Below, piece after piece: positions 1-64,000 of a stretch of DNA of 64,000 bases (positions within the stretch are counted from its first letter, which is position 1; each line of letters begins with the position of its first letter). The stretch covers positions 124,001 through 188,000 of IMG/VR virus record IMGVR_UViG_3300031963_000006; one strand, given 5' to 3'. Below the pieces are notes generated by a model. The model did no database searches. It saw nothing but the letters and a program-made list of their open reading frames with translations, and was not told the DNA's origin. Both the position numbers and the translations under genes were made by a program.

Positions 1-13
1 TGTTGATAGTACC

Positions 14-2236
14 ATGTACCAACAATATACCACTACGGCAACTTCTTATTACATTCGTGGAGATATTGGAGATACCACTGGAATTGGTACAGTTGCGGCA
101 GGTGCGTTTATAAGTGGGTTAAGAGTGAGTGATAATAACTGGTTTACAAGACAATTTTGGGAAAGATGGACAGGAGGATATTTCTACAACCCTGAAGTTG
201 AAGGTTCTTTTTTACTTGGATGTAAGTCAGCATATCCCGACGGTGATAATGACCCAAATGATTTTGATAGTTTTAATCAACCTACTAATACTAGAAACAG
301 AGGTTATTTTAAAGATGAAGTTGTTGAAGGTGCGGGGGTTATGTATTTAGATGCTAGTGAATATCAACCTGCGCATGTTGGAAATAATACCATATGTCTG
401 GCCGGAAATGTTACGTCAGGGTATCTTTCTTATTCTTATCGTTCATACAATTCATCAGTTCCTACGTATTCAATTAACATAAACATGAACAATTCACAAA
501 GAATTGTCATGAGGAGTGATAGGTTACCAACAAGCAGTTCTGAACAAATAAATGGTAGTTTTTCTTACGCATTACACGCCAATCAAAATTTCACATTATT
601 TGAAGTTAATGATGATGGATATGTGCAGTCTTCAGGTATTGGAAGTGGAGAAGGGGGTCCAAGTGAAGTGGATGTTAGTGGTAATCCTACTTTATCAGGT
701 GCTGGAGATACTTTTAGCTGTGATGGTATAATACCATTAGAATGTTATCAGTATGATGAAAATACTGGTATGGTAACAGTCGCTCCGGCTGGAGACGATT
801 GTTATTATAATAATGACCAACCCGGAAAACAAAAAATTGTAGTAAATGGATGTTACGTGTTGGTTACAACACCAATGTTAAGTATTCCATTGGATTCAAA
901 ATTAATTTTTGAATGGGCGGCTAGAGTTAGACTAGGATTTGCCGCTTGTAGAAATATTTTTGGTCTTATTTTTACTAATTATTGGGTTAATGGTACTTTA
1001 TTTATGTTCCCTTTCGGTAATAGAATACAATATACATCACCGCCTTCTAATTCACCATATCCTTGTATTTGTCCTGATGTTGCATTTGTAGACCATATAA
1101 CCAACAATGTTTATTATAGGTCGGCTCCGTATAGGTACAATGTACCACCACTTAGTACCGGGTTTATAGGTAAAGATAGTCCTATTAATAATGGCGAAGG
1201 TGGTCCCGGAAGTGGTACATTTAAAAACAAACCTAATTATAAGAATTTATTATTTCCGACGACAGTAATGGATTTAGGACCAAGAACATTATATACTACA
1301 GAATTAGTTTTAGACGACAGTTATTTAGGATATGTCATGGATAGATTATCAACAACCTCTTACCAAGACACCTCTGACCTTTTGAATCAATTTATAATGT
1401 CTCGATTATTATCGCAGTCTTTGATTGGTGAAATTATATCTTCTTTAGGTGGGCCAGCGACCGATATTGTGAGAAGACTGTTCTCAAGAGGTTATAATAA
1501 GGTAGACGGAGACTACGCTCAAATGGTCGCAATAAATTCACAAATAGGTGTTTTTCCATACGATACTGATGAATATTTAACACCTGAACCTACAGAGGTA
1601 CCAGCGGCACCACAAGGATATGTTTATACAAATCCAAGTAGTTCTAAGTATAATGTTTTTGGAGTTTTTTATAAACAGAATTTTGAACTAAGAGATTGGT
1701 TGTCACCACACAGACTCTTGACAACCCCTGATGGATTAACGGCCAATCCATGTGTTTTTGAGGATTACCCAATTTTTACACAAACAGTACCTTTTTATCA
1801 GTGGTATACTATAGAAAATAGAGGTAGAGACGAAACTCCTAACCCTGACAGTATTTTTGGTGACCAAAGGAATGATTGGTGGACCCCCCAAATTATTGAC
1901 GGTCCCGATACTTTTTTCACATCATATTATCAAGGGATGGATAGATTAAATTCAGGTTTCATGCAACCCGCGGACGGCTCAATTTATTCATTCCACGGAG
2001 GGTTTTTATATAATGTAACTGCGGGACAAATTGACGCAAACCCACCAACGGGGGCGGGACTACCAATTTACCAAGTTGAATTTAAAGTTGATTTTAAACC
2101 AACTAATGAGGTATATACTGGTAGAATTATGACACCATCTGGACCTTATTATTTTTATTTTGGATTAAATAGAGGTAAAAGTGCTTTTGATAGGTTTTTA
2201 ACTAAATGGATAAGAAGTGATGTATTTGAAATTTAA
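14..2236 (+). CDS. Large virion structural protein, C-terminal part (ORF is open to the window edge, so probably 5'-truncated)
   Basis: Frame open from position 2; Cys/Gly/Tyr-rich; ends PYYFYFGLNRGKSAFDRF; first of a translationally coupled (TAATG) structural run. Confidence 0.55.
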   Translation: MYQQYTTTATSYYIRGDIGDTTGIGTVAAGAFISGLRVSDNNWFTRQFWERWTGGYFYNPEVEGSFLLGCKSAYPDGDNDPNDFDSFNQPTNTRNRGYFKDEVVEGAGVMYLDASEYQPAHVGNNTICLAGNVTSGYLSYSYRSYNSSVPTYSININMNNSQRIVMRSDRLPTSSSEQINGSFSYALHANQNFTLFEVNDDGYVQSSGIGSGEGGPSEVDVSGNPTLSGAGDTFSCDGIIPLECYQYDENTGMVTVAPAGDDCYYNNDQPGKQKIVVNGCYVLVTTPMLSIPLDSKLIFEWAARVRLGFAACRNIFGLIFTNYWVNGTLFMFPFGNRIQYTSPPSNSPYPCICPDVAFVDHITNNVYYRSAPYRYNVPPLSTGFIGKDSPINNGEGGPGSGTFKNKPNYKNLLFPTTVMDLGPRTLYTTELVLDDSYLGYVMDRLSTTSYQDTSDLLNQFIMSRLLSQSLIGEIISSLGGPATDIVRRLFSRGYNKVDGDYAQMVAINSQIGVFPYDTDEYLTPEPTEVPAAPQGYVYTNPSSSKYNVFGVFYKQNFELRDWLSPHRLLTTPDGLTANPCVFEDYPIFTQTVPFYQWYTIENRGRDETPNPDSIFGDQRNDWWTPQIIDGPDTFFTSYYQGMDRLNSGFMQPADGSIYSFHGGFLYNVTAGQIDANPPTGAGLPIYQVEFKVDFKPTNEVYTGRIMTPSGPYYFYFGLNRGKSAFDRFLTKWIRSDVFEI

Positions 2237-4029
2237 TGGGAAATAATAACGAAATAAGAATAATTTTAGGTTCACTAAGATACAAATCAGCGTCTAATGT
2301 TGATATGGCAATTAAAGTGCCATTTATTCAGACATCAAAATTAATTACGGAATACGATAAAAATATTGATTTAGATTTACAACAATTATTTGATGACGAA
2401 AGACAGAAATCTACAAAATTTAGACCGAGCTCAAAATTTTTATTTGTTTTCAAAAACTCATATACTGGTACTTCAACATATGAACCATTTAGAAATAACT
2501 TATATTATGTAAATGCCGAAAATGACGCAGCAATAGAGTGTACTATTGGTAACGCGGAATGGGCGGGATTTCCGCAGTACACTGAATTTGATTTCATAAG
2601 GACAGATTACGGAGCAACAGGATATACTCAACCAGACTCATCAAGTCCCCCAAATTACCACTTAAAATTTGAACCTCAAAGTGCTAGTTCTTACAATTGG
2701 AGTTTTTATATGAGTTATGCATTTGAGAATGATTATAATAAACCTTTAAGTGCGGTTTTATTAGATAGAGGAATAAAATACACTTTAAATTGGACCGCTC
2801 AAGATGGGATACCTTTTGTTGTTAGACTTTCAGATGATGGAGGTAAAGATATTGTATCTTTTGTTTCTCCTTTAAAACATGGTATTAGGGTCGGAGAGTT
2901 TGTAAAATTAGATTTTAGTTATGGAACTAGTACTGGACCCACCGATACGTTCCAAGTTTATTCTTTAGGTGACGGAACATTCGAAAGTGATTTATATATT
3001 TTTAATCTTTTGAATCCTGGTTTTTTAGGAACTACTTTTATTGATGGTACTATCGGGACGGCAAAAAGAGTTGTTATCGATACAAATTTAACTGAAACAA
3101 CCTCTAAATATTATGTGAGAAGAAACAAAATTTTGACTAACCCCCAAAATGCTATTATGTCTAAAGCGGCCTTCGAACAAAACATATTTAAGGATAATAG
3201 AAAATTAGAAAGGTCGTCCCTTACTCCAAATGCTATACGAAGGTTTTCAATAAAAGAAGGTTCTCAATCATACACACTTAGTTTTAATGAGGATTTGGAT
3301 TTATTGAATTTAATAGACAATCAAAAAAGACCCGTTACCGAATTATTTTACACAGTTATTTGGAGAGGTTATTTTGGATGGATGAATGATTTGAAACTAG
3401 GTTATGAGTTTAATCTACCCTTAGACCCTATTACAAAATTACCAACAAGTTGGTGGTCCTCACCAAATTCTGACTCAAATTTGAGTAGTAGTCAATATTT
3501 TAATTTGGCGCCATATGGAACAAATCCAGTCGGTATACCCTATCAATTTTTTTATGTAAATGTATTACAATCTGGAGATACTATTGACGGAGATTTATGT
3601 GAATGGAATGACTACGAACAAAGTGAAAGAGTTATCTCTGACATATATCATAAATTAACATTTAATCAAAATAATTTTTCAGTTTCAGTTTTTGTTGACG
3701 ACGAAAATTATTATTACCCTGGGTATTATTATAGACCACTTCATCCAATCACAATACGAGCTTTTTCAGACTATATTGAAGAAAGTGAGTCAACTAATGT
3801 GGAGGGAATTCCTAACTGGGCATATTTTTCCGAAAATAGAAATTTATTCATTTGGAGAGACATATATACATATGGTTATATAGATTCAGATGGAATTGGA
3901 GTAGACCAACCATTTTTAAATGGAAAACACCACCCATTTAAAAATATAATTTTTAGATTGATACCTGAAGGTACTAACTATTTACTATTAAATAACGTAG
4001 CTGACCCAATAACTGACCCCTGTGAATAA
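2236..4029 (+). CDS. Putative tail/baseplate structural protein
   Basis: 597 aa, coupled to neighbours, aromatic/beta-rich composition; function from context only. Confidence 0.5.
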   Translation: MGNNNEIRIILGSLRYKSASNVDMAIKVPFIQTSKLITEYDKNIDLDLQQLFDDERQKSTKFRPSSKFLFVFKNSYTGTSTYEPFRNNLYYVNAENDAAIECTIGNAEWAGFPQYTEFDFIRTDYGATGYTQPDSSSPPNYHLKFEPQSASSYNWSFYMSYAFENDYNKPLSAVLLDRGIKYTLNWTAQDGIPFVVRLSDDGGKDIVSFVSPLKHGIRVGEFVKLDFSYGTSTGPTDTFQVYSLGDGTFESDLYIFNLLNPGFLGTTFIDGTIGTAKRVVIDTNLTETTSKYYVRRNKILTNPQNAIMSKAAFEQNIFKDNRKLERSSLTPNAIRRFSIKEGSQSYTLSFNEDLDLLNLIDNQKRPVTELFYTVIWRGYFGWMNDLKLGYEFNLPLDPITKLPTSWWSSPNSDSNLSSSQYFNLAPYGTNPVGIPYQFFYVNVLQSGDTIDGDLCEWNDYEQSERVISDIYHKLTFNQNNFSVSVFVDDENYYYPGYYYRPLHPITIRAFSDYIEESESTNVEGIPNWAYFSENRNLFIWRDIYTYGYIDSDGIGVDQPFLNGKHHPFKNIIFRLIPEGTNYLLLNNVADPITDPCE

Positions 4030-4837
4030 TAGTTATAGATTCATATTATCCGATAATAACCAATCAATTGATATACCAATTGAAATTAAATGGGATTTTA
4101 ATGGTCATACCGATAGTATTGAAATTTACGAAGATGAGGTTATTGAAGAAATCATCGGACTACCTAAAGATTATGAAATATCAAGATTTGCTCACGATTA
4201 TTATGGTACTGAGAATCAAAGCTCAATAGAGTATCAATTCTATTTTTTTAATGGAACTTCGGTTGACATACCAACCTCGGTGGACACCGATTGGGTAATG
4301 AGTTATCAACAGGCAGGATTCTCAATCGAAGAATTATATTATCAAACTAGACCTGTGGTAAAATCATTTTTTAAGGTTGATTTTTATGACAGTACGGATA
4401 ACTTAACACAAAAAAATTATTTTACTATCATTTTACCTACAAATTCTGTAAAAAGGGAAACAGTTATTTTAAATTCTATTTTAGGAACAACCGCTGACGT
4501 AATCACTCCAAATTTTGTGTTAGATTATGTTTTCGATAAGGAAGGATTTTTTATCTATTGGTTAAGAGATAAAAATATTCTAAACTTGACTGAGTTTTAT
4601 ATGAGTATAAAATTTTTTGATGCTAAAAATGGAGTATTTGTCAGAATGATGACAATACCTCAATCTCAATTAACAGGAATGAAGTTTTTGTTTGACCAAG
4701 AGTTGTATTTTTATAGAAAGGTTGTATTAGATTATACAAATTTTACTTATAAACTTTACGATTTAATAAGTAATTCCAGAATTGCTAATGGAACTCCATT
4801 CATGTGGTATGAATATGTAAATCCCCCAAAAGTATAA
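4022..4837 (+). CDS. Putative structural protein
   Basis: 271 aa in coupled operon; start may be the ATG-less GTG at 4022. Confidence 0.45.
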   Translation: MNNSYRFILSDNNQSIDIPIEIKWDFNGHTDSIEIYEDEVIEEIIGLPKDYEISRFAHDYYGTENQSSIEYQFYFFNGTSVDIPTSVDTDWVMSYQQAGFSIEELYYQTRPVVKSFFKVDFYDSTDNLTQKNYFTIILPTNSVKRETVILNSILGTTADVITPNFVLDYVFDKEGFFIYWLRDKNILNLTEFYMSIKFFDAKNGVFVRMMTIPQSQLTGMKFLFDQELYFYRKVVLDYTNFTYKLYDLISNSRIANGTPFMWYEYVNPPKV

Positions 4838-6012
4838 TGCAAGATAGAACTTATTACATAAGAATTTCTCCTGAAGTTATTACTAATGATATTTTTGGGA
4901 TACCATATGTTGAGGATGGATATTCTAATATTATACCATTTGACCCTTGTTGTAATATAAATATTGAAACTACCGGTGTCACTACTGGAACTGCATTTGT
5001 TTATTCATCTATGACCGAAATTTTGTCAGGAGGGACAAACGGAGATTCATTATTGACTGATTTAACTATACCTATTTTTTTAAGTGAAAATACCGTTGAT
5101 GTCGGATACTATTCTGTTTTTGATGGTGCTATAACTCAAAAAGATACAATGTTAAATTTTTTATTTACAGGTGATACATCTACCCCTAACACTGTATATT
5201 TTTTTAATACTTCAGATAAAGAATTTAAAAAATACTTAGAATTTTCTAATTATTATGTTGATTGGGGTGACGGAAGTTCTATACTGACTGTGACAACGGT
5301 ATCACCCAATTATTATACGCATAATTACTCTTCAAATGGTACTTACACAATATCTATGTCAGGTTTGAGTCCATGGGGTTATAATGTTATAAAAAAAGAT
5401 ATTACAATACCTATTACTGATATTATTATTAGTGACCCATATGGTACCGCTTATTTTATTCCTGCAGCAGGTAGTTGGTCAGCGACACCAATTCAGTATA
5501 ATTATATTTTTTCAGGAGATGCGATTTGTGAAACAACTGTACCTTGTTGTGAGTTCACATCAATTCCTTTTGTTGTTACAGGATATACTCAATCAACTTT
5601 GAATGATTTAACACAATACGGACCAAAAGGTAACCCTAGTAGATTAGCGGGTAAGTTTAAACCAGATGTTTTTGTTACTGGTTCGTCAGGTGCTCAAGGG
5701 ATAGTTTATTCCCCAACTCCGAATTCATTATTTACGGCATATACGGTAAATGACATTGACTATTATGATTATGCTGACGGTACTACAATATTCGTAGTTC
5801 AATCATCAGGGTGTTCCGATTTGGTTTGTTCTGCCATAACTAAGAATGAAGTTTTATTAAATGTTGTATTTGAACCTGAGGTACAGAGTAACATTTTTAT
5901 TGAAAGAGGTAAAAATTCTGCATTAGAAAGAATCCAAAGATTGGGTGAGATTGACAATATGGGTGACTTAGTTAATTATGGGTATGGATTCTTTAATATC
6001 GTAGAAATATAA
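4837..6012 (+). CDS. Putative structural protein with PKD/Ig-like domain
   Basis: YVDWGDG...THNYSSNGTYTISM is a PKD-type motif. Confidence 0.55.
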   Translation: MQDRTYYIRISPEVITNDIFGIPYVEDGYSNIIPFDPCCNINIETTGVTTGTAFVYSSMTEILSGGTNGDSLLTDLTIPIFLSENTVDVGYYSVFDGAITQKDTMLNFLFTGDTSTPNTVYFFNTSDKEFKKYLEFSNYYVDWGDGSSILTVTTVSPNYYTHNYSSNGTYTISMSGLSPWGYNVIKKDITIPITDIIISDPYGTAYFIPAAGSWSATPIQYNYIFSGDAICETTVPCCEFTSIPFVVTGYTQSTLNDLTQYGPKGNPSRLAGKFKPDVFVTGSSGAQGIVYSPTPNSLFTAYTVNDIDYYDYADGTTIFVVQSSGCSDLVCSAITKNEVLLNVVFEPEVQSNIFIERGKNSALERIQRLGEIDNMGDLVNYGYGFFNIVEI

Positions 6013-6026
6013 AACACAAAAAAAGG

Positions 6027-6034
6027 TATTTATA
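6027..6034 (+). promoter_or_regulatory. Putative phage late promoter TATTTATA
   Basis: Intergenic TATTTATA 26 nt before ATG 6061; same motif recurs before many genes. Confidence 0.55.
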
Positions 6035-6060
6035 ATAAAGTTTAATAATTTTCTAATAAA

Positions 6061-6969
6061 ATGGCTACAGGTACTTATGGAACTATACGACCCGCGGATG
6101 TCTCACCAGAAGACGTTGAAATAATTTTGAATTATACACCGTCAAGAGATGAAACGAGTAACTTTCTTTTAACTAAATTAGATGCTCCGTCCATACTGAG
6201 ACCGTATTTTAATAATGCGAATACTGGTGGAAATCCTGATGTCGAAATTTTGGGTGGTTTATATAATTTAAAACTACCGGCAGATGTGTTTAATCGTATT
6301 GGGATTTATACTTTAATGGTTAGACCTGCTCAAATAAGAACAACAATTTTAGATTGCGGTGTGTTATCCGCTTTACCAAACGTAAGAGGACTTGTTATTG
6401 ATTTGAATTCGGTCCCATCACAATATAGGAACAAATTTATAAATCAGGGTCTTGTTGGATTTAGAGTTGAATATTTAAATTCAGATGGAACTAAAATACC
6501 TAATTTTTTTAGAATTATAACTTCTTCATTCTTTTGTGAACCAGTTGTTCAAAATCTAACTAATACATCGGCAAAGGCGATTAGATATCGATATACCGAT
6601 AATAACACAAATATAATTTTTTGTACATTATCACCTTCTTCATCACCATCTAACAAACCAAACGCGATACCTTACATAGGACAACCAAATCAAGATATAA
6701 TAATCACAAATACATTTTTTAACCCAATAACCCTTGATATTGAGATTGCCGAACATGATTTCTCAACTATAGCAATTGCACTATTTGGAAATCAAACCAA
6801 GTCAATTGATGACGGAATTTATACAATGTACGACACTCAAAATAACATTTACAGACAATATAATTTATACGAAGTTAGAGACCAATTTAATAATTTATTA
6901 TATGAAGTTAGACAAGATAGAGGTAACAATATCGACTTCAGTAAGAACTTTACAAATATAATTTCTTAA
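6061..6969 (+). CDS. Putative baseplate/structural protein
   Basis: 302 aa, follows late-type motif, coupled to the wedge-like gene. Confidence 0.5.
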   Translation: MATGTYGTIRPADVSPEDVEIILNYTPSRDETSNFLLTKLDAPSILRPYFNNANTGGNPDVEILGGLYNLKLPADVFNRIGIYTLMVRPAQIRTTILDCGVLSALPNVRGLVIDLNSVPSQYRNKFINQGLVGFRVEYLNSDGTKIPNFFRIITSSFFCEPVVQNLTNTSAKAIRYRYTDNNTNIIFCTLSPSSSPSNKPNAIPYIGQPNQDIIITNTFFNPITLDIEIAEHDFSTIAIALFGNQTKSIDDGIYTMYDTQNNIYRQYNLYEVRDQFNNLLYEVRQDRGNNIDFSKNFTNIIS

Positions 6970-9900
6970 TGGCGATAAAAAAATTTATCTGTCCGCCGAC
7001 ACCGGCATCGGGCAGTGGGACATTCTCAGATGATTTAGTTGGATTTCAATTAGTCCAAGGAGGAGGTCTTACGCAAGGTAACTTTCAATTTACAAATGCT
7101 GTTACAGAAAAAGTAGATAGAACATTTTACACAGGTGTTTTTTCAGACCCAATCAATTTAGAAAATTTGGGTATCGTAACCGTAGAACAGTCCAAATTAA
7201 TTTTTGAGAATAATTTTAAAGTATATCCAAATTTTGATTTAACTCAGATAAATAATTTTGTTCAATACGGGTCAATGTCGAAAAGAATTTCTACATCCGT
7301 TACAAAAATTATTAGTTATTTCCCTGCAGCAATTGAATCCCACAAAATGGGTTTAAATTATAAAACAGGGGCGACGGCTACAAATATTGTGTATGATATA
7401 GTTCAGGAAATAACAACATTTAATTTAGATATAGCAAGATTAAGAAATCCATTTGATGTTGATTTTACAGTAAATTCGACAAGAAACCTTTCACTCAAAG
7501 ATATTGAAGTTTCTAGTTTAAGAAATTTAACAGTGGAATTTTCCAAATTTTCATTATATTACGAAGGAGAAGGTTATGAACTATCAAGTATTGTACCTAC
7601 CAACTCTTTAACTAGCGGTATTTTAACTGTAACCGTTAAAGGAAATCCATTCTCAGGAGAAAGTGTTGTTTATAATACTTTGGTTATTAGACCAAATGAT
7701 TATGAAGTTAATAAAGTTTACAATGAGGATTTTGATGAGGTTGAGAATTTCTTATTAAATAGAAATCAAACTCCAAAATATACTTGTTCGTTTAGAAGTC
7801 CAAAAGAGGCGGATGACGGAACTTTCTTCATAACAAATGTAACTGCAACATGGCCCTCAAACGGAGTATGGAATTTAGATATCTATACTGCGAATTTTGA
7901 TAACTATTTGGTTCAATTAGATGAAATAAGTCAAAATTTTGACTCATTTAAATCAAACTTAATATCCCGTTTTTTAACCACAGGTGCCTTCAAAGACTTT
8001 GATACGATAGGTCAAAAAATGGAAAAGGTTTTACAAATTTATGGACGTAGTTTTGATGAAACAAATATGTTCATAAATGCGTTGGCCTTTATGAATTCTG
8101 TAAATTATACAGTTAAGAATGATATACCATCACAACTTTTAAAAAATTTAGCTCAAACTTTAGGTTGGGCAACGAATATATCTCCGATAACAAATGAGGA
8201 CTTTTTATCATCTGTTTTTGGACAAAAAAATAGTGGTCCGTCTGACTTCACGGGAGTTGCGGTAAAATCAACTCCAGATGAATTAAATTATCAATATTAT
8301 AGAAACTTAGTATTAAATTCTGCTTATTTATTTAAATCAAAAGGAACTAGAAAGTCAATTGAGAATTTATTAAGATTAATTGGGGCACCTGATGCTTTGG
8401 TTGAATTTAATGAATATGTGTATGTAGCGGACCAAAAAATAAATATGTCCCAATTTAACACACAATACCTACAAATATCAGGGGGGACATATATTAATGA
8501 AACTGCGGTTTTAGACCCAACAAATGTCTTTTCTATTTTTGGAACAACTTATACGGGTTACACAACATCATTAGTCATTAAGGATGTTAATGTGTTAAGA
8601 GAAGAGTATCCAATGGATGATGAAGGGTATCCAACAACTCCCGAGGACAATGAAAATTTCTATTTTCAAATAGGTTCGGGTTGGTTTGAATCAACACCAC
8701 AACATAGGTCACCTGAGCAAGTTGATTTAACAAATAGTGTTTTTACGGGACAGAATCCAAATTATCAAACATCATTAACTCCATTCACATATGGTCAAAT
8801 TTATTTGAATCGATTCAGAAATTTCCCATTTATGAACTTGGGGTACGAATTAACATCGATTGTTGATAATAATAAAAGTTGGACTAATGATGAAGTTGGA
8901 CAAAGAGTAAACATTGATGGGTCTTTTAACGCTCGATATGTTGTTGAGGATGACAGACTTGTTTTGAATGTGAAAAACATTGATGTATTTTTAAATCCAG
9001 GACAGGCCTTGTTATATGATGTTTGGTATATGTCAAGACAATACAATTATCCTATACCGAATCAAGGATTATTTTATCAAAGACCAACAAGGTGTAATCC
9101 AAATCCAAACATCGAATACCCATATAGAGGTGGAGTCGATTGGACAGAGATAAATCCTCAACCAAAAAGAAAATCGTTTTTTGAATTTGCTCAAACATTT
9201 TGGCACAACACTATAAATGTTAGAAATAGACAATTCCAAACCGACGGTAAAACTGGAGGTTATCCAACTTTACAGTCAATATTTTGGAAATATTTAAATT
9301 CAAATAAAACAACTGACACGTCTAGATATAACGGAGAACCATGTTCTCAAGTTTATTCTGATATTGACAATGGTATTGGGGTTACTAATAACAATTTCAA
9401 TTATCAAAACATGATTGAATATGTTAATGGTTTGGGTGACTATTGGATAAGACTAGTTGAACAAATGGTTCCCGCAACCACCATTTGGAATACTGGTGTT
9501 AAGTATGAAAATTCAATATTTCACAGACAAAAATTTGTTTGGAGAAGACAGGCGGGATGTAATTTGGTTCCTGCTAGATGTAACCCATGCTCAACAACTG
9601 CGTCAATATTTCCATACGATTGCGCTTCGTTTTCAACATCATGTCCAATTTATCCTTGGCAGGGTCAAATCCAAAATTTTAATGGTGTTTTAGGTAATGT
9701 TTTAACAAGTTATTTATCCTCTAATGGTTTGTTTTTAACTGATTGTCAACTTAACACTTTAATTACTACTTGGACAATTGAAATACTGATAGACAACCAA
9801 ATGCAATTTTATCAAGAATTTTTTACTGGTTATGGATATTCTTCTGTTGGTAGTACTCCTTCTGAGCAAGGATGGTTAAATATTTTAATAGATGGTTTAG

Positions 9901-10043
9901 ATAGTTTAGAAAATTTAGGATATAGTTATTATTTAACAAATAACGAGGAAGTGGTAGTATATAACTCTAATTGCTCGTTTAATGGACCTTTATCTAATAT
10001 AAAAATAAACGTTGGAATAAATTTTAATATAGTTTGTAGTTAA
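6969..10043 (+). CDS. Baseplate wedge-like protein
   Basis: LLKNLAQTLGW...AYLFKSKGTRKSIENLLRLIG resembles the KGT motif of P2 gpI / T4 gp7-type wedge proteins; C-terminal LVEQMVPATT. Confidence 0.6.
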   Translation: MAIKKFICPPTPASGSGTFSDDLVGFQLVQGGGLTQGNFQFTNAVTEKVDRTFYTGVFSDPINLENLGIVTVEQSKLIFENNFKVYPNFDLTQINNFVQYGSMSKRISTSVTKIISYFPAAIESHKMGLNYKTGATATNIVYDIVQEITTFNLDIARLRNPFDVDFTVNSTRNLSLKDIEVSSLRNLTVEFSKFSLYYEGEGYELSSIVPTNSLTSGILTVTVKGNPFSGESVVYNTLVIRPNDYEVNKVYNEDFDEVENFLLNRNQTPKYTCSFRSPKEADDGTFFITNVTATWPSNGVWNLDIYTANFDNYLVQLDEISQNFDSFKSNLISRFLTTGAFKDFDTIGQKMEKVLQIYGRSFDETNMFINALAFMNSVNYTVKNDIPSQLLKNLAQTLGWATNISPITNEDFLSSVFGQKNSGPSDFTGVAVKSTPDELNYQYYRNLVLNSAYLFKSKGTRKSIENLLRLIGAPDALVEFNEYVYVADQKINMSQFNTQYLQISGGTYINETAVLDPTNVFSIFGTTYTGYTTSLVIKDVNVLREEYPMDDEGYPTTPEDNENFYFQIGSGWFESTPQHRSPEQVDLTNSVFTGQNPNYQTSLTPFTYGQIYLNRFRNFPFMNLGYELTSIVDNNKSWTNDEVGQRVNIDGSFNARYVVEDDRLVLNVKNIDVFLNPGQALLYDVWYMSRQYNYPIPNQGLFYQRPTRCNPNPNIEYPYRGGVDWTEINPQPKRKSFFEFAQTFWHNTINVRNRQFQTDGKTGGYPTLQSIFWKYLNSNKTTDTSRYNGEPCSQVYSDIDNGIGVTNNNFNYQNMIEYVNGLGDYWIRLVEQMVPATTIWNTGVKYENSIFHRQKFVWRRQAGCNLVPARCNPCSTTASIFPYDCASFSTSCPIYPWQGQIQNFNGVLGNVLTSYLSSNGLFLTDCQLNTLITTWTIEILIDNQMQFYQEFFTGYGYSSVGSTPSEQGWLNILIDGLDSLENLGYSYYLTNNEEVVVYNSNCSFNGPLSNIKINVGINFNIVCS

Positions 10044-12904
10044 TGGCTTCATATTGTGGACTTTCATTTGAAATACAAGTTACTGGAGATTGTTCTAACA
10101 CAAGTTCGGGTTCTTTTAGCGTTGCAATAAACGGAAATGCTCCTGATTATACTATTCAGTTTATATCCCCGACCACTGATGTTTATTATTTAGGTAATAA
10201 TGTTACCGCAACAACCTTCACATCATTATCGGCGGGAACATATGTATTTGAGGTAATTGATTCTTGTTTGACCGCTGGAACTCCAAATATAGGGTCAGCC
10301 TACATTTCAAGCGGAACTACTGTTACCTGTATTGATATATCTAATACTTCATACGATACGAATAATGGCTCGATAACTGCCCAAACATCAAATTTCTATA
10401 ATGTTAGTAGTTTTTATTTATATGATTATTATAATGGATATATAACTTCAGGGAATTCATTTTTTGATTATTTTATATTTGATTCATTATCTGCGTCAAC
10501 ATATTACGTTATTGCTGACGACGGAGGAGGATGTACAGGTCAATCTGAAACTGTAATTATTAAAAGTTCAACTACATTTGATTACGGTTTTTATGTTATT
10601 AATGAATCAGGATGTAACATAAATAATGGTAAAATTTTTATAACAGGACTAACAGGCAACGGTCCATATACTTATCTATGGAATAATGGACAAACAACAT
10701 CATCAATTAGTGGGTTAAGTGCTGGTGGTTATACAGTTTCGGTTACCGATAAAGATTCAGTCGAATTAAAAAAAGGTACTACGGTAAACAAAGTGCCTAG
10801 GTTATCTTATGTTACTAATCTACAAACCGCGCCATCTTGCTATGGTAGTGACGGTCAACTTACATATATTATTAGTGGAGGAACTCCTCCATATAACTAC
10901 CAACTTTCTAATGGTATAACAAATGTAAGTTTTTTAACCAGTATAACAATACCTAATCTTTCCGCCGGAGATTATACTATGACGGTTACCGATGCTGGAA
11001 CATGCGTTGTGACGACTAATTTTTCACTTTTATCCCCTAAAGGGCTTAATGTTGTATCGGTAAACACCACAACCGCAACTTGTGATTTAAACAATGGAAC
11101 AGTTTCGATAAGATTAGTTGGTGGTTCACCACCTTATACGTATGTATTGACTAACCAAAATGGAAAAACTACAAACTACACTACTCAAAATCAATCACAA
11201 ATATTTTCTAATTTATATGAGGGTGAATATACTTTATCAATTAGTGACTTAGGCCCATGTACATTTGAAGAAACGGTTACAATTGGAAGTGTAAATAGTT
11301 TTCAAATTAATACTAATGTTTATGATATTACTTGTAGTAATGAATATGGTAGTGTTGGTATTGAAGTAGTTGGGGATGGTGTATCTCCGTATACTTATCA
11401 AATAACAGGAAAACCGTCAGTCACTAAAAATCAAAAAGAAATGGTTTTTGAGTATTTGGATGAGGGTTCCTATTTAGTACAAGTTATCGATTCATCAGGA
11501 TGTACACAAACTACTAATGTTTATGTCGGTAGCGGTAATAAAGTCAATTTTAATTATTTAACTAAAAAAACTAAAGATGGTGTTGACGGTAAAATTGATT
11601 TGTATATTACTCAAGGGACTCCTCCCTTTGAAATAGTTTGGAGTGATAATGTTGGAGGTCAAACCGGTAAAACTTTAACTAATTTGTCTGCAGGCACATA
11701 TGATGTCACGGTTACCGATGGTAATGGATGTGCCCAAACAAGAAGTCTTGATGTTGGAGGAACTAACTTAATTTCGTCATATCAAATTTACAATGTTTGT
11801 GACAGTGATTTATCCAATAGTGGTGAAGTTCTTAAGAAAGGACTCCAACAAATGTTATTAGAAGGTTTTTATGATTTAACATATGGTGATAATAATTGCG
11901 TACTTAATCAAGCTATTTTTACTGCCATAGTTAACTTAAGTGGGATAACATCAACCGCGCAATTCTATACTACTGAGTCATTAAATGATTTTCCATTTGA
12001 TAATGATTTTTATACAGTTGTCGAACAAATATTATTAACATATGATGGTATTGATAATGTTATTTTTAATTCTAATACAAATCAAGTAGTTATTAATACA
12101 GGATGTGGAGACCAAAATGTATCACTAATTGATTTTCCAATACAAGTTTCAGTACAGATAGATTATGATATAACGTGTGAAAGTTGTGATGGTGCTTCAG
12201 TATTACCATTCTTCCCATATGTTGTCATGGATTATGGAATCTATGGATTTGACCCTCAAAACAGAATTTTCTTAGAATTGCCCGAGAGCGATAAATATAC
12301 GTCTATTTTAGGTGCAACAAGAAGTCCTGATAATAGTAAATTATGGGTTTTAAATGACACTGGAAATAGTATTTTCGAATATGATGTAATATCCTTAATA
12401 CCTTATATAGTTACATTTAACAGAGAAATTAATTTAAGTTCAACAATTAGTCGAGCATTAACTTATGTGAATTCTACCACATTATATGGAGGTAATGATT
12501 CATCACAATACATCTCTTCAATTGACCTAATAAACGGAAATGTTGCCAATGGTATTTTCTTGAGTACGGTTCCATTTACGGTTGTTGATAATACTTTACT
12601 TATTAATTTATCAGGTAATACAATAGTATTGACACATGATATTGATGGATTCCAGTATATTAGACAGTATGATTCGGTAAGTAATCTTTTAGTTGAAATT
12701 AACCTTCCAGCAACTATAGGGTACACAATGTATGAATATGATTCGGTATTTTATTTAGTCGATTTGGGTAATTATCAAGTCTATTCTATTTTAACAACTT
12801 CACCATACACATTAACACCTGAATTTATAATAGAACCACCTGTAACTACTAACACATTTATCATGTCACAAATAAACACTTATGTAACAACTAATTTCAC
12901 ATAA
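10043..12904 (+). CDS. SprB-repeat adhesin-like virion protein with C-terminal propeller-like domain
   Basis: Tandem C..G....GG.PPY.Y...LSAG.Y.V.V.D..GC repeats (SprB-like); C-terminal ~230 aa resembles domains in the 18615 and 28498 ORFs. Confidence 0.7.
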   Translation: MASYCGLSFEIQVTGDCSNTSSGSFSVAINGNAPDYTIQFISPTTDVYYLGNNVTATTFTSLSAGTYVFEVIDSCLTAGTPNIGSAYISSGTTVTCIDISNTSYDTNNGSITAQTSNFYNVSSFYLYDYYNGYITSGNSFFDYFIFDSLSASTYYVIADDGGGCTGQSETVIIKSSTTFDYGFYVINESGCNINNGKIFITGLTGNGPYTYLWNNGQTTSSISGLSAGGYTVSVTDKDSVELKKGTTVNKVPRLSYVTNLQTAPSCYGSDGQLTYIISGGTPPYNYQLSNGITNVSFLTSITIPNLSAGDYTMTVTDAGTCVVTTNFSLLSPKGLNVVSVNTTTATCDLNNGTVSIRLVGGSPPYTYVLTNQNGKTTNYTTQNQSQIFSNLYEGEYTLSISDLGPCTFEETVTIGSVNSFQINTNVYDITCSNEYGSVGIEVVGDGVSPYTYQITGKPSVTKNQKEMVFEYLDEGSYLVQVIDSSGCTQTTNVYVGSGNKVNFNYLTKKTKDGVDGKIDLYITQGTPPFEIVWSDNVGGQTGKTLTNLSAGTYDVTVTDGNGCAQTRSLDVGGTNLISSYQIYNVCDSDLSNSGEVLKKGLQQMLLEGFYDLTYGDNNCVLNQAIFTAIVNLSGITSTAQFYTTESLNDFPFDNDFYTVVEQILLTYDGIDNVIFNSNTNQVVINTGCGDQNVSLIDFPIQVSVQIDYDITCESCDGASVLPFFPYVVMDYGIYGFDPQNRIFLELPESDKYTSILGATRSPDNSKLWVLNDTGNSIFEYDVISLIPYIVTFNREINLSSTISRALTYVNSTTLYGGNDSSQYISSIDLINGNVANGIFLSTVPFTVVDNTLLINLSGNTIVLTHDIDGFQYIRQYDSVSNLLVEINLPATIGYTMYEYDSVFYLVDLGNYQVYSILTTSPYTLTPEFIIEPPVTTNTFIMSQINTYVTTNFT

Positions 12905-12905
12905 A

Positions 12906-15527
12906 ATGACGGCTTTTTGTGGTCTATATATAACATCTGAATGTTTTGGTCAAATTCAAGCATCTCAAGACGGGATGTATAATGGTAGACCTCAGTATTT
13001 CTTTTCAATAACTTACAATGGTAATTTAATTAATGGTTGGATTTATTGGAGTCCTGATGATAATAGTTGGTTTGTCCAAGATTTATCTACCAATCAAAAT
13101 ATAAGTTATTTACCATTCGATAGGGTTCATCCAAACGGAACTTATTTGGAATGGGAAAATGTTTCACTATTAAGTTATGGTTGTTTAACTAATTCAACAT
13201 CATTTGAAACTGATTGGTTTTCAGAATGTCCACCAACTTATTTTGAATTTTGTTGCCCCAAAGAAAGTCAACCTGAAAATTTTATTGGATTACAAAGTTT
13301 TGAATACTATGGTTACATTGATAGTGTTTTTTATTTAGAATCACCACAATTTAGTGGATGTGCAACGGTAATTGAAGGGCCAATACCTAGTAGTTCAGTT
13401 ATTTATAACTCAGTTGATTTAACAACCCAATACGATAGATGTAATACTTGTACTGGAAGCACACAACCCTGTTATTCACAACCAATTTATACAACACCAA
13501 CACCGATAAGTCCATTAACCGCTGATACAGGATGTGGAGTTAATTATGTTTTAGTTAACGAATGTCAAGTTATAACTGTAAGTCCATTGTCGGTTTTATG
13601 TTCTGTAACTAATGTGTCAACATATGGTGGGAATGACGGTTCGATAGAATTATTAATAAGTGGAGGAACTCCTCCATATACGATAAGTTGGGATAACGGG
13701 TATTCAACTCCAATTATCAATAATTTAATCTCAGGTTCCTATAGATACACGGTTACAGATTATTATGGTGATTTTACTGTTTCAAATGCATGTTCAGTTG
13801 GACAATTACCAATGCCGACACCGGTCCCAAATCCATCTAATTTCTGTTTAACAGTTAATATTGATGGTCAGATATTTAAGATTCAATTTGAACCTTTTTT
13901 ACCATATACAGGTGGAATACCGGCTTACAAGGGATATGATGCAAATGGAGAATGGGTATATGATTTAGTTTTTTATACCGATTCTTTAAGATGGATGTTA
14001 GACGGTCCTATAACTGCCGGTGACTTAGTTAACTATGACCCTAGTTATCCACCATTAAATGGTTGGGAATGGTTAAATCCTGGTATCGGGATTGCAAATG
14101 GTGTTGTTGGAGATTGTCAAAACAACGGTAATTTTTGTATGACGATTAATGTAGATTCTTTCGCAACACAGCCATATAAAATTTATTTTAATGAATATGG
14201 GGAAGCAAATGGTAAACCAATGTGGATTGACAATTTAGACCAATACCAAATCTCATGGAGTGAGAACTCACAAAATTCATCTTGGATTTTACAGGGATTA
14301 CCTGAGTACGCAACATTTACTTTAATTAATTCTAACCCATCAATTCCCCCCACAAATCAGTGGTTTGTTAATGGTAAAAATGGAGAGGCGATAATTACAT
14401 ATGATAATTGTTTTAGTTCTACTATTTGTGCTACTATTTCTGATTTATGTGAAACTGAAAGTATTGAATTAGTGTCAGGTGAATTAATTAATGGACAACA
14501 AAGTTGGTCAGGACAATTACCTTGTGGTAATGTCGGAACATGGTCTATATATTATGATAATGTGAATAATCAATGGGTTACAGATGGGTTGGATTCAGTT
14601 GCAACTAATGACGCTATAAATTATAATAATGTTTATTTGGGACCATTTGGTTATTACAACACTAATGGATACTATAATCTTTTTGTTACCGATGGAAATT
14701 GTAATTCACAAGGTAATCTAAAAATGGTTGTTACATATAATGACCCAATTTCAGATAGTGACGGGGGTATAGTTTTAGAAGTCGAAGGAGGTAATCCCCC
14801 ATATCAATATTCCATAGATAACGGAACAACGTATCAAAATTTTCCAATTTTTTCAAATTTAAAATTTGGAACTTATGTCGTTACAGTTAAGGATGTTAAT
14901 GGTTTAATAATTAAACAAAGTATAATATTACAAAAACCACCACAGATAGTAACATATGAGGTTTCTTTGAACACTACATCTAGACGAACAGTAAATACCG
15001 TCACTACGACAACTGTGGAATATACAACAACATTAAAAGTCACACCGCCATTACCTAGCGGTGTTACAATAAACTTTAATCTAACTCACAATGATGTTTA
15101 TAAAGTATCTCCTTCAGAATCGGCGTCTTCGTTAACCCTCGGAACAATATTATTGAAAAATAATGAAGAAATTTCAATTGATGATACTATAACAGGTAAT
15201 TATACTTACTCTAACACACTTTTATCTTGTCAGTCAAATTTAGTTTATGTTACTGCAACAACTAATGATTGGTATAATTTATCAGTTACATATGGTGATA
15301 ATATTATTATAACCACAACGGTTACTAATGTTAAGAATGGTAAATACCCTTGTTATCTTGCCGAAAATAACGAATTATATTCTTTATCAAACTTAAGAAT
15401 TAATGGGTGTAGTAACTGTAAAACGTCAAATCAGGATTCTCCACCACCTATAAGTCAAACACCAACTAAAACCCCAACACCAACTCCTACACCATCTAAA
15501 CCAGCGACTACATCACCAGGTATATAA
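12906..15527 (+). CDS. Cys-rich modular virion/fibre protein with SprB-like repeats
   Basis: Four FC/IC...NG(R/K/Q)..(Y/W) Trp-rich modules, two GG.PPY SprB-like repeats, short PT linkers, PT-rich C-terminus. Confidence 0.6.
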   Translation: MTAFCGLYITSECFGQIQASQDGMYNGRPQYFFSITYNGNLINGWIYWSPDDNSWFVQDLSTNQNISYLPFDRVHPNGTYLEWENVSLLSYGCLTNSTSFETDWFSECPPTYFEFCCPKESQPENFIGLQSFEYYGYIDSVFYLESPQFSGCATVIEGPIPSSSVIYNSVDLTTQYDRCNTCTGSTQPCYSQPIYTTPTPISPLTADTGCGVNYVLVNECQVITVSPLSVLCSVTNVSTYGGNDGSIELLISGGTPPYTISWDNGYSTPIINNLISGSYRYTVTDYYGDFTVSNACSVGQLPMPTPVPNPSNFCLTVNIDGQIFKIQFEPFLPYTGGIPAYKGYDANGEWVYDLVFYTDSLRWMLDGPITAGDLVNYDPSYPPLNGWEWLNPGIGIANGVVGDCQNNGNFCMTINVDSFATQPYKIYFNEYGEANGKPMWIDNLDQYQISWSENSQNSSWILQGLPEYATFTLINSNPSIPPTNQWFVNGKNGEAIITYDNCFSSTICATISDLCETESIELVSGELINGQQSWSGQLPCGNVGTWSIYYDNVNNQWVTDGLDSVATNDAINYNNVYLGPFGYYNTNGYYNLFVTDGNCNSQGNLKMVVTYNDPISDSDGGIVLEVEGGNPPYQYSIDNGTTYQNFPIFSNLKFGTYVVTVKDVNGLIIKQSIILQKPPQIVTYEVSLNTTSRRTVNTVTTTTVEYTTTLKVTPPLPSGVTINFNLTHNDVYKVSPSESASSLTLGTILLKNNEEISIDDTITGNYTYSNTLLSCQSNLVYVTATTNDWYNLSVTYGDNIIITTTVTNVKNGKYPCYLAENNELYSLSNLRINGCSNCKTSNQDSPPPISQTPTKTPTPTPTPSKPATTSPGI

Positions 15528-15541
15528 AAAAACAAATGGTA

Positions 15542-15549
15542 TATTTATA
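15542..15549 (+). promoter_or_regulatory. Putative late promoter TATTTATA
   Basis: Intergenic, 4 nt before ATG 15554. Confidence 0.5.
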
Positions 15550-15553
15550 AGAA

Positions 15554-17959
15554 ATGGGATACATAATTAAAAATACTTCAGGTTTAATAAATTCAAGACT
15601 TACTGATACAGGTAGGAAAAAATTATCACAGGGTAATTTTAATATATCCTATTTCCAAATTGGTGATAGTGAGGTAACATATAATACCTTACCTGACACA
15701 TATAATCAATTCGATACAATGATTTTAGAACCCGGGTTCAATTCCCAAAATTCGGCTGGGGTTCCTGAATCTAATAAACAATATGTTAAATACCCTTACT
15801 ATGTTAGTGGTTCACAAGGGAATACATATGGAATTCCATTTATGGATTCTAAAATAAGTGATGTTTTTAATACCGCGGCTTTACGAGGATTTTTTTACGC
15901 CGATTTAACTCAAGACCCATTAGTTTGGAGCGCTTTAACTAGTTCTGATATATCTATTAATACAAATTACATTATCGATATGACCACTTTAACAGGTGGA
16001 ACAGGAACAACTTATGGAGTAATCTATGATTCATGTAATGAGAGTATTTGTAGATTACCACAAGCCGGTGATATTGTTACTATATATTTTAATGGAGTTG
16101 GTGAGGGAAATTGTAGTTGTGAAATAGTTCCTACACCAACACCAACACCATCGGCAACACCTGCCGCAGAACCTTGCTATACATGTGACCCATGTGAAAC
16201 CCCAAAACCAACACCCACACCATCGGGTACCCCGTGTTTACCAACACCACCTAGAGTAGTTTGTACTCCACCACAACCAACACAGTGTGTCATGTCTATG
16301 ACAAATTGTTATCCGATTTTAACTTATAGAATAATTTCTTTCTGTAATAACACTATAGAACTTGATAGACCTCTACCAAACTTTGATTACTTCCTAAATG
16401 GTTGTTATGGTAGAATCATGATTTACCCATCAGGTATGACTCAGTTGTATGATAGTACAACACCACGACCTCATTGGAATGACGATGTTATTAATTTTGA
16501 ATCGGTTTGTGATGTTGACCAAAAAGATGTAAGAATTTGGAATATGAATATTCCTTGGTCAGAAAATCCGGCTGGTTTAATCTCAAGTACATATGTTGAT
16601 TATACGGGGTTTGGTTCAAAACAGTACTTAGGGTCGAAAGAATATTATGGGTATGCTTCAGATTCGGGTCAGACAGATAGTAGTTATGTATTTTTCTATA
16701 ATTCATTTGATGAAAGACAAACTGTTTTACCAAAAGACCAAAAGGCAATTGCTATCATACATTATACTAACTATACAATTGATTTCTTCTATGGTGAAAA
16801 ATTTGCAATGAGACCTCATGATGACACTAATCCCGTAGATACAACTGGAGAGGCTCGAAATTTTAGATTACATATACCATGGTTAATGTGGCACAAATCC
16901 CCCGAATGTTGTAGTGGACAAACTTTTTGGGTTGACCCACCTAACTTCGATGGATTAGACCTTTTCCAAGTACAATATTTACAATCTACTAAAAATAGTG
17001 ATATGAACACACCTGGATTAAGATATTTCCATCTTTGGGATGAAAATCCTAATTCTGATGGTTATCCAAGTAGAATTGGTAAAGTGTTTCCTGATGACAA
17101 AATTATAATTATTGATGATGAAGAGATAATAGCTGCAATGTCATACAAATCTAATCGAAATTGGACATTACCGGCTCCTCGAGTAACACTGATAACACCA
17201 AATACTTGTAATACGGAAGGAGAATCAGATGTCGGATTGTTAAGTGCTAATACGGAATATGTTTATGTGACGTATCTATTAACTAATAGTAGTACGTTTA
17301 CTAACTTCCTACATTGTAATTACTATGTGAGAATACAAGGACCAAACTTAGATTGTTCAACTTCAGGTTCTCAGAACATAGCAATTAGATTTGGTAATGA
17401 ATTTAATTGTTTGAATACTCCTGAAGAAAGTCCTGCGGATGTTAATGGATTTATTGCCGACGGATTTTATGTTTTAGTTCAAAAAGTAACAGGAGATACT
17501 AGACCAAATTCATCCGAATGGAGAATTATTGATAAAACGTCCGATTTATCCTCTTATTTGGTAAATAATTATATAACATCAAATGGTATGTCAAGTGTAA
17601 CATTTACAATTACAAATGATGAATACAATGGGGCGGCTTATTACGATTTAAATGATTATATACCATTGGTACCAATTAATCCAACAGGGATTACTTTAAA
17701 TTTTGGAGATGAATATTATTTCTACGGTTCATTAGAAACAGATATACAAGCAACAATATATGAAATGAGATATAAGGTTAACTTGGGGTCTGCGGATTTC
17801 CAAAATACAAGTAACCCGACTTGGACACCAGGTACGTCTTCGTACATAACTGACATTGGCCTTTACGATTTAGATAAAAATCTTATGATTATATCAAAAA
17901 TGCAATCACCTGTTTTAAGAACAGGACTACAGCAGTTTTTGATAAAGTTCGATTTTTAA
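15554..17959 (+). CDS. Tail-collar/fibre attachment protein (DUF3751-like ends)
   Basis: N-terminal RLTDTGRKKLSQG..FQIGD and C-terminal YITDIGLYD...LMIISK resemble the two halves of the phage tail-collar fibre domain; internal Cys/PT insert. Confidence 0.55.
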   Translation: MGYIIKNTSGLINSRLTDTGRKKLSQGNFNISYFQIGDSEVTYNTLPDTYNQFDTMILEPGFNSQNSAGVPESNKQYVKYPYYVSGSQGNTYGIPFMDSKISDVFNTAALRGFFYADLTQDPLVWSALTSSDISINTNYIIDMTTLTGGTGTTYGVIYDSCNESICRLPQAGDIVTIYFNGVGEGNCSCEIVPTPTPTPSATPAAEPCYTCDPCETPKPTPTPSGTPCLPTPPRVVCTPPQPTQCVMSMTNCYPILTYRIISFCNNTIELDRPLPNFDYFLNGCYGRIMIYPSGMTQLYDSTTPRPHWNDDVINFESVCDVDQKDVRIWNMNIPWSENPAGLISSTYVDYTGFGSKQYLGSKEYYGYASDSGQTDSSYVFFYNSFDERQTVLPKDQKAIAIIHYTNYTIDFFYGEKFAMRPHDDTNPVDTTGEARNFRLHIPWLMWHKSPECCSGQTFWVDPPNFDGLDLFQVQYLQSTKNSDMNTPGLRYFHLWDENPNSDGYPSRIGKVFPDDKIIIIDDEEIIAAMSYKSNRNWTLPAPRVTLITPNTCNTEGESDVGLLSANTEYVYVTYLLTNSSTFTNFLHCNYYVRIQGPNLDCSTSGSQNIAIRFGNEFNCLNTPEESPADVNGFIADGFYVLVQKVTGDTRPNSSEWRIIDKTSDLSSYLVNNYITSNGMSSVTFTITNDEYNGAAYYDLNDYIPLVPINPTGITLNFGDEYYFYGSLETDIQATIYEMRYKVNLGSADFQNTSNPTWTPGTSSYITDIGLYDLDKNLMIISKMQSPVLRTGLQQFLIKFDF

Positions 17960-17962
17960 TTT

Positions 17963-18562
17963 ATGAAAAAATCTTTAAAGGAAAGTCCAAAAATTCTTGG
18001 ACTTGATGTATCTACGAGTACAATAGGATGGGCGTTATTTGATATTATGTCTAAAGAGTTATTAGAGTTAACTCATATATCCCCTAGACCAAAACCTAAA
18101 ACTGAGAATAAGATACATGAACTATTATCTAAGGCTGAAATATTCAGAACAAAGTTATTACAGTACAAAGATTTAGGTATTACTAATGTGGTAATCGAAG
18201 AGCCATTACTTAATTCGAATAATGTTTATACCATAGGTACATTATTGAGATTTAATACTCTGATTACTAAAGAAATATACGATGTTTTAGGAATAGTACC
18301 CGAATTTATTTCAACTTATAATTCAAGAAAAAATGCGTTTCCTGAGTTAGTTCAAAAAAACGACAAAGGTAAACATGTATTGTTTGGAGGATTACCTAAA
18401 GATATTGATAAAAAACAAATTATATGGGATTTGGTTGCTAAACGAGAACCTCAGATTCAATGGCAATATACTAAAAACAATACTCTTAAAAAAGAGAATT
18501 TTGACCAATCGGATGCTTATTGTTGTGTTCTTGGTTATATGAATCAAGAAAAAGTTTGGTAA
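17963..18562 (+). CDS. ruvC: RuvC-like Holliday junction resolvase
   Basis: ILGLDVSTSTIGW, VVIEEP and FDQSDAY give the RNase H-fold acidic tetrad. Confidence 0.75.
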   Translation: MKKSLKESPKILGLDVSTSTIGWALFDIMSKELLELTHISPRPKPKTENKIHELLSKAEIFRTKLLQYKDLGITNVVIEEPLLNSNNVYTIGTLLRFNTLITKEIYDVLGIVPEFISTYNSRKNAFPELVQKNDKGKHVLFGGLPKDIDKKQIIWDLVAKREPQIQWQYTKNNTLKKENFDQSDAYCCVLGYMNQEKVW

Positions 18563-18586
18563 TCAAAATAAAATATTAAATAATTT

Positions 18587-18616
18587 AACCACGTATTAAG
18601 TACGTGGTTTTTTTTT
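18587..18616 (+). terminator. Intrinsic terminator between convergent genes
   Basis: AACCACGTA-TTAAG-TACGTGGTT followed by a T run. Confidence 0.75.
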
Positions 18617-21600
18617 ATGGTGTTACGGACCAATTTCTACCGGCACTTGTTAAAGTTGTTTTACATGCTATTCCAGCGGGTGATGGACTTGAGTTTGGAT
18701 TAGCGGTACCAACAGCATTAGATAATGTTAATGTACCATTTGTTAAACTGGTGCTATTTGCCAAGTTACATAAAATAAAATCAACACTACTTTGATTCAA
18801 AGCGCAGTTTCCGGCAATAACTCTCTTTAAAGAAGTTGCACTTGCAAAAGAAATTGACCAATTTACAATAGGATTTATCGACATAGTTAATGCAGTTAAT
18901 GATGTTGGGAAAGTATTTCCTAATGGTAAAATGTTATATTGGTTATTTATTTGATTTGATGAAATATTTAAATCCGCAACTTGTATTGATGAACTAAAAT
19001 TAGTTATCGTTGTTATAAAATTATTACTTAAATTTAATGTGAAGTTAGATGCGGTGGACAAATAGCTCATATTAAACGTGGTTAAATTATTATTAGTTAA
19101 AGAAACTAATTTAACATTAGATGGAAAGTTTTGAGTCCACGATGATAAAGAAACACCGTTTAATAAAAATGTTTGTAGATTAGGGCTAGTCGTTAAAGTT
19201 TGAGTCCAAGTGGGGATAGTGTTTATGCCTCCTCCGACACTTCCAGTAACTGTGTTAGCGTTAAAATAAATTAAACTGGTTGGTAATGTCACAGGTAGAG
19301 AAGTTAAAGCGTTAGCTTCTAAATTTAAAGTTTGTATTGAATTCGGTAGAGGTGGTATAGTAGTTAATACGTTATAAGATAAATTTAAAGTTATTAATGA
19401 AGTACAAGATATTATTGTGTTAGTAAAAGTGTTTATTCTATTATTATTTAAATCAAGTGTTTGGAGTAAAGTATTTGAGGTTAAGTTTATTGTGAATGAT
19501 GATAAACCAAATAGTAATGGGTTACCTGTATCTCTATTTTGAACCATACTAATGGTCTTAACACTAGCGGGGAAGTTATAAGTCCATCCGGTTAATCTGT
19601 TTCTATCAAAATTCACATTCTCTAAGGTTGTACAACTTAATAAACCATTTGGAGCATCAAAAAACTTTAAATTATTTTGACCTGAAGAGTTATAAACCTG
19701 AAAATCTCTAAGACCTGGAGGAGGTATTAATGTGAAATTAACTAATTGAGTGTCCGCAAATAAAACGAAAAGTATATTAACACTAGTCCAAGATGATAAA
19801 TTATGACTAAAGTCTGTAAAATTACTATTCCAAATTTGGAAATTATTAATTCTAATTCTACTAGATAAATTAAATGAATTTAACTCTAAATTTGGATTGT
19901 TGTGGTTAAAAAATCCTATTCTTGTGAATACACTATTTACAACATCAATACCTGATAAATTAGAGAAAGTACAAAATTCAAATCTTAAATTAGATATTGA
20001 TGACCAACTATCAAATGTGCCTGGGTTATCTATTACTTTTGATATTCTTCTAAAAGTTATTGCACCAATTGTTCCTGATGTTTGAAAAATTCCGTTTAAT
20101 TGATAATCGGCAAATGTTGCGGTATATAACGCCGAATTATAAGTTTTACTTGTTGTGTGAGTGGTAGTATTTGGTAAATTAACACCAAAAGTTTGACCAT
20201 CACCCAAATCAACATAAAACTTTTTAGTTCCACTTCCAAAATCTTGTCTAACCTCCATTGGATTTGAACCGACCACATTTTGAACTTGCCAAAATGGGCT
20301 TGAACCTGTGAAACTTCTACCAATACATTGTGGTGATTGTGAGGCTCCTTTAACTCCGGTTACACCTATATTAAAAGTTGTTGTTGCTGTATATGGTGGG
20401 TCTGAATTTACATTGAAAACATCACCAGTACTTTGGTCGATAAAGTAAAATTCATTATTTATTTGATAAATAGCATTTGCGTCTGTAATATTTGGTGTTG
20501 GAGGGTTTGGGCAATTTGTGCATCCTATCTGTATCTCAGGGAAGTCTCTTAAATTAGTTATATAGTCATGTTGAGTAATATAGAAGAATGTAGGAGTACC
20601 TGGATTTGTTTGGGTAAATATAACTTTATTATTTGTGGTCAATAAAATATCACCAGTAACTGTATTTGGGGTGAGTAAACTTCCTGGTAAATTAAACATC
20701 GACACAAAACTTGAAGTATTATTAGGGAATGGGTTTAGAGTGATTTTAATAATTCTATTTGGATTAACCAAAGTTTCACTACCAATTAAAGTATTTGAAT
20801 TAACCGCAACTAAACCTTTGCCTAAGAATGAAATACCAGGAGGGAAACTTATATCCCTGAAAGAACCAACCGTAAATGGCGTTAATGAAGTTATTATCCA
20901 TTCTCTAATAAAAATATTACCAGAACCAGGGCCACCATATAGCCAAAGTTTACCTGTTTGAGAACCTGGGTCCCAGTAATGGGCAATATCCTCGGAATTG
21001 AAAAATCCTGGTATTATTATTTCAGATAGTGTATTACCAATTGGGTTAAAGTAATATATTTTTGTTGAGGTGTTGACCAAAATAAAACAATCATCTAAAA
21101 TAACTGGTGGTTGATATGGGTTAGTTGGAGTTGGGGTTGGAGTCGACGTATTTGTAGGGGTTTGAGTTTTAGTAGGGGTTTGACTTTGAGTTGGTGTTTG
21201 AGTTTGAGTTTTAGTAGGGGTTTGACTCTTAGTTGGAGTTGATGTTTGGGTCGGTGTTTGAGTTGATGTTTTTGTTGATGTTTGGGTTGATGTTTGGGTT
21301 TGGGTCGGTGTTTGTGTTGATGTATTTGTTGGAGTTTTAGTTTGCGTAGGGGTTTGAGTCTGTGTTGGAGTTGGGGTCGGAGTTGGAGTAGATACGGCAA
21401 AAACTTCAGTGACACAAGAATAAACACTTGCGGCGTCTGGTGGATTATACTGTAAAGGATTTGTGTAATATGTATTTACATCTCCTAAATAAGATATATT
21501 TAAAGGATTTGAAGCTTCAACTTGTACGATTCTACCTGTATAAGAAATTACATAATAAAATCCGTTCTCGTAGAATAAACCTTCGGCAGTTTCCATTATA

Positions 21601-23519
21601 GGATTAACACCCGATATTGGGAAAAAAGAAGTTATATCGACTAATGTTTCAATAACTCCTGTATAATAATCATACTGAACTAAAACTCTTTTTTGTTCCT
21701 CAATTGGTTCCATAGTACTGCAACCTAAAACGGCAATGAATTTTCTTGGAGTAGTGTCTGTTACTATAAAGTCATAAACAAAAATTCCTCTATTAGGGTT
21801 ACAAGGATTATCTGAAGTACCATATGGATTATTATTATTTCCAAAACCGGCGGTATAACTAAATCTTAATACCGCGGAAGAAGTGGCGTCCCCTAAATTA
21901 GGAATTGAACTTGGAGTTATCTCAAATACTTGATTTGGGAAAAACGCATTGTTGCCAACAAGAACTAACCTACTTAAACCTCCTTCATCAAAAGATGCGA
22001 ACCCTCTTTGGTGACCTATAGAACCATAATAAAATCTCTTACTAAATGTTGCAACAAATGGACAACGAGTATAATTAATTTCATTTATTATTATTCTAGC
22101 TGGTAAAACATCCAAAACTCTTTGTATTACCCATATTTTATTACTAGACATTGCAATATCAAATGCTGGGTAACCAAATTCATATGAGTTATCAGGTATT
22201 GGTAATTCTATTGTGGTTAACGAAGGTGCGTCAACGGCTATTATCCTAATAAAATAATTAGGGTCAGGTTGGAATGTTGAATTCCAAATACCTGTTCTAT
22301 AGATAGAAATACAATCACCAAGACAAAATGCCGTTGGAGTAGGTGTTTGAGTTTGTGTTGGAGTTTGAGTTCTAGTTTGTGTCCGTGTAGGAGTTTGGGT
22401 GTTAGTAGGGGTTTGACTCTTAGTTGGAGTTGATGTTTGGGTCGGTGTTTGAGTTGGTGTTTTAGTTTGAGTTGATGTTTGTGTTGGTGTTTGTGTTTGG
22501 GTAGGGGTTGGGGTAGGAGTTGGTGTTGAACATACAATAGAGTTACTCAACAGACAGGTAGGACAATCTGTTTGTAGAGTAATTGTATCGGTTATACCGT
22601 AATTATAATTGTTTAATGCTGTACTAATTGATGTTGTAAATGTTGCACAACCAGTATAACTTGAATTGGTTATGTAATAAACGTTGTTATTTACCAAACC
22701 TGTAAATATTATATTTGGTAAATTAAATATTTGAAAAGAATTATTTGGAGGGCAACAATCTAAGAAAAATGCGTTCTCAGGCGGATAACTAGTAGGTGTG
22801 GGTGTTGGTGTTTTAGTTTGAGTTGGTGTTTTAGTTTGAGTCGATGTTTGTGTAGGTGTTTGAGTTGATGTTTGAGTTGATGTTTGTGTAGGTGTTTGTG
22901 TAGGTGTTTGTGTTGATGTATTTGTGGGAGTATTAGTTTTAGTTGGTGTTGATGTTTGGGTTGATGTTTGGGTCGGTGTATTAGTTGGTGTACTGGTTTT
23001 AGTTGGAGTTTGAGTTTGAGTTGGAGTAGGTGAATTATTAGGAGTTGGGGTTGGAGTTGATGTTTGTGTTTGTGTTGGGGTTTTAGTTTGAGTATTAGTT
23101 GGAGTTGATGTTTGTGTTTGGGTTTTAGTTTGGGTGTTAGTAGGTGTCTGTGTTTGTGTTGGGGTTTTAGTTTGAGTTTGTGTTTGAGTATTGGTTGGAG
23201 TTTGTGTTTTAGTTTGAGTATTAGTAGGGGTCTGTGTTTGTGTTTGTGTTGATGTTTTTGTGGGTGTTTGTGTTTTTGTTGGAGTGGGTGTTTGTGTTTT
23301 TGTTGGAGTGGGAGTTGGAGTCGGGGGAAGTAGAGTAAAGTTACAACCTAAACCATAACCTTCAAAATAAACTTCATATGTACCATAGATATAATCCGCA
23401 GTATAGTAATACGGTATTAACTGAGGTCCAATATTTACAGTGCCACCTGTATAAGGATAAAATATAATATCACCTATTTGACCATTAAAATTATTGGAAC
23501 TTATTAAAACTGTTGGCAT
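18615..23519 (-). CDS. 1634-aa modular protein: Thr/Pro/Gln linkers, Cys module, two propeller-like domains, PKD-like segment, C-terminal leucine-rich repeats
   Basis: Three TPTQT linkers; LQTLDLNNNRI, LITLNLSYNVLTTIPPLPNSIQTLNLEANAL are LRRs; FYVDLGDG PKD-like. Confidence 0.75.
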   Translation of the reverse strand: MPTVLISSNNFNGQIGDIIFYPYTGGTVNIGPQLIPYYYTADYIYGTYEVYFEGYGLGCNFTLLPPTPTPTPTKTQTPTPTKTQTPTKTSTQTQTQTPTNTQTKTQTPTNTQTQTQTKTPTQTQTPTNTQTKTQTQTSTPTNTQTKTPTQTQTSTPTPTPNNSPTPTQTQTPTKTSTPTNTPTQTSTQTSTPTKTNTPTNTSTQTPTQTPTQTSTQTSTQTPTQTSTQTKTPTQTKTPTPTPTSYPPENAFFLDCCPPNNSFQIFNLPNIIFTGLVNNNVYYITNSSYTGCATFTTSISTALNNYNYGITDTITLQTDCPTCLLSNSIVCSTPTPTPTPTQTQTPTQTSTQTKTPTQTPTQTSTPTKSQTPTNTQTPTRTQTRTQTPTQTQTPTPTAFCLGDCISIYRTGIWNSTFQPDPNYFIRIIAVDAPSLTTIELPIPDNSYEFGYPAFDIAMSSNKIWVIQRVLDVLPARIIINEINYTRCPFVATFSKRFYYGSIGHQRGFASFDEGGLSRLVLVGNNAFFPNQVFEITPSSIPNLGDATSSAVLRFSYTAGFGNNNNPYGTSDNPCNPNRGIFVYDFIVTDTTPRKFIAVLGCSTMEPIEEQKRVLVQYDYYTGVIETLVDITSFFPISGVNPIMETAEGLFYENGFYYVISYTGRIVQVEASNPLNISYLGDVNTYYTNPLQYNPPDAASVYSCVTEVFAVSTPTPTPTPTQTQTPTQTKTPTNTSTQTPTQTQTSTQTSTKTSTQTPTQTSTPTKSQTPTKTQTQTPTQSQTPTKTQTPTNTSTPTPTPTNPYQPPVILDDCFILVNTSTKIYYFNPIGNTLSEIIIPGFFNSEDIAHYWDPGSQTGKLWLYGGPGSGNIFIREWIITSLTPFTVGSFRDISFPPGISFLGKGLVAVNSNTLIGSETLVNPNRIIKITLNPFPNNTSSFVSMFNLPGSLLTPNTVTGDILLTTNNKVIFTQTNPGTPTFFYITQHDYITNLRDFPEIQIGCTNCPNPPTPNITDANAIYQINNEFYFIDQSTGDVFNVNSDPPYTATTTFNIGVTGVKGASQSPQCIGRSFTGSSPFWQVQNVVGSNPMEVRQDFGSGTKKFYVDLGDGQTFGVNLPNTTTHTTSKTYNSALYTATFADYQLNGIFQTSGTIGAITFRRISKVIDNPGTFDSWSSISNLRFEFCTFSNLSGIDVVNSVFTRIGFFNHNNPNLELNSFNLSSRIRINNFQIWNSNFTDFSHNLSSWTSVNILFVLFADTQLVNFTLIPPPGLRDFQVYNSSGQNNLKFFDAPNGLLSCTTLENVNFDRNRLTGWTYNFPASVKTISMVQNRDTGNPLLFGLSSFTINLTSNTLLQTLDLNNNRINTFTNTIISCTSLITLNLSYNVLTTIPPLPNSIQTLNLEANALTSLPVTLPTSLIYFNANTVTGSVGGGINTIPTWTQTLTTSPNLQTFLLNGVSLSSWTQNFPSNVKLVSLTNNNLTTFNMSYLSTASNFTLNLSNNFITTITNFSSSIQVADLNISSNQINNQYNILPLGNTFPTSLTALTMSINPIVNWSISFASATSLKRVIAGNCALNQSSVDFILCNLANSTSLTNGTLTLSNAVGTANPNSSPSPAGIACKTTLTSAGRNWSVTP
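21211..21265. repeat. 55-bp exact direct repeat, copy 1
   Basis: ttagtaggggtttgactcttagttggagttgatgtttgggtcggtgtttgagttg, identical to 22402-22456. Confidence 0.9.
22402..22456. repeat. 55-bp exact direct repeat, copy 2
   Basis: Identical to 21211-21265; offset 1191 bp = 397 codons. Confidence 0.9.
22790..23330 (-). repeat. Low-complexity coding repeat ([12 protein letters not shown] linker)
   Basis: Degenerate 6-nt-period repeats encoding alternating Thr; boundaries approximate. Confidence 0.85.
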
Positions 23520-23534
23520 CTATACGTTTTGTAT

Positions 23535-23542
23535 TATAAATA
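23535..23542 (-). promoter_or_regulatory. Putative late promoter TATTTATA (minus strand)
   Basis: TATAAATA on + strand, 15 nt upstream of the minus-strand ATG at 23519. Confidence 0.55.
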
Positions 23543-23552
23543 CTTTATTTTT

Positions 23553-24821
23553 CTAATTACACTGATTTGATGTTATTGTAAGTCCCATTTGATAATAAGT
23601 TTGACCACTGCAATTCACCATATATGAATTAGTTGTACCTGTAACCGTTACAAATTGTATTGTTGTTGGGTCAACTAAATTTTTTAATGAACCGTCCCAA
23701 GCTTGAATACCTAATTCACTAGCCACATGGTCAATTCTACAGGCAAAACCAAAATTTCCTCCACCCGCAAAATTTAAACCAACAATTTTCCAAATTCCAC
23801 TAAAGTCGGCGATAAGAGCTGAACCTGAATCACCTCCAGCTATTGGGTTTAGACATAAAGATGATAAACTTGGGTCGTTTTCGGGTCTAACAAATGCTAT
23901 TAAATCTGAAAAATAAGCCGTGACAATATTACCTTGCATTTTATACCCACTAATTGGTTGAGTGGTGCCCAAAGAATAAACTCTTAAAGGACACGTTGGA
24001 GCTTGTTTTACGCCGGTTGTTCTTCCACTACTATATAGTATTGGATTTGTACTTAATAATAAATCAATTTCTGCGGTACTGGCAAATGGGATTGGAGTTG
24101 TGTTTCCTGTTAGTCCGTATTGTTTATAAGATTCGGTTAAACTTAAAATTGGAGTCCCACTTAATGATATTAGAGCACCATCTACTTTATTATTTGTTGT
24201 GAACCCCAAGTAAATTGGTACGTATCTTACTACTTGACCTATAATGTTTTGAGGAGGGCCCAAAGGACTTTCACCGGGTTGGTACGCTAAATCTACTTCT
24301 AATGAGCCGTTATCGTTTAAATTATATTCATTAAAAATAACTCCACCCAAATTTCTTTGTGTTGTGTAAAAAGCATCTTTTATTACCACATGATTATTTG
24401 TAACCCCCACTAAACTCTGTGTTGCAATATCTACGGCAACAAATCCCAAAGTACCAACAAACCCTAATTTACTTTTAGACGTTAAAGAAATGCCACCCTG
24501 AACTGGCCTGATATATAATCTATTAGGAGGAGGATTAGTTATCCAAAGATTACATTGAGGATTACAAGCTAATACCTCAATTTCACCAACTTCAACAACA
24601 TCCATAAAGTAAGTTTTATTATCGATAGTAATTGGTTCATTTGGTAAAATTTCCTCAGGAAATAAATTAGATAATTTTTTTTTCTCAGGTACAAAAAATA
24701 TTATGGATTCTTTTCTAGTATCAATACCATTTGATATTTTGAATCCATAACCAACACCTACATTATTTGGGGTTTTTAGGTTAAACTCCTCTATAATTTT
24801 TTTTAAATTTTCTGTTAACAT
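23553..24821 (-). CDS. Trypsin-like serine protease with Nal1-type N-terminal domain
   Basis: Intact triad TNNHV / VDGAL / GGDSGS; N-terminal VGVGYGFK...IIFFVPEKK...DVVEVG pattern as in Nal1-like proteases. Confidence 0.8.
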   Translation of the reverse strand: MLTENLKKIIEEFNLKTPNNVGVGYGFKISNGIDTRKESIIFFVPEKKKLSNLFPEEILPNEPITIDNKTYFMDVVEVGEIEVLACNPQCNLWITNPPPNRLYIRPVQGGISLTSKSKLGFVGTLGFVAVDIATQSLVGVTNNHVVIKDAFYTTQRNLGGVIFNEYNLNDNGSLEVDLAYQPGESPLGPPQNIIGQVVRYVPIYLGFTTNNKVDGALISLSGTPILSLTESYKQYGLTGNTTPIPFASTAEIDLLLSTNPILYSSGRTTGVKQAPTCPLRVYSLGTTQPISGYKMQGNIVTAYFSDLIAFVRPENDPSLSSLCLNPIAGGDSGSALIADFSGIWKIVGLNFAGGGNFGFACRIDHVASELGIQAWDGSLKNLVDPTTIQFVTVTGTTNSYMVNCSGQTYYQMGLTITSNQCN

Positions 24822-24826
24822 TTTTT

Positions 24827-27800
24827 CTAAAAAGGTTTTGAATTAAATTTAGTAAATATTGTGTTTATATTAGTTGGTATATTAGTAGGTGTTAAAGTTG
24901 GGGTAATTGTTGGAGTTGGTGAAGGAGGGTTTATGTTTACACAGTATAACCTAAAATTGTAATCTGCGGTTGATGTGTAACCGGACCCCAAAATTGTTGA
25001 TATTACTTTTACATATACTTCGGATGGGGAAGAAATGTTCTTCATAAAAGTTGAAAATCCTGTAGAACCTCCGGCAATTGGAGAACCATTTAAGTATTCT
25101 ACCCATGGACCATATAATAGAGCGTTATCAGACCTAAAACCAGTATCTATAACTATTTGGTTATTCCAATATACTATAAACCTATCAGGGTATGTATTAG
25201 CGCTAAATTCAAAGTAAACTTGACCTATTTGAGAGCCTAAATTGTATTTAAATAGGTTACTTCCCATGTTATTTGTAGGTGAAATTAGATTTCCGCAGTT
25301 AACCAAATAATCTTGATAACAATTTATTTTGGTCACGGCGTTTAACAATGGAACATTTACACCATTATTATAGTAGTATAAGTTTGACCACGAACTAATA
25401 GAAACCCCTATAGAATTCGGGGAGTTTGTATATGTTCCGGCCGATGAGAAGGCTGAAGTATATATATTACCATCACAACCTAAATATTGTAAATAAACCC
25501 TACCATTCCAAACAGGTACTGAATTTCCAACTGCATTGTCTAACATTTGTTGTGTTATGGTTACTTGCCAATTAAAACAACCATTATTACAATTATTTGG
25601 TGTTAAAGTTGGAGTTGGTGTAACAGGTATCGGGTTAAAACTAGAACAAACAATTTCCATCGTAGAACCCCCAAGAGGGCTACCGTCTGAATAATTAAAT
25701 GTTAAACTAGTATAAGGGTTTGGTGAGGAAATTTTATATTCACCACCACCAGTACCAGGTTCTGGTAATGTTGCAATAGTGTTACCTGAAATTTCTTGAT
25801 AACACCATGGACCAACTAAAGTTATTGTAACCGGACCTGAATCACTCGTCACTACAAAAGTTTCTCTACTTGACCAACCAATAAAGTCAGACATAGTTAT
25901 TCTGAAAACTAAATTATTCATTGGTTCACTAAAATTCAGTGTGTATAATGTTGGAGTACATTCAATTGGACCACCTGGAGGGTTCTCTCTACAACCTATC
26001 CATACAGTATCTGAGTTTTCGTATACACAACTAGTGTGAGTCCATAATTGTTCCGCATAACCACTACCAGTGGCTGTTATTAATATCCCGTAATAATTTA
26101 CATAACCACCAATAACAGGTAATTTACCTACACAACCAACTGGGGTTTGTGTTGGTGTTGGAGTTGGGGCGATATTATAACAATAGTTTTGACGTGTAAA
26201 GGCAGAATTTACATAAATTGTAAAATTATTTTGAGTATAATAAACTTGCGGAGTTCCACCTAAAGGGACACCTGATAAATTAGGATAATTATTATAAACT
26301 CCTGAACTAGTATAATTTTGAATTTTTTGTAATCCATCACATCCTACCCATCTTACATAAATAAGTCCATTAATAATTGGATTAGTATTACCAGATGCAC
26401 TTAAAATATATTCCTCTAATATATTTACCGTCCAAGCAAAACAATTTTGACAATTATCTCCATTAGTAGGCGTTATTGTTGGTGTTAATGTTGGTGTTGG
26501 TGTTAGAGTTGTATCTATAATCTCAACAACTAAAATATCACATTCAGGGTCCGGAGTCGGAGTCGGGGTTGGCGTAGGAGTTTCGGTTGGGGGAGGGCTC
26601 TTTTCTGGTGTTAATGAAGGTGTTTGTGTTTGTGTTGGTGTTTGTGTTTGTGTTGGTGTTTGGGTTGATGTAGGAGTTTGACTTTTTGTAGGAGTTTGAC
26701 TGTTTGTTGGAGTTTGAGTCTGGGTATTTGTAGGTGTGTTAGTTGATGTTTTTGTTGGTGTTTGTGTTTTAGTTTGAGTTGGAGTGTTGGTTGGAGTCTG
26801 ACTCTGAGTTGGGGTATTTGTCGGAGTTTGAGTTTGTGTGTTGGTTGGTGTCGGAGTTGGAGTTTCTGATACTTCAGGTGTTCGTGTAGGAGTTTTAGTT
26901 TGGGTTTGAGTTTGGGTTTGAGTTGGAGTATTGGTTGGTGTTTGTGTTGATGTTGGTGTTTGTGTTTGGGTATTAGTTGGTGTTTGAGTTGATGTTTTTG
27001 TTGGTGTCTTAGTTGGTGTTTGAGTCTTAGTTGGAGTTTGTGTTTGAGTAGATGTTTTTGTTTGAGTTGGGGTGGATGTTTTAGTCGGAGTATTACTCAG
27101 AGTTGGATTTGGAGTTGGTGTTTGCGTAGGTGTTTCAGTCGGTGTTTGAGTTGACGTAGGAGTTTGAGTTTTTGTTGGTGTAGGGGTTTTTGTTGATGTT
27201 TTTGTTGGGGTTGGAGTTGGTGTTTCTGTGGATGTATTAGTTGGCGTATTTGTTGGAGTTTTAGTTGATGTTCTTGTTGGTGTTGGGCTATCAGTTGGTT
27301 GTGGTGTTGGGGTTGGAGTACTTGTTGATGTTGGAGTTTCAGTTTTAGTTGGAGTTGGAGTTTTAGTATTAGTTGGAGTTTTTGTTGAAGTTTTTGTAGG
27401 GGTTACTGTTGGCGTCGAAGTTTTAGTTGGAGTTTTAGTTTGAGTTGGACTTATTGTGTTTGTTGGGGTATTAGTTTGAGTCGGAGTCTGAGTTTTAGTT
27501 GGAGTTTTAGTTTGAGTTCTGGTTTGAGTTTGTGTTTTAGTTTGTGTTGGGGTTTGAGTTACGTCAGGAGTCGGAGTTTGTGTTTGAGTCGATGTTTTAG
27601 TTGGAGTTTTGGTGGGTGTTTGTGTTCTAGTTTCAGTTCGTGTTTGTGTTTGTGTTATTGTATTTGTGGGAGTATTTGTTGGGGTTTGAGTTGTTGTTGG
27701 GGTTTGAGTATTAGTTCTTGTTGGAGTTCTTGTTGGAGTTTTTGTAACACAAAATGTTTGAGTTGGAGTTGGTGTTGGTAAATCGTTATTGGTAGGTGTT

Positions 27801-28498
27801 TGAGTTTTAGTTGTGGTAACAGTTGGAGTTACGGTATTTTGAGGAGTTTTTGTTTGAGTTCTAGTCTTTGTAGGTGTTTGAGTCCTTGTTGTTGTATTTG
27901 TAGGAGTTTTCGTTGGAGTTGGAGTTTTTGTAGGAGTTTTTGTTTGAGTCTGAGTTTTTGTTGGAGTTTTTGTTTGAGTTTGAGTTATGGTCGGAGTTTG
28001 TGTTACGGCTCCTGGAGCTCCTCCTGGACAACAATAAGATGTTGTTGAACATTCTGCATTAGGCAATAAAAATTCCGTAAAATTTGTAGGGTAATCCTCG
28101 GTACTAAAAGAAATATCCTGAACTAAACCACAAAAAGTGTATTCAACTAAATTAATAGGGTCCAAACAATTTGATAAACATATTGTAATACGCCATAAAT
28201 CAAAAGGTTGTGTGTTGGTACCTAAGGTGACATATCTATTAATACCAGCACAACAATCGTATACCTCGAAAACGTCTTGAGGGATAAATGATTTAAAATT
28301 TTGACAATCGGAAGCAACTAATTTTACCCCTACTTCAGGAGAATTTTCATAAGGGTAGGGTACTGTGATATCTATTGGTTTTGATGTGTAAGTAATAACT
28401 CTTGAAACAAATACACAATTTTCACCATTTGGTTCACAAACATAAATGTCATAAGGTGCCGTTAAACCTGATATGTCTGTTATTTTAACTGTTGCCAT
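24827..28498 (-). CDS. 1223-aa mucin-like modular protein (about 500-aa Thr/Pro/Gln stalk, duplicated Cys domain)
   Basis: N-terminal PYDIYVC module, long TPT stalk, two C..CF.W.V.I...NG..Y....GCDG repeats. Confidence 0.75.
26470..28010 (-). repeat. About 1.5-kb low-complexity coding repeat (Thr-X dipeptides)
   Basis: Extreme G+T skew on + strand; encodes ([10 protein letters not shown])n; boundaries approximate. Confidence 0.9.
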
Positions 28499-31047
28499 TA
28501 GTTACATAAAATTGTTGAATTACAAATATTATTTATAGTACCTTGACTGAATGATGACTGACAAGCCTCAATTACTACCGCACCTGTGACAGGGGTATTA
28601 GATTGTCGACAGAAGCAAGCGGCTCCAGCAATCCCTGCTCCACCTGGTACGGTAATTTGTGCGGGATTTCCATCACAATCAGTATAAAACGCAGTTCCTT
28701 GAAAACCTGATATAGTCCTAACTGCAGTACATTGACATGTTATGGATGATGGGTTTGGGCCTCCATCTGGAGTATTGCCATTATTACCACCTGACCCGCC
28801 AGAACCACCGGTTCCATTAGGGTTTGATGGTGAAGTACCATTTTCAGGATTACACGGCCAAAGATTGACAATGACACAATTTGAAAGCTCGACTATAGTG
28901 TATATATTAAGGATAAATGACCTAATATAATAAAAACCATCTCCATAACAATTACAATTTGCTTGGTTAAGATACGCGTAACTTCCGACCTCTAATGATT
29001 CTAAATAAATCGGTTGACTAGAAACACCCCAACTATCAATAACATTATTACTTAAATCCTCAACTAAAGAATATATAATATCACAAATTTCAGTTTCAGA
29101 TTGAGGCCAATTAATATTGGGTCCATTATTAAATTTATATGCGAATGAGAAAGGATAACTTGTTAAGTTTGATGGAGGGTTACATTCGGTTTCTGAAATA
29201 CATTGAGCACAATTTGTGTATATTGTTGAAGAAACTTCAGTAAAGTAATTTCCTTGGTAAACTATGATGTCGTCTGTAGTATTTTGTGGTATTGTTGTTG
29301 AAGAACCGTTGTATTGCCAACAAGTATTAGTAGTTAAGTTAAATATTGTTTGAGTACCTATAGTTGTTAACGAAGGTTCGGTTTGATAAACTATTGTTTG
29401 AGGTCCATTAGTATCATTACAAAGTCTGTATTTGTAATACGTTGTTGGGGTAAATTCAAATGATACGTTATTACAACTTATACTATTAGAAGCCCCGTAA
29501 ATATTAATACTTGGTGATGTAATTACCGTTACTGTATACGGAGGAGATGTTTCAATATTATAAACTATAGCGTTATTGTCTGTAACATATATTAAACCAT
29601 TTTCTACAAAAATAGAAGTTGGCGTTAATATTGTTGGAGATATTAAAATTTCAACCTCAGGGTCTCCATCTGGATAAGAATATTGTGATAAGTAAGTATT
29701 ATCACCTTCTCTTGAAAGTATTAAAATTTTGTTATTAGTGGTTGCCAATAAATCCCCCGCAAACAGCCTTCCTGGTGGTAAACTAAATAATTCATTATAA
29801 TTTAAATTACTTAATGAAGTTTGACCCGCTGAAGGTAAATATATTTCAAATACTGTTTGAGGTGATAAACCAACTTGAACATTACATGTTAACAACTTGT
29901 TATTATTAATTGCAAAAAGTCCGGCACCAAATGTAACGTTAGATTCTGTGTCATTTAACTCCCTAACAAATGTTGCAGAGAATGGGTTTAAAACAATATC
30001 CCATTCTTTAATTTTATCTGTTGTTGATATGAATAATTTTGTTTGAGTATTTCCAATATCATTCCAATTTGATAAATTTGGAATAGTTAGTGATGTTGTG
30101 GTATTAGTATCTACAACATATGTATACACCCCTCCTTCTCCGATTATAAATGTAGGACATAAATTCAATATTGACGGAGATGAAGGTGTCATTGTCATTG
30201 TAGGTGTTGGAGTTGGGGTAAGTTGAACTGCGCACAATGAACATTGACCTAAATTAGAATAACCAATTGGCCCACTCGATAATGTAATGTTATTAGTACC
30301 AATATAAGTTGAATTATTACCTATGTATGTTATACATCTTTCGTTCCCATCCACAACTCCTAAGAAAATCATAAATTGGGATAAATCACCACCTGAAGGG
30401 TTATTTACCACATTTGTGGTATAATACATAAATCCGTTATTACAATCTTGGAATTGTTTACTAACAGGACAATTTATAACAGAATCTATGGTGACAAAAG
30501 TAACGTCACCTGAAAAATTACACTGAATTTGATTACTCCTATTTCTATAAATCATTATTGTTGGAGTCATTGTTGGTGTCGGAGTCATAGTAGGGGTTAT
30601 TCCTGTTATATAAGCATCGACATAAATATTGGGACAGAAATTTGATGACGTAGGGGTGTTTGTCATTGTTGGAGTGTAAGAAGGGGTATAAGACGGTGTT
30701 GGAGTTGGTGGAATATCAATTAGTGTTGCCTCAAAATTGAAGACATCACAATTAACAGTTGGTGTAGGAGTAGGGGTCAAACAAACTGACGAGTTTACAT
30801 ACTCAAAAGTTAAATCAGGGCATACTCCGTTATATGGGTATTTTCCCTGTAAAAAACAAGGACTACCACCTAAAGTCGTTGCTAAACACCAAAAACCACC
30901 AGAGTCGTAAAATATATAATATCCGTTAGTTGAACCAACATAATAATCTCTTAAATTGTATACACCTGATTGGGTATATACATCATCATAGGCCGGAAAT
31001 CCAGTACCACTTACACAATAATCATCATTTGCACAATATACGGCCAT
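28498..31047 (-). CDS. 849-aa Cys-rich modular protein with PT linkers and propeller-like domain
   Basis: TPTPTMT linkers; [18 protein letters not shown]...[11 protein letters not shown]...PPYTV domain; Gly-rich C-terminal linker. Confidence 0.7.
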
Positions 31048-31048
31048 A

Positions 31049-31264
31049 TTATAACGTTAAATTTGTTGTAACTTCACAACCTATTGAGTCTACAATTTTT
31101 AGAGTAAATTCAGAAAAGTTTAACATTATTGTGGGAATCTCAAATGTATATGGTGCCGAGTCAGTTCTGTCTATATAAATGCATTGTGTTTGAGGGTTGT
31201 CACATATATAAATGTCATATGGTGTTGTTCCTGAAAGGTCGTTAATTGTAACTACAGTTGGCAT
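31049..31264 (-). CDS. 71-aa stand-alone module homologous to the N-terminus of the 24827-28498 ORF
   Basis: VTINDLSGTTPYDIYICD...CIYI...LKIVDSIGC vs [19 protein letters not shown]...CVFV...VKLVASDC. Confidence 0.75.
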   Translation of the reverse strand: MPTVVTINDLSGTTPYDIYICDNPQTQCIYIDRTDSAPYTFEIPTIMLNFSEFTLKIVDSIGCEVTTNLTL

Positions 31265-31281
31265 TAGTAAATTTTATTTCA

Positions 31282-31288
31282 ATAAATA
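31282..31288 (-). promoter_or_regulatory. Putative late promoter TATTTAT for the inverted island
   Basis: ATAAATA on + strand, 17 nt upstream of minus-strand ATG 31264. Confidence 0.5.
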
Positions 31289-31348
31289 TAATACTGACCC
31301 AAAACTTGTGAAGTTGACATGAACTAATTTGTACCTTATTTTTACCTG

Positions 31349-32251
31349 ATGTCCGATGAAAAAGAAATATTGGTTGAGTTACTACGTGAAATTCTTGGTG
31401 ATGAAAAGATGCACTACGAACACAGAGGACAAATCTCATTCAACTGTCCCCTCTGCGACGAGGACCGAAACAAGGGTAATTTAGAGGTCAACTACCTACA
31501 ACACGTATACAAATGTTGGAGTTGTTCGGAAACAAACGGTATGCACGGACCTCTTGGTAAACTAATTGATAACTACGGAAACAAAAAACATAAAAAGGTT
31601 TATAAACTTTTTCAACCTGAGGACATAAAACCAAAGGAAAAACCAAAACAAAAGTTAAGGCTACCTGAAAGTTTTGTTTTATTCAAAGATTCAAACCCAA
31701 TCTATCCGGTATATAAACAAGCATACAACTACCTGAAAAACAGAGGGATAACCGATGAGATTATCGAAAGGTATTCAATAGGATTTTGTGACAACGGAAG
31801 TCACGCTGGTAGAATTATTGTACCATCATATAATATTGAGGGGGAATTGAATTATTATATTGCAAGGAGTTGGGACCCCAAGTCACGAGCCAAATATAAA
31901 AACCCTCAAGCCGAAAAGGATAAGATAATCTTTAACCAACACTTAATTGACTGGAAAAAGGATGTGTATCTTGTTGAGGGGGTATTTGACGGATTCTTTT
32001 TATCAAATAGTATTCCGATGCTTGGTAAACATATGTCAGAGTTGTTGTTTAATACCCTATACGATAAGGTTAAAAAGAATATCATTATTGCCCTCGATGG
32101 TGATGCTTGGGACAACGCTGTTAAATTATATCGTGAGTTAAATGGGGGTAAATTATACGGAAAAATAAAAATTATTCATCTACCCAAAGATAAGGACGTA
32201 TGTGATTTGAGGGGTCAGATAGATGAATACTATGTACAAATAAAGGATTAA
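31349..32251 (+). CDS. dnaG: DnaG-type DNA primase
   Basis: Zn finger CPLC...CWSC; YLKNRG; GRIIVP; KYKN; TOPRIM VEGVFD and ALDGDA; KDVCD. Confidence 0.9.
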   Translation: MSDEKEILVELLREILGDEKMHYEHRGQISFNCPLCDEDRNKGNLEVNYLQHVYKCWSCSETNGMHGPLGKLIDNYGNKKHKKVYKLFQPEDIKPKEKPKQKLRLPESFVLFKDSNPIYPVYKQAYNYLKNRGITDEIIERYSIGFCDNGSHAGRIIVPSYNIEGELNYYIARSWDPKSRAKYKNPQAEKDKIIFNQHLIDWKKDVYLVEGVFDGFFLSNSIPMLGKHMSELLFNTLYDKVKKNIIIALDGDAWDNAVKLYRELNGGKLYGKIKIIHLPKDKDVCDLRGQIDEYYVQIKD

Positions 32252-32252
32252 T

Positions 32253-33107
32253 ATGGATTTAAACAAAATTAGAGACGAAATTAACGGTATAATAAAAAAA
32301 AGACAGGAAGAAATTCAATTAACATTTGAGGAGGAGACCCACACTTACACTATGATGAATAATCAAGGGGTTCTTGTATCGAATTGGATATCAGTAAGTA
32401 AAGTCCTGAAAAAATTTTATGAAGAATTTCCGGCTGAAGAAATATCATTAAAAAAAGCGAAAGGAGATGTTGTAGAACAACAAAGATTACTTGCGGAGTG
32501 GAAAGCCGCGGGTGATTACTCGACAAATATGGGAAGTAGGGTTCACTATTTTTTGGAAAAAAAATCGCATGAAATTTTTAACATTGTTAAGGAAGTGAGA
32601 AAACCTGAATTTGATTGTGACTTTACTCAAATTTTAAAGGGTGATAGTATGATAAACGCTGGAACAAACTTTCTTAAACTGATGAAAGATAGAGGGGCTA
32701 TTTTACTTGACACTGAAATTGTTTTAGGTGACCCTGATTTATCATATGTTGGCCAACCCGATAAAGTTTGGGTTATTGAGAGTAAAGACAAAAAAAGTGT
32801 TGGGTTAATAGTGACCGACTACAAAACCAATAAACCGAAGAACTTTGAGGAGAATCAATTTACTAAAAGAATGAAACCTCCATTTCAAAAACACCCTGAC
32901 AATGCGTTAGGTCACTACTTTTTACAACTACCATTTTATGGGAAATTACTTAAGGAAATGTTAAAAGGGTCAAAATATGAGGATATTAATTTTTTTGGTT
33001 GTATCATTGTGCTACTGAAAGAAAATTCCGATTTCGAGGAGTTTAGAGTACCAAAAGATGTTATTGATACGGTATTTTCTATGAATATGAAACAATATTT
33101 ATCTTAA
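32253..33107 (+). CDS. PD-(D/E)xK exonuclease (Cas4/RecB-like)
   Basis: GSRVH, TE, GQPDK, VTDYKT, LQLPFY motifs. Confidence 0.8.
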   Translation: MDLNKIRDEINGIIKKRQEEIQLTFEEETHTYTMMNNQGVLVSNWISVSKVLKKFYEEFPAEEISLKKAKGDVVEQQRLLAEWKAAGDYSTNMGSRVHYFLEKKSHEIFNIVKEVRKPEFDCDFTQILKGDSMINAGTNFLKLMKDRGAILLDTEIVLGDPDLSYVGQPDKVWVIESKDKKSVGLIVTDYKTNKPKNFEENQFTKRMKPPFQKHPDNALGHYFLQLPFYGKLLKEMLKGSKYEDINFFGCIIVLLKENSDFEEFRVPKDVIDTVFSMNMKQYLS

Positions 33108-33125
33108 CACTAAAAAATAAATGCT

Positions 33126-33662
33126 ATGAAAAACTTATTAATTTTATTTTCACTCATTACAACAATTTTTATTTATGCTCAAGTAACACATAAAAATCCT
33201 GATTGCCAACCTAAAACAAATGCGGAAAAAATGTATGAATCAATTTTAATTCATGCGGATTCGTTTAACATACCGCTTCATATTGCTTTTAATGTTGCCC
33301 GAATGGAAACAGGGTATTTAGGCCCAAACCATGAAAATTATAATCACAAACAAGTATCAAAAGCGGGTGCGGTTGGACCAATGCAAATTATGCCACAGTA
33401 CGCCTCATTTTTTGCGGGATTTCCCGTAAATAAAAAAGAGCTAAAAGAGAATATCGATTTAAATGTTTATATATCGATGAAATTGTTAGCCCAACATTTT
33501 AAAAAGTATGGTGATTGGAAAAAAGTATTAGGTGCTTATAACACAGGTAGACCAATTATTAATAAGTATGCTCAACAAGGTGTCAAAAAGGATTATTTGA
33601 AATATTGGATACCGAATCCTATTGAAAGAGATACCATTGAGTTTTTAACAATCAAAGGATAG
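33126..33662 (+). CDS. Lytic transglycosylase (SLT) with N-terminal signal/anchor
   Basis: ARMETG catalytic Glu; SKAGAVGPMQIMP; GAYNTG; hydrophobic N-terminus. Confidence 0.85.
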   Translation: MKNLLILFSLITTIFIYAQVTHKNPDCQPKTNAEKMYESILIHADSFNIPLHIAFNVARMETGYLGPNHENYNHKQVSKAGAVGPMQIMPQYASFFAGFPVNKKELKENIDLNVYISMKLLAQHFKKYGDWKKVLGAYNTGRPIINKYAQQGVKKDYLKYWIPNPIERDTIEFLTIKG

Positions 33663-33708
33663 GTACTTGATTGTTTGGTTTTTGTTTAGTATGTTTTCAT
33701 AAAAAAAT

Positions 33709-33933
33709 ATGGAAGACTTATTACCAAAAATTGATTTAAAAGAACAACCTAGTGAGGTTTGTGAAAGCTGTGGAAGTGAATATTTTAAGGAAGTCGTTTT
33801 AATTAAAAGGGTGTCTAAACTCTACACAGGTAGTTCTGAAGACACCCTTGTTCCTTTTCCTACATACATGTGTGAAAAGTGTGGACACGTTAACAAAGAT
33901 TTTGCTTTATTTGATAAAGGAACTCAACTATGA
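33709..33933 (+). CDS. Small zinc-ribbon protein
   Basis: CESC and CEKCGH pairs. Confidence 0.7.
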   Translation: MEDLLPKIDLKEQPSEVCESCGSEYFKEVVLIKRVSKLYTGSSEDTLVPFPTYMCEKCGHVNKDFALFDKGTQL

Positions 33934-34709
33934 TAAAAAAACTAGTACACTTTAGTGACCTACATGTTAGGTTGTTTAAGGACCATAACCTATACCGAAG
34001 TATATTGGAAGAAGCTTTTAGTCAATGGAGAAAAATTAATCCTGACCGAATAGTTTTTACAGGTGATTTAGTTCATAGTAAAAACCAAATGACTCCTGAA
34101 CTTGTTGAGTTCATAGCGTGGACATTAAACGAGTGTTCTAAAATTGCAAAGACTATTTTGATACCCGGAAACCACGACTTCTTGGAAAATAATATGGAAA
34201 GACTAGACGCTCTTACTCCTGTAGTAGACTCACTTCAAAATGAAATGGTGGTTTATTATAAAAACAGAGGAGTTTATCAAGATGCAAATATTGACTGGTG
34301 TGTTTATTCACTTATGGACCACAATATCCCACCCGATATTACAAAAAATAATAGAAAGAAAATCGGATTGTTTCATGGACCAGTTCAAGGGTTGACAACT
34401 GATGTTGGATACAAGTTTGATAGTGGATTTGAGTCAGATAAGTTTGATGGGTGTGACCTTGTTTTGTGTGGTGATATTCATAAAAGACAAGTTTTTAACA
34501 TACCTGGAGGCAAGAAGGCTTATATGATTGGCTCAACAATTCAACAAAACTTTGGTGAAACAATTGAAAAACATGGATATGGTATATATGATGTGGAAAA
34601 TGACAAATATGAGTTTGTTAATTTGGTAAACCCAAAACCTTTCCTATCATTCAAATTAAATTCTTATGACCAAATAATTGATGGAACAGAAAAACTCCTT
34701 AACTATTGA
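33930..34709 (+). CDS. sbcD: SbcD/Mre11-like (gp47-like) metallophosphoesterase nuclease
   Basis: SDLH, GDLVH, GNHD, FHG, GDIH and GS..Q..FGE motifs; upstream of SbcC. Confidence 0.85.
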   Translation: MIKKLVHFSDLHVRLFKDHNLYRSILEEAFSQWRKINPDRIVFTGDLVHSKNQMTPELVEFIAWTLNECSKIAKTILIPGNHDFLENNMERLDALTPVVDSLQNEMVVYYKNRGVYQDANIDWCVYSLMDHNIPPDITKNNRKKIGLFHGPVQGLTTDVGYKFDSGFESDKFDGCDLVLCGDIHKRQVFNIPGGKKAYMIGSTIQQNFGETIEKHGYGIYDVENDKYEFVNLVNPKPFLSFKLNSYDQIIDGTEKLLNY

Positions 34710-35175
34710 TTTAAGTATTCAAGACTATAAAGACTTAATGACTTTTTGTAACCTTAATGAAATTAAGTTAGTTGACGATTTTGTAAGACTTTGTTTTAGA
34801 AAAGGGTATTACATAGAGAAATATGGTTTATTAAACCAAGGTCAATTACCTGAAGTTATTGACCGTGAATTAGAGAAAGAAGTTATTAAAGAAGTTATAG
34901 TTGAGAAAGAAATTTTCATCGAAAAACCTGTAGTTGATAATACAAAGATTGAAGAGTTACAAAACGAGATTTATATTTTAAAAGGTAAACTTGAAAATCA
35001 AAAAGAAGTTGAATGTGGTAAATTACAGGAAACTCTGATGAACTTAAACAGACAACTAGGTGAAAAGAATGAGGTTATAAAAGAATTAAGAAATAAGGTT
35101 GATGACCTTGAAAATCTCACAAAAACTTCTTATGCTTTCTACATGAAAAGTTCAAATTTAAAAGATAGATTATAA
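34678..35175 (+). CDS. Hypothetical coiled-coil protein
   Basis: KEVIKEVIVEKE segment and heptad-rich C-terminus; likely start ATG 34681. Confidence 0.6.
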   Translation: MMEQKNSLTIDLSIQDYKDLMTFCNLNEIKLVDDFVRLCFRKGYYIEKYGLLNQGQLPEVIDRELEKEVIKEVIVEKEIFIEKPVVDNTKIEELQNEIYILKGKLENQKEVECGKLQETLMNLNRQLGEKNEVIKELRNKVDDLENLTKTSYAFYMKSSNLKDRL

Positions 35176-35185
35176 AACAAATAAA

Positions 35186-35530
35186 ATGATGACAACTTTA
35201 ATTGCGTGGTTCGTGTTGGCCTACGGGTTTTCCAACATTATGGTTTATGGTAGTATTTTCGAAGGATTTAGAAATACCATAAGTTTATTGGGAATTAGAT
35301 TCTCACTATTTAAATTCTTTTCTGACCTATTGTCATGTATGATGTGTACGTCTACATGGGTTGGATTTTTCTTGGGACTTGTCCTTATTTCCCCCTCTCA
35401 CCATCTTTTCCTAACACCAAAATGGATATCTTGGTTCTTTGATGGACTTATGGCTTCAGGAGCGGTATGGGCGATTAACTCCATCGTTGAATGGTTTGAA
35501 GAAAATAGACCAAAAACTAATCATTTATAA
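35186..35530 (+). CDS. Small membrane protein with CxxC (DUF1360-like)
   Basis: Hydrophobic helices, LLSCMMCTSTWVG. Confidence 0.6.
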   Translation: MMTTLIAWFVLAYGFSNIMVYGSIFEGFRNTISLLGIRFSLFKFFSDLLSCMMCTSTWVGFFLGLVLISPSHHLFLTPKWISWFFDGLMASGAVWAINSIVEWFEENRPKTNHL

Positions 35531-35540
35531 ATTTAATATT

Positions 35541-35735
35541 ATGCCAAAGTCAAGACAACGTAAAAATCACAAACAAAAGGTTGAAAATCGTAACAACCTA
35601 CTCAAGGGTGTTCGTCGTAAGATGGAAAAAGAATATACTGAAATGTTGGAAAAACAACTTCAGCAATATCAAGAACAAATGTCAGCCATGACAGAAGAGA
35701 ACAACTCAGAAGTAGTTGACGTTACCCCAATTTAA
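35541..35735 (+). CDS. Small basic-N-terminus hypothetical protein
   Basis: MPKSRQRKNHK...; ATG 35541 preferred over the track start 35439. Confidence 0.6.
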   Translation: MPKSRQRKNHKQKVENRNNLLKGVRRKMEKEYTEMLEKQLQQYQEQMSAMTEENNSEVVDVTPI

Positions 35736-35738
35736 TAT

Positions 35739-38111
35739 ATGGATTTGTTTAATCCACCGCCCAATTTTAATTATAAAAATATGACTCACGATTTAGAAGT
35801 AGAAAATTTAGAAAACCCTTATATACAAGTCGTTTGGGAGGATTATGCGGAGAACTTCACTCAGGAAAAGATTAAAAGTGTTAGACAGTATTTCCAAAAA
35901 AAATACTTCTCAACTAATGTGAATGTTATAACCAAAACAATCATAACTGAAGAGACGACACATACTGTTGACATATCTTTTAATATTCTTGATAAGAACT
36001 ATCAACATGAACTAATAAAGTCATATTTGAAATCCAAATCAAATGAGGAATTATTTGAAGAAGTTTATAAATTGGATTCAGTGGTGGATAACAAATTGGT
36101 GTTAGACCAGTCAGAAGCGTCCCCATTCAAAAGATGGTACATTAAAAACATTGAGTTCTCAAATTTTCTATCTTATGGTGAAAACCAAAAGTTGGATTTT
36201 GAAAAGTGTAATGGTATTAGTGTAGTTGAGTCTAATCCGCCAAATTTTGGTGGTAAGACGGTTCTGACGGTTGATTTACTTTTATTTCTTTTCTTTAATG
36301 AAACAACCAAAACAACAAAGGCTGAGGAAATCTTTAATAGATTTACCGATAAGAATAAAGTATCGGTTAAAGGTGAAATTGTTATTGATGGAGATGAATA
36401 CATTATTGTTCGTAACATTGAAAGAAAGAAAGCGAAATCGGGGGAATGGAATGTTAAGACTGAATTAGATTTTTTTAAAAAGTTATCCGATGGTAGTTTA
36501 CAGAACTTCACTGGTGAACAACGTAGAGAGACTGAGTCCTTTATCAAAACTTCTATAGGTTCTAAGGATGACTTTTTGATGACAATACTAACAACGGCAA
36601 CAAACCTTGAGGAATTGATTGACTCTAAACCAACAGCAAGGGGTCAAGTATTGTCTCGTTTTATGGGATTAGACTTTCTAAAGAGAAAGGAAGAAGCGGG
36701 TAAGGAGATTTATTCTGAGTTTTCTAAGTCAATGATATCAAATGTTTACAATAGTGAACAACTTAAGAATGACATCGAGACTTATGAGGAGACTATTAAA
36801 ACCAATGAGAAACTTATCACAACTGAACAAGGTAACTTGATTGATGTTCAAGGACGTATTATAAAAGGACAAGAGTATCGTGATGGATTGTTGAAGAACA
36901 AACACATGGATATTGATAAGGAGATTGGTTTATTACAACCTGATAAAGTTAAAGTTGAAATTTCAGGTTTTGAAACTCAAAAATCCCAAGTTGAGAAACA
37001 ATTATCCGAAGTTAAAGTTGTTGAACCTAGCGAATACTATCATGAAGACAAACATGATGAGGTCAAGGACGAATACAACACAGCGTTTAAGAAAAAGGTT
37101 GAAGTTGAAACCAATATTTCATCAATCGAAAAGTTAAAAAGTTCTGTTAGTGGTGGTATTAAATGTGAACACTGTGGTATTGAATTAATGAACGCGGCCA
37201 TAACACAGTCAAGAATCTCAGAACTTGACGGATATCTCACGAATAAAAAGGAAATTGAGGACTTAATGAATGATTTATCAAACAAAGAGAAGGGATTTGT
37301 TAACCTAAAGAAAGAGTTTGATGAGTATGAAAAAAATAAGTTAATCAAAGAGAAGTTGGAACTTAACATAGAAAGTTTCAATATGAAAATTGAAAAACTT
37401 AATGAAAAGCTTACAAAATACGAACAGGCTCAAGAAAAAATACAAGCAAACAATAAGATTGACGAATTGTTAATAAAGGCCGACATTAGACTTGGTGAGT
37501 TGGAGAGAGAAAAGGACGATATCAACAAAAAGATAACAGGTTATCAATTTGAAATTGACAGTCTTAATGAAAAAATTGACAAAAACAAAAAGTTAATTGA
37601 AAAAATTAAGGAAGAATCGTCAAAGGAACGGGTTTATAAGGTATATTTGGAAACATTTGGAAAAAATGGTATTTCCAAACTAATTATGAAAACAATGATG
37701 CCTTTAATTAATTCAGAATTACAAAGGTTGCTTGAAGATAGTTGTCATTTTAGATTGGAAATTAGAATCAATGACAAAAACGAGGTTGAGTTTTTGATGA
37801 TTGATAACAATACTCAAATTGAAAAGTTAATGTCATCGGGTTCGGGATATGAAAGAACTATCGCTTCCTTAGCTTTGAGAGCGGTATTGAGTAAAATATG
37901 TTCTTTACCAAAACCAAACATCATAGTTTTTGATGAAGTATTCGGAAAGATTTCAAATGAAAACTTAGATATGGTTTCAGAGTTCTTTAAGAAAATTAAA
38001 GAATATTTTGAAAAAATATTTGTAATAACACACAACCCTTTGGTTACAAATTGGTCAGATAATGTTGTTAGAATAGAAAAAGTTGATAACATTAGTTTTG
38101 TGAATCAATAA
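35739..38111 (+). CDS. sbcC: SbcC/Rad50-like (gp46-like) ABC ATPase with N-terminal extension
   Basis: IEFSNFLSYG, Walker A NFGGKT, zinc hook CEHC, signature SGSGYE, Walker B IIVFDE, ITH. Confidence 0.9.
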   Translation: MDLFNPPPNFNYKNMTHDLEVENLENPYIQVVWEDYAENFTQEKIKSVRQYFQKKYFSTNVNVITKTIITEETTHTVDISFNILDKNYQHELIKSYLKSKSNEELFEEVYKLDSVVDNKLVLDQSEASPFKRWYIKNIEFSNFLSYGENQKLDFEKCNGISVVESNPPNFGGKTVLTVDLLLFLFFNETTKTTKAEEIFNRFTDKNKVSVKGEIVIDGDEYIIVRNIERKKAKSGEWNVKTELDFFKKLSDGSLQNFTGEQRRETESFIKTSIGSKDDFLMTILTTATNLEELIDSKPTARGQVLSRFMGLDFLKRKEEAGKEIYSEFSKSMISNVYNSEQLKNDIETYEETIKTNEKLITTEQGNLIDVQGRIIKGQEYRDGLLKNKHMDIDKEIGLLQPDKVKVEISGFETQKSQVEKQLSEVKVVEPSEYYHEDKHDEVKDEYNTAFKKKVEVETNISSIEKLKSSVSGGIKCEHCGIELMNAAITQSRISELDGYLTNKKEIEDLMNDLSNKEKGFVNLKKEFDEYEKNKLIKEKLELNIESFNMKIEKLNEKLTKYEQAQEKIQANNKIDELLIKADIRLGELEREKDDINKKITGYQFEIDSLNEKIDKNKKLIEKIKEESSKERVYKVYLETFGKNGISKLIMKTMMPLINSELQRLLEDSCHFRLEIRINDKNEVEFLMIDNNTQIEKLMSSGSGYERTIASLALRAVLSKICSLPKPNIIVFDEVFGKISNENLDMVSEFFKKIKEYFEKIFVITHNPLVTNWSDNVVRIEKVDNISFVNQ

Positions 38112-38126
38112 TTTTGGTTATTTTTG
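38097..38126 (+). promoter_or_regulatory. Bacteroidota-type -33/-7 promoter
   Basis: TTTG (38097-38100), 18 nt, TATTTTTG (38119-38126), before ATG 38138. Confidence 0.45.
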
Positions 38127-38137
38127 TAAAAAATTAT

Positions 38138-38692
38138 ATGAAGTACATTATTTTTATATTCGGAGAGACAGATAATCAAGACAAATTTGTTAATTTGTTA
38201 TGTGACAATATTATTTTGAACATCAATGTTGATTATATAAAGTTTTTTTATGGAGATACCTCTTGTGTGTTTACATTTAAAAGTGAAACACAGTTCGAAG
38301 AGGTATCTAAAAAAGTTACTAAAATATTAGAAAAGATTGATATTTCTTATTTCTTGTTACCTTATAGTGATTTTGAAATTAACGCGAGAATTGATGATGC
38401 GACTCTTGAACATTTGTTTGGTAAAGAGTTAGACGAAGAAACACCCGATTCGGATGAGATGGATTTGGTTGAACCACAAACTTTTTTCTCAAGACTTGAT
38501 GAGGCACTGGCAAATATGAAAGATAATATAGAAGATTATGATGATGAGATTGATATTGACATATTACCAAGATTGAAGAAGAAGAAACCAATAAAAACTC
38601 TTGATGAAATTTTGGACCAGATTAACGAAAATGGATTAAATTCGCTCACAGAAGAAGACAAACAACTTTTAGAAAAATACTCAAACATATAA
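38138..38692 (+). CDS. Hypothetical protein with C-terminal LDEILD..G..SLT.E motif (DUF6576-like)
   Basis: TLDEILDQINENGLNSLTEEDKQLL; ATG 38138 preferred over track start 38114. Confidence 0.6.
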   Translation: MKYIIFIFGETDNQDKFVNLLCDNIILNINVDYIKFFYGDTSCVFTFKSETQFEEVSKKVTKILEKIDISYFLLPYSDFEINARIDDATLEHLFGKELDEETPDSDEMDLVEPQTFFSRLDEALANMKDNIEDYDDEIDIDILPRLKKKKPIKTLDEILDQINENGLNSLTEEDKQLLEKYSNI

Positions 38693-38693
38693 T

Positions 38694-39494
38694 ATGAAAG
38701 AAAAAAACACCGGTATTCCAATTAATCAAGAAGAAATTCAACATTACCTAAAAGATATTCGTAAAATTAAGGTTATGACCCCCGAGAGGGAACGTGAGTT
38801 GGCTAAGATGATTCAATCTGAAAATCTAACCAAACAACAACGAGATGAAATCAACCAAGAAATTTTGGAAGGTAATCTCAGGTTTGTTATCACGGTGGCA
38901 AAACAATATCAAAATCAAGGTTTGGATTTTCCTGACTTGATTGCCGAGGGTAACTTAGGACTATTGAAAGCCATTCAAAACTTTGATTGGAGTAAAAACT
39001 TGAGGTTTATATCATATGCGGTTTGGTGGGTTAAACAATCTATCTTACAGTCCCTCAACGACAACGCTCGTACTATTCGACTTCCAGTAAATGTGGTTCA
39101 GGACCTACAACGAGCAAAGAAAGAGGTGGAATCTAAGGGTGGTAAATTGGATGAGAGATTTGAAATGTTACCGTCTATTATTGATTTGGATATGAACATC
39201 AATGAAGAAGGTGATACTTTGGTTGATGTTATTAAGAACGAAGACGCGGATATGCCTGATGCGGTGTTTAATAACAAAGACGTTCTTAAGATGGAACTAG
39301 TTGGATTGTTAAACGTTTTGGATGAGAGAGAACGAATAATCATATTGGATTATTTCGGACTATCAGGTACACCAAGAACACTCGAAGACATAGGGTCTGA
39401 CTTTAATTTGACGAAAGAGAGAGTACGACAAATTAAAGAAAAGGCTCTAAGAAAACTGAGGAACGAAAGTTCGGTTTTGTTCGACTACATGTAA
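38694..39494 (+). CDS. RNA polymerase sigma-70 factor, Bacteroidota primary-sigma-like
   Basis: NLRFVITVAKQYQNQGL..DLIAEGNLGL, RFISYAVWWVKQSI, ARTIRLP, TLEDIG..FNLTKERVRQIKEKALRKLR; lacks region 1.1. Confidence 0.92.
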   Translation: MKEKNTGIPINQEEIQHYLKDIRKIKVMTPERERELAKMIQSENLTKQQRDEINQEILEGNLRFVITVAKQYQNQGLDFPDLIAEGNLGLLKAIQNFDWSKNLRFISYAVWWVKQSILQSLNDNARTIRLPVNVVQDLQRAKKEVESKGGKLDERFEMLPSIIDLDMNINEEGDTLVDVIKNEDADMPDAVFNNKDVLKMELVGLLNVLDERERIIILDYFGLSGTPRTLEDIGSDFNLTKERVRQIKEKALRKLRNESSVLFDYM

Positions 39495-39501
39495 AAAACA
39501 G

Positions 39502-39540
39502 AAAACCTTCTATTTATTATGATAGAAGGTTTTTTATTTT
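39502..39540 (+). terminator. Intrinsic terminator containing a TATTTAT late-promoter motif
   Basis: AAAACCTTCTAT-ttattatg-ATAGAAGGTTTT plus T run; TATTTAT at 39511-39517. Confidence 0.75.
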
Positions 39541-39559
39541 ATTTAAAAACTAATTTGAT

Positions 39560-39853
39560 ATGAAAAATTTTTTAAACATTTTGGATGTGTGGGGAGTTAG
39601 ATTAATGACCCTATTAATTCTTATTATTTTTATGAAAACTTGTTCTACAAACTCTCGAGTAGATAAGGTTAAAACACAAGTACAATTAAACAATGCAAAA
39701 ATAGATTCTTTGACCATTGAGTTGAGAAAAGAAATCAGAATCGAAGGTCTCGAAACTGAAAGAAGAATGATTCAATCAACTGACAGAGACATCATGGATG
39801 TAAATAGACAGGGTAAAATTGGAGAGATAATCGACAGTTTAAGAGCCCAATGA
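39560..39853 (+). CDS. Membrane-anchored, possibly lipoprotein, coiled-coil protein (lysis cassette)
   Basis: Hydrophobic stretch ending MKTC followed by a coiled coil. Confidence 0.5.
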   Translation: MKNFLNILDVWGVRLMTLLILIIFMKTCSTNSRVDKVKTQVQLNNAKIDSLTIELRKEIRIEGLETERRMIQSTDRDIMDVNRQGKIGEIIDSLRAQ

Positions 39854-40590
39854 TAAAGAAATCTTTACAGTGGATTAAGGATAATCCAAACAGAACAATG
39901 TTCTTGGTCCCAATTATATTGGTAGCCGGAATATCAATCTCTCACGTAGTTGCATGGTACGATATCGCCAATCCAATTAATTGGGCAATTTATCTTTCAA
40001 TCGCAATCGAGGTAGGTGCGATGACAGCTCTTGTTGCGGCAACAAATAAAATAAAGGGTGGAGTTTGGTTTATGTTTGGATTGGTCACCTTAATACAAAT
40101 GATAGGTAATATTTTTTATTCGTATAAAGAAATCGATGCTAATAGTGAATTGTTCAAAGCATGGGTGGAGTTAACCTCACCACTTTGGGAGGCTTTAGGG
40201 TCCGATACGAATGATGTTATCTCACTAAAAAGATGGTTGGCGTTTTTAGAAGGGGGGTTACTTCCGATAATTTCATTAACATCATTACACTTCTTTACAA
40301 AATATGATAGTGGTAAAAAGTCTGAAGTAGTTGTTGAAGAAAAGTTTGTTGAGATAGAAAAAATAGTTGAAGTCGAAAAGATTGTAGAAGTACCGGTTGA
40401 GGTAGAAAAAATTGTTGAAAAAGTAATTGAAGTACCGGTTGAGGTTGAGAAAATTGTAGAGGTTCCTGTCGAAGTTGAAAAAATAGTTGAAAGAATAGTG
40501 GAAGTTCCGGTTGAAAATAAGTTAGATGAAGTGATTGAAGAACCAACAGAAACTGATTCACAGGTAAAAAGACTAACCTACAGAAAATAA
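39850..40590 (+). CDS. Multi-pass membrane protein with VEVPVEVEKI repeats (holin-like candidate)
   Basis: About 4 TM helices; C-terminal tandem EKIVEVPVEV repeats; directly upstream of the amidase. Confidence 0.55.
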   Translation: MIKKSLQWIKDNPNRTMFLVPIILVAGISISHVVAWYDIANPINWAIYLSIAIEVGAMTALVAATNKIKGGVWFMFGLVTLIQMIGNIFYSYKEIDANSELFKAWVELTSPLWEALGSDTNDVISLKRWLAFLEGGLLPIISLTSLHFFTKYDSGKKSEVVVEEKFVEIEKIVEVEKIVEVPVEVEKIVEKVIEVPVEVEKIVEVPVEVEKIVERIVEVPVENKLDEVIEEPTETDSQVKRLTYRK

Positions 40591-40610
40591 ATCACAAATT
40601 GTGATATATT

Positions 40611-41216
40611 ATGATAGAAGTTATCAAATACGGTGATTTCAAGCCGACAGGTAAACAGAAGAAAAAACAACAAATTATATTACAACACACCTCAAGAAAT
40701 ATTGAGGAATATCTCCTTAGTTTGAAATATAGATTTAACGGTGGGTATAAAAAAATACCTAACTACGTTGTCAGTCGAGATGGAAAGATATTACAACTTT
40801 TAGAAAACGAATCTCACTCTAAAATATTTTCTGAAGAAAACATAAACAGAAATTCCATAATTATTTCATTGGAAAATTTGGGATGGTTAGAAAAAGAACC
40901 ATTAAATAATCAATATGTTAACTGGATTGGAGATATTTATAAGGGTGACGCTTATGAAAAAAAATGGAGAGACTATTTTTTTTGGCAACCTTATACCGAA
41001 ACTCAAATAGAATACACTGCTAAATTGTGTAGAAAAATTTTAGATGAGACAGGAATACCAAGAGAGGTTGTGGAACATAACACACGTATAAATGGAGTTG
41101 AGAAATTTAGAGGGGTAACCTCAAAAAGTAATTTCGATAGTGTTTTTACTGATTTGAGTCCGGCCTTTAATTTTGAAACATTTTTAAAATATTTGAATGA
41201 TGAACAATTCACATGA
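40611..41216 (+). CDS. N-acetylmuramoyl-L-alanine amidase-like (Amidase_2) endolysin
   Basis: ILQHTS, NYVVSRDGKILQL, NSIIISLEN, YTETQIE...L, VVEH, DLSPAF pattern; some catalytic positions diverged. Confidence 0.7.
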   Translation: MIEVIKYGDFKPTGKQKKKQQIILQHTSRNIEEYLLSLKYRFNGGYKKIPNYVVSRDGKILQLLENESHSKIFSEENINRNSIIISLENLGWLEKEPLNNQYVNWIGDIYKGDAYEKKWRDYFFWQPYTETQIEYTAKLCRKILDETGIPREVVEHNTRINGVEKFRGVTSKSNFDSVFTDLSPAFNFETFLKYLNDEQFT

Positions 41217-41805
41217 TGAAATTAAAAAATTATTAAAAGCTTCGAGGAGTATGCTCTCGAATAATACCATCAACGAACAGATAAGTGAGATTAAGAATAG
41301 ATATGGTATTATTACAGAACAGGGTTCGGACTTAGCGTCAGATAACATCACTAAAAAAATGAATATTGCTAAGTCTGTTGAGGATAAAATCGAAGACGAT
41401 ACTGAACCCGACAGAGATAAAAGTCAGGGTTATAGAATATCAGGGGGAATAATGGTTTTACACGGAAAAGATTCCTCAGATTTAGAATTGACAACCGACG
41501 ATAAAATCGCGTTCCAAGAAACAATGGATGAGTTTGTTAATGAGGTATCAGACTTGGTAGATTTTAATAAATTAAACGTATATCCAAACAATGTTGAATG
41601 GTCAGGAAAAATTATCGATTTTGATATTGAATTTTTCTTTTCAATAGGTGAAGACGGAGGAATGTACATTAATGGAGATATGATTAAGGCTGATGAAAAT
41701 TTTGTGGAGATGATTAATAAGTTAAAAACTTATTATGATAAGTTCAAGTCAAAATGGGCTAAAGTTTTGGCTTCACGTAAAAAAACAAATAAGGTAGAAA
41801 AATGA
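41197..41805 (+). CDS. Hypothetical protein, putative head-associated
   Basis: 202 aa; TINEQ and IITEQ motifs. Confidence 0.55.
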   Translation: MMNNSHDEIKKLLKASRSMLSNNTINEQISEIKNRYGIITEQGSDLASDNITKKMNIAKSVEDKIEDDTEPDRDKSQGYRISGGIMVLHGKDSSDLELTTDDKIAFQETMDEFVNEVSDLVDFNKLNVYPNNVEWSGKIIDFDIEFFFSIGEDGGMYINGDMIKADENFVEMINKLKTYYDKFKSKWAKVLASRKKTNKVEK

Positions 41806-42149
41806 ACGAAATTTTAAAAACAGTATTGTTATTTGTTATAGTAGCTTTGGTGGGATATTCAGTTTTCTTGACTAATGGTATAAAAACTGATGTTCAATCG
41901 CACTATGATAAGATTGATAGTTTACAAATATCTATAGATTCCGCAACGGCTGTAAACTCAATGATAGACGAAAAATTACTAAAATTAGATGCCGACATAA
42001 ACAATGTGACTAACGAAATTTTGGCGGTAGACCAAACAATAAACGATATTAAAATTCAAACAAATGGTAAGGTTATTAATGTTGATAAGTATACTCATAC
42101 TGAGCTTAAAAAGTTTTTCTCAAAAAGATACAACTCAGCTGGAAATTAG
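41802..42149 (+). CDS. N-anchored coiled-coil protein (i-spanin-like candidate)
   Basis: N-terminal TM then heptads; overlaps next ORF by 86 nt. Confidence 0.5.
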   Translation: MNEILKTVLLFVIVALVGYSVFLTNGIKTDVQSHYDKIDSLQISIDSATAVNSMIDEKLLKLDADINNVTNEILAVDQTINDIKIQTNGKVINVDKYTHTELKKFFSKRYNSAGN

Positions 42150-42468
42150 TACTCAGACTGCACGACTGATTATAAAAGATTTAATTAAGTATGATGGATG
42201 TAAAGACGAGTTGACTCAAGCTTATATAAAAATTGGAAAGCTTGAAGAAAGAGAATCTCTTAAAGACACCATGATAACTTATTTGGAAAAGAAAGATTCA
42301 ACATACCAATTTATTATTCAACAAAAAGATGGTCAAATAGTTGAGTACGGTAAAGTAAATACAAAACTCCAAAGTGAATTGGACTCTAAGAATAAACAAT
42401 TCAAATGGTATAAACGAGGTACTATCGCAGGAGGAGTATTTCTTATACTATTACTATTAGCAATTTAA
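42064..42468 (+). CDS. Signal peptide + coiled coil + C-terminal TM protein (spanin-partner candidate)
   Basis: MVRLLMLISILILSLKSFSQ signal; C-terminal GTIAGGVFLILLLLAI. Confidence 0.5.
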   Translation: MVRLLMLISILILSLKSFSQKDTTQLEISTQTARLIIKDLIKYDGCKDELTQAYIKIGKLEERESLKDTMITYLEKKDSTYQFIIQQKDGQIVEYGKVNTKLQSELDSKNKQFKWYKRGTIAGGVFLILLLLAI

Positions 42469-42470
42469 CT

Positions 42471-42716
42471 ATGGCACTTTCAGATTCAGATAAAAAACAA
42501 ATAGAAGTTATGATTCGAAAGGAAATTAAGGATTTCATCGGAAGTAACACTATGAGACAGTATGAGGATAAGATTTTAGAATTAGTGTCTAAAGAAATCC
42601 GTAGAGGTAAACTTGAAAGTGACACTAAAGAAATAGTAATAAAAGTCTTCAGAGAGTTCTACAATTTTATGTGGTCTCAACGAGGATATTGGGAACCAAG
42701 ATTAAAAAATGCGTAA
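42471..42716 (+). CDS. Hypothetical protein
   Basis: 81-aa helical ORF coupled to neighbours. Confidence 0.6.
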   Translation: MALSDSDKKQIEVMIRKEIKDFIGSNTMRQYEDKILELVSKEIRRGKLESDTKEIVIKVFREFYNFMWSQRGYWEPRLKNA

Positions 42717-43644
42717 AATTAAATTAACCGAGAATATTCTCAAGCAACTTTCTTCAAAAATTTCAGACAATATTTTGTCTAATTCTAATATTATGTCAAC
42801 AAATCCTATCGAAGGAATGAAAGACATTAATGTTTTACAAAAAAAGATAGAGAGTAATGAGGAAATTGAAGAAAAATGGTCTGAAAAATACAAAAAAAGT
42901 ATAGATTGTAACAATCCCAAAGGATTTAGCCAAAAAGCCCATTGCCAAGGAAGAAAAAAGAAAGTAAAGGAAGAGATTGAAGAATCTGAAGTTAAAGACA
43001 TAAAACTGTATGACTTGGCAAAACAACATTCTAAAAGTGATTCTACTGAAAAAATTTCCAAAATATATAATATTCTCAAGAGACAACTTAAAAAAGGGAT
43101 GAAAGTTGAAATGGAACATGAGATGGGTCTTAAAAAGGCTAAGAAAATTGCAATGGACCACCTTAAGGAAGACCCAAAATATTATGATAAACTAGAGAAG
43201 ATAGAGAATAAGGAAGCGACTGGTGCAGGGGTGGCCGGAGGTTTTGTTGGACCTGTAGGATTTAATCCTGATAGTGATTTTGTTAAGAAAAGCTTTAAAG
43301 AGACTCCTAAAAAAATTGAATCAAATGAAGCCACGGGCGCTTCCTCAGCTGGCGCATATGACGCTCCTGGATTTGAAGATGTTAATATGAAAGGTAATCA
43401 TGAACGTGGTTCAGGTAAGTCGTTCAAAAAAACACAGATACCCCAAGGAAAGTTCGTTCAAGTAAAAAAGAAATGTAAAAAGTTTCCTTATTGTAATCAA
43501 GGAGATATTAAAGCTTTAAACATATTTGAAAATAACACTCTCAACAAGGTTATTAAAGATGTTAGTAAAAAGTATAACATCAGTGAACAGGTCGTTAAAA
43601 ATATTATAGAGTACGAATATAATTTGATAAAAGATAAACTATAA
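42709..43644 (+). CDS. Lys/Glu-rich protein with DUF5661-like domain, putative head-internal protein
   Basis: GMKVEMEH...IAMDHLKEDPKYYDKL; KWSEKYKKSIDCNNPKGFSQKAHC; repeated (N/K)EATGA. Confidence 0.6.
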   Translation: MRKIKLTENILKQLSSKISDNILSNSNIMSTNPIEGMKDINVLQKKIESNEEIEEKWSEKYKKSIDCNNPKGFSQKAHCQGRKKKVKEEIEESEVKDIKLYDLAKQHSKSDSTEKISKIYNILKRQLKKGMKVEMEHEMGLKKAKKIAMDHLKEDPKYYDKLEKIENKEATGAGVAGGFVGPVGFNPDSDFVKKSFKETPKKIESNEATGASSAGAYDAPGFEDVNMKGNHERGSGKSFKKTQIPQGKFVQVKKKCKKFPYCNQGDIKALNIFENNTLNKVIKDVSKKYNISEQVVKNIIEYEYNLIKDKL

Positions 43645-43657
43645 CGTAAAAATTAGA

Positions 43658-43665
43658 TATTTATA
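43658..43665 (+). promoter_or_regulatory. Putative late promoter TATTTATA
   Basis: Intergenic, 14 nt before ATG 43680. Confidence 0.55.
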
Positions 43666-43679
43666 AATAAAAAAATCGC

Positions 43680-44897
43680 ATGAAAAAGTCTTTAAACAAC
43701 TATATTAATTCGTTAGTAAATAAAATTATTAACGAAACTATTGAAGAAAGAGCTGACGAATTAGTTACAAAATTAACCGAAGGTGATAAAATGGTTTGTG
43801 AACAATGTGGTGGAGAAACGAGAGAGGGAATTTGTGAACAGTGTTCATCTGGTTCTATGAATGAAACTGATAATTTTGACTATGTTGCTGAAGAAGAGGA
43901 ATTTGGTTCAGACCCGGCAGGTATGATTGATAAATTCTGTGATACAAGTAGTGATGAATATAATAAAGCTGCTTGTAAATATCATGAAGAAAGATTTATG
44001 GGTGGTGAAGTAAGTGAAAAATTACACGGTGGGCAGAAAAAAATTGATGTTGCAGAACCTAAAGGTAAAATTACAGGTGCTGACTTCAAAAAATTAAGAA
44101 GCATGAAAAAAGAAACTGATGAAGAAGTTGAAGAAGGTAATGCTTTTACAGGCGCTTTGGCTAATGCTAAAGAAGAAGGATATGAAACTTTTGAAGTTGA
44201 TGGTAAAAAGTATAATGTTAAAGAATCTATTAGAATGACAGAAAGTGAAATGATTGATTTCATTGAAAAAATTGTTTTGCAGGAGGAGGAAAAATTAAAG
44301 TCTATGGGTAAAACTAAAGGTCTTAATGTTTATCAAAAGGCCCACACCGCTTCAGGAAAGGAAAATAAAGAATACTTACAATCTGTCGTTAAAAAAATGA
44401 AGGATTATTTGAAAGATGGTTCTAAAGGAGAATATGATATGAATCCTGAAATATTTCCAAAGGGAAACGGAGAGTTAGCTAAGATGGATAAAAAGGCTTA
44501 CACACCTTCAGATGCGGTTAAAGATTATACAGATAATTTTATAGCTGCGGGATTAGAAAATCTTGATTATGATGAAATTCATCCTAATGAGGATTGGGTT
44601 GATGACAATGTTGAGGGTTCTTCAAGAACTGGAAACAATCCTGAATGGGTAAATACAGGTAAATCTGATGTTAACAAAAAAAGAAATAAAATTAGAAAAG
44701 ACAACATGTTAGCGAAGGTTAAAAGAAAAGCTTACAATAAGTCACCACAACCAGTCGTTCAAGACACTCAAGATGGAGAAAAGGCTAATAAGATTTTGAT
44801 GAAATTGGAGTCAGTTGATGAAAAAACCACAAAACAAATAAATGAAGAGTTTGAAAGAATGAAAAATTTAATTGGTTATAATCAAAAGACTCAATAA
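43680..44897 (+). CDS. Charged putative head-internal/scaffold-like protein
   Basis: KIINE, KLTE, RMTESE, QINEE motifs; two CEQC pairs; KKIDVAEPKGKITGADFKKLR. Confidence 0.55.
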   Translation: MKKSLNNYINSLVNKIINETIEERADELVTKLTEGDKMVCEQCGGETREGICEQCSSGSMNETDNFDYVAEEEEFGSDPAGMIDKFCDTSSDEYNKAACKYHEERFMGGEVSEKLHGGQKKIDVAEPKGKITGADFKKLRSMKKETDEEVEEGNAFTGALANAKEEGYETFEVDGKKYNVKESIRMTESEMIDFIEKIVLQEEEKLKSMGKTKGLNVYQKAHTASGKENKEYLQSVVKKMKDYLKDGSKGEYDMNPEIFPKGNGELAKMDKKAYTPSDAVKDYTDNFIAAGLENLDYDEIHPNEDWVDDNVEGSSRTGNNPEWVNTGKSDVNKKRNKIRKDNMLAKVKRKAYNKSPQPVVQDTQDGEKANKILMKLESVDEKTTKQINEEFERMKNLIGYNQKTQ

Positions 44898-44944
44898 TAT
44901 ACATTAAAAATATCTTAACTATATTTTATCCATAAGAGTTTCTT

Positions 44945-45412
44945 ATGGATAATTTTTTTAATTACGTTACAAAACAGGTTAGCCCTGAAGAAGTTGATTT
45001 ATGGTTCAAAAGTAACAACATAATTCCTGAAAAATTGGAATTGTTCTCTGATTTTTGTAGGTCATTAAATGAGTTAATAATCGAGACTTATTTAGGAGAA
45101 ACGGATTCACCGAATGAAACAAAAGTTAATATGTCTGAAGAGGATAAGATTAATCACTTTATTTGGTGCTGGAATAAAGTCATAGATAACTTTTTAAAAG
45201 AAAACATCAAGTTCAGCAAAAAAGGAGAACACTTCGATTACATGGTTTCATTTTTCGAAGAAATATTCTACAAACAAGAAAATAAAAAAGTAAGAGATTC
45301 AGTTACTGATTTTTTTGAAGACCTTTTTGATTTGAAAACACCGTTCACCAAATCTGATTTGGACATGATAAGTACTGTCTATAAAAGTCTCGATAAAAAT
45401 ATGAATAAATAA
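44945..45412 (+). CDS. Hypothetical protein
   Basis: 155-aa ORF. Confidence 0.6.
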   Translation: MDNFFNYVTKQVSPEEVDLWFKSNNIIPEKLELFSDFCRSLNELIIETYLGETDSPNETKVNMSEEDKINHFIWCWNKVIDNFLKENIKFSKKGEHFDYMVSFFEEIFYKQENKKVRDSVTDFFEDLFDLKTPFTKSDLDMISTVYKSLDKNMNK

Positions 45413-45490
45413 AAAAATTGTTTTTCTCTTTACTACTATCAAGGAAAAATTAATATTAATTATTATAATAAATTTGTAAAAATAATTACG

Positions 45491-45673
45491 ATGGAAACTT
45501 TAGAAAAAATCAAATCACTGACAGAAGAACTGTCAATGGATGCGACCAAATTCTTCAAAGGTAATAAAAGTGCTGGGACAAGAGCTAGAAAATCTGCTCA
45601 AGAACTTAAGGCTTTGTTACAAACCTTGAGAGGTGAAATTTTGGAAGAAAGAAAAAAAACTGATAATGCTTAA
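45491..45673 (+). CDS. Histone H1-like nucleoid protein (Hc1 family, Bacteroidota type)
   Basis: DATKFFKGNKSAGTRARKSAQELKALLQTLR matches the GNKxAGTRARK Hc1 motif. Confidence 0.8.
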   Translation: METLEKIKSLTEELSMDATKFFKGNKSAGTRARKSAQELKALLQTLRGEILEERKKTDNA

Positions 45674-45851
45674 TATAGATAATTTATTTTTTTTCATTTT
45701 CATTTTTTCAGTTTTAGTTGTTTTAAGAACAACAGTTAGGTTAATAGGCGCCCTGTCACAAAACTCTGAAACAAGAGTTATTAAAAGTGATAGGGAGCTT
45801 GTTATCCTCGGATTAACAATATCATACATCATAACTTACTTATTTCGATAA
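45666..45851 (+). CDS. Small two-TM membrane protein
   Basis: Two hydrophobic helices; ATG (MLNID) preferred over track start 45633. Confidence 0.55.
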   Translation: MLNIDNLFFFIFIFSVLVVLRTTVRLIGALSQNSETRVIKSDRELVILGLTISYIITYLFR

Positions 45852-45855
45852 TCAT

Positions 45856-46287
45856 ATGAGTCTATATAAAGAATTTTCAAGTTTATTTCCTTATTTACAA
45901 TCGGTTAGGAAGTTAAAAAACTATTTAAGTTTTGATGTAAGTTTTCCTGAATCATGGAAGTTACCCAAAAAGTATGTTGAAGAGGATAAAATCCTACAAC
46001 AAGAATCACAAACACCGGGTGAAAAACTATTCTCATTTGTTTCTGAGTTTAATGAAGAAGAAGTAGAGAGAGTATCCGGAAATGTTAAAAATATTATCAA
46101 TTATAATTTGGAAAGAGAAGAAAAAGAAAGATTATTCCAATCCAAAGTTGACGAGTTAAAAAATGTATTTGAAAAACAAAGTCTAACAAATTTAAAAAAT
46201 CTCAAATTTGATATTAAGTCAACACAAACTTTAGAATTAGAAGACAATGAAGACGAGCTCAAAACAACTGCAGTGGCTACAAAGTGA
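45856..46287 (+). CDS. Hypothetical protein
   Basis: 143-aa ORF in coupled run. Confidence 0.6.
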   Translation: MSLYKEFSSLFPYLQSVRKLKNYLSFDVSFPESWKLPKKYVEEDKILQQESQTPGEKLFSFVSEFNEEEVERVSGNVKNIINYNLEREEKERLFQSKVDELKNVFEKQSLTNLKNLKFDIKSTQTLELEDNEDELKTTAVATK

Positions 46288-46423
46288 AATTGAGAAGGAT
46301 AAACGAGACATTGAAAATGAAAAACTTAAGTTTATCCAACAAATTAAAAAAATAAAAAAAGAGGATGTAGTTCCTAAAAAACTGAGTCTATGGAAAAGAA
46401 TCCTGAGATTATTTATGGGATGA
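46247..46423 (+). CDS. 58-aa protein missed by the ORF track
   Basis: MKTSSKQLQWLQSEIEKDK...KKLSLWKRILRLFMG; fills the gap between two genes and overlaps both. Confidence 0.55.
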   Translation: MKTSSKQLQWLQSEIEKDKRDIENEKLKFIQQIKKIKKEDVVPKKLSLWKRILRLFMG

Positions 46424-46656
46424 TAGAAAGAATGGCGTTAATTTCTGACGCTATTGATAACTTATTTATTAACGGTAGAAAAGTTATTGTTATTGAGCTT
46501 AATAAGATTGATTTTGAGGAAACCAAAAAACAATTTAAGAATGTAAGTCCTGATTTAAACCAGTTCAAAATTGATATATCAGGAGTTGAATTTATCTTTA
46601 TTTTGGATGAGTTGTTGAATGTCTCTGAAGATAAGTCCGAGGAAACCCTTGGGTAA
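46390..46656 (+). CDS. Hypothetical protein
   Basis: 88-aa ORF. Confidence 0.55.
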   Translation: MEKNPEIIYGMIERMALISDAIDNLFINGRKVIVIELNKIDFEETKKQFKNVSPDLNQFKIDISGVEFIFILDELLNVSEDKSEETLG

Positions 46657-47239
46657 CCAAAATATCATATAAGTATTTCCTATGGATTGTTGAGTAATCT
46701 TTTACTAATATACAATCGTTTTTGTTTGTTTTTCTTAAGTATTGACCTAAATCGTCCAAAAACCTATCAGCATCTGAGTTATTCTTAAAAGTGAATAAAT
46801 TGTAACTCTCATCTATTTGAACCACAATCTTATTATTTAATTTAGATATCATCTTGATACCGACCACCGAAAGATATTTTCTAACAAAATCTTTAGAGTT
46901 TATTTTCTTTTTAGTTTGATAGTCTAAAAATTCTTCCTCAATTTCAAATGAAATTATTTTACTGATAGTAAATTCATCATCATCTAAATCAACTTTGATT
47001 TGCCTGCCGAGCTCATCTTTGATGAATATTTTATCATTCTTTGAACTTTTTCTTTCTAATATTGCAAGTTCATAAAATGAGGGATTACCGTTTTCATATT
47101 TAACTGGGAAAATAACATTATTAGATTCATCAATAAGACTTTTGAACTTAGTATTTGTTTTTTTATAAGTTTTAAACTTATTGATTATTTTCTTTTTTAC
47201 TTTATTTTTGAATAAAACAATTTGGAAATTATAGTCCAT
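46598..47239 (-). CDS. Hypothetical protein
   Basis: 213-aa Lys-rich ORF divergent from dnaJ. Confidence 0.6.
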   Translation of the reverse strand: MDYNFQIVLFKNKVKKKIINKFKTYKKTNTKFKSLIDESNNVIFPVKYENGNPSFYELAILERKSSKNDKIFIKDELGRQIKVDLDDDEFTISKIISFEIEEEFLDYQTKKKINSKDFVRKYLSVVGIKMISKLNNKIVVQIDESYNLFTFKNNSDADRFLDDLGQYLRKTNKNDCILVKDYSTIHRKYLYDILVTQGFPRTYLQRHSTTHPK

Positions 47240-47280
47240 ACTAAATAATAAGAATCATTAAATAATATTAAATATTGATT

Positions 47281-48207
47281 ATGAGTACTGAAAGTTATTA
47301 TGACATTTTAGGTGTTTCAGAAACCGCAACACAAGATGAAATTAAAAAGGCGTATAGAAAGAAGGCGGTAGAACATCACCCTGACAAAGGTGGGGATGAA
47401 CAAGTATTTAAAAAAATATCAGAGGCGTATGATACGGTAGGTGATGAGAATAAACGCAGACAGTATGACGCTCAGAAAAATAATCCGTTTGGAGGAGGGT
47501 TCAATCCTTTTGAAGACTTTTTCTCTCAATTTGGAGGAAGACAACAACGTCAACAAAGACCTCAAGTACCTGATAAGGTTGTAAATCTTGATGTTACGGT
47601 TATTGAATCTTATTTGGGTGTTGATAAAACTATTAATTATAGTCGTAAACACGCTTGTAATACTTGTAGCGGTAGTGGGGGTGATAGGAATACCTGTAGT
47701 AAATGTAATGGACAAGGTTTCGTTACAGTTAGAATGGGTAATGGAATGTTCATTCAAATGATGCAACAGATGTGTGATTTATGTGGAGGACAAGGTTCTG
47801 TATTGACAAGGAGATGCGGTACTTGTAACGGACAAGGTACAAGGTCTGAAATGGAAAGTGTGACATTCAAATTACCGCACGGCTCAGACAACGGTCAATT
47901 CTATAGAATGAATGACTTAGGTGATTATCACAATGGTTTTTACGGAAACTTAGTTATTAAAGTCAACTTGGTTAATTCCGATAACTTTGAAAAAATGGGT
48001 AATGATTTAATTTATAACTCTTACCTCAATTTAGATGATTTAAATAAAAATTCTGTTGGTGTTCCTCATCCTGACGGTGAAATGAGAGTTAACTTTCCTT
48101 TAGAGTTTGATACATCAAAACCCCTTAGAGTAAAATCTAAAGGGTTCAAAAATGGAGGTCAAGGAGACCTTTATGTAAAATTGTTCGTTAAGTTTAAAAG
48201 AGGTTGA
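47281..48207 (+). CDS. dnaJ: DnaJ (Hsp40) chaperone, class A
   Basis: J domain with HPD, short G/F region, four CxxCxGxG motifs, C-terminal GDLYV; ATG 47281. Confidence 0.95.
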   Translation: MSTESYYDILGVSETATQDEIKKAYRKKAVEHHPDKGGDEQVFKKISEAYDTVGDENKRRQYDAQKNNPFGGGFNPFEDFFSQFGGRQQRQQRPQVPDKVVNLDVTVIESYLGVDKTINYSRKHACNTCSGSGGDRNTCSKCNGQGFVTVRMGNGMFIQMMQQMCDLCGGQGSVLTRRCGTCNGQGTRSEMESVTFKLPHGSDNGQFYRMNDLGDYHNGFYGNLVIKVNLVNSDNFEKMGNDLIYNSYLNLDDLNKNSVGVPHPDGEMRVNFPLEFDTSKPLRVKSKGFKNGGQGDLYVKLFVKFKRG

Positions 48208-48367
48208 TTATATTCTCGATAATTTTAACGGTCCCATAAACTGCGGATATTAAAAAATAAACTGTAAAAACAATCAAAGAAGTTGGAAGAGTCTCCAACT
48301 TTTTTTGTGCGCTACACTTACTACATGATTTTTTTTCAGGGGTGACATCTATTATATTGTTTGACAT
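48194..48367 (-). CDS. 57-aa CxxC + TM protein missed by the ORF track
   Basis: MSNNIIDVTPEKKSCSKCSAQKK...LIVFTVYFLISAVYGTVKIIENIINLF; minus-strand TATTTATA at 48409-48416. Confidence 0.55.
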   Translation of the reverse strand: MSNNIIDVTPEKKSCSKCSAQKKLETLPTSLIVFTVYFLISAVYGTVKIIENIINLF

Positions 48368-48457
48368 ATTATTAATTTTAAATAAAATATAAGGGTTATT
48401 TTCAAATCTATAAATATTTTATTTGCCTTTTTAAAATTTATTGTTTATTATTAACTC

Positions 48458-49300
48458 ATGTTAAGCTATATAGGAGGAAAATCAAAAATAGGTAAGTGGA
48501 TAGTTCCATATTACCCAACTGACATGGAAACATACGTGGAAACATTCGGAGGAATGTTTTGGTGTTTCTTTAATATGGATTTGAAACAATATCCCAACCT
48601 AAAAAGGGTTGTTTATAATGACTTCAATCCGCTAAATTACAATCTGTTTATGTGTTTACAGAACCCAACAGTCTTGTTAAACGCAATAAATAATATACCT
48701 TGCCAACAACAAGGAGTTGAGGAGACACCGTCAATCTATCGAGAACAGTTTAACACATTCCAAAAAGAAATATTTGGAGATGGATTTACAATAAACTATC
48801 CAGATTATGATGTCGCCGCTAAGTATGCGTATGTTCTTACACAAGTGTTCAGTGGGTCAAAACCTGAAACAAGTTCGTTTATTGATTTGAAGGGTAAGTA
48901 TAAATCAAAGTATCTTACGTTCAGAGACAAGTTATCAAAGCCTGATTGGGTGGAACACTTTAACAGGATAAGTCATTTTAGATTGGGGGATTTTGAGAAT
49001 GTCATTAAGGAGTTCGATAGCCCAACAACTTATTTCTATTTGGACCCCCCGTATTGGAAGACCGAGAATTATTATTCAAATCACGACTTTGACCGTGACG
49101 ACCACGAGAGACTGGCAAATGTGTTGAAAACTATTGAAGGAAAGTTTTCGTTATCTTACTATGATTTCGTACTTTTGCACGAGTGGTTTCCTGAAGACCA
49201 ATATAGATGGGAAAAGAAAGAATTTGCTAAGGCCGCGGCCGCCAAAAAAGGACAGACCCAAAATATGGGAGAGGAACTACTTATTATGAATTATTTTTAA
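48458..49300 (+). CDS. Dam-like (D12 class) N6-adenine DNA methyltransferase
   Basis: YIGGKS, YVETFGG, YNDF, YLDPPY, ELLIMNY. Confidence 0.9.
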   Translation: MLSYIGGKSKIGKWIVPYYPTDMETYVETFGGMFWCFFNMDLKQYPNLKRVVYNDFNPLNYNLFMCLQNPTVLLNAINNIPCQQQGVEETPSIYREQFNTFQKEIFGDGFTINYPDYDVAAKYAYVLTQVFSGSKPETSSFIDLKGKYKSKYLTFRDKLSKPDWVEHFNRISHFRLGDFENVIKEFDSPTTYFYLDPPYWKTENYYSNHDFDRDDHERLANVLKTIEGKFSLSYYDFVLLHEWFPEDQYRWEKKEFAKAAAAKKGQTQNMGEELLIMNYF

Positions 49301-49309
49301 TTTATTTGA

Positions 49310-49316
49310 TATTTAT
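49310..49316 (+). promoter_or_regulatory. Putative late promoter TATTTAT
   Basis: Intergenic, 17 nt before ATG 49334. Confidence 0.5.
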
Positions 49317-49333
49317 TAAGTAAAAACATTCAA

Positions 49334-50725
49334 ATGAGATTTACACAACTTCTAACAAATTTGATTTTGGAACAATCACGTTTCCAAGTTCTGTATGACA
49401 AAATGGTTAAACCCGCAAAAGGTTCTGACGAGGAGGGTAAAAAGGCAAAAGGATTGATGCCCTTTGAAGTATTAAAACATATTATTTTTGCTGACCCAAC
49501 CACAGTAGGCCCAAGATTTACAGATAATGAAAGTCGCTTGGAGTTTATATTAACTGCCACAGAGGAAGAAATGGAGAAAGTTAAAGTTGGTAAGTATACT
49601 CAATGGTTGTTGAAGAATTTTGTGGCTCCTACGTTTGATGACATAGATGAGAGAGCTAATATAGAAAAAGGTACTACCGAGTATAAAAGAATGATGAAAG
49701 ATTATCAAAGTTTGTTCTTGGAAGACTTACACAAAATTACCGAAGACCTTAAAAAGTACGAGAGATTTAAGAATCAGTTACCTCAAGATAAAAGAGATAT
49801 CAATAAAATCTCCGCTAGTGAACTTTATGATTTGGTTAAAGATTTTAAATTAGAAAAGACCAAAGCATCCAAAGAGGAAAAAGAACAAGCTAAAACATCA
49901 TACCAATATCCTGGTAGTGAAATCATGTACAGAGGTTCTGATTGGACTTTGATTAAGATTGAAGATAAAGGTGAGATTGGAAAAAATGCCGCAATATTTT
50001 TCGGAGGTTACCAAGATGGAGATAATGGTGAATCAAGATGGTGTACATCCGCACCTGGATTAAGTTACTTTAATACATACATTAAAGATGGACCTTTGTA
50101 TGTTGTTTTACCAAACGATGATAAAGGACAAGTTGGTAAAAGAACAGGACTTCCAGTTGAAAGATATCAGTTTCACTTCCCATCTAATCAATTTATGGAT
50201 AGACACGATAGAACTGTAAGTTTAGTTGAATTGTTAAATGGAAAAATGTCTGAACTTAAAGAGTTCTTTAAACCTGAATTTGCAAAAGGTTTGGTAAGTA
50301 AAGGTGGAAATAAAGTTGAAGTTAATTATCCTGATAGTTCGGCGGGTAAGTTTATTGCTCTATACGGATTTGAAGAATTATTTGAAAGTTTACCTGATAC
50401 AATTGAACATCTTATTGTTACAAACAAATCAAAAGAAAATATTGCTTTGGATGTTCCAGAAAGTATCACAAGATTTAAGAACCTTGATGCGTTACTAATG
50501 TCAAATATTGTTAGAACATTACCTGAAAATTTGGGTGACCTGAAAAATTTGAAGTTTTTGAATTTGGCAAATAACAAAGATTTAGTATCTTTGCCAGAAT
50601 CAATCAAGGACATACCTAATTTGGCCCTACTCAACCTTAAAGGAGCAAATCCAAATGTTGAGATACCACCGGCACTTAAAGAGGTATTGTCTGACGAAGG
50701 AGAAGGATTTTACTATCTTACTTAA
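49334..50725 (+). CDS. Protein with WCT...YF..Y domain and C-terminal leucine-rich repeats
   Basis: SRWCTSA...YFNTY...GPLYV...YQFHF..QFMD; LPENLGDLKNLKFLNLANNKDLVSLPESI LRRs; N-terminal LILEQ. Confidence 0.7.
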   Translation: MRFTQLLTNLILEQSRFQVLYDKMVKPAKGSDEEGKKAKGLMPFEVLKHIIFADPTTVGPRFTDNESRLEFILTATEEEMEKVKVGKYTQWLLKNFVAPTFDDIDERANIEKGTTEYKRMMKDYQSLFLEDLHKITEDLKKYERFKNQLPQDKRDINKISASELYDLVKDFKLEKTKASKEEKEQAKTSYQYPGSEIMYRGSDWTLIKIEDKGEIGKNAAIFFGGYQDGDNGESRWCTSAPGLSYFNTYIKDGPLYVVLPNDDKGQVGKRTGLPVERYQFHFPSNQFMDRHDRTVSLVELLNGKMSELKEFFKPEFAKGLVSKGGNKVEVNYPDSSAGKFIALYGFEELFESLPDTIEHLIVTNKSKENIALDVPESITRFKNLDALLMSNIVRTLPENLGDLKNLKFLNLANNKDLVSLPESIKDIPNLALLNLKGANPNVEIPPALKEVLSDEGEGFYYLT

Positions 50726-50737
50726 AAAATATTTTGT

Positions 50738-51028
50738 ATGAAGAACATTGATGTTGAAATTTACCTAAACCAACTTATCTCATTTTTTGAGAAAAACCCA
50801 AACGATTTGACCGAACTTATTGGAACTTCAATGAAAGAGACCTTTTTTGATAAAGTAAGGGAAGCCTGTACTGAAAATGTTGAAAATGGAGACGAAGTAA
50901 CTCTAACAAATCAACAATTAATTAATATTGTATTGGATATCAAAGGTGTTAAAGGTACCAAAGAAGAATTGGAAGTTATTAACAAAATATTTGTTAAAAA
51001 CAAGTTCGGAACTTTTTGTTTAAATTAA
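50738..51028 (+). CDS. Hypothetical protein
   Basis: 96-aa ORF. Confidence 0.6.
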   Translation: MKNIDVEIYLNQLISFFEKNPNDLTELIGTSMKETFFDKVREACTENVENGDEVTLTNQQLINIVLDIKGVKGTKEELEVINKIFVKNKFGTFCLN

Positions 51029-51060
51029 TTTGGTGGGATAGAGTTTCCGCCATATATTTG
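51029..51060 (+). promoter_or_regulatory. Bacteroidota -33/-7 promoter (early)
   Basis: TTTG (51029-51032), 20 nt, TATATTTG (51053-51060). Confidence 0.75.
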
Positions 51061-51084
51061 TACCACAATTAAAAACAATAACCC

Positions 51085-51834
51085 ATGATGACAATCCAAG
51101 AACTTCAATCAGTAGCACCATCAGTATTCACCACAGAAAAATCCCCAAAACTATCTGACCGTTATATGATGGTCCCAACCATTGATGTCGTAAATAAATT
51201 TATTGACGCAGGTTGGGAAATATCAAAAGCTAATCAAGTAGGTTCGGGTCCGTTTGGACGACACTCAGTTCGTATGAGGAACTCAGTCCTACCAAAAGTC
51301 GGTGATTCTTTGGTTGAGGCTATTATTACCAACTCACACAATGGTACATCTAAACTCGAAATCGGAGCAGGACTATTCCGACTCGTATGTTCCAACGGGC
51401 TTGTTATTTCACAACAAGAATTGATTTCACTCAATCAACGTCACATGAAAATCTCAATGGACGAGGTTGAGATGATTACTGAGACATTCATCAAGTCAAC
51501 TCCTGTGATAGAACGTTCTGTTAACCGTATGACTGAGGTTAAGATGGATACAGACAAACAGGTTGACTTTGCAACCAAGGCGATGGGAATCCGATGGAAG
51601 AATACCGAGGATATCTCAACAATGACCATCGATAGTATTCTTAATCCAATCCGTCGTGATGACATGGACCCGACACTTTGGAACACATTCAATGTAGTTC
51701 AAGAGAAACTAATTCGTGGTGGTTTTGTTAAACAACAGAGTAACAAAACACGTCAGGTGAAACCAATCACATCCCTGACTATGGACACCATGATTAACCA
51801 AAAATTGTGGGAACTCGCTGAGTCCTACATCTAA
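51085..51834 (+). CDS. DUF932/DUF945-family protein
   Basis: APSVF...SDRY..VPT, NSHNGTS, GLFRLVCSNGL, LWNTFNVVQEKLIRGG, NQKLWELA. Confidence 0.85.
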   Translation: MMTIQELQSVAPSVFTTEKSPKLSDRYMMVPTIDVVNKFIDAGWEISKANQVGSGPFGRHSVRMRNSVLPKVGDSLVEAIITNSHNGTSKLEIGAGLFRLVCSNGLVISQQELISLNQRHMKISMDEVEMITETFIKSTPVIERSVNRMTEVKMDTDKQVDFATKAMGIRWKNTEDISTMTIDSILNPIRRDDMDPTLWNTFNVVQEKLIRGGFVKQQSNKTRQVKPITSLTMDTMINQKLWELAESYI

Positions 51835-51842
51835 TTAAACAT

Positions 51843-51866
51843 GGGGGAGGAAACTCCCCCACTTTT
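51843..51866 (+). terminator. Intrinsic terminator
   Basis: GGGGGAG-GAAA-CTCCCCC then ACTTTT. Confidence 0.75.
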
Positions 51867-51877
51867 AACTTTATTTT

Positions 51878-53602
51878 ATGGAAGAAGTATTTGGTAAAAA
51901 ATTTGAAACTCATAAGGTCATAGAATATTATGACTTCAATCCCCTTAAGGAACCAGTCCCTGAGGGAGAAATCGATGTTTTCGGTTTGTATCCTTTTCTT
52001 TATAACCCACCTGTAACGGTATGGAATGAAAAAAGGAGGTCTGAAAGTAATGAAGATTTTGAGGTAAATAAAACCAATACTTTATGTAGGTTGGAACACA
52101 AGAGACTTAGCGTGTTTGTGGTTAAAAATGAGAACAAAATCACCCTCAAATGGTTTTTGTATGCAAGAATAAAAGCAGTTGGTAAAAAGTATTACAAAAT
52201 TACAACTAATTGTTCTTATATTTCTTATAACATTAAAAAGAACTGTTTGTACGTAGGTTCAATTAATAACTTCCATAAGAAAAGAAAAACCTCAAAGTCA
52301 GTAAGGATTTTTACTTTCACAACTGACATAGTTAGAGATAAAATTAGTAGTATTAATTTACTGTTTAATCACATATTTGAGGACCATCCCGGTAAAAAAG
52401 TAAACGTAACAATTGGTCACGATGCATTCAGAGAGTTTTTATCCCACATACCAAAAATAAGATATGAGGAAAACAAAATCTCTACACAGACTTTGTATGG
52501 CACCATTCTAAATAACAAAGGTATAAAACTTTGTAACAATTGGGGAGTCTTTGGTAACATGTGGCCTCAACCAAAAACTATAGATTACAAAAAGAATGGA
52601 CCAAAGTATTTGGACTCTATTATGAAACTTAACGGTTTAAGTGGGGATAAAATTAAACGGGTACTACACAGAGTTAGACATTTTAATGCGGACTTTTTTA
52701 AAACCGCCGTAAATTTATTCGGGAATGATTTTATTTTGGGTCAAAGTGATGACGTGGTTCAAATTTTATTTGAATGTACAGTTAATTCTGAACCACGTAT
52801 GGATTTCTCAGTTATAACATCTAAAAAGGAACGTAATAATATTTTTGAGATATTCAAATTGGTTGCCAAAAATGAGGTGGACCTCCACACATTTTCCGAC
52901 CACATAACCTTCATTAAAAACATTCGACGATTTGAGGATGTTAGATGGAACTCAACAACTTATGATGAGTTTAGGGAAGAACATTTGAATTTAACTGAAC
53001 TTAATCAATATTATACCAAAGGAACCTTCCGTAGAATTTACGGAGATAGATTTGAGGATTATCTAACTCAACCGATTAAGGATGGGGATAACACATATTA
53101 CCCTGTAATACTTAAAACCTCCAAAGAGTATAACACAGAGTCCTTCATTCAATCTAATTGTGTGAAAGGTTATATTCAAAGAGCTGAGGCCTTAATTATT
53201 TCCTTCAGAAAGAATGACCCTGAATCAAAGGAAAGAGCCACGGTTGAATACAAAATCCTCAAAGAAAAAGAAATTGAAATCCAAAGGGTACAAACCAGAG
53301 GAAGGTTTAATAAAGATTTAGAGGAGAGTTGGGAAATACCACTTCAAATATTAGATAAGAGAATGTTTGAATCCACCGAATACAATTTATTTGAGTTACC
53401 TAAGATTGTTTGTAAAGTTGGAAACAAAGAATTTATTTCTGGCTCAATATTCGAAAAACCACAAAGTTATAGTGGTTTAAGATATCAAATGTATGTATTA
53501 AATGCGACTGACATCTTAGTTTGGGAGGATAAAAAGGTTTTAAATATTGATTATAGTGGTAATGATTTAGTTACTATTTTAGATGATGATTTAAATTTCT
53601 AA
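51878..53602 (+). CDS. PcfJ-like domain protein
   Basis: C-terminal LKTSKEYNTESFIQSNCVKGY...RATVEY...QTRGRFN. Confidence 0.7.
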   Translation: MEEVFGKKFETHKVIEYYDFNPLKEPVPEGEIDVFGLYPFLYNPPVTVWNEKRRSESNEDFEVNKTNTLCRLEHKRLSVFVVKNENKITLKWFLYARIKAVGKKYYKITTNCSYISYNIKKNCLYVGSINNFHKKRKTSKSVRIFTFTTDIVRDKISSINLLFNHIFEDHPGKKVNVTIGHDAFREFLSHIPKIRYEENKISTQTLYGTILNNKGIKLCNNWGVFGNMWPQPKTIDYKKNGPKYLDSIMKLNGLSGDKIKRVLHRVRHFNADFFKTAVNLFGNDFILGQSDDVVQILFECTVNSEPRMDFSVITSKKERNNIFEIFKLVAKNEVDLHTFSDHITFIKNIRRFEDVRWNSTTYDEFREEHLNLTELNQYYTKGTFRRIYGDRFEDYLTQPIKDGDNTYYPVILKTSKEYNTESFIQSNCVKGYIQRAEALIISFRKNDPESKERATVEYKILKEKEIEIQRVQTRGRFNKDLEESWEIPLQILDKRMFESTEYNLFELPKIVCKVGNKEFISGSIFEKPQSYSGLRYQMYVLNATDILVWEDKKVLNIDYSGNDLVTILDDDLNF

Positions 53603-53603
53603 T

Positions 53604-53921
53604 ATGATTGAAATACCTAAATTTTGTGTTGACAAATTTAAAACCACATTTGGTTATGAACCGTCATTTATTCAAATAAAGATGGATAACGATGAACGTA
53701 TTGAAAAACTAACTTCTAAATCAAGAACAATATGGTTTTCATCCGTTTTTAGATATAACGGTGTGTTTATAAAAGAGAAATTAGTTGAATATGATGCGAT
53801 GGGTATCTATATTTATATTTTAAGAGATGACGAATCTCCTATAACCGATGTGACATTCATGACCACTATTGATAGACAAAGTGTTTCAGAATTCACAATA
53901 CACAATCTAAATAAAAAATAA
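53604..53921 (+). CDS. Hypothetical protein
   Basis: 105-aa ORF. Confidence 0.6.
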   Translation: MIEIPKFCVDKFKTTFGYEPSFIQIKMDNDERIEKLTSKSRTIWFSSVFRYNGVFIKEKLVEYDAMGIYIYILRDDESPITDVTFMTTIDRQSVSEFTIHNLNKK

Positions 53922-53928
53922 AATTTAG

Positions 53929-53966
53929 GCACAATGGTGATATTTATACAAAAGACACCAATGAGC
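53929..53966 (+). promoter_or_regulatory. Late promoter TATTTATA inside a start-codon-occluding hairpin
   Basis: GCACAATGGTG (53929-53939) pairs imperfectly with CACCAATGAGC (53956-53966); TATTTATA at 53941-53948 lies in the loop. Confidence 0.55.
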
Positions 53967-54620
53967 ACAGAAAAAGGAAAAATATACAAAATAACAAACT
54001 TAGTTAATGGTTTGATTTATATTGGGTGTACTGTGAATCCAATCAAACACAGATTCGAAGAACATTTGTATAGATGTCTCAAAACTGATTATAAGTCAAA
54101 GTTATACAATTCAATAAAAAAATACGGTAAAGAAAATTTTACTATAGAATTGATTGAAGAATGTGACTTGAATATTATTTACGAAACCGAAAAAAAATAT
54201 ATTGAAAAATATGATACTTTTAAAAATGGTTTAAATTCAACATTAGGAGGAGAAGGTTGTTTAGGATATGTTCATTCTGATGATATAAGAAAAAAAATAT
54301 CGGAAAATACTAAAAAAGGAAATTCTCATAAAGGAAAGACTTATGAACAATTATATGGTGATAGAGCCGAAGAGGAAAAATTAAAAAGGAGAGAAAATTC
54401 GGAATGGAAAGAAATGACCGAAGAAGAAAGAAAAAAAAGAGTAGAAAATATTAAAATTGGAAATAGAAAAAAATCAAAGTACAGTTTTGAATTAGTAAAA
54501 GAAATTAAACAAAAAATAAATGAAGGGTTCAAAATAAAAGAACTTAAAAAATTATATCCCCAAGTCTACGAAAATTTTTTCTATGATTTGAAAAATAATA
54601 GAAGATGGTCGGATATATAA
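53961..54620 (+). mobile_element. Free-standing GIY-YIG homing endonuclease (Seg-like, NUMOD3-like DNA-binding motif)
   Basis: KIYKITNLVNGLIYIGCT, conserved R, E and N of GIY-YIG; HSDDIRKKIS; ATG 53961 preferred over 53934. Confidence 0.85.
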
Positions 54621-54633
54621 AAAAACAAAAAAT

Positions 54634-54957
54634 ATGGAAATAGGAACGCAAGAACTAAAGGAAAAAATTCAAAAAGGGGAAAAATTAATTGTCGACTTTT
54701 ATGGAAGTTGGTGTGGTCCCTGTAAAATCTTAAAACCAATTTATGAAAAAGTTGCTAAAGATTTGGAAAATCAAAAATCTGAAGTAAAACTTTACACTAT
54801 GGATGTCGATAAAAATAGAGAAATGGCGGCGTCATTAGGTATTAGAAGTGTGCCAACCGTAAAAAGTTTTGCGAATGGTAAAGAAATGAACACTAAAGTG
54901 GGATTGTTACAGGAAAATATGATATTAGATTTAGCAAAAAATTTATTAAATGGATAA
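54634..54957 (+). CDS. trxA: Thioredoxin
   Basis: VDFYGSWCGPCK, IRSVPT. Confidence 0.92.
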   Translation: MEIGTQELKEKIQKGEKLIVDFYGSWCGPCKILKPIYEKVAKDLENQKSEVKLYTMDVDKNREMAASLGIRSVPTVKSFANGKEMNTKVGLLQENMILDLAKNLLNG

Positions 54958-55231
54958 GATTGTAGTTGTGTTCACAATGAAAACATGTGGATTCTGTGAA
55001 CAATTTAAAACAAAATTGACTGAGAATAACATTGGGTTCGTAAATAGAGATATTAACGAAAACAAAGAGGAATATGACGCTTTCGTGAAAGCCACGGGAA
55101 ATGATTTTGTTCCTTCTTTTATGGTTATAGAATCTCCGAATGAAAATCCAAAGTCGTATTTGTACGCACCTGGAAAAGATTTCGAAGATTTGGACAAAGC
55201 TTTAGGTATTATCAAAGAACACTTAGGTTAG
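54950..55231 (+). CDS. Glutaredoxin/NrdH-like redoxin
   Basis: VFTMKTCGFC, RDI, FVP. Confidence 0.8.
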   Translation: MDKIVVVFTMKTCGFCEQFKTKLTENNIGFVNRDINENKEEYDAFVKATGNDFVPSFMVIESPNENPKSYLYAPGKDFEDLDKALGIIKEHLG

Positions 55232-55233
55232 TT

Positions 55234-55758
55234 ATGAACCTTTCTTTTAGAAAAAAAGGAGTATTACACGTACCTGTCAACTCATGGGAGTTGGATGATG
55301 GTAATACCGTTGTTATATATCAGGGTTCGCGTGGTGCGAATCCTGATTTAGATTTTATTGTCAAATATAAAGCTCCGAATAAAAGATTGAGAGCACCATC
55401 CCATACTCATTGGATTGTTGATTTAATTATCAAATCTAAGTTTGCTCCCGATGAACTATGTTTATTTGTAAATGAATGGATTGAACTCTATGATGTTATT
55501 GAACCGTTCAAAACGGTTGAAGAGAGGGGTAACTACCAATTGATATATAAAGACTACTTCAATGAAAAACATTTTACGTTAGATAATTTGGGAGAATTTT
55601 CACTCGAGTTTGTTTCTACACTTATTGAGTTATTTATACGTTGTGAAAAACAAACGCCAAACGCGTTCATGTTCAAAAATCTACTCCAACTCATGAGTGA
55701 TTATTGTCAAAATAAAAAAGATTTCTATCAAGTCGTATCTTACTCAAAAAGAGTTTAG
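55234..55758 (+). CDS. Hypothetical protein
   Basis: 174-aa ORF; RLRAPSHTHWIVDL and CEKQT look like conserved motifs of unknown family. Confidence 0.6.
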   Translation: MNLSFRKKGVLHVPVNSWELDDGNTVVIYQGSRGANPDLDFIVKYKAPNKRLRAPSHTHWIVDLIIKSKFAPDELCLFVNEWIELYDVIEPFKTVEERGNYQLIYKDYFNEKHFTLDNLGEFSLEFVSTLIELFIRCEKQTPNAFMFKNLLQLMSDYCQNKKDFYQVVSYSKRV

Positions 55759-56579
55759 ATAATATACAACTCTGAAATTCTATCTTTAATCAGCCAAGGT
55801 TTGGTTTCTAATTGACTATCAATTTCTTTGGACAAGTCGTACTTCTTAAGTGTTGTATTTCTGAATCTTTGTATATTGAAGTCAAATACATCTAAAACCA
55901 TTGAACGAACTTGTTCAGTTAAGTATGGAGATGAGGAGATAATCTGAATATCTAAATCACTGTTATCGTCTTTAATATCACTGATTTTAAATGTAATCTT
56001 ATCTGTCTTGATTGATGAGAATAATTGGTTACAAATATATTCAGAATAATACATATGGGCTCTCCCAGTATCTAAACCATAACCATATGGGAATTCTGAT
56101 GTAACACATATGAAATTTTCAGTGAAAAAAGAATTGGGTTCAGGTAAATCGTTGTATTCCAAATCAAACGTTAATTCTTTTTTAAAGTCTAAACTGTTGA
56201 AGGTTAATTCTTTGTGATTATATACATAATTCAGTACTCTATCATGAAACATCGGACGAGGAGTACTGTGAAATTCAAAATAGTATTCGTAAGTTTCTTT
56301 CCAATAACTCTCATCATATTTTATCAAATCAATGGTATTGAGTCTTTCATAATTTAAATCCACCATAGTTTGTTTATTCTCCTCGTAAAATCTTTCTTTG
56401 AGTTCAGTTAAATCGATTACGTTTTTTGATTCAGTTTTACCCGCAACAATCAAAAAATTTTTGAAATCAGAAACTTCAATTATCGTTTTATATTTTTTTT
56501 CTTTCTGAATCTCACAAAGAATAAAATCCGCAAACTTATTCACAATACCTCTTCTCGATTTTGGATTAATGTACCTCAT
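55755..56579 (-). CDS. Degenerate S-adenosylmethionine synthetase (MetK)-derived protein lacking catalytic motifs
   Basis: By-eye alignment to MetK N-terminal and C-terminal segments (see findings); GHPDK, GAGDQG and GGGAFSGKD absent. Confidence 0.65.
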   Translation of the reverse strand: [274 protein letters not shown]

Positions 56580-56636
56580 ATAAAATGTTTTTGAAATAGA
56601 TAAACAAAAAAATTCAAATCCTAAATACTTTAAATT

Positions 56637-56662
56637 AAAAAAGGGGTCAAAACCCCTTTTTT
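56637..56662. terminator. Bidirectional intrinsic terminator
   Basis: AAAAAAGGGGT-CAAA-ACCCCTTTTTT. Confidence 0.8.
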
Positions 56663-56676
56663 AATTTTTCGAAAAA

Positions 56677-56838
56677 TTACTTTTTGTAGTATTTCTCCAC
56701 TGTCTTCCTAATAGACTCCTGAATATTTTGATTGTTACTCGGTGGTGGAGCCTGTTGAGGTTGAGGTTGTGGAGGAACCTGTTGACCCAACGGTTGAGGT
56801 TGAGCCTGATTACCTTTGTTTTTACATCCGCATCCCAT
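56677..56838 (-). CDS. 53-aa MGCGCK / Pro-Gln-rich peptide missed by the ORF track
   Basis: MGCGCKNKGNQAQPQPLGQQVPPQPQPQQAPPPSNNQNIQESIRKTVEKYYKK; upstream minus-strand TATTTAT (56868-56874) and downstream terminator. Confidence 0.7.
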   Translation of the reverse strand: MGCGCKNKGNQAQPQPLGQQVPPQPQPQQAPPPSNNQNIQESIRKTVEKYYKK

Positions 56839-56924
56839 ATCTTTTTATTTTTAAACGTTTATATATCATAAATATCTAAATTTGGTATATATTGTAAATA
56901 TTTTATTTGAATTAACAAATATTT

Positions 56925-58325
56925 ATGATTATGACAAAAAGTCTTAGTTTTAAAAATACCGTAAAAAATATATTGATAGAACAGAATGAAGAAGAGTTCT
57001 ACAAAATTTCACCTGAAGAGTTTACAGAACTAATGAAGTTTGGAAGTTATAATGGTAAAGGTGTGAGTAAACTTAAAATGTTCGGAGGTAAACCAATATG
57101 GATTACTGGTAATTTAGATTTGTCAAATACACCAACAGACTCGTTGGGTAATGTTAAATATGTTGAGGGTAGATTAGATATCAGTAGAACAAATATTAGT
57201 GATTTGTCAGGTGTTAAGGTTAAAGGGTATATTTGGGATGGAGGTTCACCTATTGAAAAAAAGAGACTTGCGGCCATTTTAAAGGAAAAGATGAGAGAGG
57301 CCGATGAAAGAAGACAAAGAGATGAATGGAGTATAGATGGAGGAGACGAAATAGGTTTAAGAGCCCAAGCGTTATATAAAAATTTGATAAATGATGAAAA
57401 AATTTTCGCCCCAACAGGAGAATACGTAGGAGAAATAGAAGGTTTAAAGGCCGACTTGGAGGAATTAACTATTAGGTATAATGAAACTGAAGGGGAAGAC
57501 GATGAATTATATAATAAGATAAGTGATATAGAAGAGAGAATTAACGAACTCCAACAAGGAGTGGTGGATGTATATAACATAGTACCAATGAATTATAACT
57601 ATTATGGTTTACCTCAGTTTGAAGTTATTGGTGTTGATGATTTAGTAGGGGAAGAATATGCGGTTGGTGATGAAAGTGAAATGGATGCCGCGGCACTTCA
57701 ATACGCTAAAAATTATCTTGATGAAGCCGGTGTTGAAGGTTTAAGAGATTATTTTATTGAGGACAATTTAGATACCGATGCGATTGAACAATATTTCAGA
57801 GATTTTTATGATGATGATGTTAGGAATAATCTTGAGGTTTATTTTGACGAAAGTGAACTACCTAACACAGAAGAACAAGAAGAAAGGAAACAGGAATTAG
57901 AGGAATACATTGACAAAGCAGAAGGAGTAGTTAAAAAATTTGAACAAAAACAAGAAGACCTTAAAAATAAAATTGAAGACCCCGATGAATATACTAAACA
58001 GTATAACGAGATTCAATCAAAAATAGATATCATTCAAAATCATATTGATAACTCACAAGAGGAAATTGATAATATAGAATCCACAGGACAGATAACTGAG
58101 GAGATGATTGAAGAAAAGATTGAGGATATGGTATCAGATAAAATGAGTGACCCGAGGGGTTCTTTATCTGAATTTGGTATGGATATTAGTGAATATGTTG
58201 ATATGGATTCACTGGCTGAAGCGCTTGCTGAAAGTGATGGATATGAAGTATTAGCATCTTATGATGGAAGTTATGATGGTGAATACATTGACAACAAGTT
58301 TTACTACGTAATCAGAGTTAACTAA
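56925..58325 (+). CDS. Very acidic protein with short LRR-like repeats and coiled coils, putative head-internal protein
   Basis: NILIEQ leader; ITGNLDLSNT / VEGRLDISRT repeats; TATTTAT at 56920-56926 suggests start 56931. Confidence 0.6.
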   Translation: MIMTKSLSFKNTVKNILIEQNEEEFYKISPEEFTELMKFGSYNGKGVSKLKMFGGKPIWITGNLDLSNTPTDSLGNVKYVEGRLDISRTNISDLSGVKVKGYIWDGGSPIEKKRLAAILKEKMREADERRQRDEWSIDGGDEIGLRAQALYKNLINDEKIFAPTGEYVGEIEGLKADLEELTIRYNETEGEDDELYNKISDIEERINELQQGVVDVYNIVPMNYNYYGLPQFEVIGVDDLVGEEYAVGDESEMDAAALQYAKNYLDEAGVEGLRDYFIEDNLDTDAIEQYFRDFYDDDVRNNLEVYFDESELPNTEEQEERKQELEEYIDKAEGVVKKFEQKQEDLKNKIEDPDEYTKQYNEIQSKIDIIQNHIDNSQEEIDNIESTGQITEEMIEEKIEDMVSDKMSDPRGSLSEFGMDISEYVDMDSLAEALAESDGYEVLASYDGSYDGEYIDNKFYYVIRVN

Positions 58326-58351
58326 ATCTTTTTTTTATCACTAATATCAAC

Positions 58352-58359
58352 TATATTTG
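58352..58359 (+). promoter_or_regulatory. Bacteroidota -7 element TATATTTG
   Basis: 7 nt before ATG 58367; no exact -33 TTTG. Confidence 0.5.
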
Positions 58360-58366
58360 TGATAAC

Positions 58367-59158
58367 ATGTCTAAAAAAACCAAAAATAATAATTCGTTTG
58401 TAATGGATACCGATTGGCTCTTCAATGGGACAATCGACGCCGAACAAAAAGAATATGTACTTTTAGGTTATTTCCAAAAAATGAATAAAAATTTGGAGGA
58501 GATGAGAATTTACCCTATGTTTACCGAACTTTCAATACATTTGGGTAATATTCAAACATTGTTAACTCAAAACAAAATATTATATACTGACAAAAAGTTA
58601 ACTACAGATAATGATGAAATCTTCATTAAAGATTTGAAGGTTAAAGATATACCTGATTTAACTGATGAGGAATTTGCCGAGTATCAAAAAATAATCAAAG
58701 TAAGTCAACCAATGTTATTTGATTATTTTAATATTGCCAAATCATTGTGGTCTTTAGCTTATGACTCAGTAACTGTAAATGCTAAAAGAAATAAAAAGAA
58801 TTTAACAAGTAAGACAGGATTTTATTACACAATTTATAAAGATAATCTTTATGTTTGGAGATATACGATGAAAAAAATAAGGGGTTTTAACAACCAAATT
58901 AGAACCGATGCTAAGTTGATGTTTAGTGGAAGTCCTGATTCAACTGTTATTAAGATTATTTCACAAACATCACCAACATATCGAAAAAACAACGAAAGTA
59001 AGTTACCTGTGATGGAAGTTGTTTGTCATGAAATGTTTCCATTAAATGAAACATTGGTACCAATAATGAAAAGAAAAGTAGTATCTTTGATACACCAAAG
59101 TATGAAAGTTGAAAAGTTATTAGAAGAAAATAAAACTGTTGAAAATGGGGTTCAATAA
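58367..59158 (+). CDS. Hypothetical protein
   Basis: 263 aa; IDAEQKEYVLLGYFQ...YP.F.EL..H and PLNETLVP.MKRK look like conserved motifs. Confidence 0.65.
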   Translation: MSKKTKNNNSFVMDTDWLFNGTIDAEQKEYVLLGYFQKMNKNLEEMRIYPMFTELSIHLGNIQTLLTQNKILYTDKKLTTDNDEIFIKDLKVKDIPDLTDEEFAEYQKIIKVSQPMLFDYFNIAKSLWSLAYDSVTVNAKRNKKNLTSKTGFYYTIYKDNLYVWRYTMKKIRGFNNQIRTDAKLMFSGSPDSTVIKIISQTSPTYRKNNESKLPVMEVVCHEMFPLNETLVPIMKRKVVSLIHQSMKVEKLLEENKTVENGVQ

Positions 59159-59318
59159 AATAGTAGTCGGAAAAAATAAAATAAACGAAATTGAGTCGGA
59201 TTTAAATTTGATTGAAATTTATAAAAAGTACGACGCCATGATATTTGAATCTAATGAAATAAGAAATAAATTTAAATTTTTTGAAAATGAATACAATCAA
59301 AAAAAAGTTATTGGATAA
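59145..59318 (+). CDS. 57-aa protein missed by the ORF track
   Basis: MGFNKIVVGK...NQKKVIG; overlaps both neighbours. Confidence 0.5.
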   Translation: MGFNKIVVGKNKINEIESDLNLIEIYKKYDAMIFESNEIRNKFKFFENEYNQKKVIG

Positions 59319-59472
59319 GTTAAGAAGACCCGTCCACATTACGTTTATTTCTAAACACATTTTAAAACTTTCTATGGAAGAAACTGAAAAAGTTATAAAT
59401 GAAATGGTGGATGAAGGGTTGGTAGAAGAAAGTAAGTATGGTAAAGGTTATTATGTTGTAAAAAGTATATAA
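59287..59472 (+). CDS. Small winged-helix-like protein
   Basis: HITFISKHILKLSMEETEKVINEMVDEGLVEE..GKGYY helix-turn-helix/wing pattern; ATG 59287. Confidence 0.5.
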   Translation: MNTIKKKLLDKLRRPVHITFISKHILKLSMEETEKVINEMVDEGLVEESKYGKGYYVVKSI

Positions 59473-59476
59473 AATT

Positions 59477-59701
59477 ATGAAAGAAATGGTGAATCATCCT
59501 GACCATTACGGTGGTGAGGAAAACACATATGAAGTAGTAAAAGTATGTGAGGCTTGGGGACTTGACATGGATGCTTATCTATTCAATGTGGTTAAATACG
59601 TGGCAAGAGCGGGCAAGAAAGATTCAGATAAGGAACTCCAAGACCTAAAGAAGGCCCTTTGGTATTTAGATAGAAAAATTCAAAATCTTGAAAAAAAATG
59701 A
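59477..59701 (+). CDS. DUF3310 family protein (T7 gp1.7 nucleotide-kinase-like)
   Basis: VNHPDHY, NVVKYVARAGKK, QDLKKALWYL. Confidence 0.85.
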   Translation: MKEMVNHPDHYGGEENTYEVVKVCEAWGLDMDAYLFNVVKYVARAGKKDSDKELQDLKKALWYLDRKIQNLEKK

Positions 59702-59847
59702 ATTTGATTTGGTGGGTGTTTGTTTTTTCAATATTTTTTTATCCATTGTTTATATTTGTGGTAATTTATACTAACAAATATCCAAACAATAGATTTTCGA
59801 AGTGGTGGAAAAAACACATTATAGATAAAAATGAAAATTATGATTGA
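59698..59847 (+). CDS. 49-aa membrane peptide missed by the ORF track
   Basis: MNLIWWVFVFSIFFYPLFIFVVIY...FSKWWKKHII; ATGA-coupled to DUF3310. Confidence 0.5.
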   Translation: MNLIWWVFVFSIFFYPLFIFVVIYTNKYPNNRFSKWWKKHIIDKNENYD

Positions 59848-60697
59848 AAACTATATAAATAAAGTAATTAACGGAGATTGCATCAAAGTTATGGGTGAAA
59901 TGCCCGAAGGTTCTATTGACTTGATTGTTACTAGTCCACCCTATGGAGTGAACATTGCATATGACACCCATGATGATGATATGGAAATTAATGAGTATCT
60001 TGAGTTCAGTAAGAACTGGCTAACCGAGGCTTATAAAGTTTTGAAAGACGATGGAAGAATTGCCTTGAATATCCCCTACGAGATTAACCGTCAAGAAAAG
60101 GGTGGTCGTATATTTTTTGTATCCGAGGTTTATCAGATTATGAAACAAATTGGATTTAAATTCTTTGGAATTGTTGACCTTGAAGAGGATAGTCCCCACA
60201 GAAGTAAGACAACGGCTTGGGGTAGTTGGATGAGTCCGTCAAGTCCATATATCTATAACCCAAAAGAGTGTGTAATACTTGCATATAAGAAAAACCACAT
60301 TAAGAAAGTTAAGGGTCAACCACAATGGAAGGGCGAACCAATAACAACCGAGGAAGGTAAGACAAAGATGTTGTACACCGAACAGGACAAAAAGGAATTT
60401 ATGGAATTGGTGTTCGGGCAATGGAAGTATCTTAATGACTCAAGACCACTAACCAAGGCAACTTTCTCAATGGACATCCCAACCAAGGCAATTAAGATAT
60501 TGTCATATAAGAATGACATAATATTAGACCCCTTCAATGGTAGTGGAACAAGTTGTGTGGCTGCAGAAATTTTAGATAGAAGGTGGATTGGTATTGAACT
60601 TTCTGAAAATTATACTAAAATTGCTACAGAAAGGATACAATCTTTCGTTGACCAAAAAAGGCAACAAGTTTTAGAGTTTGAAAATGGGGGTGAATAA
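59831..60697 (+). CDS. Beta-class N4-cytosine/N6-adenine DNA methyltransferase
   Basis: DLIVTSPPY precedes ILDPFNGSGT and IGIEL. Confidence 0.9.
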   Translation: MKIMIENYINKVINGDCIKVMGEMPEGSIDLIVTSPPYGVNIAYDTHDDDMEINEYLEFSKNWLTEAYKVLKDDGRIALNIPYEINRQEKGGRIFFVSEVYQIMKQIGFKFFGIVDLEEDSPHRSKTTAWGSWMSPSSPYIYNPKECVILAYKKNHIKKVKGQPQWKGEPITTEEGKTKMLYTEQDKKEFMELVFGQWKYLNDSRPLTKATFSMDIPTKAIKILSYKNDIILDPFNGSGTSCVAAEILDRRWIGIELSENYTKIATERIQSFVDQKRQQVLEFENGGE

Positions 60698-60714
60698 CCT
60701 CCATTTTTGTTTTT
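60681..60714 (+). terminator. Intrinsic terminator overlapping the MTase stop
   Basis: AAAATGGGGGT-GAATA-ACCTCCATTTT then T-rich tail. Confidence 0.65.
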
Positions 60715-60719
60715 GTGAA

Positions 60720-60727
60720 TATTTATA
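60720..60727 (+). promoter_or_regulatory. Putative late promoter TATTTATA
   Basis: Right after terminator, 12 nt before ATG 60740. Confidence 0.55.
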
Positions 60728-60739
60728 TAAAAAAAATCT

Positions 60740-60925
60740 ATGAGAGGTAAAATTCTATCTGAAGAACAATTTAAAGATAAGTTAATCCAAATTTATAATG
60801 AGGAGAAACATTCTTTGGTCAAAGAAAAAATTCAAATGTATGTTGAAAAAAGAAAGTCTTCCGTTAACGAAGAGGTTCAAGATTCATTAATAACATTGAA
60901 GAATATTTTTGGAGGTAAAAAGTAA
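60740..60925 (+). CDS. 61-aa protein composed mostly of (I/L/V)xE motifs
   Basis: KILSEEQ, IYNEE, SVNEE; TAATG-coupled to the DHH gene. Confidence 0.55.
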   Translation: MRGKILSEEQFKDKLIQIYNEEKHSLVKEKIQMYVEKRKSSVNEEVQDSLITLKNIFGGKK

Positions 60926-62325
60926 TGAAAAAAATACTCTCAGAAAGTGGTATAAGAGATATCAAAGCTTTATCTCAAAGATATCCAAAGGCTGAAATAT
61001 ATTTTCACCAAGACCTTGATGGGGTCACTACGGCCATAGCCATGAAATCATATCTTGAACAACATGGTATTGAGGTAATTGACGCTCACGTAATTCAATA
61101 TGGTGACAAAGAGTTTTCAATAAAGAAAAACGACGCAACAGGTGATGTGATGCCGGTTCTTGTTGATTTTGCCCACGGTAAACCAATGTTCGTTATTCAT
61201 ACTGACCACCACGATAGACAAGCTGGCGCCGAAGATACCAAATCAACATCTTTCAGACAATCTCGTTCAAATGTAGAGACAATATCACAGATTGTTTCAC
61301 CTAAAGAAATATTTCCAGAAAAAGATATTTTATTAATTTCAACAGTTGATTCTGCCAACTTCGCAAAATATGATATTACTCCTGAACAAGTAATGAATTA
61401 TTTGTTTAAGTTTGATAAAGACTCGTCATTATTAAAGAATAAAATGGCGATGGGTATGGTTGCTAATAAATTATTATTGGCGTTTAAGAACAAACCTGGA
61501 TTCTTAGAAAGATTAGTTATGGAATCAACTCCATCTTTAACTAATATTCTTGTTAATATAAGACAAATTATGAAGGAAAAGGGATATGCTGATATTCCCG
61601 AACTTGAAAAACATAAGGAGGATTATGTTCAAAAAATGAAGAGTTATCCTGAAGTATCTAATAATATAATAGTTCAATACGGTGGTGGTAGTATGATGAA
61701 ACCAGGTTCATATGATAGATATACACCATTTAGAAATAACCCTGAGGCGGACTTTTTAGTTATTGCCTGGCCAATGGGACTGTTACAGGCTTCTTGTAAT
61801 CCATTTAAAAAAGATAGAGAATTGAAAGGTGTTAACTTAGGTGATATTGCCCAAGAGGTATTATCTAAATGGGAAGGACAATTAAAGGACAGACAAATAC
61901 CACTATCAACTATCAAATGGATATCTGAAGACGTTAAAGGTTTTGGACCTGAGTCAGTTGGATTTACCTTCAAAGATTTTGTGGCTTTATATGGTAAGAA
62001 CTATAAGTCAATGCAAAATGGAAAAGAAGAGTTGATTAACATAGGTAATTTGATGGAAAAACCATTTGAACAGTTGACCGATGAAGAGAGACAAATATTA
62101 GATGATGTTACGGTTAGTGCTTGGGATGTCATTCAATCCAATTCAGGGGGGCACAAATGTATTACAAACATTTCAGGTTTAATGTATATGGGAAGGTCCA
62201 ATAGACCACCACAAGGAAAATACAAGTATGACCCCGAGAGAGAGGATTCCCCATACGTTAAATTTCTTAAGATGTTACAAAGAGAATTTGTTAGAGTATT
62301 ACAGGAAAAGATTGGTCAGTCTTAA
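60925..62325 (+). CDS. DHH-family phosphoesterase
   Basis: YFHQDLDG, LVDFAH, HTDHHD, STVDSA, C-terminal SGGH. Confidence 0.75.
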   Translation: MKKILSESGIRDIKALSQRYPKAEIYFHQDLDGVTTAIAMKSYLEQHGIEVIDAHVIQYGDKEFSIKKNDATGDVMPVLVDFAHGKPMFVIHTDHHDRQAGAEDTKSTSFRQSRSNVETISQIVSPKEIFPEKDILLISTVDSANFAKYDITPEQVMNYLFKFDKDSSLLKNKMAMGMVANKLLLAFKNKPGFLERLVMESTPSLTNILVNIRQIMKEKGYADIPELEKHKEDYVQKMKSYPEVSNNIIVQYGGGSMMKPGSYDRYTPFRNNPEADFLVIAWPMGLLQASCNPFKKDRELKGVNLGDIAQEVLSKWEGQLKDRQIPLSTIKWISEDVKGFGPESVGFTFKDFVALYGKNYKSMQNGKEELINIGNLMEKPFEQLTDEERQILDDVTVSAWDVIQSNSGGHKCITNISGLMYMGRSNRPPQGKYKYDPEREDSPYVKFLKMLQREFVRVLQEKIGQS

Positions 62326-62663
62326 TAGACTAATTCATCACCCTCTAATATACCTTTTTGTTTACAGGTTCCACCCTTTACTTCTAAAACCATATCACCT
62401 TCACCACAATAATTCCTACATTCATCGTCTTTACATGGAAGACAATTGTGATGTATTTTTGTTATGATGTCATCTTTAATAAAAATGATATCCAAATTTA
62501 TAATACAGTTATTCATCCAAAAACAATGTTCATCACTACCCATCATGAATAACATACCGTTAAAGTCTTTGTCGAATTTTTTACCCATCATACCTTTTTG
62601 GGTTTCTTTTTCCGACACTAAAACTTTAACTTTGAATTTAGTGTTATTTATACTTAACATCAT
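62322..62663 (-). CDS. DUF192 family protein
   Basis: KGMM, GMLF, FWMNNC...LDIIFI, VLEVKGG; minus-strand TATTTAT at 62668-62674. Confidence 0.85.
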   Translation of the reverse strand: MMLSINNTKFKVKVLVSEKETQKGMMGKKFDKDFNGMLFMMGSDEHCFWMNNCIINLDIIFIKDDIITKIHHNCLPCKDDECRNYCGEGDMVLEVKGGTCKQKGILEGDELVY

Positions 62664-62764
62664 AATGATAAATACTTTATGATATGAAAATGATTTATTT
62701 TATAAAATAATTAAGTTTTTTTGTTTAAAATTTAACTTTTTAATAATTTATACATATTTATACG

Positions 62765-62852
62765 AAAAATAAGCCCAACACCCCTTTCTAAATAGTTGGT
62801 TAAAACTAAACCCTAAAATTCCCCCAAAGATTTTTAGGGTTTTTGTTTTTTT
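62765..62852 (+). ncRNA. Candidate small RNA (late promoter to terminator, two C-rich loops)
   Basis: TATTTATA at 62755-62762; CCAAC/GTTGG stem; AAACCCTAAAA/TTTTAGGGTTT stem with T tail; no ATG ORF. Confidence 0.4.
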
Positions 62853-62854
62853 CG

Positions 62855-62862
62855 TATATTTG
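62855..62862 (+). promoter_or_regulatory. Bacteroidota -7 element TATATTTG for smpB
   Basis: 8 nt before ATG 62871. Confidence 0.6.
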
Positions 62863-62870
62863 TACCCATT

Positions 62871-63302
62871 ATGAAAAATAAACTATCCATAGTTAATAAG
62901 AAAGCTCGTTATGAATATGAGTTTATTTCTACGTTCACTGCAGGTATCCAATTGATTGGAAGTGAGGTAAAGACAATAAAAAAGGGTAAACTTTCAATAA
63001 ATGACGCCTTCTGTATTTTTAAAGAAAATGAACTTTTTATTAAAAATATGGTTTTGACTGAGAAAGTTAATGAGTTTTCACCTGATGTTAAACGAGATAA
63101 AAAATTGTTGTTAAAAAAGTCCGAACTAAATGGATTGAAAAGAGATATGATTAAAGGACTAACAATAATTGTTAATAAAGTGTTTGAAAATGATAAAGGG
63201 TTGATAAAAGTTGAAATTTCTCTTGCAAAAGGTAAAAAACTGTACGATAAACGTAATACAATTAAGGAAAGAGAACTAAATAGGGACAAAAAATTTGTAT
63301 GA
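62871..63302 (+). CDS. smpB: SsrA (tmRNA)-binding protein SmpB
   Basis: NKKARYEY, AGIQLIGSEVK, R.KKLLL.K.E, GLTI, LAKGKKLYDKR..IKERE. Confidence 0.93.
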   Translation: MKNKLSIVNKKARYEYEFISTFTAGIQLIGSEVKTIKKGKLSINDAFCIFKENELFIKNMVLTEKVNEFSPDVKRDKKLLLKKSELNGLKRDMIKGLTIIVNKVFENDKGLIKVEISLAKGKKLYDKRNTIKERELNRDKKFV

Positions 63303-63324
63303 TTGTAAATTATTCGTATATTTG
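63294..63324 (+). promoter_or_regulatory. Bacteroidota -33/-7 promoter
   Basis: TTTG (63294-63297), 19 nt, TATATTTG (63317-63324). Confidence 0.7.
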
Positions 63325-63339
63325 TAAAAATTATAACTC

Positions 63340-63615
63340 ATGACCACAATTACCCACACAATCAAAATAGAAAACGAAAAGTTCGGAGTTATCCTTAATG
63401 AGACTTTTATTGACCCTATCCAGTTTAAGTTGTTTCTTAAAATGATACAAGCTTGTATTGAACTTAAGAATGACCTATCATTCTTCAACGGGGTTGAATT
63501 TTTAGTTCACGTACCGCATCGGTTCCTCTCTGATTCTATTATTACTACATCTCTTAGTTCAATCGAGATGTCAGAAATTGTAAAAAGTAAAATCGAAGCA
63601 CTAGTAACAAAATGA
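63340..63615 (+). CDS. Hypothetical protein
   Basis: 91-aa ORF after promoter. Confidence 0.6.
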   Translation: MTTITHTIKIENEKFGVILNETFIDPIQFKLFLKMIQACIELKNDLSFFNGVEFLVHVPHRFLSDSIITTSLSSIEMSEIVKSKIEALVTK

Positions 63616-63968
63616 TTATAGATTCAAATACATTCGGTTGGTTATTGTCAGCGGCTATTGCCGTGTTGATATTAGTAAAGTTTTGGAAACGAACCATCAA
63701 ATTTATTTTGATTGCGGTTGCTGCTTTATTTGTATTAATGGTTGTTCAAATTAAGTCATTTTACGATTCTGTCATTCTTCCCGATAAAGTAAATAAAACT
63801 GAAAAGGTTGATATTAAAATTGAGGATGACACCAAAGTTAAGATTCCAAAAAAAGATACTGTAAAAACAAAATCATCAGAAAAACAATCAAAGGTTATGG
63901 TTCATGCCAAGTATGATACCTTAACCAAAAAGATTGAAATTGAGGATATTGAGGTTCTGAATGAGTGA
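63612..63968 (+). CDS. Membrane protein with two N-terminal TM helices
   Basis: Two hydrophobic helices then Lys-rich tail. Confidence 0.6.
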   Translation: MIIDSNTFGWLLSAAIAVLILVKFWKRTIKFILIAVAALFVLMVVQIKSFYDSVILPDKVNKTEKVDIKIEDDTKVKIPKKDTVKTKSSEKQSKVMVHAKYDTLTKKIEIEDIEVLNE

Positions 63969-64000
63969 TTTTCTTGGTATATTAAAACCAAGTGGTGGAC

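What the first reader, a model, noticed from the sequence alone, without database searches (positions are those of the whole stretch)
18615..31264. Inverted 12.7-kb island of mix-and-match mucin-like fibre proteins with a dedicated protease
Seen: five co-oriented minus-strand genes between ruvC and primase, headed by TATTTAT motifs (31282, 23535). Three very large proteins are built from small Cys-rich modules joined by Thr-Pro-Gln/Lys linkers up to about 500 aa long, carrying variable domains (propeller-like, LRR, PKD-like). They sit with a 71-aa free module and an intact trypsin-like protease. None has a signal peptide. Inference: a late-expressed virion 'brush' of long flexible stalks presenting alternative binding domains, possibly matured by or carrying the protease. 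This architecture resembles cellulosome or mucin design more than classic trimeric tail fibres.
Basis: partly seen in the sequence, partly recalled or inferred. Interest (0 to 1): 0.75.

Follow-up and report, generated by a model that had tools for sequence, protein, structure and literature searches.

The report
Phage mucin-like modular adhesin gene island
A 320-kb freshwater phage carries a fast-evolving block of genes for long proteins, in which binding domains are strung on strictly alternating threonine stalks, and it also encodes an enzyme of the kind that puts sugars on such stalks, so it probably builds mucin-like sticky fibres; nobody has yet seen them on the particle.

Summary
Five co-oriented minus-strand genes (71, 849, 1223, 422 and 1634 aa) lie between ruvC and primase. 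They form two units, each headed by TATTTAT, and end at a hairpin terminator.

The large proteins are modular:
- NHL/YWTD-type six-bladed propellers
- a 560-aa LRR region
- several small Cys-rich modules

These are joined by strictly alternating (Thr-X)n stalks of up to 490 aa.

The host genome is a complete 321-kb T4-like jumbo myophage from lakes, probably infecting Bacteroidota.

Among about 80 relatives the ruvC-primase gap runs from 38 bp to 12.7 kb, with 55 gene and module patterns. Only the 71-aa gene and one module pair persist. The same modules recur in a 28-kb second locus, in a head-adjacent gene and in tail-fibre-module genes.

- The phage encodes a GT60-type polypeptide GlcNAc-transferase and sugar-nucleotide enzymes. 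In 32 of 47 related loci that transferase sits directly behind a (Thr-X)n gene, so real mucin-type glycosylation is plausible.
- The protease is NAL1-like and intact, but accessory. It is absent from the closest complete relative, and in other phages it is itself tethered by such a linker. It is cargo, not a dedicated maturase.

Virion location is inferred, not shown.

The parts
31282..31288 (-). TATTTAT promoter-like motif heading the first unit (71-aa gene, p849, p1223, protease)
   Evidence: It lies 24 nt before the ATG. The motif is 9-15 times enriched upstream of ORFs genome-wide.
31049..31264 (-). p71: free-standing 71-aa module with three invariant Cys; SprB-repeat-like, probably Ig-like
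   Evidence: Alignment A4. The profile finds 904 cluster representatives. Single-copy matches almost always start at Met1, and multi-copy matches are SprB-repeat adhesins. It is the first island gene in nearly all relatives.
28498..31047 (-). p849: seven folded blocks, in order an N-terminal Cys module (aa 3-107), a second beta module (169-275), a propeller and three C-terminal modules, joined by short Thr/Pro linkers
   Evidence: AlphaFold2 model, mean pLDDT 75.6, folded blocks at 80-95. 460 homologues, most sharing only the first 270 aa or so. Its start lies 1 nt after the p71 stop.
29443..30174 (-). Six-bladed NHL/YWTD-type beta-propeller of p849 (aa 292-535)
   Evidence: Profile A3 against PDB: Pizza6/PknD propellers, E 1.5e-9. 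Foldseek: LRP6/LDLR, E 1e-7. VIA Z up to 15.5, including the phage phi11 receptor-binding protein at Z 13.8.
24827..28498 (-). p1223: p71-type N-terminal module, Cys module, 490-aa (Thr-X)n stalk, then four small C-terminal domains (one type present twice)
   Evidence: The start overlaps the p849 stop by 1 nt.
26537..28006 (-). (Thr-X)n stalk of p1223 (aa 165-654); about 150 nm if fully extended (inference)
   Evidence: 46% Thr, 18% Pro; Thr at 91% of alternate positions. The DNA is only a degenerate repeat, 57-89% matches. Independent metagenome contigs match it exactly.
23553..24821 (-). NAL1-like chymotrypsin-fold serine protease; triad H144 (24390-24392), D214 (24180-24182), S332 (23826-23828)
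   Evidence: PHROG 20754 'protease', E 7e-14. At least 986 homologues. Invariant triad. Model pLDDT 85, pTM 0.90. Best solved match is rice NAL1 over about 400 columns, E 4e-14.
23536..23542 (-). TATTTAT motif heading the second unit (p1634)
   Evidence: It lies 23 nt before the ATG, in the 33-nt gap after the protease gene.
18615..23519 (-). p1634: N-terminal module (aa 1-64), stalk (62-244), Cys module (245-330), stalk (331-397), propeller 1 (398-712), stalk (708-801), propeller 2 (806-1075), LRR region (1076-1634)
   Evidence: Its C-terminal 824 aa are 33% identical to a 1765-aa paralogue in the second locus.
18618..20294 (-). Leucine-rich-repeat region of p1634
   Evidence: Pfam LRR_8 E 8e-6 and LRR_4 E 3e-5, both just below the curated cut-off. 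phmmer against PDB finds Leptospira LRR proteins at 1.4e-8 and SHOC-2 at 9e-7.
18587..18609 (.). Hairpin terminator shared by the converging ruvC and p1634 transcripts
   Evidence: 10-bp stem followed by a T run on the plus strand, and scored on both strands.
10043..12904 (+). Outside the finding: 953-aa protein of the baseplate/fibre module, with SprB repeats and a C-terminal propeller (12185-12901) of the same family as the island's
   Evidence: Pfam SprB, E 6.5e-18. Propeller HMM, E 5e-25. Residues 198-402 match the distal part of the Wac whisker of RB16/RB43-type phages, E 1e-5.
12906..15527 (+). Outside the finding: 873-aa fibre-module protein with SprB repeats, the island's Cys module (aa 105-189), a weak copy of the p849 N-module and a Thr/Pro tail

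Best explanation
**What it is.** The island is one of at least three loci in this jumbo myophage that encode a family of modular adhesins, most likely displayed on the virion.

**Design of each large protein**
- A small N-terminal module. In the p71 family it always starts at Met1 and is kept while the rest varies, so it is probably the part that docks the protein to the particle or to a partner.
- One or more strictly alternating (Thr-X)n stalks of 67-490 residues.
- Distal ligand-binding heads: six-bladed propellers, an LRR solenoid and small disulfide-rich beta modules.

**How it is made (inferred).**
- The genes are transcribed as two units from the phage's own TATTTAT promoters.
- The proteins are made in the cytoplasm without signal peptides.
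- The stalk threonines are O-glycosylated there by the phage's GT60-type polypeptide GlcNAc-transferase, and extended by its other glycosyltransferases using phage-made sugar nucleotides.
- This would give stiff, protease-resistant, mucin-like bottle-brush stalks.
- The proteins leave the cell with the virion at lysis.

**What it does (inferred).** The heads give multivalent, rapidly re-assortable binding to host-surface or particle ligands. This accounts for the extreme module shuffling between relatives.

**The protease.** It is one more exchangeable head or cargo, not a maturase. It is a NAL1-like serine protease that other phages tether by the same linker and Cys module, possibly to cut host surface proteins.

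**Shown:** gene structure, module homologies and folds, hypervariability, the promoter motif class, presence and linkage of the glycosylation genes, and exact matches in RNA libraries.

**Inferred:** virion location, the docking role of the N-modules, glycosylation, ligands and protease substrate.
For: **Modules**
- They are of extracellular-adhesin types. The propeller matches PknD/YWTD/NHL folds and the propeller of the phage phi11 receptor-binding protein.
- LRR matches.
- The p71 profile hits type-IX-secreted (Por_Secre_tail sorting domain) adhesins with 28 SprB repeats.
- Other p71-headed proteins carry LRR_5, DUF285 or concanavalin-like lectin domains.
- The p71 module sits at Met1 in almost all single-copy hits among the best 150 of 904.

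**Sharing with structural genes**
- The island's modules recur in the plus-strand baseplate/fibre module just upstream (953- and 873-aa proteins) and in a 1324-aa gene beside the head genes.
- The 953-aa protein matches the distal part of annotated Wac whiskers.
- The genome is a T4-like myovirus with sheath, baseplate wedge, portal and gp23-like capsid genes.

**Variability**
- 55 island patterns in 80 loci, with a gap of 38 bp to 12.7 kb.
- In a relative whose primase is 98% identical, the island proteins are 47-64% identical.

**Promoter class**
- TATTTAT heads the sheath, adaptor, portal, baseplate and fibre operons as well as both island units.
- The host-like TATATTTG(TA) class occurs only among small genes at 160-300 kb.

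**Glycosylation**
- PF11397 (GT60) at 189 bits in the complete genome, and in 0 of 14 control cellular genomes.
- Kept in 4 of 5 relatives and in 140 viral contigs at 69-79% identity.
- In 32 of 47 distinct loci the co-oriented ORF ending within 300 nt upstream of GT60 carries a (Thr-X)n linker. (Thr-X) residues per 10 kb are 199 around GT60 against 8.3 on the replication side of primase.
- The genome also has GDP-mannose 4,6-dehydratase (E 9e-116), a DegT-type aminotransferase (E 1e-72), GT2 enzymes and an HtrL_YibB protein.
- In a distant phage the protease homologue lies between modular proteins and GT60, GT25 and HtrL_YibB genes.

**Other**
- No signal peptides or membrane segments.
- Lake metatranscriptome contigs match p1223 and p849 exactly at seven places, and none match the adjacent primase/exonuclease stretch.
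Against: - There is no direct evidence that any of these proteins is in the virion. No cultured relative carries them, so no proteomics exists.
- No match to any tail-fibre, Hoc or decoration family.
- TATTTAT also precedes non-structural genes, so it does not prove late expression. No gp55-like late sigma factor was found.
- The RNA evidence is seven short contigs in two runs, without strand information, and DNA carry-over cannot be excluded.
- In this genome GT60 is 80 kb from the island and follows a tail-fibre-like gene rather than a (Thr-X)n gene. Its acceptor is untested.
- The sugar genes could instead serve DNA or host-envelope modification.
- NAL1, the protease's nearest solved relative, is an intracellular enzyme.
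- Many cysteines would stay reduced in the cytoplasm, so folding before lysis is unexplained.
Confidence: 0.55

Rival explanations
1. They are conventional host-range determinants: receptor-binding tail fibres or whiskers anchored at the baseplate or collar. They are an extension of the adjacent fibre module, not a general surface brush, and the stalks merely replace coiled-coil or beta-helical shafts.
For: - The island directly follows the baseplate/fibre module, where T4-like phages have gp10-12 and wac.
- Modules are shared with the 953- and 873-aa fibre-module proteins, and the 953-aa protein matches Wac whiskers.
- In five relatives without an island, the p71 and p849-N genes lie on the plus strand inside the structural module.
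- p849 homologues have a conserved first 270 aa and a variable remainder, as receptor-binding proteins do.
- There is a propeller precedent in the phi11 receptor-binding protein.
Against: - No tail-fibre family match and no trimerisation or shaft motif.
- The p849 N-module is C-terminal or internal in some relatives, so it is not a fixed anchor.
- Similar proteins lie beside the head genes and in a separate 28-kb locus.
- Sixteen proteins carrying 2,907 linker residues are far more than a baseplate needs.
Confidence: 0.22
2. They are capsid decoration proteins, functionally like Hoc. They adhere to environmental polymers, particles or algal or animal mucus rather than to the host receptor, and so raise the encounter rate.
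For: - The p71 module is weakly Ig-like: Kre9_KNH Ig-like hits in 18 of 43 members, plus SprB-repeat kinship.
- A free 71-aa copy could fill capsid sites.
- A propeller and Thr/Pro-linker protein lies directly after the capsid and prohead-protease genes.
- Known precedent, from my own knowledge: Ig-like phage decorations binding mucin glycans.
Against: - No homology to Hoc or to any known decoration family.
- The island adjoins tail genes, not head genes.
- Nothing links the p71 module to the capsid protein.
Confidence: 0.12
3. The products are not virion components. They are soluble or intracellular accessory proteins: decoys released at lysis, condensate-forming disordered proteins, or, in the case of the protease, an anti-defence or host-takeover enzyme. 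In this view the island is a cargo hotspot at the junction of two transcription blocks.
For: - The locus sits at a strand-switch junction, which is typical of accessory hotspots.
- The protease is accessory, and its nearest solved relative, NAL1, is intracellular.
- AlphaFold DB neighbours include proteases fused to conflict-type domains such as SLATT and ankyrin.
- No signal peptides.
- TATTTAT is not restricted to structural genes.
Against: - The domain repertoire (propellers, LRR, SprB-like and disulfide-rich modules, Thr/Pro stalks) is that of extracellular adhesins and is shared with fibre-module proteins.
- No PADLOC match.
- Protease homologues are tethered by the same linker to the same Cys module as the large proteins.
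Confidence: 0.1

Closest known systems
Glycosylated mycobacteriophage virions (Freeman et al. 2023, Cell Host Microbe; cited in PMC12619734)
   Same: Phage-encoded glycosyltransferases act in the bacterial cytoplasm on Ser/Thr-rich extensions of virion proteins.
   Different: - There the targets are short C-terminal tails of the capsid and tail-tube subunits, and the glycosylation is experimentally shown.
- Here the candidate targets are 67-490-residue (Thr-X)n stalks inside separate modular adhesins.
- The initiating enzyme here is a GT60/PF11397-type transferase.
- Nothing here is shown biochemically.
Mimivirus surface fibrils and chlorovirus glycoproteins (my own knowledge)
   Same: A large virus carries its own sugar-nucleotide synthesis and glycosyltransferases, and uses them to coat particle-surface proteins independently of any host secretory pathway. 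Compare the GDP-mannose dehydratase and aminotransferase here.
   Different: - Those are eukaryotic viruses, with unrelated fibril proteins and no (Thr-X)n stalks.
- No sequence homology was found here.
Eukaryotic GT60 substrates: Dictyostelium spore-coat and PsA Pro/Thr repeats, Trypanosoma cruzi mucins (my own knowledge)
   Same: Thr/Pro-rich repeats receive alpha-GlcNAc on Thr from GT60-family polypeptide GlcNAc-transferases. Pfam PF11397 is the same family as the phage enzyme.
   Different: - Those enzymes act in the Golgi, or on Skp1 hydroxyproline in the cytoplasm.
- The phage enzyme's acceptor and donor are unknown.
T4-type Wac whiskers, Hoc and other Ig-like phage decorations
   Same: - Accessory, non-essential virion appendages with Ig-like or repeat domains that modulate adsorption.
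- The neighbouring 953-aa protein matches the distal part of RB16/RB43 Wac.
   Different: - Wac is a trimeric coiled coil, and Hoc is four Ig domains.
- The island proteins have neither, and match no such family.
Staphylococcus phage phi11 receptor-binding protein Gp45 (PDB 5efv)
   Same: A beta-propeller used as the ligand-binding platform of a phage host-recognition device (VIA Z 13.8).
   Different: Fold similarity only (7% identity). The phi11 propeller has five blades in a trimeric baseplate protein (my own knowledge); here there are six blades on a flexible stalk.
Bacteroidota SprB-type gliding adhesins and cellulosome-like scaffolds
   Same: - Long surface proteins built from many small repeat modules.
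- SprB repeats occur in the phage's fibre-module proteins, and the p71 module is related to them.
- Thr/Pro linkers join the modules, as in glycoside-hydrolase and cellulosome systems.
   Different: - No Sec signal and no type-IX C-terminal sorting domain.
- No cohesin or dockerin.
- The p71-type Met1 module was not found in 185,579 species genomes.
Rice NARROW LEAF 1 (NAL1) serine protease
   Same: Whole-length fold match including the N-terminal domain (E 4e-14, about 400 columns). H-D-S triad in the same order.
   Different: - 17% identity, and the Pfam NAL1_N score of 20.5 is below the cut-off of 27.
- The phage family has an extra C-terminal Cys-pair segment and, in relatives, linker-tethered modules.
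- It is essentially confined to viral and metagenomic sequences.

Membership tests
Phage tail fibre / receptor-binding protein families | Sequence match to a curated tail-fibre or tail-spike family | tested here: not met
   No such PHROG or Pfam hit for any island protein. The only hits are unknown-function PHROGs on linker or LRR parts.
Phage tail fibre / receptor-binding protein families | Conserved proximal anchor with a variable distal part across relatives | tested here: inconclusive
   - Met: most of 460 p849 homologues share only the first 31% or so, and the p71 module is always at Met1.
- Against: the p849 N-module is internal or C-terminal in some relatives.
Phage tail fibre / receptor-binding protein families | Presence in the virion | not testable with these tools
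   Uncultured phage. No homologues in 50,697 cultured-phage records.
Mucin-type O-glycoproteins | Long Pro/Thr/Ser-rich repeat domains | tested here: met
   Stalks of 67-490 aa, 46-48% Thr and 17-19% Pro, strictly alternating.
Mucin-type O-glycoproteins | A polypeptide-initiating glycosyltransferase available to the protein | tested here: met
   PF11397 (GT60) at 189 bits in the same genome. In 32 of 47 related loci it lies immediately downstream of (Thr-X)n genes.
Mucin-type O-glycoproteins | Dense O-glycans actually attached | not testable with these tools
   Needs mass spectrometry or lectin assays.
Mucin-type O-glycoproteins | Passage through a secretory pathway | tested here: not met
   No signal peptide or membrane segment. 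Any glycosylation must be cytoplasmic.
NHL/YWTD-type six-bladed beta-propeller | Six repeated four-stranded blades, with profile and fold match | tested here: met
   Profile hit to Pizza6/PknD, E 1.5e-9. Model pLDDT above 90 for residues 291-530. Foldseek and VIA matches.
Leucine-rich repeat proteins | LRR consensus repeats | tested here: met
   Pfam LRR_8 and LRR_4 are just under the curated cut-off (25.9 and 24.4 against 27 bits), but 81 PDB LRR chains match, the best at 1.4e-8.
SprB repeat (PF13573) | Match of the p71 module to the Pfam model | tested here: inconclusive
   - No direct Pfam hit for p71.
- The p71 profile nevertheless matches multi-repeat SprB adhesins, for example one with 28 SprB repeats.
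- So it is related to the family, but not a member by the curated model.
NAL1-like / PA-clan serine proteases | Chymotrypsin double-barrel fold with His-Asp-Ser in order | tested here: met
   H144, D214 and S332 are invariant. Fold matches to NAL1 and alpha-lytic protease.
NAL1-like / PA-clan serine proteases | NAL1 N-terminal domain (PF25608) above the curated cut-off | tested here: not met
   20.5 bits against a cut-off of 27. The structural alignment still covers that domain.
Cellulosome (cohesin-dockerin) systems | Cohesin and dockerin modules | tested here: not met
   No Pfam hit. The resemblance is limited to linkers joining modules.
Anti-phage defence or counter-defence systems | Match to PADLOC models | tested here: not met
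   None for any of the five proteins.

The most novel reading that the evidence does not exclude
This lineage of freshwater jumbo phages makes true mucin-like glycoproteins inside a bacterial cell. A phage GT60 polypeptide GlcNAc-transferase, helped by phage-made unusual sugars, would densely O-glycosylate strictly alternating (Thr-X)n stalks up to about 150 nm long. These stalks carry shuffled binding and enzymatic heads, including a tethered NAL1-like protease, and clothe the virion in a bottle-brush coat. That would be a bacterial-virus counterpart of mimivirus fibrils, and the first mucin-type O-glycosylation system described for a phage.
Probability: 0.33. Interest if true: 0.85.

Novelty: new variant of a known kind. 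Interest (0 to 1): 0.7.

Why it matters
- If the stalks are glycosylated and virion-borne, phages would join giant eukaryotic viruses in building their own glycoprotein coat, using an enzyme family (GT60) otherwise known from protist mucins.
- That would change how adsorption, particle stickiness, grazing resistance and immune or defence recognition of large aquatic phages are thought about.
- The system is abundant: hundreds of homologues, present in many lake metagenomes from 2019 to 2025.
- It offers a natural toolkit: strictly periodic (Thr-X)n spacers, a cytoplasmic polypeptide glycosyltransferase, and a large unannotated virus-specific protease family.
- The central claim can be tested directly with recombinant proteins, without culturing the phage.

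Tried and rejected
- **Cultured-phage searches.** A near-identity DNA search of 20 kb found nothing. tblastn of the protease, p849 and the p1634 C-terminal half also found nothing, so no annotated or proteomically characterised relative is available.
- **ESM Atlas, p1223 C-terminal part.** Best score 0.74 and no structure, so it is only a weak lead towards adhesin or CBM-like domains.
- **Duplicated p1223 domain.** A PDB profile search gave no hits. The 'PKD-like' label is therefore left unverified.
- **Relation between N-terminal modules.** hhalign of the p71 family against the p1634 N-module and against the 953-aa protein's N-terminus showed no relation. There are therefore at least two N-terminal module families, not one.
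- **Late sigma factor.** T4 gp55 used as a query on the complete genome gave no hit, which is not conclusive.
- **Sigma-70 consensus scan.** Not enriched (64 found, 52 expected), so it is uninformative for this organism.
- **PADLOC.** No hits.
- **Species genomes.** The p71 module was not found, and the protease gave one remote Halomonas hit. This gave no host clue, but shows that both families are essentially viral.
- **Whole-model fold searches of p849.** They returned only propeller matches. The small modules could not be searched separately.
- **Recent microsatellite expansion or assembly collapse of the linkers.** Rejected. The DNA repeats are degenerate, and independent contigs match exactly.
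- **Host-derived secreted adhesin (moron).** Rejected. There is no signal peptide and no type-IX sorting domain.
- **Literature.** No paper in the library links GT60 or Thr-rich mucin-like proteins to phages. The 'moraphage' paper notes four core glycosyltransferase groups in aquatic Bacteroidota jumbo phages. Whether this phage belongs to that lineage was not established.

Full report
**1. What is there**

The window holds five co-oriented minus-strand ORFs at exactly the stated coordinates:

| Name | Window coordinates | Length |
|---|---|---|
| p71 | 31049-31264 | 71 aa |
| p849 | 28498-31047 | 849 aa |
| p1223 | 24827-28498 | 1223 aa |
| protease | 23553-24821 | 422 aa |
| p1634 | 18615-23519 | 1634 aa |

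- The flanks are a RuvC-like resolvase and a DnaG-type primase, both on the plus strand.
- The first four genes are tightly packed, with a 1-nt gap, a 1-nt overlap and a 5-nt gap. A 33-nt gap carrying TATTTAT precedes p1634.
- A hairpin terminator at 18587-18609 closes the converging transcripts.
- None of the five proteins has a signal peptide or membrane segment by hydropathy.

**2. The genome**

- The window is part of a 126.8-kb viral contig. That contig is collinear with a complete 321,403-bp genome with direct terminal repeats.
- It is a T4-like jumbo myovirus. It has a tail sheath, a baseplate wedge and a head-tail adaptor, a portal, a gp23-type major head protein and a prohead protease.
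- Its nearest cultured relatives by capsid protein are a Microcystis phage and a Flavobacterium phage, at about 41-42% identity.
- Window 1-17959 continues the baseplate/fibre module. It includes two large proteins with SprB repeats.
- A second upstream motif, TATATTTG(TA), resembles the Bacteroidota -7 promoter element (my own knowledge). It is 7-14 times enriched before small genes at 160-300 kb.
- Together with the SprB repeats, this points to a Bacteroidota host. That is an inference.
- The phage occurs with near-identical sequence in at least 18 freshwater metagenome runs, dated 2019-2025.

**3. The promoter motif**

- TATTTAT is not enriched in the window overall.
- It is strongly enriched and positioned upstream of ORFs.
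- It heads the sheath, adaptor, portal, baseplate and fibre operons as well as both island units. It also heads a DnaB helicase and many small genes.
- It is therefore the phage's own promoter class, distinct from the host-like class. It is not proof of late timing.
- A gp55-type sigma factor was not found.

**4. Anatomy of the proteins**

*Stalks*
- The stalks are strictly dipeptide-periodic. Thr occupies 91-96% of alternate positions and 0-1% of the others. X is Pro, Gln, Lys, Ser or Asn.
- At DNA level they are only degenerate repeats.
- Independent assemblies reproduce them exactly.

*Folded parts*
- Iterated HMMs over the genome and about 80 related loci define the modules.
- Six-bladed propeller: two in p1634 and one in p849. 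The profile matches Pizza6/PknD at E 1.5e-9. The p849 model has pLDDT above 90 there. Fold matches are to YWTD, NHL and Kelch propellers and to the phi11 receptor-binding protein.
- LRR region of about 560 aa in p1634.
- Cys module of about 80 aa.
- Several small beta modules without known relatives.
- N-terminal modules of two unrelated types.

*The p71 type*
- It is the free 71-aa protein and also the first 70 residues of p1223.
- Its profile finds 904 cluster representatives among 1.84 billion. In single-copy hits it begins at Met1, in proteins of 70-907 aa.
- Multi-copy hits are SprB-repeat adhesins of Bacteroidota type.
- Cargo domains behind it elsewhere are LRR_5, DUF285 and a concanavalin-like lectin.
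- It was not found in 185,579 species genomes.

**5. Mix and match, and variability**

Within the same genome the island's modules recur in four places:
- a 28-kb plus-strand locus at 29-57 kb, with proteins of 1152, 848, 1097, 592, 672, 2305, 1765 and 403 aa
- a 1324-aa gene after the head genes
- a 703-aa gene
- the fibre-module proteins of 953 and 873 aa

In all, 16 proteins carry 2,907 linker residues containing 1,310 Thr.

Across 80 primase-anchored relatives:
- The ruvC-primase gap ranges from 38 bp (no island) to 12.7 kb.
- I count 55 distinct gene-length and module patterns.
- p71 followed by a protein with the two p849 N-modules is the constant core, yet even that pair changes position within proteins.
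- Some island proteins are almost pure stalk, for example 1750 aa with 1189 linker residues.
- In the relative whose primase is 98% identical, the island proteins are only 47-64% identical.
- In several relatives the ruvC block is inverted to the other side of the replication genes.

**6. The protease**

- The family has at least 986 metagenomic members and no Pfam annotation.
- It has an invariant H-D-S triad and conserved cysteines.
- The model is confident (pLDDT 85, pTM 0.90).
- Its best solved neighbour over the whole length is rice NAL1, followed by alpha-lytic protease.
- It is accessory. It is absent from five relatives, one of them complete at 322 kb and the others 59-89% complete. 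It is present in only one other island, at a different position. It is essentially absent from cellular genomes and cultured phages.
- Longer homologues continue into a beta domain, a Thr/Pro linker and the same Cys module found in the large proteins, or into a Fib_succ_major domain.
- In a distant phage it lies between modular proteins, one with a propeller, and GT60, GT25 and HtrL_YibB genes.
- I conclude that it is another exchangeable head or cargo of the same system, not a maturase of it.

**7. Glycosylation lead**

- The complete genome encodes a PF11397 (GT60) glycosyltransferase at 189 bits. The family is absent from 14 control cellular genomes. The gene matches PHROG 24687 at E 9e-164.
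- It also encodes an HtrL_YibB/methyltransferase protein, GT2 enzymes, GDP-mannose 4,6-dehydratase and a DegT-type aminotransferase.
- GT60 is kept in 4 of 5 relatives and in 140 viral contigs at 69-79% identity. That is far more conserved than the island.
- In 32 of 47 distinct loci the co-oriented gene ending within 300 nt upstream carries a (Thr-X)n stalk. In 38 of 47 there is one within 5 kb.
- The density of such residues is 199 per 10 kb around GT60 and 298 on the island side of primase. On the replication side it is 8.3.
- GT60 enzymes are known to place GlcNAc on Thr of Pro/Thr repeats in protists (my own knowledge).
- Cytoplasmic O-glycosylation of the stalks is therefore a specific and testable inference.
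- The same transferase occurs in Xanthomonas and Stenotrophomonas jumbo phages, beside other sugar-modifying genes.

**8. Virion association**

The evidence is indirect:
- The domain repertoire is of extracellular-adhesin type.
- Modules are shared with the fibre module. Its 953-aa member matches the distal part of annotated Wac whiskers in RB16/RB43-type phages, in the syntenic gp10-12-wac position.
- The promoter class is shared with structural operons.
- The hypervariability is typical of host-interaction genes.
- RNA-library contigs match p1223 and p849 exactly, while the adjoining primase/exonuclease stretch has none.

There are no proteomic, imaging or timing data, and the site of attachment (tail, collar or head) is open.

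**9. Verdict**

- The 'dedicated protease' and the 'late' meaning of TATTTAT are not supported as stated.
- The mucin analogy gains an unexpected mechanistic basis from the GT60 linkage.
- Nothing comparable was found in the searchable literature.
- I rate it a new variant of known kinds (phage adhesin appendages and virion glycosylation), with a one-in-three chance of being the first phage mucin-type glycoprotein system.

Noticed in passing
Complete genome of the same phage (handle G001) 29167-56867, plus strand; outside the window: A second and larger locus (28 kb, eight genes of 403-2305 aa) of the same (Thr-X)n-linked modular proteins, headed by TATTTAT. One member (1765 aa) is 33% identical to the C-terminal 824 aa of p1634.
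   Followed up: partly
G001 63077-64327 (GT60), 69040-71409 (HtrL_YibB plus methyltransferase), and 12908-13711, 16357-17334, 17331-18485, 22482-23897 on the minus strand: A sizeable glycan toolkit: a PF11397 polypeptide GlcNAc-transferase, GT2 enzymes, GDP-mannose 4,6-dehydratase and a DegT-type aminotransferase. This suggests synthesis of an unusual amino-deoxy sugar.
   Followed up: partly
Window about 51040-51084, 62830-62870 and 63300-63339, and 20 more sites at G001 160-300 kb: A second conserved upstream motif, TATATTTG(TA), resembling the Bacteroidota -7 promoter element. It occurs only before small genes outside the structural blocks, and probably marks the host-polymerase (early) class.
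   Followed up: partly
G000:C1:118958-122702 (beyond the window's right end), minus strand: A tandem array of about eight paralogous genes of roughly 100 aa (33-58% identical to each other), several each preceded by TATTTAT exactly 12 nt before the start. Function unknown.
   Followed up: no
Loci L007-L010 (relatives with primase 93% identical): The ruvC gene and the 801-aa structural gene lie inverted downstream of the exonuclease instead of upstream of the island. The junction is therefore a rearrangement hotspot.
   Followed up: no
Window 10043-12904 (+): Residues 198-402 of the 953-aa SprB-repeat protein match the C-terminal part of the enlarged Wac whisker of RB16/RB43-type coliphages. 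This hints that such repeat modules are exchanged among very distant T4-like phages.
   Followed up: partly
G001 122-571 (+), at the genome terminus: A 149-aa ORF that is almost entirely Thr/Pro linker (124 of 149 residues). It may be a fragment or a free stalk peptide.
   Followed up: no
Runs X1-X18; window 26500-32400: The phage genotype, including the repetitive stalk DNA, is reproduced without a single difference in contigs from different studies and years (2019-2025), although the island is hypervariable between related lineages.
   Followed up: partly
L043 (1750-aa ORF), L137 (1797 aa), L130 (1618 aa): Relatives encode proteins that are 68-85% strictly alternating (Thr-X)n, up to 1,533 such residues in one ORF. 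That is far beyond any linker role.
   Followed up: no

What the first reader, a model, noticed from the sequence alone, without database searches (positions are those of the whole stretch)
21211..22456. Exact 55-bp direct repeat flanks one whole domain in frame: linker-mediated domain loss or duplication
Seen: 21211-21265 and 22402-22456 are identical, including synonymous positions, while the rest of the linker DNA is degenerate. They are 1191 bp (397 codons) apart and bracket the first propeller-like domain of the 1634-aa protein. Inference: this is either the scar of a recent domain insertion or duplication, or a substrate for recombination that deletes or duplicates the domain in frame, giving host-range variants.
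Basis: partly seen in the sequence, partly recalled or inferred. Interest (0 to 1): 0.6.

Follow-up and report, generated by a model that had tools for sequence, protein, structure and literature searches.

The report
Young linker repeat brackets swappable domain
Two identical 55-base stretches sit in the flexible linkers on either side of one propeller domain of a giant, adhesin-like protein of an uncultured 321-kb phage; they are real and young, were most likely copied from one linker into the other, and lie where relatives of this phage carry a different domain.

Summary
Window 21211-21265 and 22402-22456 are identical and 1191 nt (397 codons) apart. They lie in linkers L3 and L2 of a 1634-aa minus-strand gene (18615-23519) and bracket domain X (aa 397-709, propeller-like model). 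This is the longest non-terminal exact repeat in the 321-kb phage genome. Other linker matches reach at most 35 nt; 900 shuffles reached at most 37.

It is probably not a scar of a recent insertion. An orthologue with saturated synonymous divergence has the same c-L-X-L-P2 order without the repeat. The 55-mer is the core of a ~110-nt, 94%-identical tract. The best reading is recent linker-to-linker gene conversion or template switching.

The recombination-substrate idea gains indirect support:
- A population variant of the neighbouring linker gene has a clean 72-nt in-frame deletion ending exactly at that gene's 28-nt direct repeat.
- Other orthologues carry a different domain (Y) in X's slot, or carry X on the neighbouring gene.
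- One contig end carries the duplication/circle junction across the 55-mer, which may be an artefact.

No X-deleted form was seen.

The parts
18615..23519 (-). Gene for the 1634-aa modular protein P0001: N anchor / L1 / c / L2 / X / L3 / P2 / LRR end
   Evidence: ORF and translation. The DNA is identical on all eight other complete copies fetched, apart from one SNP in the sample 3300057123 copy (L070/L074). The exact protein is on record on 23 contigs, including an NCBI assembly.
21211..21265 (-). 55-nt exact repeat, copy in linker L3 (aa 752-770), downstream of X in coding sense
22402..22456 (-). 55-nt exact repeat, copy in linker L2 (aa 355-373), upstream of X in coding sense
21200..21305 (-). 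Extended near-identical tract in L3; pairs with 22391-22502 (100/106 identical, one 6-nt gap)
   Evidence: Local alignment score 64, against 44 or less for other linker pairs in the genome, contig-end tandem excepted. Coordinates.
22391..22502 (-). Extended near-identical tract in L2
21393..22331 (-). Domain X (aa 397-709): orphan beta-propeller-like domain, single copy
   Evidence: No Pfam family. Only 4 relatives among 1.84 billion representatives. AF2 model pLDDT 64.5, pTM 0.70. Foldseek top hits are Kelch propellers with TM 0.39-0.46. Single copy in the genome.
21117..21392 (-). Linker L3 (aa 710-801), Thr-X dipeptide repeats
22332..22529 (-). Linker L2 (aa 331-396)
22530..22787 (-). Small Cys-rich domain c (aa 245-330). 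Present in L033 and L065/L075, absent in L015.
22788..23327 (-). Linker L1 (aa 65-244)
23328..23519 (-). Conserved N-terminal domain (aa 1-64), putative anchor
   Evidence: 62-95% identity across all orthologues, while the C-terminal part is 44-61%
20220..21116 (-). Domain P2 (aa 802-1100): second propeller-like domain, distant homologue of X
   Evidence: AF2 pLDDT 75.5, pTM 0.76. Kelch/YWTD propeller matches. hhalign X vs P2 95.9%.
18615..20219 (-). C-terminal leucine-rich-repeat region (aa 1101-1634), the most variable part
   Evidence: Pfam LRR_4 29.5 bits against a cut-off of 27. Only 56% identical between L015 and L065, which are otherwise near-identical.
24827..28498 (-). Neighbouring linker gene g1223 (P0004), length-polymorphic in the population (1223, 1199, 1160 aa)
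27419..27446 (-). 28-nt exact direct repeat, copy 2. Together with 27491-27518 it delimits the 72-nt in-frame deletion seen in contig Ga0568996_0000437.
27491..27518 (-). 28-nt exact direct repeat, copy 1
17963..18562 (+). RuvC-like Holliday-junction resolvase gene, convergent with and next to the 3' end of the gene
   Evidence: phrog_159 E = 8.8e-7. Protein identical in the L075 lineage at 91% DNA identity.

Best explanation
The window comes from an uncultured 321-kb phage. The gene encodes a 1634-aa modular, adhesin-like protein. It has a conserved 64-aa N-terminal domain, followed by globular cassettes strung on Thr-Pro/Thr-Gln linkers: small Cys-rich c, propeller X, propeller P2 and a leucine-rich-repeat end. 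The 55-nt repeat is the perfect core of a ~110-nt tract shared by the two linkers on either side of X. The most likely origin is a recent non-reciprocal copy from one linker into the other, by ectopic gene conversion or replication template switching. Such events are made possible by the 6-nt periodic linker code and by the phage's own recombination genes. The tract did not arrive with X, which has occupied this slot since before the allele lineages diverged. As a consequence there is now a direct repeat of 55 perfect nt (about 110 nt at 94%) spaced by exactly 397 codons. This is the best substrate in the genome for homologous or slipped-strand recombination. Such an event would delete X in frame (1237 aa) or duplicate it (2031 aa). 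Over evolutionary time the same linkers border the cassettes that differ between relatives. Shown: the repeat and its statistical singularity; the old age of the architecture; cassette variation among orthologues; a repeat-bounded in-frame deletion in the neighbouring gene. Inferred: conversion as the origin; that X is actually lost or doubled; any effect on adsorption or host range.
For: The repeat is real and far beyond chance. A ~110-nt tract is 100/106 identical with a 55-nt core and is the top-scoring linker pair in the genome. Elsewhere in the same two linkers an identical 18-aa peptide uses different codons in 12 of 18 positions, so peptide selection does not explain the DNA identity. 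The same c-L-X-L-P2 order occurs in L033, with four-fold-site identity 42-53% in four of five domains and no repeat across X. Linker DNA turns over fast: between L015 and L065 the domains are 95-97% identical but the linkers 57-68%. L065 and L075 are 99.4% identical yet differ by 68 aa of tandem linker expansion. A perfect 55-mer must therefore be young. X is single-copy. X and P2 are only remote homologues. Repeat-mediated in-frame deletion is seen in the same phage population: a 72-nt deletion with end points ambiguous over exactly the 28-nt repeat and no other difference. Cassette variation in the slot: L065/L075 have N-L-c-L-Y-L-P2; L015 has N-L-Y-L-P2 with X at the C-end of the upstream gene; the distant P0012-14 have other cassettes. 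Recombination genes are present: a RuvC-like resolvase next door, an SbcC-like nuclease and an exonuclease. A duplication/circle-type junction sits at one contig end.
Against: No X-deleted or X-duplicated full-length form was found. The eight other complete copies fetched, and the contig from the metagenome scan, keep the parental arrangement; one further contig (L076) ends in a junction of non-parental order. The exact 1634-aa protein is on record on 23 contigs. Most of these assemblies are one clone, since G000 equals G002 with 0 mismatches in 126,766 nt, so they say little about minority variants. The direction and mechanism of the copy cannot be read from the sequence. The tract has 6 mismatches and an indel, so it may be one older event or two events. 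With 6 mismatches placed at random in 106 nt, a perfect run of 55 or more has probability of roughly 0.09 by my estimate, so 'very recent' applies to the tract relative to linker turnover, not in absolute terms. The 28-nt case spans only 72 nt, whereas 1191 nt is a much longer interval for slippage. There is no evidence that the protein is in the virion.
Confidence: 0.6

Rival explanations
1. Scar of a recent cassette integration. A circular or linear X cassette carrying linker sequence recombined into a pre-existing c-to-P2 linker by a single crossover, duplicating the homologous 55-110 nt on both sides of X.
For: Direct repeats flank exactly one cassette. X is mobile on evolutionary scales, lying at the C-end of the upstream gene in L015 and of P0006. 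The window X groups with the L015 X rather than with the L033 X, with modest support of 83/85. The contig end L076 carries what would be the circle junction.
Against: L033 has X in the same slot with largely saturated synonymous divergence and no repeat, so an independent second insertion at the same place would be needed. X is single-copy, so there is no donor in the genome. No empty-site allele was found.
Confidence: 0.12
2. Assembly artefact. A de Bruijn assembler homogenised two similar linker stretches. 55 is one of metaSPAdes's k values.
For: The length equals a common k-mer size. The contigs appear to share one pipeline: the 127-nt end overlap in G002 points to a final k of 127. One older assembly breaks and mis-joins exactly at the repeat.
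Against: The sequence is identical in every complete copy fetched from several samples and years, apart from one SNP elsewhere in the gene in one sample. The copies include an NCBI-deposited assembly. A final k of 127 exceeds the whole tract, so each copy with its flanks must exist in reads. Assemblers do not invent k-mers.
Confidence: 0.03
3. The stretch is kept identical by selection on a functional element, either a peptide epitope or glycosylation motif or an RNA/DNA signal present twice.
For: The two linkers also share an identical 18-aa start, so some peptide-level constraint on linkers exists.
Against: That shared peptide uses different codons, unlike the 55-mer. There is no equivalent in L033, L015 or L065, where the best match is 44/55 or less. 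There is no Rfam family. The mRNA strand is essentially unstructured: -1.9 kcal/mol, z = -1.65.
Confidence: 0.05
4. Chance coincidence in low-complexity, codon-biased DNA.
For: Linker DNA is periodic and built from few codons. Matches of 20-29 nt are common.
Against: None of 900 shuffles reached 55, and the longest was 37. P is about 2e-6 even given the same peptide. It is unique in 321 kb.
Confidence: 0.005

Closest known systems
T-even phage distal tail-fibre/adhesin locus (gp37/gp38), where recombination between conserved motifs swaps specificity segments (Trojet et al. 2011, PMC3157838, citing Tetart et al. 1998)
   Same: It has a conserved N-terminal attachment part and a variable distal part. 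Variable segments are delimited by recurring junction motifs. Relatives carry different segments in the same slot (for the paper; here).
   Different: Here the junctions are long, fast-evolving Thr-Pro/Thr-Gln linkers that are only about 65-70% alike, rather than short conserved motifs. The exchanged units are whole ~300-aa globular domains. No virion role or host-range effect is shown. There is no sequence relation to gp37/gp38.
Pro-Thr linkers of modular bacterial glycoside hydrolases (for example Cellulomonas fimi CenA/Cex), long discussed as joints for domain shuffling (my own knowledge, not checked here)
   Same: Low-complexity Pro/Thr linkers join independently folding modules whose order differs between related proteins.
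   Different: The setting is a phage genome, the linkers are far longer (66-180 aa) and Gln/Lys-rich, and the modules are propellers, LRRs and orphan domains rather than catalytic and binding modules.
Deletion and duplication between short direct repeats by slipped mispairing or homologous recombination. T4 needs roughly 50 bp for efficient recombination (my own knowledge).
   Same: The 28-nt repeat in g1223 has given a clean deletion that keeps one repeat copy. The 55-mer has the same geometry.
   Different: For the 55-mer itself the product has not been observed, and the interval is 1191 nt instead of 72 nt.
Diversity-generating retroelements (template and variable repeat pairs of ~100 nt in phage receptor-binding genes)
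   Same: Two ~110-nt near-identical direct repeats sit in a putative adhesin gene of a phage.
   Different: The six mismatches are not adenine-specific on either strand. No reverse transcriptase is found in the complete genome. The repeats lie in linkers, not in a ligand-binding fold.
Kelch-like propeller proteins of large phages and giant viruses
   Same: The X and P2 models match six-bladed Kelch/YWTD propellers. BFVD hits include proteins annotated as structural in phages CBB, Phabio and 7-7-1.
   Different: TM-scores are only 0.3-0.65, no Kelch Pfam family is detected, and the best viral matches are uncharacterised proteins of Virus NIOZ-UU157.

Membership tests
Repeat-mediated in-frame deletion/duplication substrate | Exact direct repeat long enough for recombination, with both copies in the same codon phase | tested here: met
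   55/55 identical at an offset of 1191 = 3 x 397. About 110 nt at 94% identity.
Repeat-mediated in-frame deletion/duplication substrate | Recombinant product observed with one repeat copy at the junction | tested here: inconclusive
   No deletion of X in any assembly. One contig end (L076) carries the duplication/circle junction, 67/68 + 55 + L2 flank, but it may be a mis-join or a chimera. The equivalent product is seen for the 28-nt repeat of the neighbouring gene.
Modular phage receptor-binding / tail-fibre protein | Conserved N-terminal anchor with a variable distal part | tested here: met
   N domain 62-95% identical against 44-61% for the LRR end.
Modular phage receptor-binding / tail-fibre protein | Part of the virion, or encoded in a recognisable structural module | tested here: inconclusive
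   The neighbouring large genes have no PHROG or Pfam function, apart from SprB-repeat hits on record for the 873- and 953-aa neighbours. The flanking genes are a resolvase and a primase. There are no proteomic data.
Modular phage receptor-binding / tail-fibre protein | Determines adsorption or host range | not testable with these tools
   The phage is uncultured and the host unknown. There are no relatives in cultured phages or in prokaryote genomes.
Junction-motif-mediated module exchange (T-even type) | Orthologues carry different modules in the same slot between recurring junction sequences | tested here: met
   X (window, L033) versus Y (L065, L075) between c and P2. Domain c is present or absent with linkers kept on both sides in L065 versus L015.
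Junction-motif-mediated module exchange (T-even type) | Crossover points mapped inside the junction motifs | tested here: inconclusive
   Linkers between alleles are too diverged (57-68%) to place breakpoints. One breakpoint (P2/LRR in L015 versus L065) and the 3' edge of the X loss in L065 lie outside any linker.
Diversity-generating retroelement | Reverse transcriptase gene plus adenine-specific TR/VR mismatches | tested here: not met
   No RVT_1 match in the complete genome, with positive controls ringing. The mismatches are A/C, C/T, A/C, C/T, C/A and C/T.
Beta-propeller (Kelch-like) fold for X | Six four-stranded blades around an axis; family HMM match | tested here: inconclusive
   The model is of moderate confidence (pLDDT 64.5, pTM 0.70). 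Foldseek probability is 1.0 but TM is 0.39-0.46. There is no Pfam hit. The homologous P2 gives a better model (pLDDT 75.5).
Leucine-rich repeat protein | Pfam LRR family above its gathering score | tested here: met
   LRR_4 scores 29.5 bits against a cut-off of 27 when aa 1100-1634 are scanned alone. It scores 24.4 bits, below the cut-off, on the whole protein.

The most novel reading that the evidence does not exclude
The 55-nt repeat pair is an active domain-number switch. In natural populations of this phage the X propeller would be excised (possibly as a 1191-nt circle), lost or doubled at appreciable frequency by recombination between the two linkers, giving a standing mixture of adhesin architectures. 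The duplication/circle junction at the end of contig Ga0114841_1000090 would be its first trace. More generally, low-complexity Thr-Pro/Gln linkers would act in this phage lineage as the recombination joints of an exon-shuffling-like system that moves whole domains between about 11 linker-bearing genes.
Probability: 0.15. Interest if true: 0.7.

Novelty: new variant of a known kind. Interest (0 to 1): 0.45.

Why it matters
Phage host-recognition proteins are known to evolve by swapping modules, but the joints are usually inferred from conserved motifs. This uncultured 321-kb phage lineage strings orphan globular domains on long, fast-evolving Thr-rich linkers in about 11 genes. Comparison of four allele lineages shows whole domains (X, Y, c) present, absent or on the neighbouring gene, always next to such linkers. 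One natural variant shows a linker repeat producing a clean in-frame deletion. The 55-nt repeat marks the one place in the genome where loss or doubling of a whole domain should be happening now. It is therefore a concrete locus at which to measure, from reads or in culture, how often domain-level rearrangements arise in a phage adhesin-like gene. The repeat by itself is a modest finding, and the functional claims about host range remain untested.

Tried and rejected
- **Read-level test.** It did not say the stretch was human-like.
- **Collection scans with the 55-mer.** Viral and metagenome scans returned only the parental two-copy arrangement.
- **Diversity-generating retroelement.** Rejected: no reverse transcriptase and the mismatches are not adenine-specific.
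- **Transposon target-site duplication.** Rejected: 55 nt is far too long, X holds no transposase-like sequence, and it is single-copy.
- **RNA element.** No Rfam match, no stable fold, no tRNA in the window.
- **Recent X/P2 duplication.** BLASTP finds nothing. Only profile comparison detects remote homology.
- **Recent sharing of N and c between the window and L033.** Their high protein identity (95% and 91%) goes with four-fold-site identities of 17/24 (71%) for N and 12/26 (46%) for c. For c this points to purifying selection rather than recent exchange. For N, with only 24 sites, recent exchange is not excluded. With four taxa, most apparent discordance between domains cannot be separated from rate differences.
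- **Breakpoints of c or X gain and loss between L015 and L065.** The linkers are too diverged to map them. The 3' edge of the X loss shows no repeat.
- **L069 gaps and the L072 189-nt deletion in g1223.** Neither is repeat-flanked. L069 is probably a misassembly.
- **Virus typing.** No Terminase_6C or NCLDV capsid match. No relatives among cultured phages or in prokaryote genomes. The ESM Atlas gave nothing for the 801-aa neighbour. A RecA-family match is below the cut-off at 22.2 bits.
- **Literature.** The search found no description of Thr-Pro linker cassettes in large phages.
Full report
**1. The observation**

Window 21211-21265 and 22402-22456 are identical over 55 nt. The match stops on both sides, and the offset is 1191 nt. 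Both copies lie in one minus-strand ORF, 18615-23519, of 1634 aa (P0001).

Its layout is:
- N, aa 1-64
- linker L1, aa 65-244
- small Cys-rich domain c, aa 245-330
- linker L2, aa 331-396
- domain X, aa 397-709
- linker L3, aa 710-801
- domain P2, aa 802-1100
- a leucine-rich-repeat end, to aa 1634

The repeat copies encode aa 355-373 (in L2) and aa 752-770 (in L3), so they bracket X.

**2. More than chance**

- Among 2199 nt of linker DNA in this gene and its neighbour, the next exact match is 29 nt.
- Three nulls of 300 runs each reached at most 35, 37 and 25 nt. The nulls were the same peptides with codons redrawn, a 6-nt unit shuffle and a codon shuffle.
- Given the same 17-aa peptide, identical codons have P of about 2.4e-6.
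- In the 126.8-kb record and in the complete genome, the 55-mer is the longest exact repeat apart from the contig-end overlap. The genome is 321,403 nt, with 11 linker-bearing ORFs and about 5.5 kb of linker DNA. Other linker repeats are tandem and at most 35 nt.
- The best other ungapped match to the 55-mer, in the genome or in relatives, is 44/55.
- The first 18 residues of L2 and L3 are the same peptide, yet 12 of the 18 codons differ. This serves as an internal control.
- The 55-mer is the perfect core of a longer tract (21200-21305 and 22391-22502). The tract is 100/106 identical with one 6-nt gap and is the best-scoring linker pair in the genome.
- All long linker matches are in phase, so 'in frame' follows from the periodic code.

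**3. Whether it is an artefact**

- The 4905-nt gene is letter-identical on the eight other complete copies I fetched, apart from one SNP in the sample 3300057123 copy (L070/L074). The copies come from JGI samples of different years and from an NCBI assembly.
- The exact protein is on record on 23 contigs.
- The end overlap of the complete contig is 127 nt, which points to a final assembly k of 127. That is longer than the whole tract.
- These contigs are essentially one clone: 0 mismatches in 126,766 nt. They confirm the sequence but say little about minority forms.

**4. The organism and the protein**

- The record is an IMG/VR virus contig. Its complete counterpart is 321 kb with 32.7% G+C.
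- Phage-type replication and recombination genes are present: a DnaG-type primase, an exonuclease and an SbcC-like nuclease. A RuvC-like resolvase lies directly beside the gene.
- Nothing similar exists among cultured phages or prokaryote genomes.
- X has no Pfam family. It has only four relatives among 1.84 billion representatives.
- The X model (pLDDT 64.5, pTM 0.70) resembles six-bladed Kelch propellers at TM 0.39-0.46.
- P2 gives a better propeller model with pLDDT 75.5.
- X and P2 are remote homologues by profile comparison: 95.9% probability, 24% identity. BLASTP sees nothing between them.
- The LRR end passes Pfam's cut-off when scanned alone.
- The pattern is a conserved N-terminus (62-95% identity) with a variable end (44-61%). 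This is the pattern of phage attachment proteins. A virion role is inferred, not shown.

**5. Relatives**

Four allele lineages were recovered.

| Lineage | Layout |
|---|---|
| L033, 1660 aa | N-L-c-L-X-L-P2/LRR, as in the window |
| L065/L075, 1492 and 1560 aa | N-L-c-L-Y-L-P2/LRR, where Y is an unrelated domain |
| L015, 1424 aa | N-L-Y-L-P2/LRR, without c; X (64% identical) is at the C-end of the upstream gene |

- In L065 the upstream gene stops just where X would begin.
- More distant orthologues (P0012-14) keep N and a P2-like end, with other cassettes between them.
- A Y homologue and a P2 paralogue sit in other linker genes of the window's own genome.
- The slot bracketed by the repeat is therefore variable among relatives, and X has changed genes.
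- A tree of X places the window copy with the L015 copy rather than with L033, with modest support of 83/85.

**6. Age**

- Between lineages, four-fold sites are about 36-53% identical, which is saturated. The N domain is an exception, at 65-71% in two of the pairs on about 24 sites.
- L033 shares the architecture but has no long-range repeat across X. Its long matches are tandem, with offsets of 24 nt.
- Linkers evolve much faster than domains: 57-68% against 95-97% between L015 and L065.
- Linkers also change length within a 99.4%-identical lineage.
- The architecture is therefore old and the tract young. That favours a recent copy between L2 and L3, by gene conversion or template switching, over a scar left by the arrival of X.

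**7. Whether such repeats recombine here**

- Looking up the neighbouring genes exposed population variants.
- Contig Ga0568996_0000437 carries the neighbouring linker gene with a single 72-nt in-frame deletion and no other change.
- The end points of that deletion are ambiguous over exactly the 28-nt direct repeat at window 27419-27446 and 27491-27518. That repeat is the longest in that gene.
- Only 28 nt are shared at that offset, not 72. The long form is therefore ancestral and the short one a repeat-mediated deletion.
- A second variant has a 189-nt in-frame linker deletion without flanking homology. A third looks misassembled.

**8. A lead**

- In sample 3300008259 the assembly breaks in this gene.
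- Contig Ga0114841_1000090 begins, in coding sense, with 68 nt of the L3 upstream flank (67/68). It continues with the 55-mer, then the L2 downstream flank, then X, L3, the 55-mer again and the rest of the gene.
- That is the junction expected from a tandem duplication of the 1191-nt unit or from an excised circle.
- It could equally be a library chimera or an assembler mis-join at a contig end. Only reads can decide.

**9. Verdict**

- The 'recent insertion or duplication scar' reading is disfavoured.
- The 'substrate for in-frame loss or duplication' reading is plausible and indirectly supported, but unproven for X.
- 'Host-range variants' is speculation.
- The closest known analogue is module exchange at junction motifs in T-even tail-fibre and adhesin genes (PMC3157838). 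Here the joints are long low-complexity linkers and the units exchanged are whole domains.

Noticed in passing
L040:1-259 and L055/L056 (G002:321145-321403): The 'direct terminal repeat' (259 nt) behind the 100%-complete call for the 321-kb contig lies inside linker-coding DNA of an ORF that runs off the contig end. It contains a 127-nt exact repeat at 132-nt spacing. It therefore looks like an assembler overlap within a tandem linker repeat, and the copy number there is uncertain.
   Followed up: partly
L055:11564-11609 and L055:15618-15663 (G002:311564 and 315618): A 46-nt exact AT-rich repeat lies just upstream of two linker-bearing ORFs (starts at 311613 and 315683). It may be a shared promoter or leader. 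It is the second-longest non-terminal repeat in the genome.
   Followed up: no
window 24827-28498 (P0004), aa ~680-760 and ~985-1060: The neighbouring 1223-aa linker protein holds two copies of a Cys-containing domain ([11 protein letters not shown]... and [10 protein letters not shown]...). Its C-terminal domain is related (32%) to the middle domain of the L015/L065 upstream gene.
   Followed up: partly
window 23553-24821: A 422-aa protease-like gene (phrog_20754, with a GDSGS motif) sits between the two linker genes only in the window lineage. L015 and L065 lack it, and L033 has a different upstream gene with a metalloprotease motif, linkers and a glycosidase-like end.
   Followed up: partly
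L015:4303-8577 vs L065:7159-11637: Two phages that are 93% identical in flanking genes, and 85-97% in N, Y and P2, are only 48-70% identical over the last ~560 codons (the LRR end). The breakpoint is not in a linker, so the distal end is replaced independently.
   Followed up: partly
L033:7410-7988: An HNH-endonuclease-like 192-aa ORF is inserted between the RuvC-like gene and the 800-aa gene in L033 only.
   Followed up: no
window 10043-15527: The 953- and 873-aa neighbours carry Pfam SprB-repeat hits in the precomputed table. SprB is a Bacteroidota gliding adhesin, which is a weak hint to the host group and to a surface-binding role for this gene block.
   Followed up: no
window 17963-18562 vs L075:6501-7100: The RuvC-like 199-aa protein is 100% identical between lineages whose DNA is only 91% identical there and about 79% in the adjacent gene. 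This indicates very strong purifying selection.
   Followed up: partly
L075 vs L065 (gene 1560 vs 1492 aa): Genomes from different samples and assemblers that are 99.4% identical differ by 68 aa of tandem linker units in L1 and L2. This is either real slippage or assembler collapse or expansion of tandem repeats.
   Followed up: partly

What the first reader, a model, noticed from the sequence alone, without database searches (positions are those of the whole stretch)
41197..62325. Shared N-terminal (I/L)xE leaders on late genes suggest a capsid-targeting and protease-cleavage system for injected cargo
Seen: unrelated proteins begin with a basic/hydrophobic leader ending (I/L)xE: MRKIKLTE (42709), ..VNKIINE (43680), MRFTQLLTNLILEQ (49334), ..VKNILIEQ (56925), MRGKILSEEQ (60740), MKKILSES (60925) and TINEQ/IITEQ (41197). 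Most follow a TATTTAT motif. Established: T4 internal proteins carry a short capsid-targeting leader removed by gp21 after (I/L)xE. Inference: this phage packages diverse cargo (DHH enzyme, LRR proteins, acidic proteins) into the head through a portable leader and delivers it at infection.
Basis: partly seen in the sequence, partly recalled or inferred. Interest (0 to 1): 0.65.

Follow-up and report, generated by a model that had tools for sequence, protein, structure and literature searches.

The report
Portable N-terminal leaders ending in (I/L)xE
An abundant uncultured ~300-kb T4-related jumbo phage puts the same short N-terminal tag, always ending in Ile/Leu-x-Glu, on about a tenth of its otherwise unrelated late proteins, which fits a T4-style "load into the capsid, then clip off the tag" system that no experiment has yet tested.

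Summary
All seven N-termini are at the stated coordinates.

- **Bare motif:** [IL]xE in the first 25 aa is only weakly enriched (36% against a 26% background).
- **Real signal:** it is a strictly N-terminal leader, MK(I/Y)IITE-S or the 22-aa MKKIIRLTESDLTRIVKRVI-x-E. It occurs on 17 of 141 ORFs of this contig and 91 ORFs in four related genomes, and never internally.
- **Where similarity stops:** in 103 independent IMG/VR ORFs, similarity ends at I-x-E. Position 20 is Ile in 91 of 103, position 21 is free, position 22 is Glu in 99 of 103, and sequence is near-random from position 24.
- **Level of selection:** synonymous codons vary at conserved residues, so selection acts on the peptide.
- **Timing:** leader genes follow the TATTTAT motif that also precedes portal, protease and scaffold genes. 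No gene with a host-type promoter carries the leader.
- **Protease context:** complete relatives (296-322 kb) encode a T4 gp21-family protease. Their gp23-type capsid protein has LINE|A where T4 has its LTE|A cleavage site.

Cleavage, packaging and injection are inferred only. This contig (43% complete) lacks the head module. I rate it a new variant of the T4 capsid-targeting system.

The parts
41197..41805 (+). 202-aa acidic protein. Its N-terminal ~41 aa hold TINE (aa 24-27) and GIITE|Q (Glu at aa 41, codon ends at 41319). This is the weakest of the seven as a leader.
   Evidence: G(I/L)(I/L)TE-Q is conserved in all 4 orthologs and is followed by variable acidic sequence. There is no TATTTAT upstream.
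42709..43644 (+). 311-aa protein with the main-family leader MRKIKLTE|N (Glu codon ends at 42732) and a DUF5661 domain at aa 116-168.
   Evidence: Leader profile hit of 20-23 bits at the start Met. DUF5661 at E 3.8e-10. The best related proteins in the other genomes lack this N-terminal part, while another leader protein (h152) shares aa 52-95, which indicates modular shuffling.
43658..43664 (+). TATTTAT late-promoter-like motif, 15 nt upstream of the 43680 ORF.
   Evidence: It is the most enriched upstream 8-mer, 20-40 fold. It also precedes portal, protease and scaffold genes in G003.
43680..44897 (+). 405-aa acidic, Cys-rich protein. Its leader helix ends in ..LVNKIINE|T (Glu at aa 19, codon ends at 43736).
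   Evidence: KI(I/L)xE-T is conserved in 4 orthologs. It belongs to the 126-protein cluster that shares only N-terminal similarity.
49310..49316 (+). TATTTAT motif, 17 nt upstream of the 49334 ORF.
49334..50725 (+). 463-aa protein whose leader is MRFTQLLTNLILE|Q (Glu at aa 13, codon ends at 49372). It has a sub-threshold LRR hit near the C-terminus.
   Evidence: NLI(L/T)E is conserved in 3 orthologs. LRR_14 at E 9.6e-4, below the cut-off.
56925..58325 (+). 466-aa very acidic protein (pI 4.2) with a decayed long leader, ..KNTVKNILIE|Q (Glu at aa 19, codon ends at 56981).
   Evidence: Orthologs h208 and j56 carry the canonical leader (RKLRLTESELYNVIKKIIKE|T). The second (I/L)xE is the part that this ORF has kept. 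pI.
60720..60726 (+). TATTTAT motif, 13 nt upstream of the 60740 ORF. It probably drives both 60740 and 60925.
60740..60925 (+). 61-aa basic protein with the leader MRGKILSE|EQ (Glu codon ends at 60763).
   Evidence: Leader profile hit at the start. Independent JGI and ENA gene calls on other contigs also call this ORF. No ortholog was found in the three complete relatives.
60925..62325 (+). 466-aa DHH-like protein (DLDG and HTDHHD motifs) with a 7-aa leader, MKKILSE|SG (Glu codon ends at 60945).
   Evidence: In 115 homologs the N-terminus reads M[KR][KN][LI][LI]-x-E-S-G. The x position varies freely and Glu is kept at the same position in 104. The Pfam DHH hit is below the cut-off. The AF2 model was unusable.

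Best explanation
The window comes from an uncultured T4-related jumbo myophage. Its contig is 126.8 kb and about 43% complete, and complete relatives are 296-322 kb.

A set of its late genes encodes proteins with unrelated bodies that share a short N-terminal leader. Three leader families were found.
- The main family has a 7-aa form, MK(I/Y)IITE|S, and a 22-aa form, MKKIIRLTE|SDLTRIVKRVI-x-E|Q.
- A second family reads MNLQENIxRIxxMMGVIxE| or MKELIKKILRE|.
- A third, small family ends in ..VISE|Q.

All three end in (I/L/V)-x-Glu.

Proposed mechanism, by analogy with T4 internal proteins:
1. The proteins are made together with the head proteins.
2. The basic, hydrophobic leader docks them onto the assembling scaffolding core, possibly onto the very acidic tract of the 528-aa scaffold-like protein.
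3. The capsid shell closes around them.
4. The gp21-family prohead protease cuts after the Glu and frees the cargo inside the head.
5. At least part of the cargo leaves with the DNA at infection.

Shown here: the leader exists, is strictly N-terminal, is portable, is selected at the peptide level and ends at (I/L)xE. It is tied to the late (morphogenesis) promoter motif. The lineage has a T4-type protease, and its capsid protein has a homologous (I/L)xE|A maturation site.

Inferred only: binding to the core, cleavage, presence in virions and ejection.
For: **Strictly N-terminal.** All 17 strong profile hits in a six-frame scan of the contig, and all 91 hits in four genomes, start at a Met.

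**Portable.**
- The 22-aa leader sits on 21 proteins of 84-525 aa with unrelated downstream parts.
- 1105 protein pairs are similar only at the N-terminus, against 33 for an internal control window. The same test recovers real Sec/lipoprotein signal peptides as a separate cluster, which serves as a positive control.
- Some paralogs have the same domain with and without the leader: j123 and j67, and h11, h119 and h130.

**Ends at I-x-E.** In 103 distinct ORFs from other IMG/VR contigs, at positions the search pattern did not force:
- position 20 is Ile in 91 of 103;
- position 21 is free (entropy 2.9 bits);
- position 22 is Glu in 99 of 103 (entropy 0.24 bits);
- from position 24 onward entropy is 3.3 bits rising to about 3.8-4.1 bits, near random.

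The 4 exceptions end four residues later, in IL(K/Q)E. The DHH-like protein shows the same pattern, with P3 as L/I, P1 as E and P2 free.

**Selection on the peptide.** Conserved Ser uses TCA, TCT, TCG and AGT, Thr uses four codons, and Ile uses three, in roughly genome-wide proportions.

**Outside the fold.** In the AF2 model of the small family (pLDDT 92.4), residues 1-6 are coil with lower confidence, and helix 1 starts at Glu7.

**Late expression.**
- TATTTAT is the top upstream 8-mer.
- It precedes the portal, core, protease and scaffold genes.
- The leader is on 59 of 341 TATTTAT genes against 0 of 89 host-promoter-type genes.

**Protease context.**
- Peptidase_S77 scores over the cut-off in G002, G003 and G004.
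- The protease is 34% identical to T4 gp21, and the LNHP and SSRG segments (which I recall, not tested here, as holding gp21's catalytic His and Ser) are kept.
- The gene order is portal, core, protease, scaffold, capsid protein.
- The capsid protein's N-terminal domain ends in FLINE|A, aligned with T4's FLTE65|A66.
- The ORF in the gp67/68 position has 13 [IL]xE sites against 3.9 expected (z = 5.2), second highest of 975 proteins.

**Established for T4.** gp21 cuts after L/I-X-E, and a 10-aa capsid targeting sequence suffices for packaging (PMC9026906). T-even internal proteins are diverse and share only that targeting sequence (PMC3012670).
Against: - There is no proteomic, structural or biochemical evidence for any step.
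- The protease and head module are absent from the window's own contig. They are also absent from the 173-kb contig of the same strain, which ends just short of where the head module lies in G003. The protease is inferred from relatives that are 82-88% identical in the adaptor protein.
- The leader has no sequence similarity to T4's MKTYQEFIAE. It is absent from T4 and from the nearest deposited huge phage, LR756508.1.
- Tagged proteins are mostly acidic (median pI 5.4), whereas T4 internal proteins are basic.
- 19-29 tagged proteins per complete genome by the profile, and more by N-terminal clustering, is far beyond T4's handful.
- In the short-leader family, conservation continues after Glu7. 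That helix belongs to the fold.
- [IL]xE is a common tripeptide here, so the enrichment of conserved sites in ortholog groups is modest (1.8-fold, p = 0.002).
Confidence: 0.6

Rival explanations
1. The leader does send proteins into the prohead and is clipped off. However, the tagged proteins are internal scaffold, 'inner body' or DNA-organising components, or are degraded and expelled. They are not effectors delivered to the host.
For: T4 core proteins gp22, gp67 and gp68 are cut at many L/I-X-E sites and mostly leave the head (PMC9026906). Heads of phiKZ-like giant phages hold about 50 different proteins (abstract of PMC7411985, listed). Several tagged proteins lie in or beside structural modules: g10 between the sheath and tube genes, g19 after the 2378-aa protein, and h369 and h377-h380 beside the head module.
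Against: Tandem, fast-diverging arrays of small paralogs and enzyme-like cargo (the DHH-like protein) look more like accessory or arms-race proteins than architecture. Most tagged proteins have no excess of internal [IL]xE sites, unlike h364.
Confidence: 0.2
2. The leader is an uncleaved N-terminal interaction or sorting tag unrelated to the capsid. It might be a chaperone-recruiting (DnaK/DnaJ-type) or partner-binding motif, or a tag for another late assembly site.
For: Basic residues flanking a run of Ile/Leu resemble Hsp70-binding peptides (general knowledge). The phage encodes a protein that looks like a J-domain protein at 47275-48207, judged only from its YYDILGV...KKAYRKK N-terminus. 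The long leader looks amphipathic from its sequence pattern, which would suit protein-protein docking (not modelled here).
Against: This does not explain why three unrelated leader families all stop at (I/L/V)-x-Glu with a free middle residue. That is the specificity of the protease family this lineage encodes and the site type in its own capsid protein.
Confidence: 0.13
3. The shared 5' ends are a by-product of recombination or duplication of promoter-plus-start cassettes, or a translation-initiation signal for near-leaderless late mRNAs. The peptide itself would have no function.
For: TATTTAT often lies only 4-5 nt before the ATG, so some of these mRNAs may be leaderless. Many leader genes sit in tandem arrays. 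Mobile promoter cassettes are known in T4-type phages (general knowledge).
Against: Synonymous codons vary freely at the conserved residues, including Ser encoded by both TCN and AGT. Amino-acid conservation extends 22 residues and stops at a defined residue. The leader is also kept in genes without their own promoter.
Confidence: 0.05
4. The pattern is a chance recurrence of a common tripeptide in an AT-rich, Ile/Lys/Glu-rich proteome.
For: [IL]xE occurs in 26% of internal 25-aa windows. The 41197 and 49334 cases were not picked up by the leader profile.
Against: as above. Control tripeptides ([IL]xD, VxE, [AGS]xE) are not enriched at N-termini.
Confidence: 0.02

Closest known systems
Bacteriophage T4 capsid targeting sequence (CTS) of internal proteins IPI, IPII, IPIII and Alt, removed by the gp21 prohead protease
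   Same: - It is a short leader at the extreme N-terminus that starts with MK and ends in hydrophobic-x-Glu.
- It is attached to otherwise unrelated, fast-evolving proteins.
- It is expressed with the head genes.
- The lineage has a gp21-family (Peptidase_S77) protease, a gp20-type portal and a gp23-type capsid protein whose N-terminal domain ends at a homologous (L/I)xE|A site.
- T4 facts are from PMC9026906 and PMC3012670, and the T4 CTS was seen directly.
   Different: - There is no sequence similarity to MKTYQEFIAE.
- There are at least three leader families and two lengths (7 and 22 aa). The long form has two candidate sites.
- About 5-12% of ORFs are tagged (17-29 per genome by the profile, more by clustering), against a handful in T4.
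- The cargo is mostly acidic, not basic.
- Nothing has been tested experimentally.
Propeptides of head and inner-body proteins of phiKZ-like giant phages (phiKZ gp175, 201phi2-1, SPN3US gp245)
   Same: - Many (tens of) head proteins are processed after Glu by a distant gp21 relative.
- Propeptides can hold several redundant sites.
- A large mass of proteins is ejected (PMC9026906; abstracts of PMC7411985 and PMC10052503, listed).
   Different: - Those phages are reported, as I recall, to use a small residue (S/A/G) at P3. Here [AGS]xE is not enriched at N-termini (ratio 1.01) and P3 is Ile/Leu.
- Their propeptides are long and are not a shared portable tag.
- The protease here is a clear S77 member (87 bits), not a remote homolog.
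Sec and lipoprotein signal peptides
   Same: They are portable N-terminal leaders removed by a dedicated protease. The same clustering test recovers them in these genomes as a separate cluster of 11 proteins.
   Different: The leader described here has no long hydrophobic core and no signal-peptidase site. It has charged residues throughout and ends in Glu.

Membership tests
T4-type CTS / gp21-processed head cargo | The phage encodes a gp21-family (Peptidase_S77) prohead protease. | tested here: met
   Found over the Pfam cut-off in the three complete relatives G002, G003 and G004 (E 1e-23 to 1e-25). It matches PHROG 207, head maturation protease, and is 34% identical to T4 gp21 with the LNHP and SSRG segments kept. 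It was not found on the window's own 43%-complete contig or on the 173-kb contig of the same strain, which ends just short of where the head module lies in G003.
T4-type CTS / gp21-processed head cargo | A T4-type head module, with a capsid protein matured at an (L/I)xE site. | tested here: met
   The gene order in G003 is portal, core-like ORFs, protease, acidic scaffold-like ORF, gp23-type capsid protein. FLINE60|A61 is conserved in three genomes and lies where T4 has FLTE65|A66. Actual cleavage was not observed.
T4-type CTS / gp21-processed head cargo | The leader lies at the extreme N-terminus and is portable between unrelated proteins. | tested here: met
T4-type CTS / gp21-processed head cargo | The leader ends in L/I-X-E with a free middle residue. 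| tested here: met
   Position 20 is Ile in 91 of 103 ORFs, position 21 has entropy 2.9 bits, and position 22 is Glu in 99 of 103. The DHH-like protein family shows the same pattern. The second and third leader families also end in [ILV]xE.
T4-type CTS / gp21-processed head cargo | The tagged proteins are expressed late, together with head proteins. | tested here: inconclusive
   The evidence is at promoter-motif level only. TATTTAT precedes head genes, and the leader is on 59 of 341 genes with that motif against 0 of 89 genes with a host-type promoter motif. No transcript data were examined.
T4-type CTS / gp21-processed head cargo | Sequence homology of the leader to the T4 CTS (MKTYQEFIAE). 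| tested here: not met
   The T4 CTS is seen twice in the T4 record. It shares nothing with the leader here beyond the initial MK and the terminal hydrophobic-x-E. The leader pattern is absent from T4.
T4-type CTS / gp21-processed head cargo | The proteins are physically in the virion, have a processed N-terminus and are ejected into the host. | not testable with these tools
   This needs virion proteomics, N-terminomics and infection assays.
T4-type CTS / gp21-processed head cargo | The cargo is small and basic (DNA-associated), like IPI-IPIII. | tested here: not met
   Median pI of leader proteins is 5.4, and their lengths range from 52 to 525 aa.
phiKZ-type propeptide processing (small residue at P3) | Cleavage motif with S/A/G at P3. 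| tested here: not met
   Conserved [AGS]xE is not enriched at N-termini (ratio 1.01), whereas [IL]xE is enriched 1.81-fold.
Sec/lipoprotein signal peptide | An uninterrupted hydrophobic core followed by a signal-peptidase site. | tested here: not met
   The leader is charged throughout. True signal peptides form their own cluster, for example the ORF at 42064-42468.

The most novel reading that the evidence does not exclude
A very abundant clade of uncultured ~300-kb T4-related jumbo phages uses interchangeable N-terminal 'zip codes' to load dozens of different proteins into each capsid and deliver them with the DNA. There are at least three leader families, all ending in (I/L/V)xE for the gp21-type protease, and about a tenth of the proteome is tagged. 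The cargo is mostly small, acidic, rapidly diversifying paralogs plus enzymes. If so, the injected proteome of uncultured phages could be read directly from sequence, and this would be by far the largest CTS-tagged cargo set known.
Probability: 0.4. Interest if true: 0.75.

Novelty: new variant of a known kind. Interest (0 to 1): 0.62.

Why it matters
Proteins that phages inject ahead of or with their DNA, such as T4 IPI* and Alt, are front-line counter-defence and takeover tools. They are almost impossible to recognise in uncultured phages. If this leader marks capsid cargo, a simple sequence rule would list the likely injected proteins of a clade with thousands of related metagenome proteins and many contigs. 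The rule is a start Met, the leader, and (I/L)xE. That list would nominate new anti-defence candidates, including a new small fold with no PDB match. It would also provide a compact natural tag for loading foreign proteins into large capsids, as is done with the T4 CTS. The hypothesis can be tested directly by one virion mass-spectrometry experiment or one protease assay.

Tried and rejected
- **Near-identity and protein searches against deposited phages.** The region and a structural protein gave no match. A tblastn search with the 24-aa leader also gave none, so no cultured relative with a virion proteome was found.
- **Wide protein search with the 112-aa leader protein.** It returned only close relatives and no names.
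- **Pfam and PHROGs.** Neither has a family covering the leader.
- **Literature.** A text search for the motif strings found nothing relevant.
- **Protein atlas and fold searches of the small family.** They returned only uncharacterised uncultured-phage proteins, with no PDB match at E <= 0.001.
- **AF2 of the DHH-like protein.** The model was unusable (pLDDT 47). A PDB sequence search with its profile found nothing. The DHH label therefore rests on a sub-threshold Pfam hit plus the DLDG and HTDHHD motifs.
- **Looking for the protease of the window's own strain.** It is absent from the contig. The 173-kb contig of the same strain stops just short of where the head module lies in G003. The 239-kb metagenome contig that carries the identical DHH-like gene is not held for searching.
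- **Wider distribution of the leader.** The leader pattern is absent from T4 and from the 484-kb uncultured phage LR756508.1, whose capsid protein is the closest deposited one. The leader sequence is therefore clade-specific.
- **Rejected explanations.** An RNA-level or cassette-only explanation is rejected on codon evidence. Chance is rejected. A signal peptide is rejected.

Full report
**What the window is**

The window is bases 42627-106626 of a 126,766-bp linear IMG/VR virus contig rated 43% complete. GC content is about 31%.

The contig encodes a contractile-tail phage. It has a tail sheath, tube, baseplate hub and head-tail adaptor, and large fibre-like genes. The adaptor protein has about 600 related IMG/VR contigs. 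These include three complete genomes of 296-322 kb, called G002, G003 and G004 here, with G003 bounded by direct terminal repeats. There is also a 173-kb contig of the same strain, G001.

The capsid protein of the relatives is a distant homolog of T4 gp23. The nearest deposited genome is an unannotated 484-kb uncultured phage. The window therefore belongs to an abundant, uncultured, T4-related jumbo phage clade.

**Checking the observation**

The bare tripeptide is common. [IL]xE occurs in the first 25 residues of 51 of 141 ORFs, against 25.8% of internal windows.

- Outside the window, a tandem family of about ten small genes begins MKYIITESQ. Other genes begin MKKVIRLTESDL, MKIKITELQL or MKNILISEKQL.
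- A profile built from these and run over all six reading frames finds 17 strong hits on the contig. Each one sits at a start Met, and none is internal.
- In the four genomes there are 91 hits: 17 of 141, 29 of 412, 26 of 374 and 19 of 386 ORFs. All are at a Met. Some of those Mets lie downstream of my longest-ORF start call.

**Portability**

I ran an unbiased test on pairs of proteins.

| Region compared | Similar pairs | Pairs with no detectable similarity elsewhere |
|---|---|---|
| First 35 aa | 1738 | 1105 |
| Internal window 60-95 | 481 | 33 |

The N-terminus-only pairs form several clusters:

| Cluster size | Content |
|---|---|
| 126 proteins | The main leader |
| 26 proteins | A second leader, MNLQENIxRIxxMMGVIxE or MKELIKKILRE |
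| 11 proteins | Ordinary signal peptides, which serve as a positive control |
| 6 and 5 proteins | Two clusters of shared fibre N-terminal domains |
| 4 proteins | A leader ending in ..VISE-Q |

The 22-aa form, MKKIIRLTESDLTRIVKRVI-x-E, sits on 21 proteins of 84-525 aa whose downstream parts are unrelated. Some paralogs carry the same domain with and without the leader.

**Where the similarity ends**

A DNA pattern covering only the first 17 residues retrieved more than 120 stretches from IMG/VR. These yielded 103 distinct ORFs. At the positions the pattern did not force:

| Position | Finding |
|---|---|
| 20 | Ile in 91 of 103 |
| 21 | Free (entropy 2.9 bits) |
| 22 | Glu in 99 of 103 (entropy 0.24 bits) |
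| 23 | Mostly Gln, Asn or Ser |
| 24 onward | 3.3 bits at 24, then 3.8-4.1 bits, near random |

The four exceptions run four residues further and end in IL(K/Q)E. In 115 homologs of the 60925 protein, the N-terminus reads M[KR][KN][LI][LI]-x-E-S-G with a freely varying x. This matches the L/I-X-E rule of T4 gp21 (PMC9026906).

**Peptide or RNA?**

At the conserved residues, synonymous codons follow genome-wide usage. Ser is encoded by TCA, TCT, TCG and AGT. Thr uses four codons and Ile uses three. Selection therefore acts on the peptide.

A confident AF2 model of the small family (pLDDT 92.4, pTM 0.83) leaves residues 1-6 as a lower-confidence coil outside the fold and starts helix 1 at Glu7. 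The fold has no PDB match.

**Timing**

(A/G)TATTTAT(A/T) is the most enriched 8-mer upstream of ORFs, at 20-40 fold. In G003 it precedes the portal, a core-like ORF, the protease, the scaffold-like ORF and other head-module genes. It is therefore best read as the late, morphogenesis promoter.

| Gene class (four genomes) | Genes | Carry the leader | [IL]xE in first 25 aa |
|---|---|---|---|
| Behind TATTTAT | 341 | 59 | 48% |
| Behind host-type TAnnTTTG | 89 | 0 | 29% |

The differences are significant at p = 5e-7 for the leader and p = 0.001 for the tripeptide. In the window, the ORFs at 43680, 49334 and 60740 have the motif. The 60925 ORF abuts 60740, which suggests co-transcription.

**The protease side**

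- Pfam Peptidase_S77 is absent from this incomplete contig. It scores over the cut-off in all three complete relatives.
- The G003 protease is 34% identical to T4 gp21 and keeps the LNHP and SSRG segments. I recall these as holding gp21's catalytic His and Ser, which was not tested here.
- It lies in the T4 gene order: portal, small core-like ORFs, protease, a 528-aa very acidic scaffold-like ORF, then the capsid protein.
- The capsid protein's N-terminal domain ends in FLINE60|A61 in all three genomes. This lies where T4 gp23 has FLTE65|A66, its known maturation site.
- The ORF in the gp67/68 position has 13 [IL]xE sites against 3.9 expected (z = 5.2), second highest of 975 proteins. That is what a core protein destined for multi-site cutting should look like.
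- In 147 ortholog groups, conserved [IL]xE is 1.8-fold enriched in the first 45 alignment columns (p = 0.002). [IL]xD, VxE and [AGS]xE are not enriched.

**The seven proteins one by one**

| ORF start | Assessment |
|---|---|
| 42709 | Clear member of the main leader family. The best related proteins in the other genomes lack this N-terminal part, so it looks like a modular addition. |
| 43680 | Keeps KI(I/L)xE-T in four orthologs and clusters with the main leader. |
| 49334 | Keeps NLI(L/T)E in three orthologs. |
| 56925 | A decayed long leader. Its orthologs carry the canonical one, and the second (I/L)xE is the conserved part. |
| 60740 | Weak profile hit. Independently called as a gene on other contigs, but has no ortholog in the three relatives. 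|
| 60925 | Keeps its 7-aa leader across 115 homologs. |
| 41197 | Keeps G(I/L)(I/L)TE-Q near residue 40. Weakest case. |

**Interpretation**

The best explanation is a T4-style capsid-targeting and propeptide system (confidence about 0.6). What is shown and what is only inferred are set out in the Best explanation section.

Points against are these:
- There is no direct evidence for any step.
- The head module is missing from this strain's available contigs. G001 extends 81 kb to the left and stops just short of where that module lies in G003.
- The leader has no sequence similarity to the T4 CTS. The leader pattern is absent from T4 and from LR756508.1.
- The cargo is acidic.
- The number of tagged proteins is very large.

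The rivals are as follows. The tagged proteins may be architectural or discarded head-internal proteins rather than injected effectors. The leader may be an uncleaved interaction tag. It may be a promoter and start-codon cassette by-product, which the codon evidence argues against. Or the pattern may be chance, which is rejected for the family as a whole.

**Comparison and novelty**

It works like the T4 CTS/gp21 system and shares its machinery by homology. The leader itself is not homologous to T4's. It comes in several families and lengths, and it marks about 5-12% of ORFs.

A text search for the motif strings found no description of it. Pfam and PHROGs have no family for it. I class it as a new variant of a known kind.

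No genetic code other than table 11 was used. No reads tools were used.

Noticed in passing
window 62871-63302 (+): The phage encodes an SmpB (tmRNA-binding protein) homolog, by a precomputed Pfam PF01668 hit on identical contigs. A host-type TATATTTG promoter-like motif lies just upstream. No tmRNA search was run.
   Followed up: partly
whole contig and G003, e.g. upstream of G000:C1:121378 (outside the window) and many G003 leader genes: In many leader genes the TATTTAT motif ends only 4-5 nt before the ATG. If it acts like a -10 element, these late mRNAs would be leaderless or nearly so.
   Followed up: partly
G000:C1:118958-122702, minus strand (just beyond the window's right end); loci L004:12459-16203: A tandem array of about ten paralogous genes of 100-130 aa all begin MKYIITESQ. 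Several have their own TATTTAT. The AF2 model is confident (pLDDT 92) and the fold has no PDB match.
   Followed up: yes
G003 head module, L101:12571-13290 (-): A 239-aa ORF between the portal and protease genes has 13 [IL]xE sites against 3.9 expected (z = 5.2). It is a likely gp67/68-like core protein that is cut to pieces.
   Followed up: partly
G000:C1:118447-118938 (outside the window) and G003, G002 and G004 ORFs such as h146-h153 and h161-h163: There is a second leader family of 26 proteins (MNLQENIxRIxxMMGVIxE or MKELIKKILRE) and a third of 4 proteins (..GYKxGxVISE-Q). Both also end in [ILV]xE. A further possible type..EEKNRILxxH..YLSE-Q, was seen in h378, h380 and j223.
   Followed up: partly
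window 42064-42468 (+) and ten ORFs in related genomes: These proteins have Sec- or lipoprotein-type signal peptides (..LSLKSFSQ), so the phage appears to make exported proteins.
   Followed up: no
window 18615-31264, minus strand: A block of very large fibre-like genes (71, 849, 1223, 422 and 1634 aa) shares N-terminal modules with fibre genes of relatives. It shows strong GC skew and AT skew at 22-28 kb.
   Followed up: no
IMG/VR loci (three ORFs listed): A leader variant, MKKIIRLTESDLHRIVKESVxRIL(K/Q)E, ends four residues later than the standard form, again in ILxE. Which phage group carries it was not determined.
   Followed up: no
window 47275-48207, 48458-49300, 54634-55231, 59831-60697: Judged from sequence motifs or precomputed Pfam hits only, the region also holds a J-domain-like protein, two DNA methyltransferase-like genes, and thioredoxin- and glutaredoxin-like genes. 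They are interspersed with the leader genes, so the region is a mosaic rather than a purely late block.
   Followed up: no
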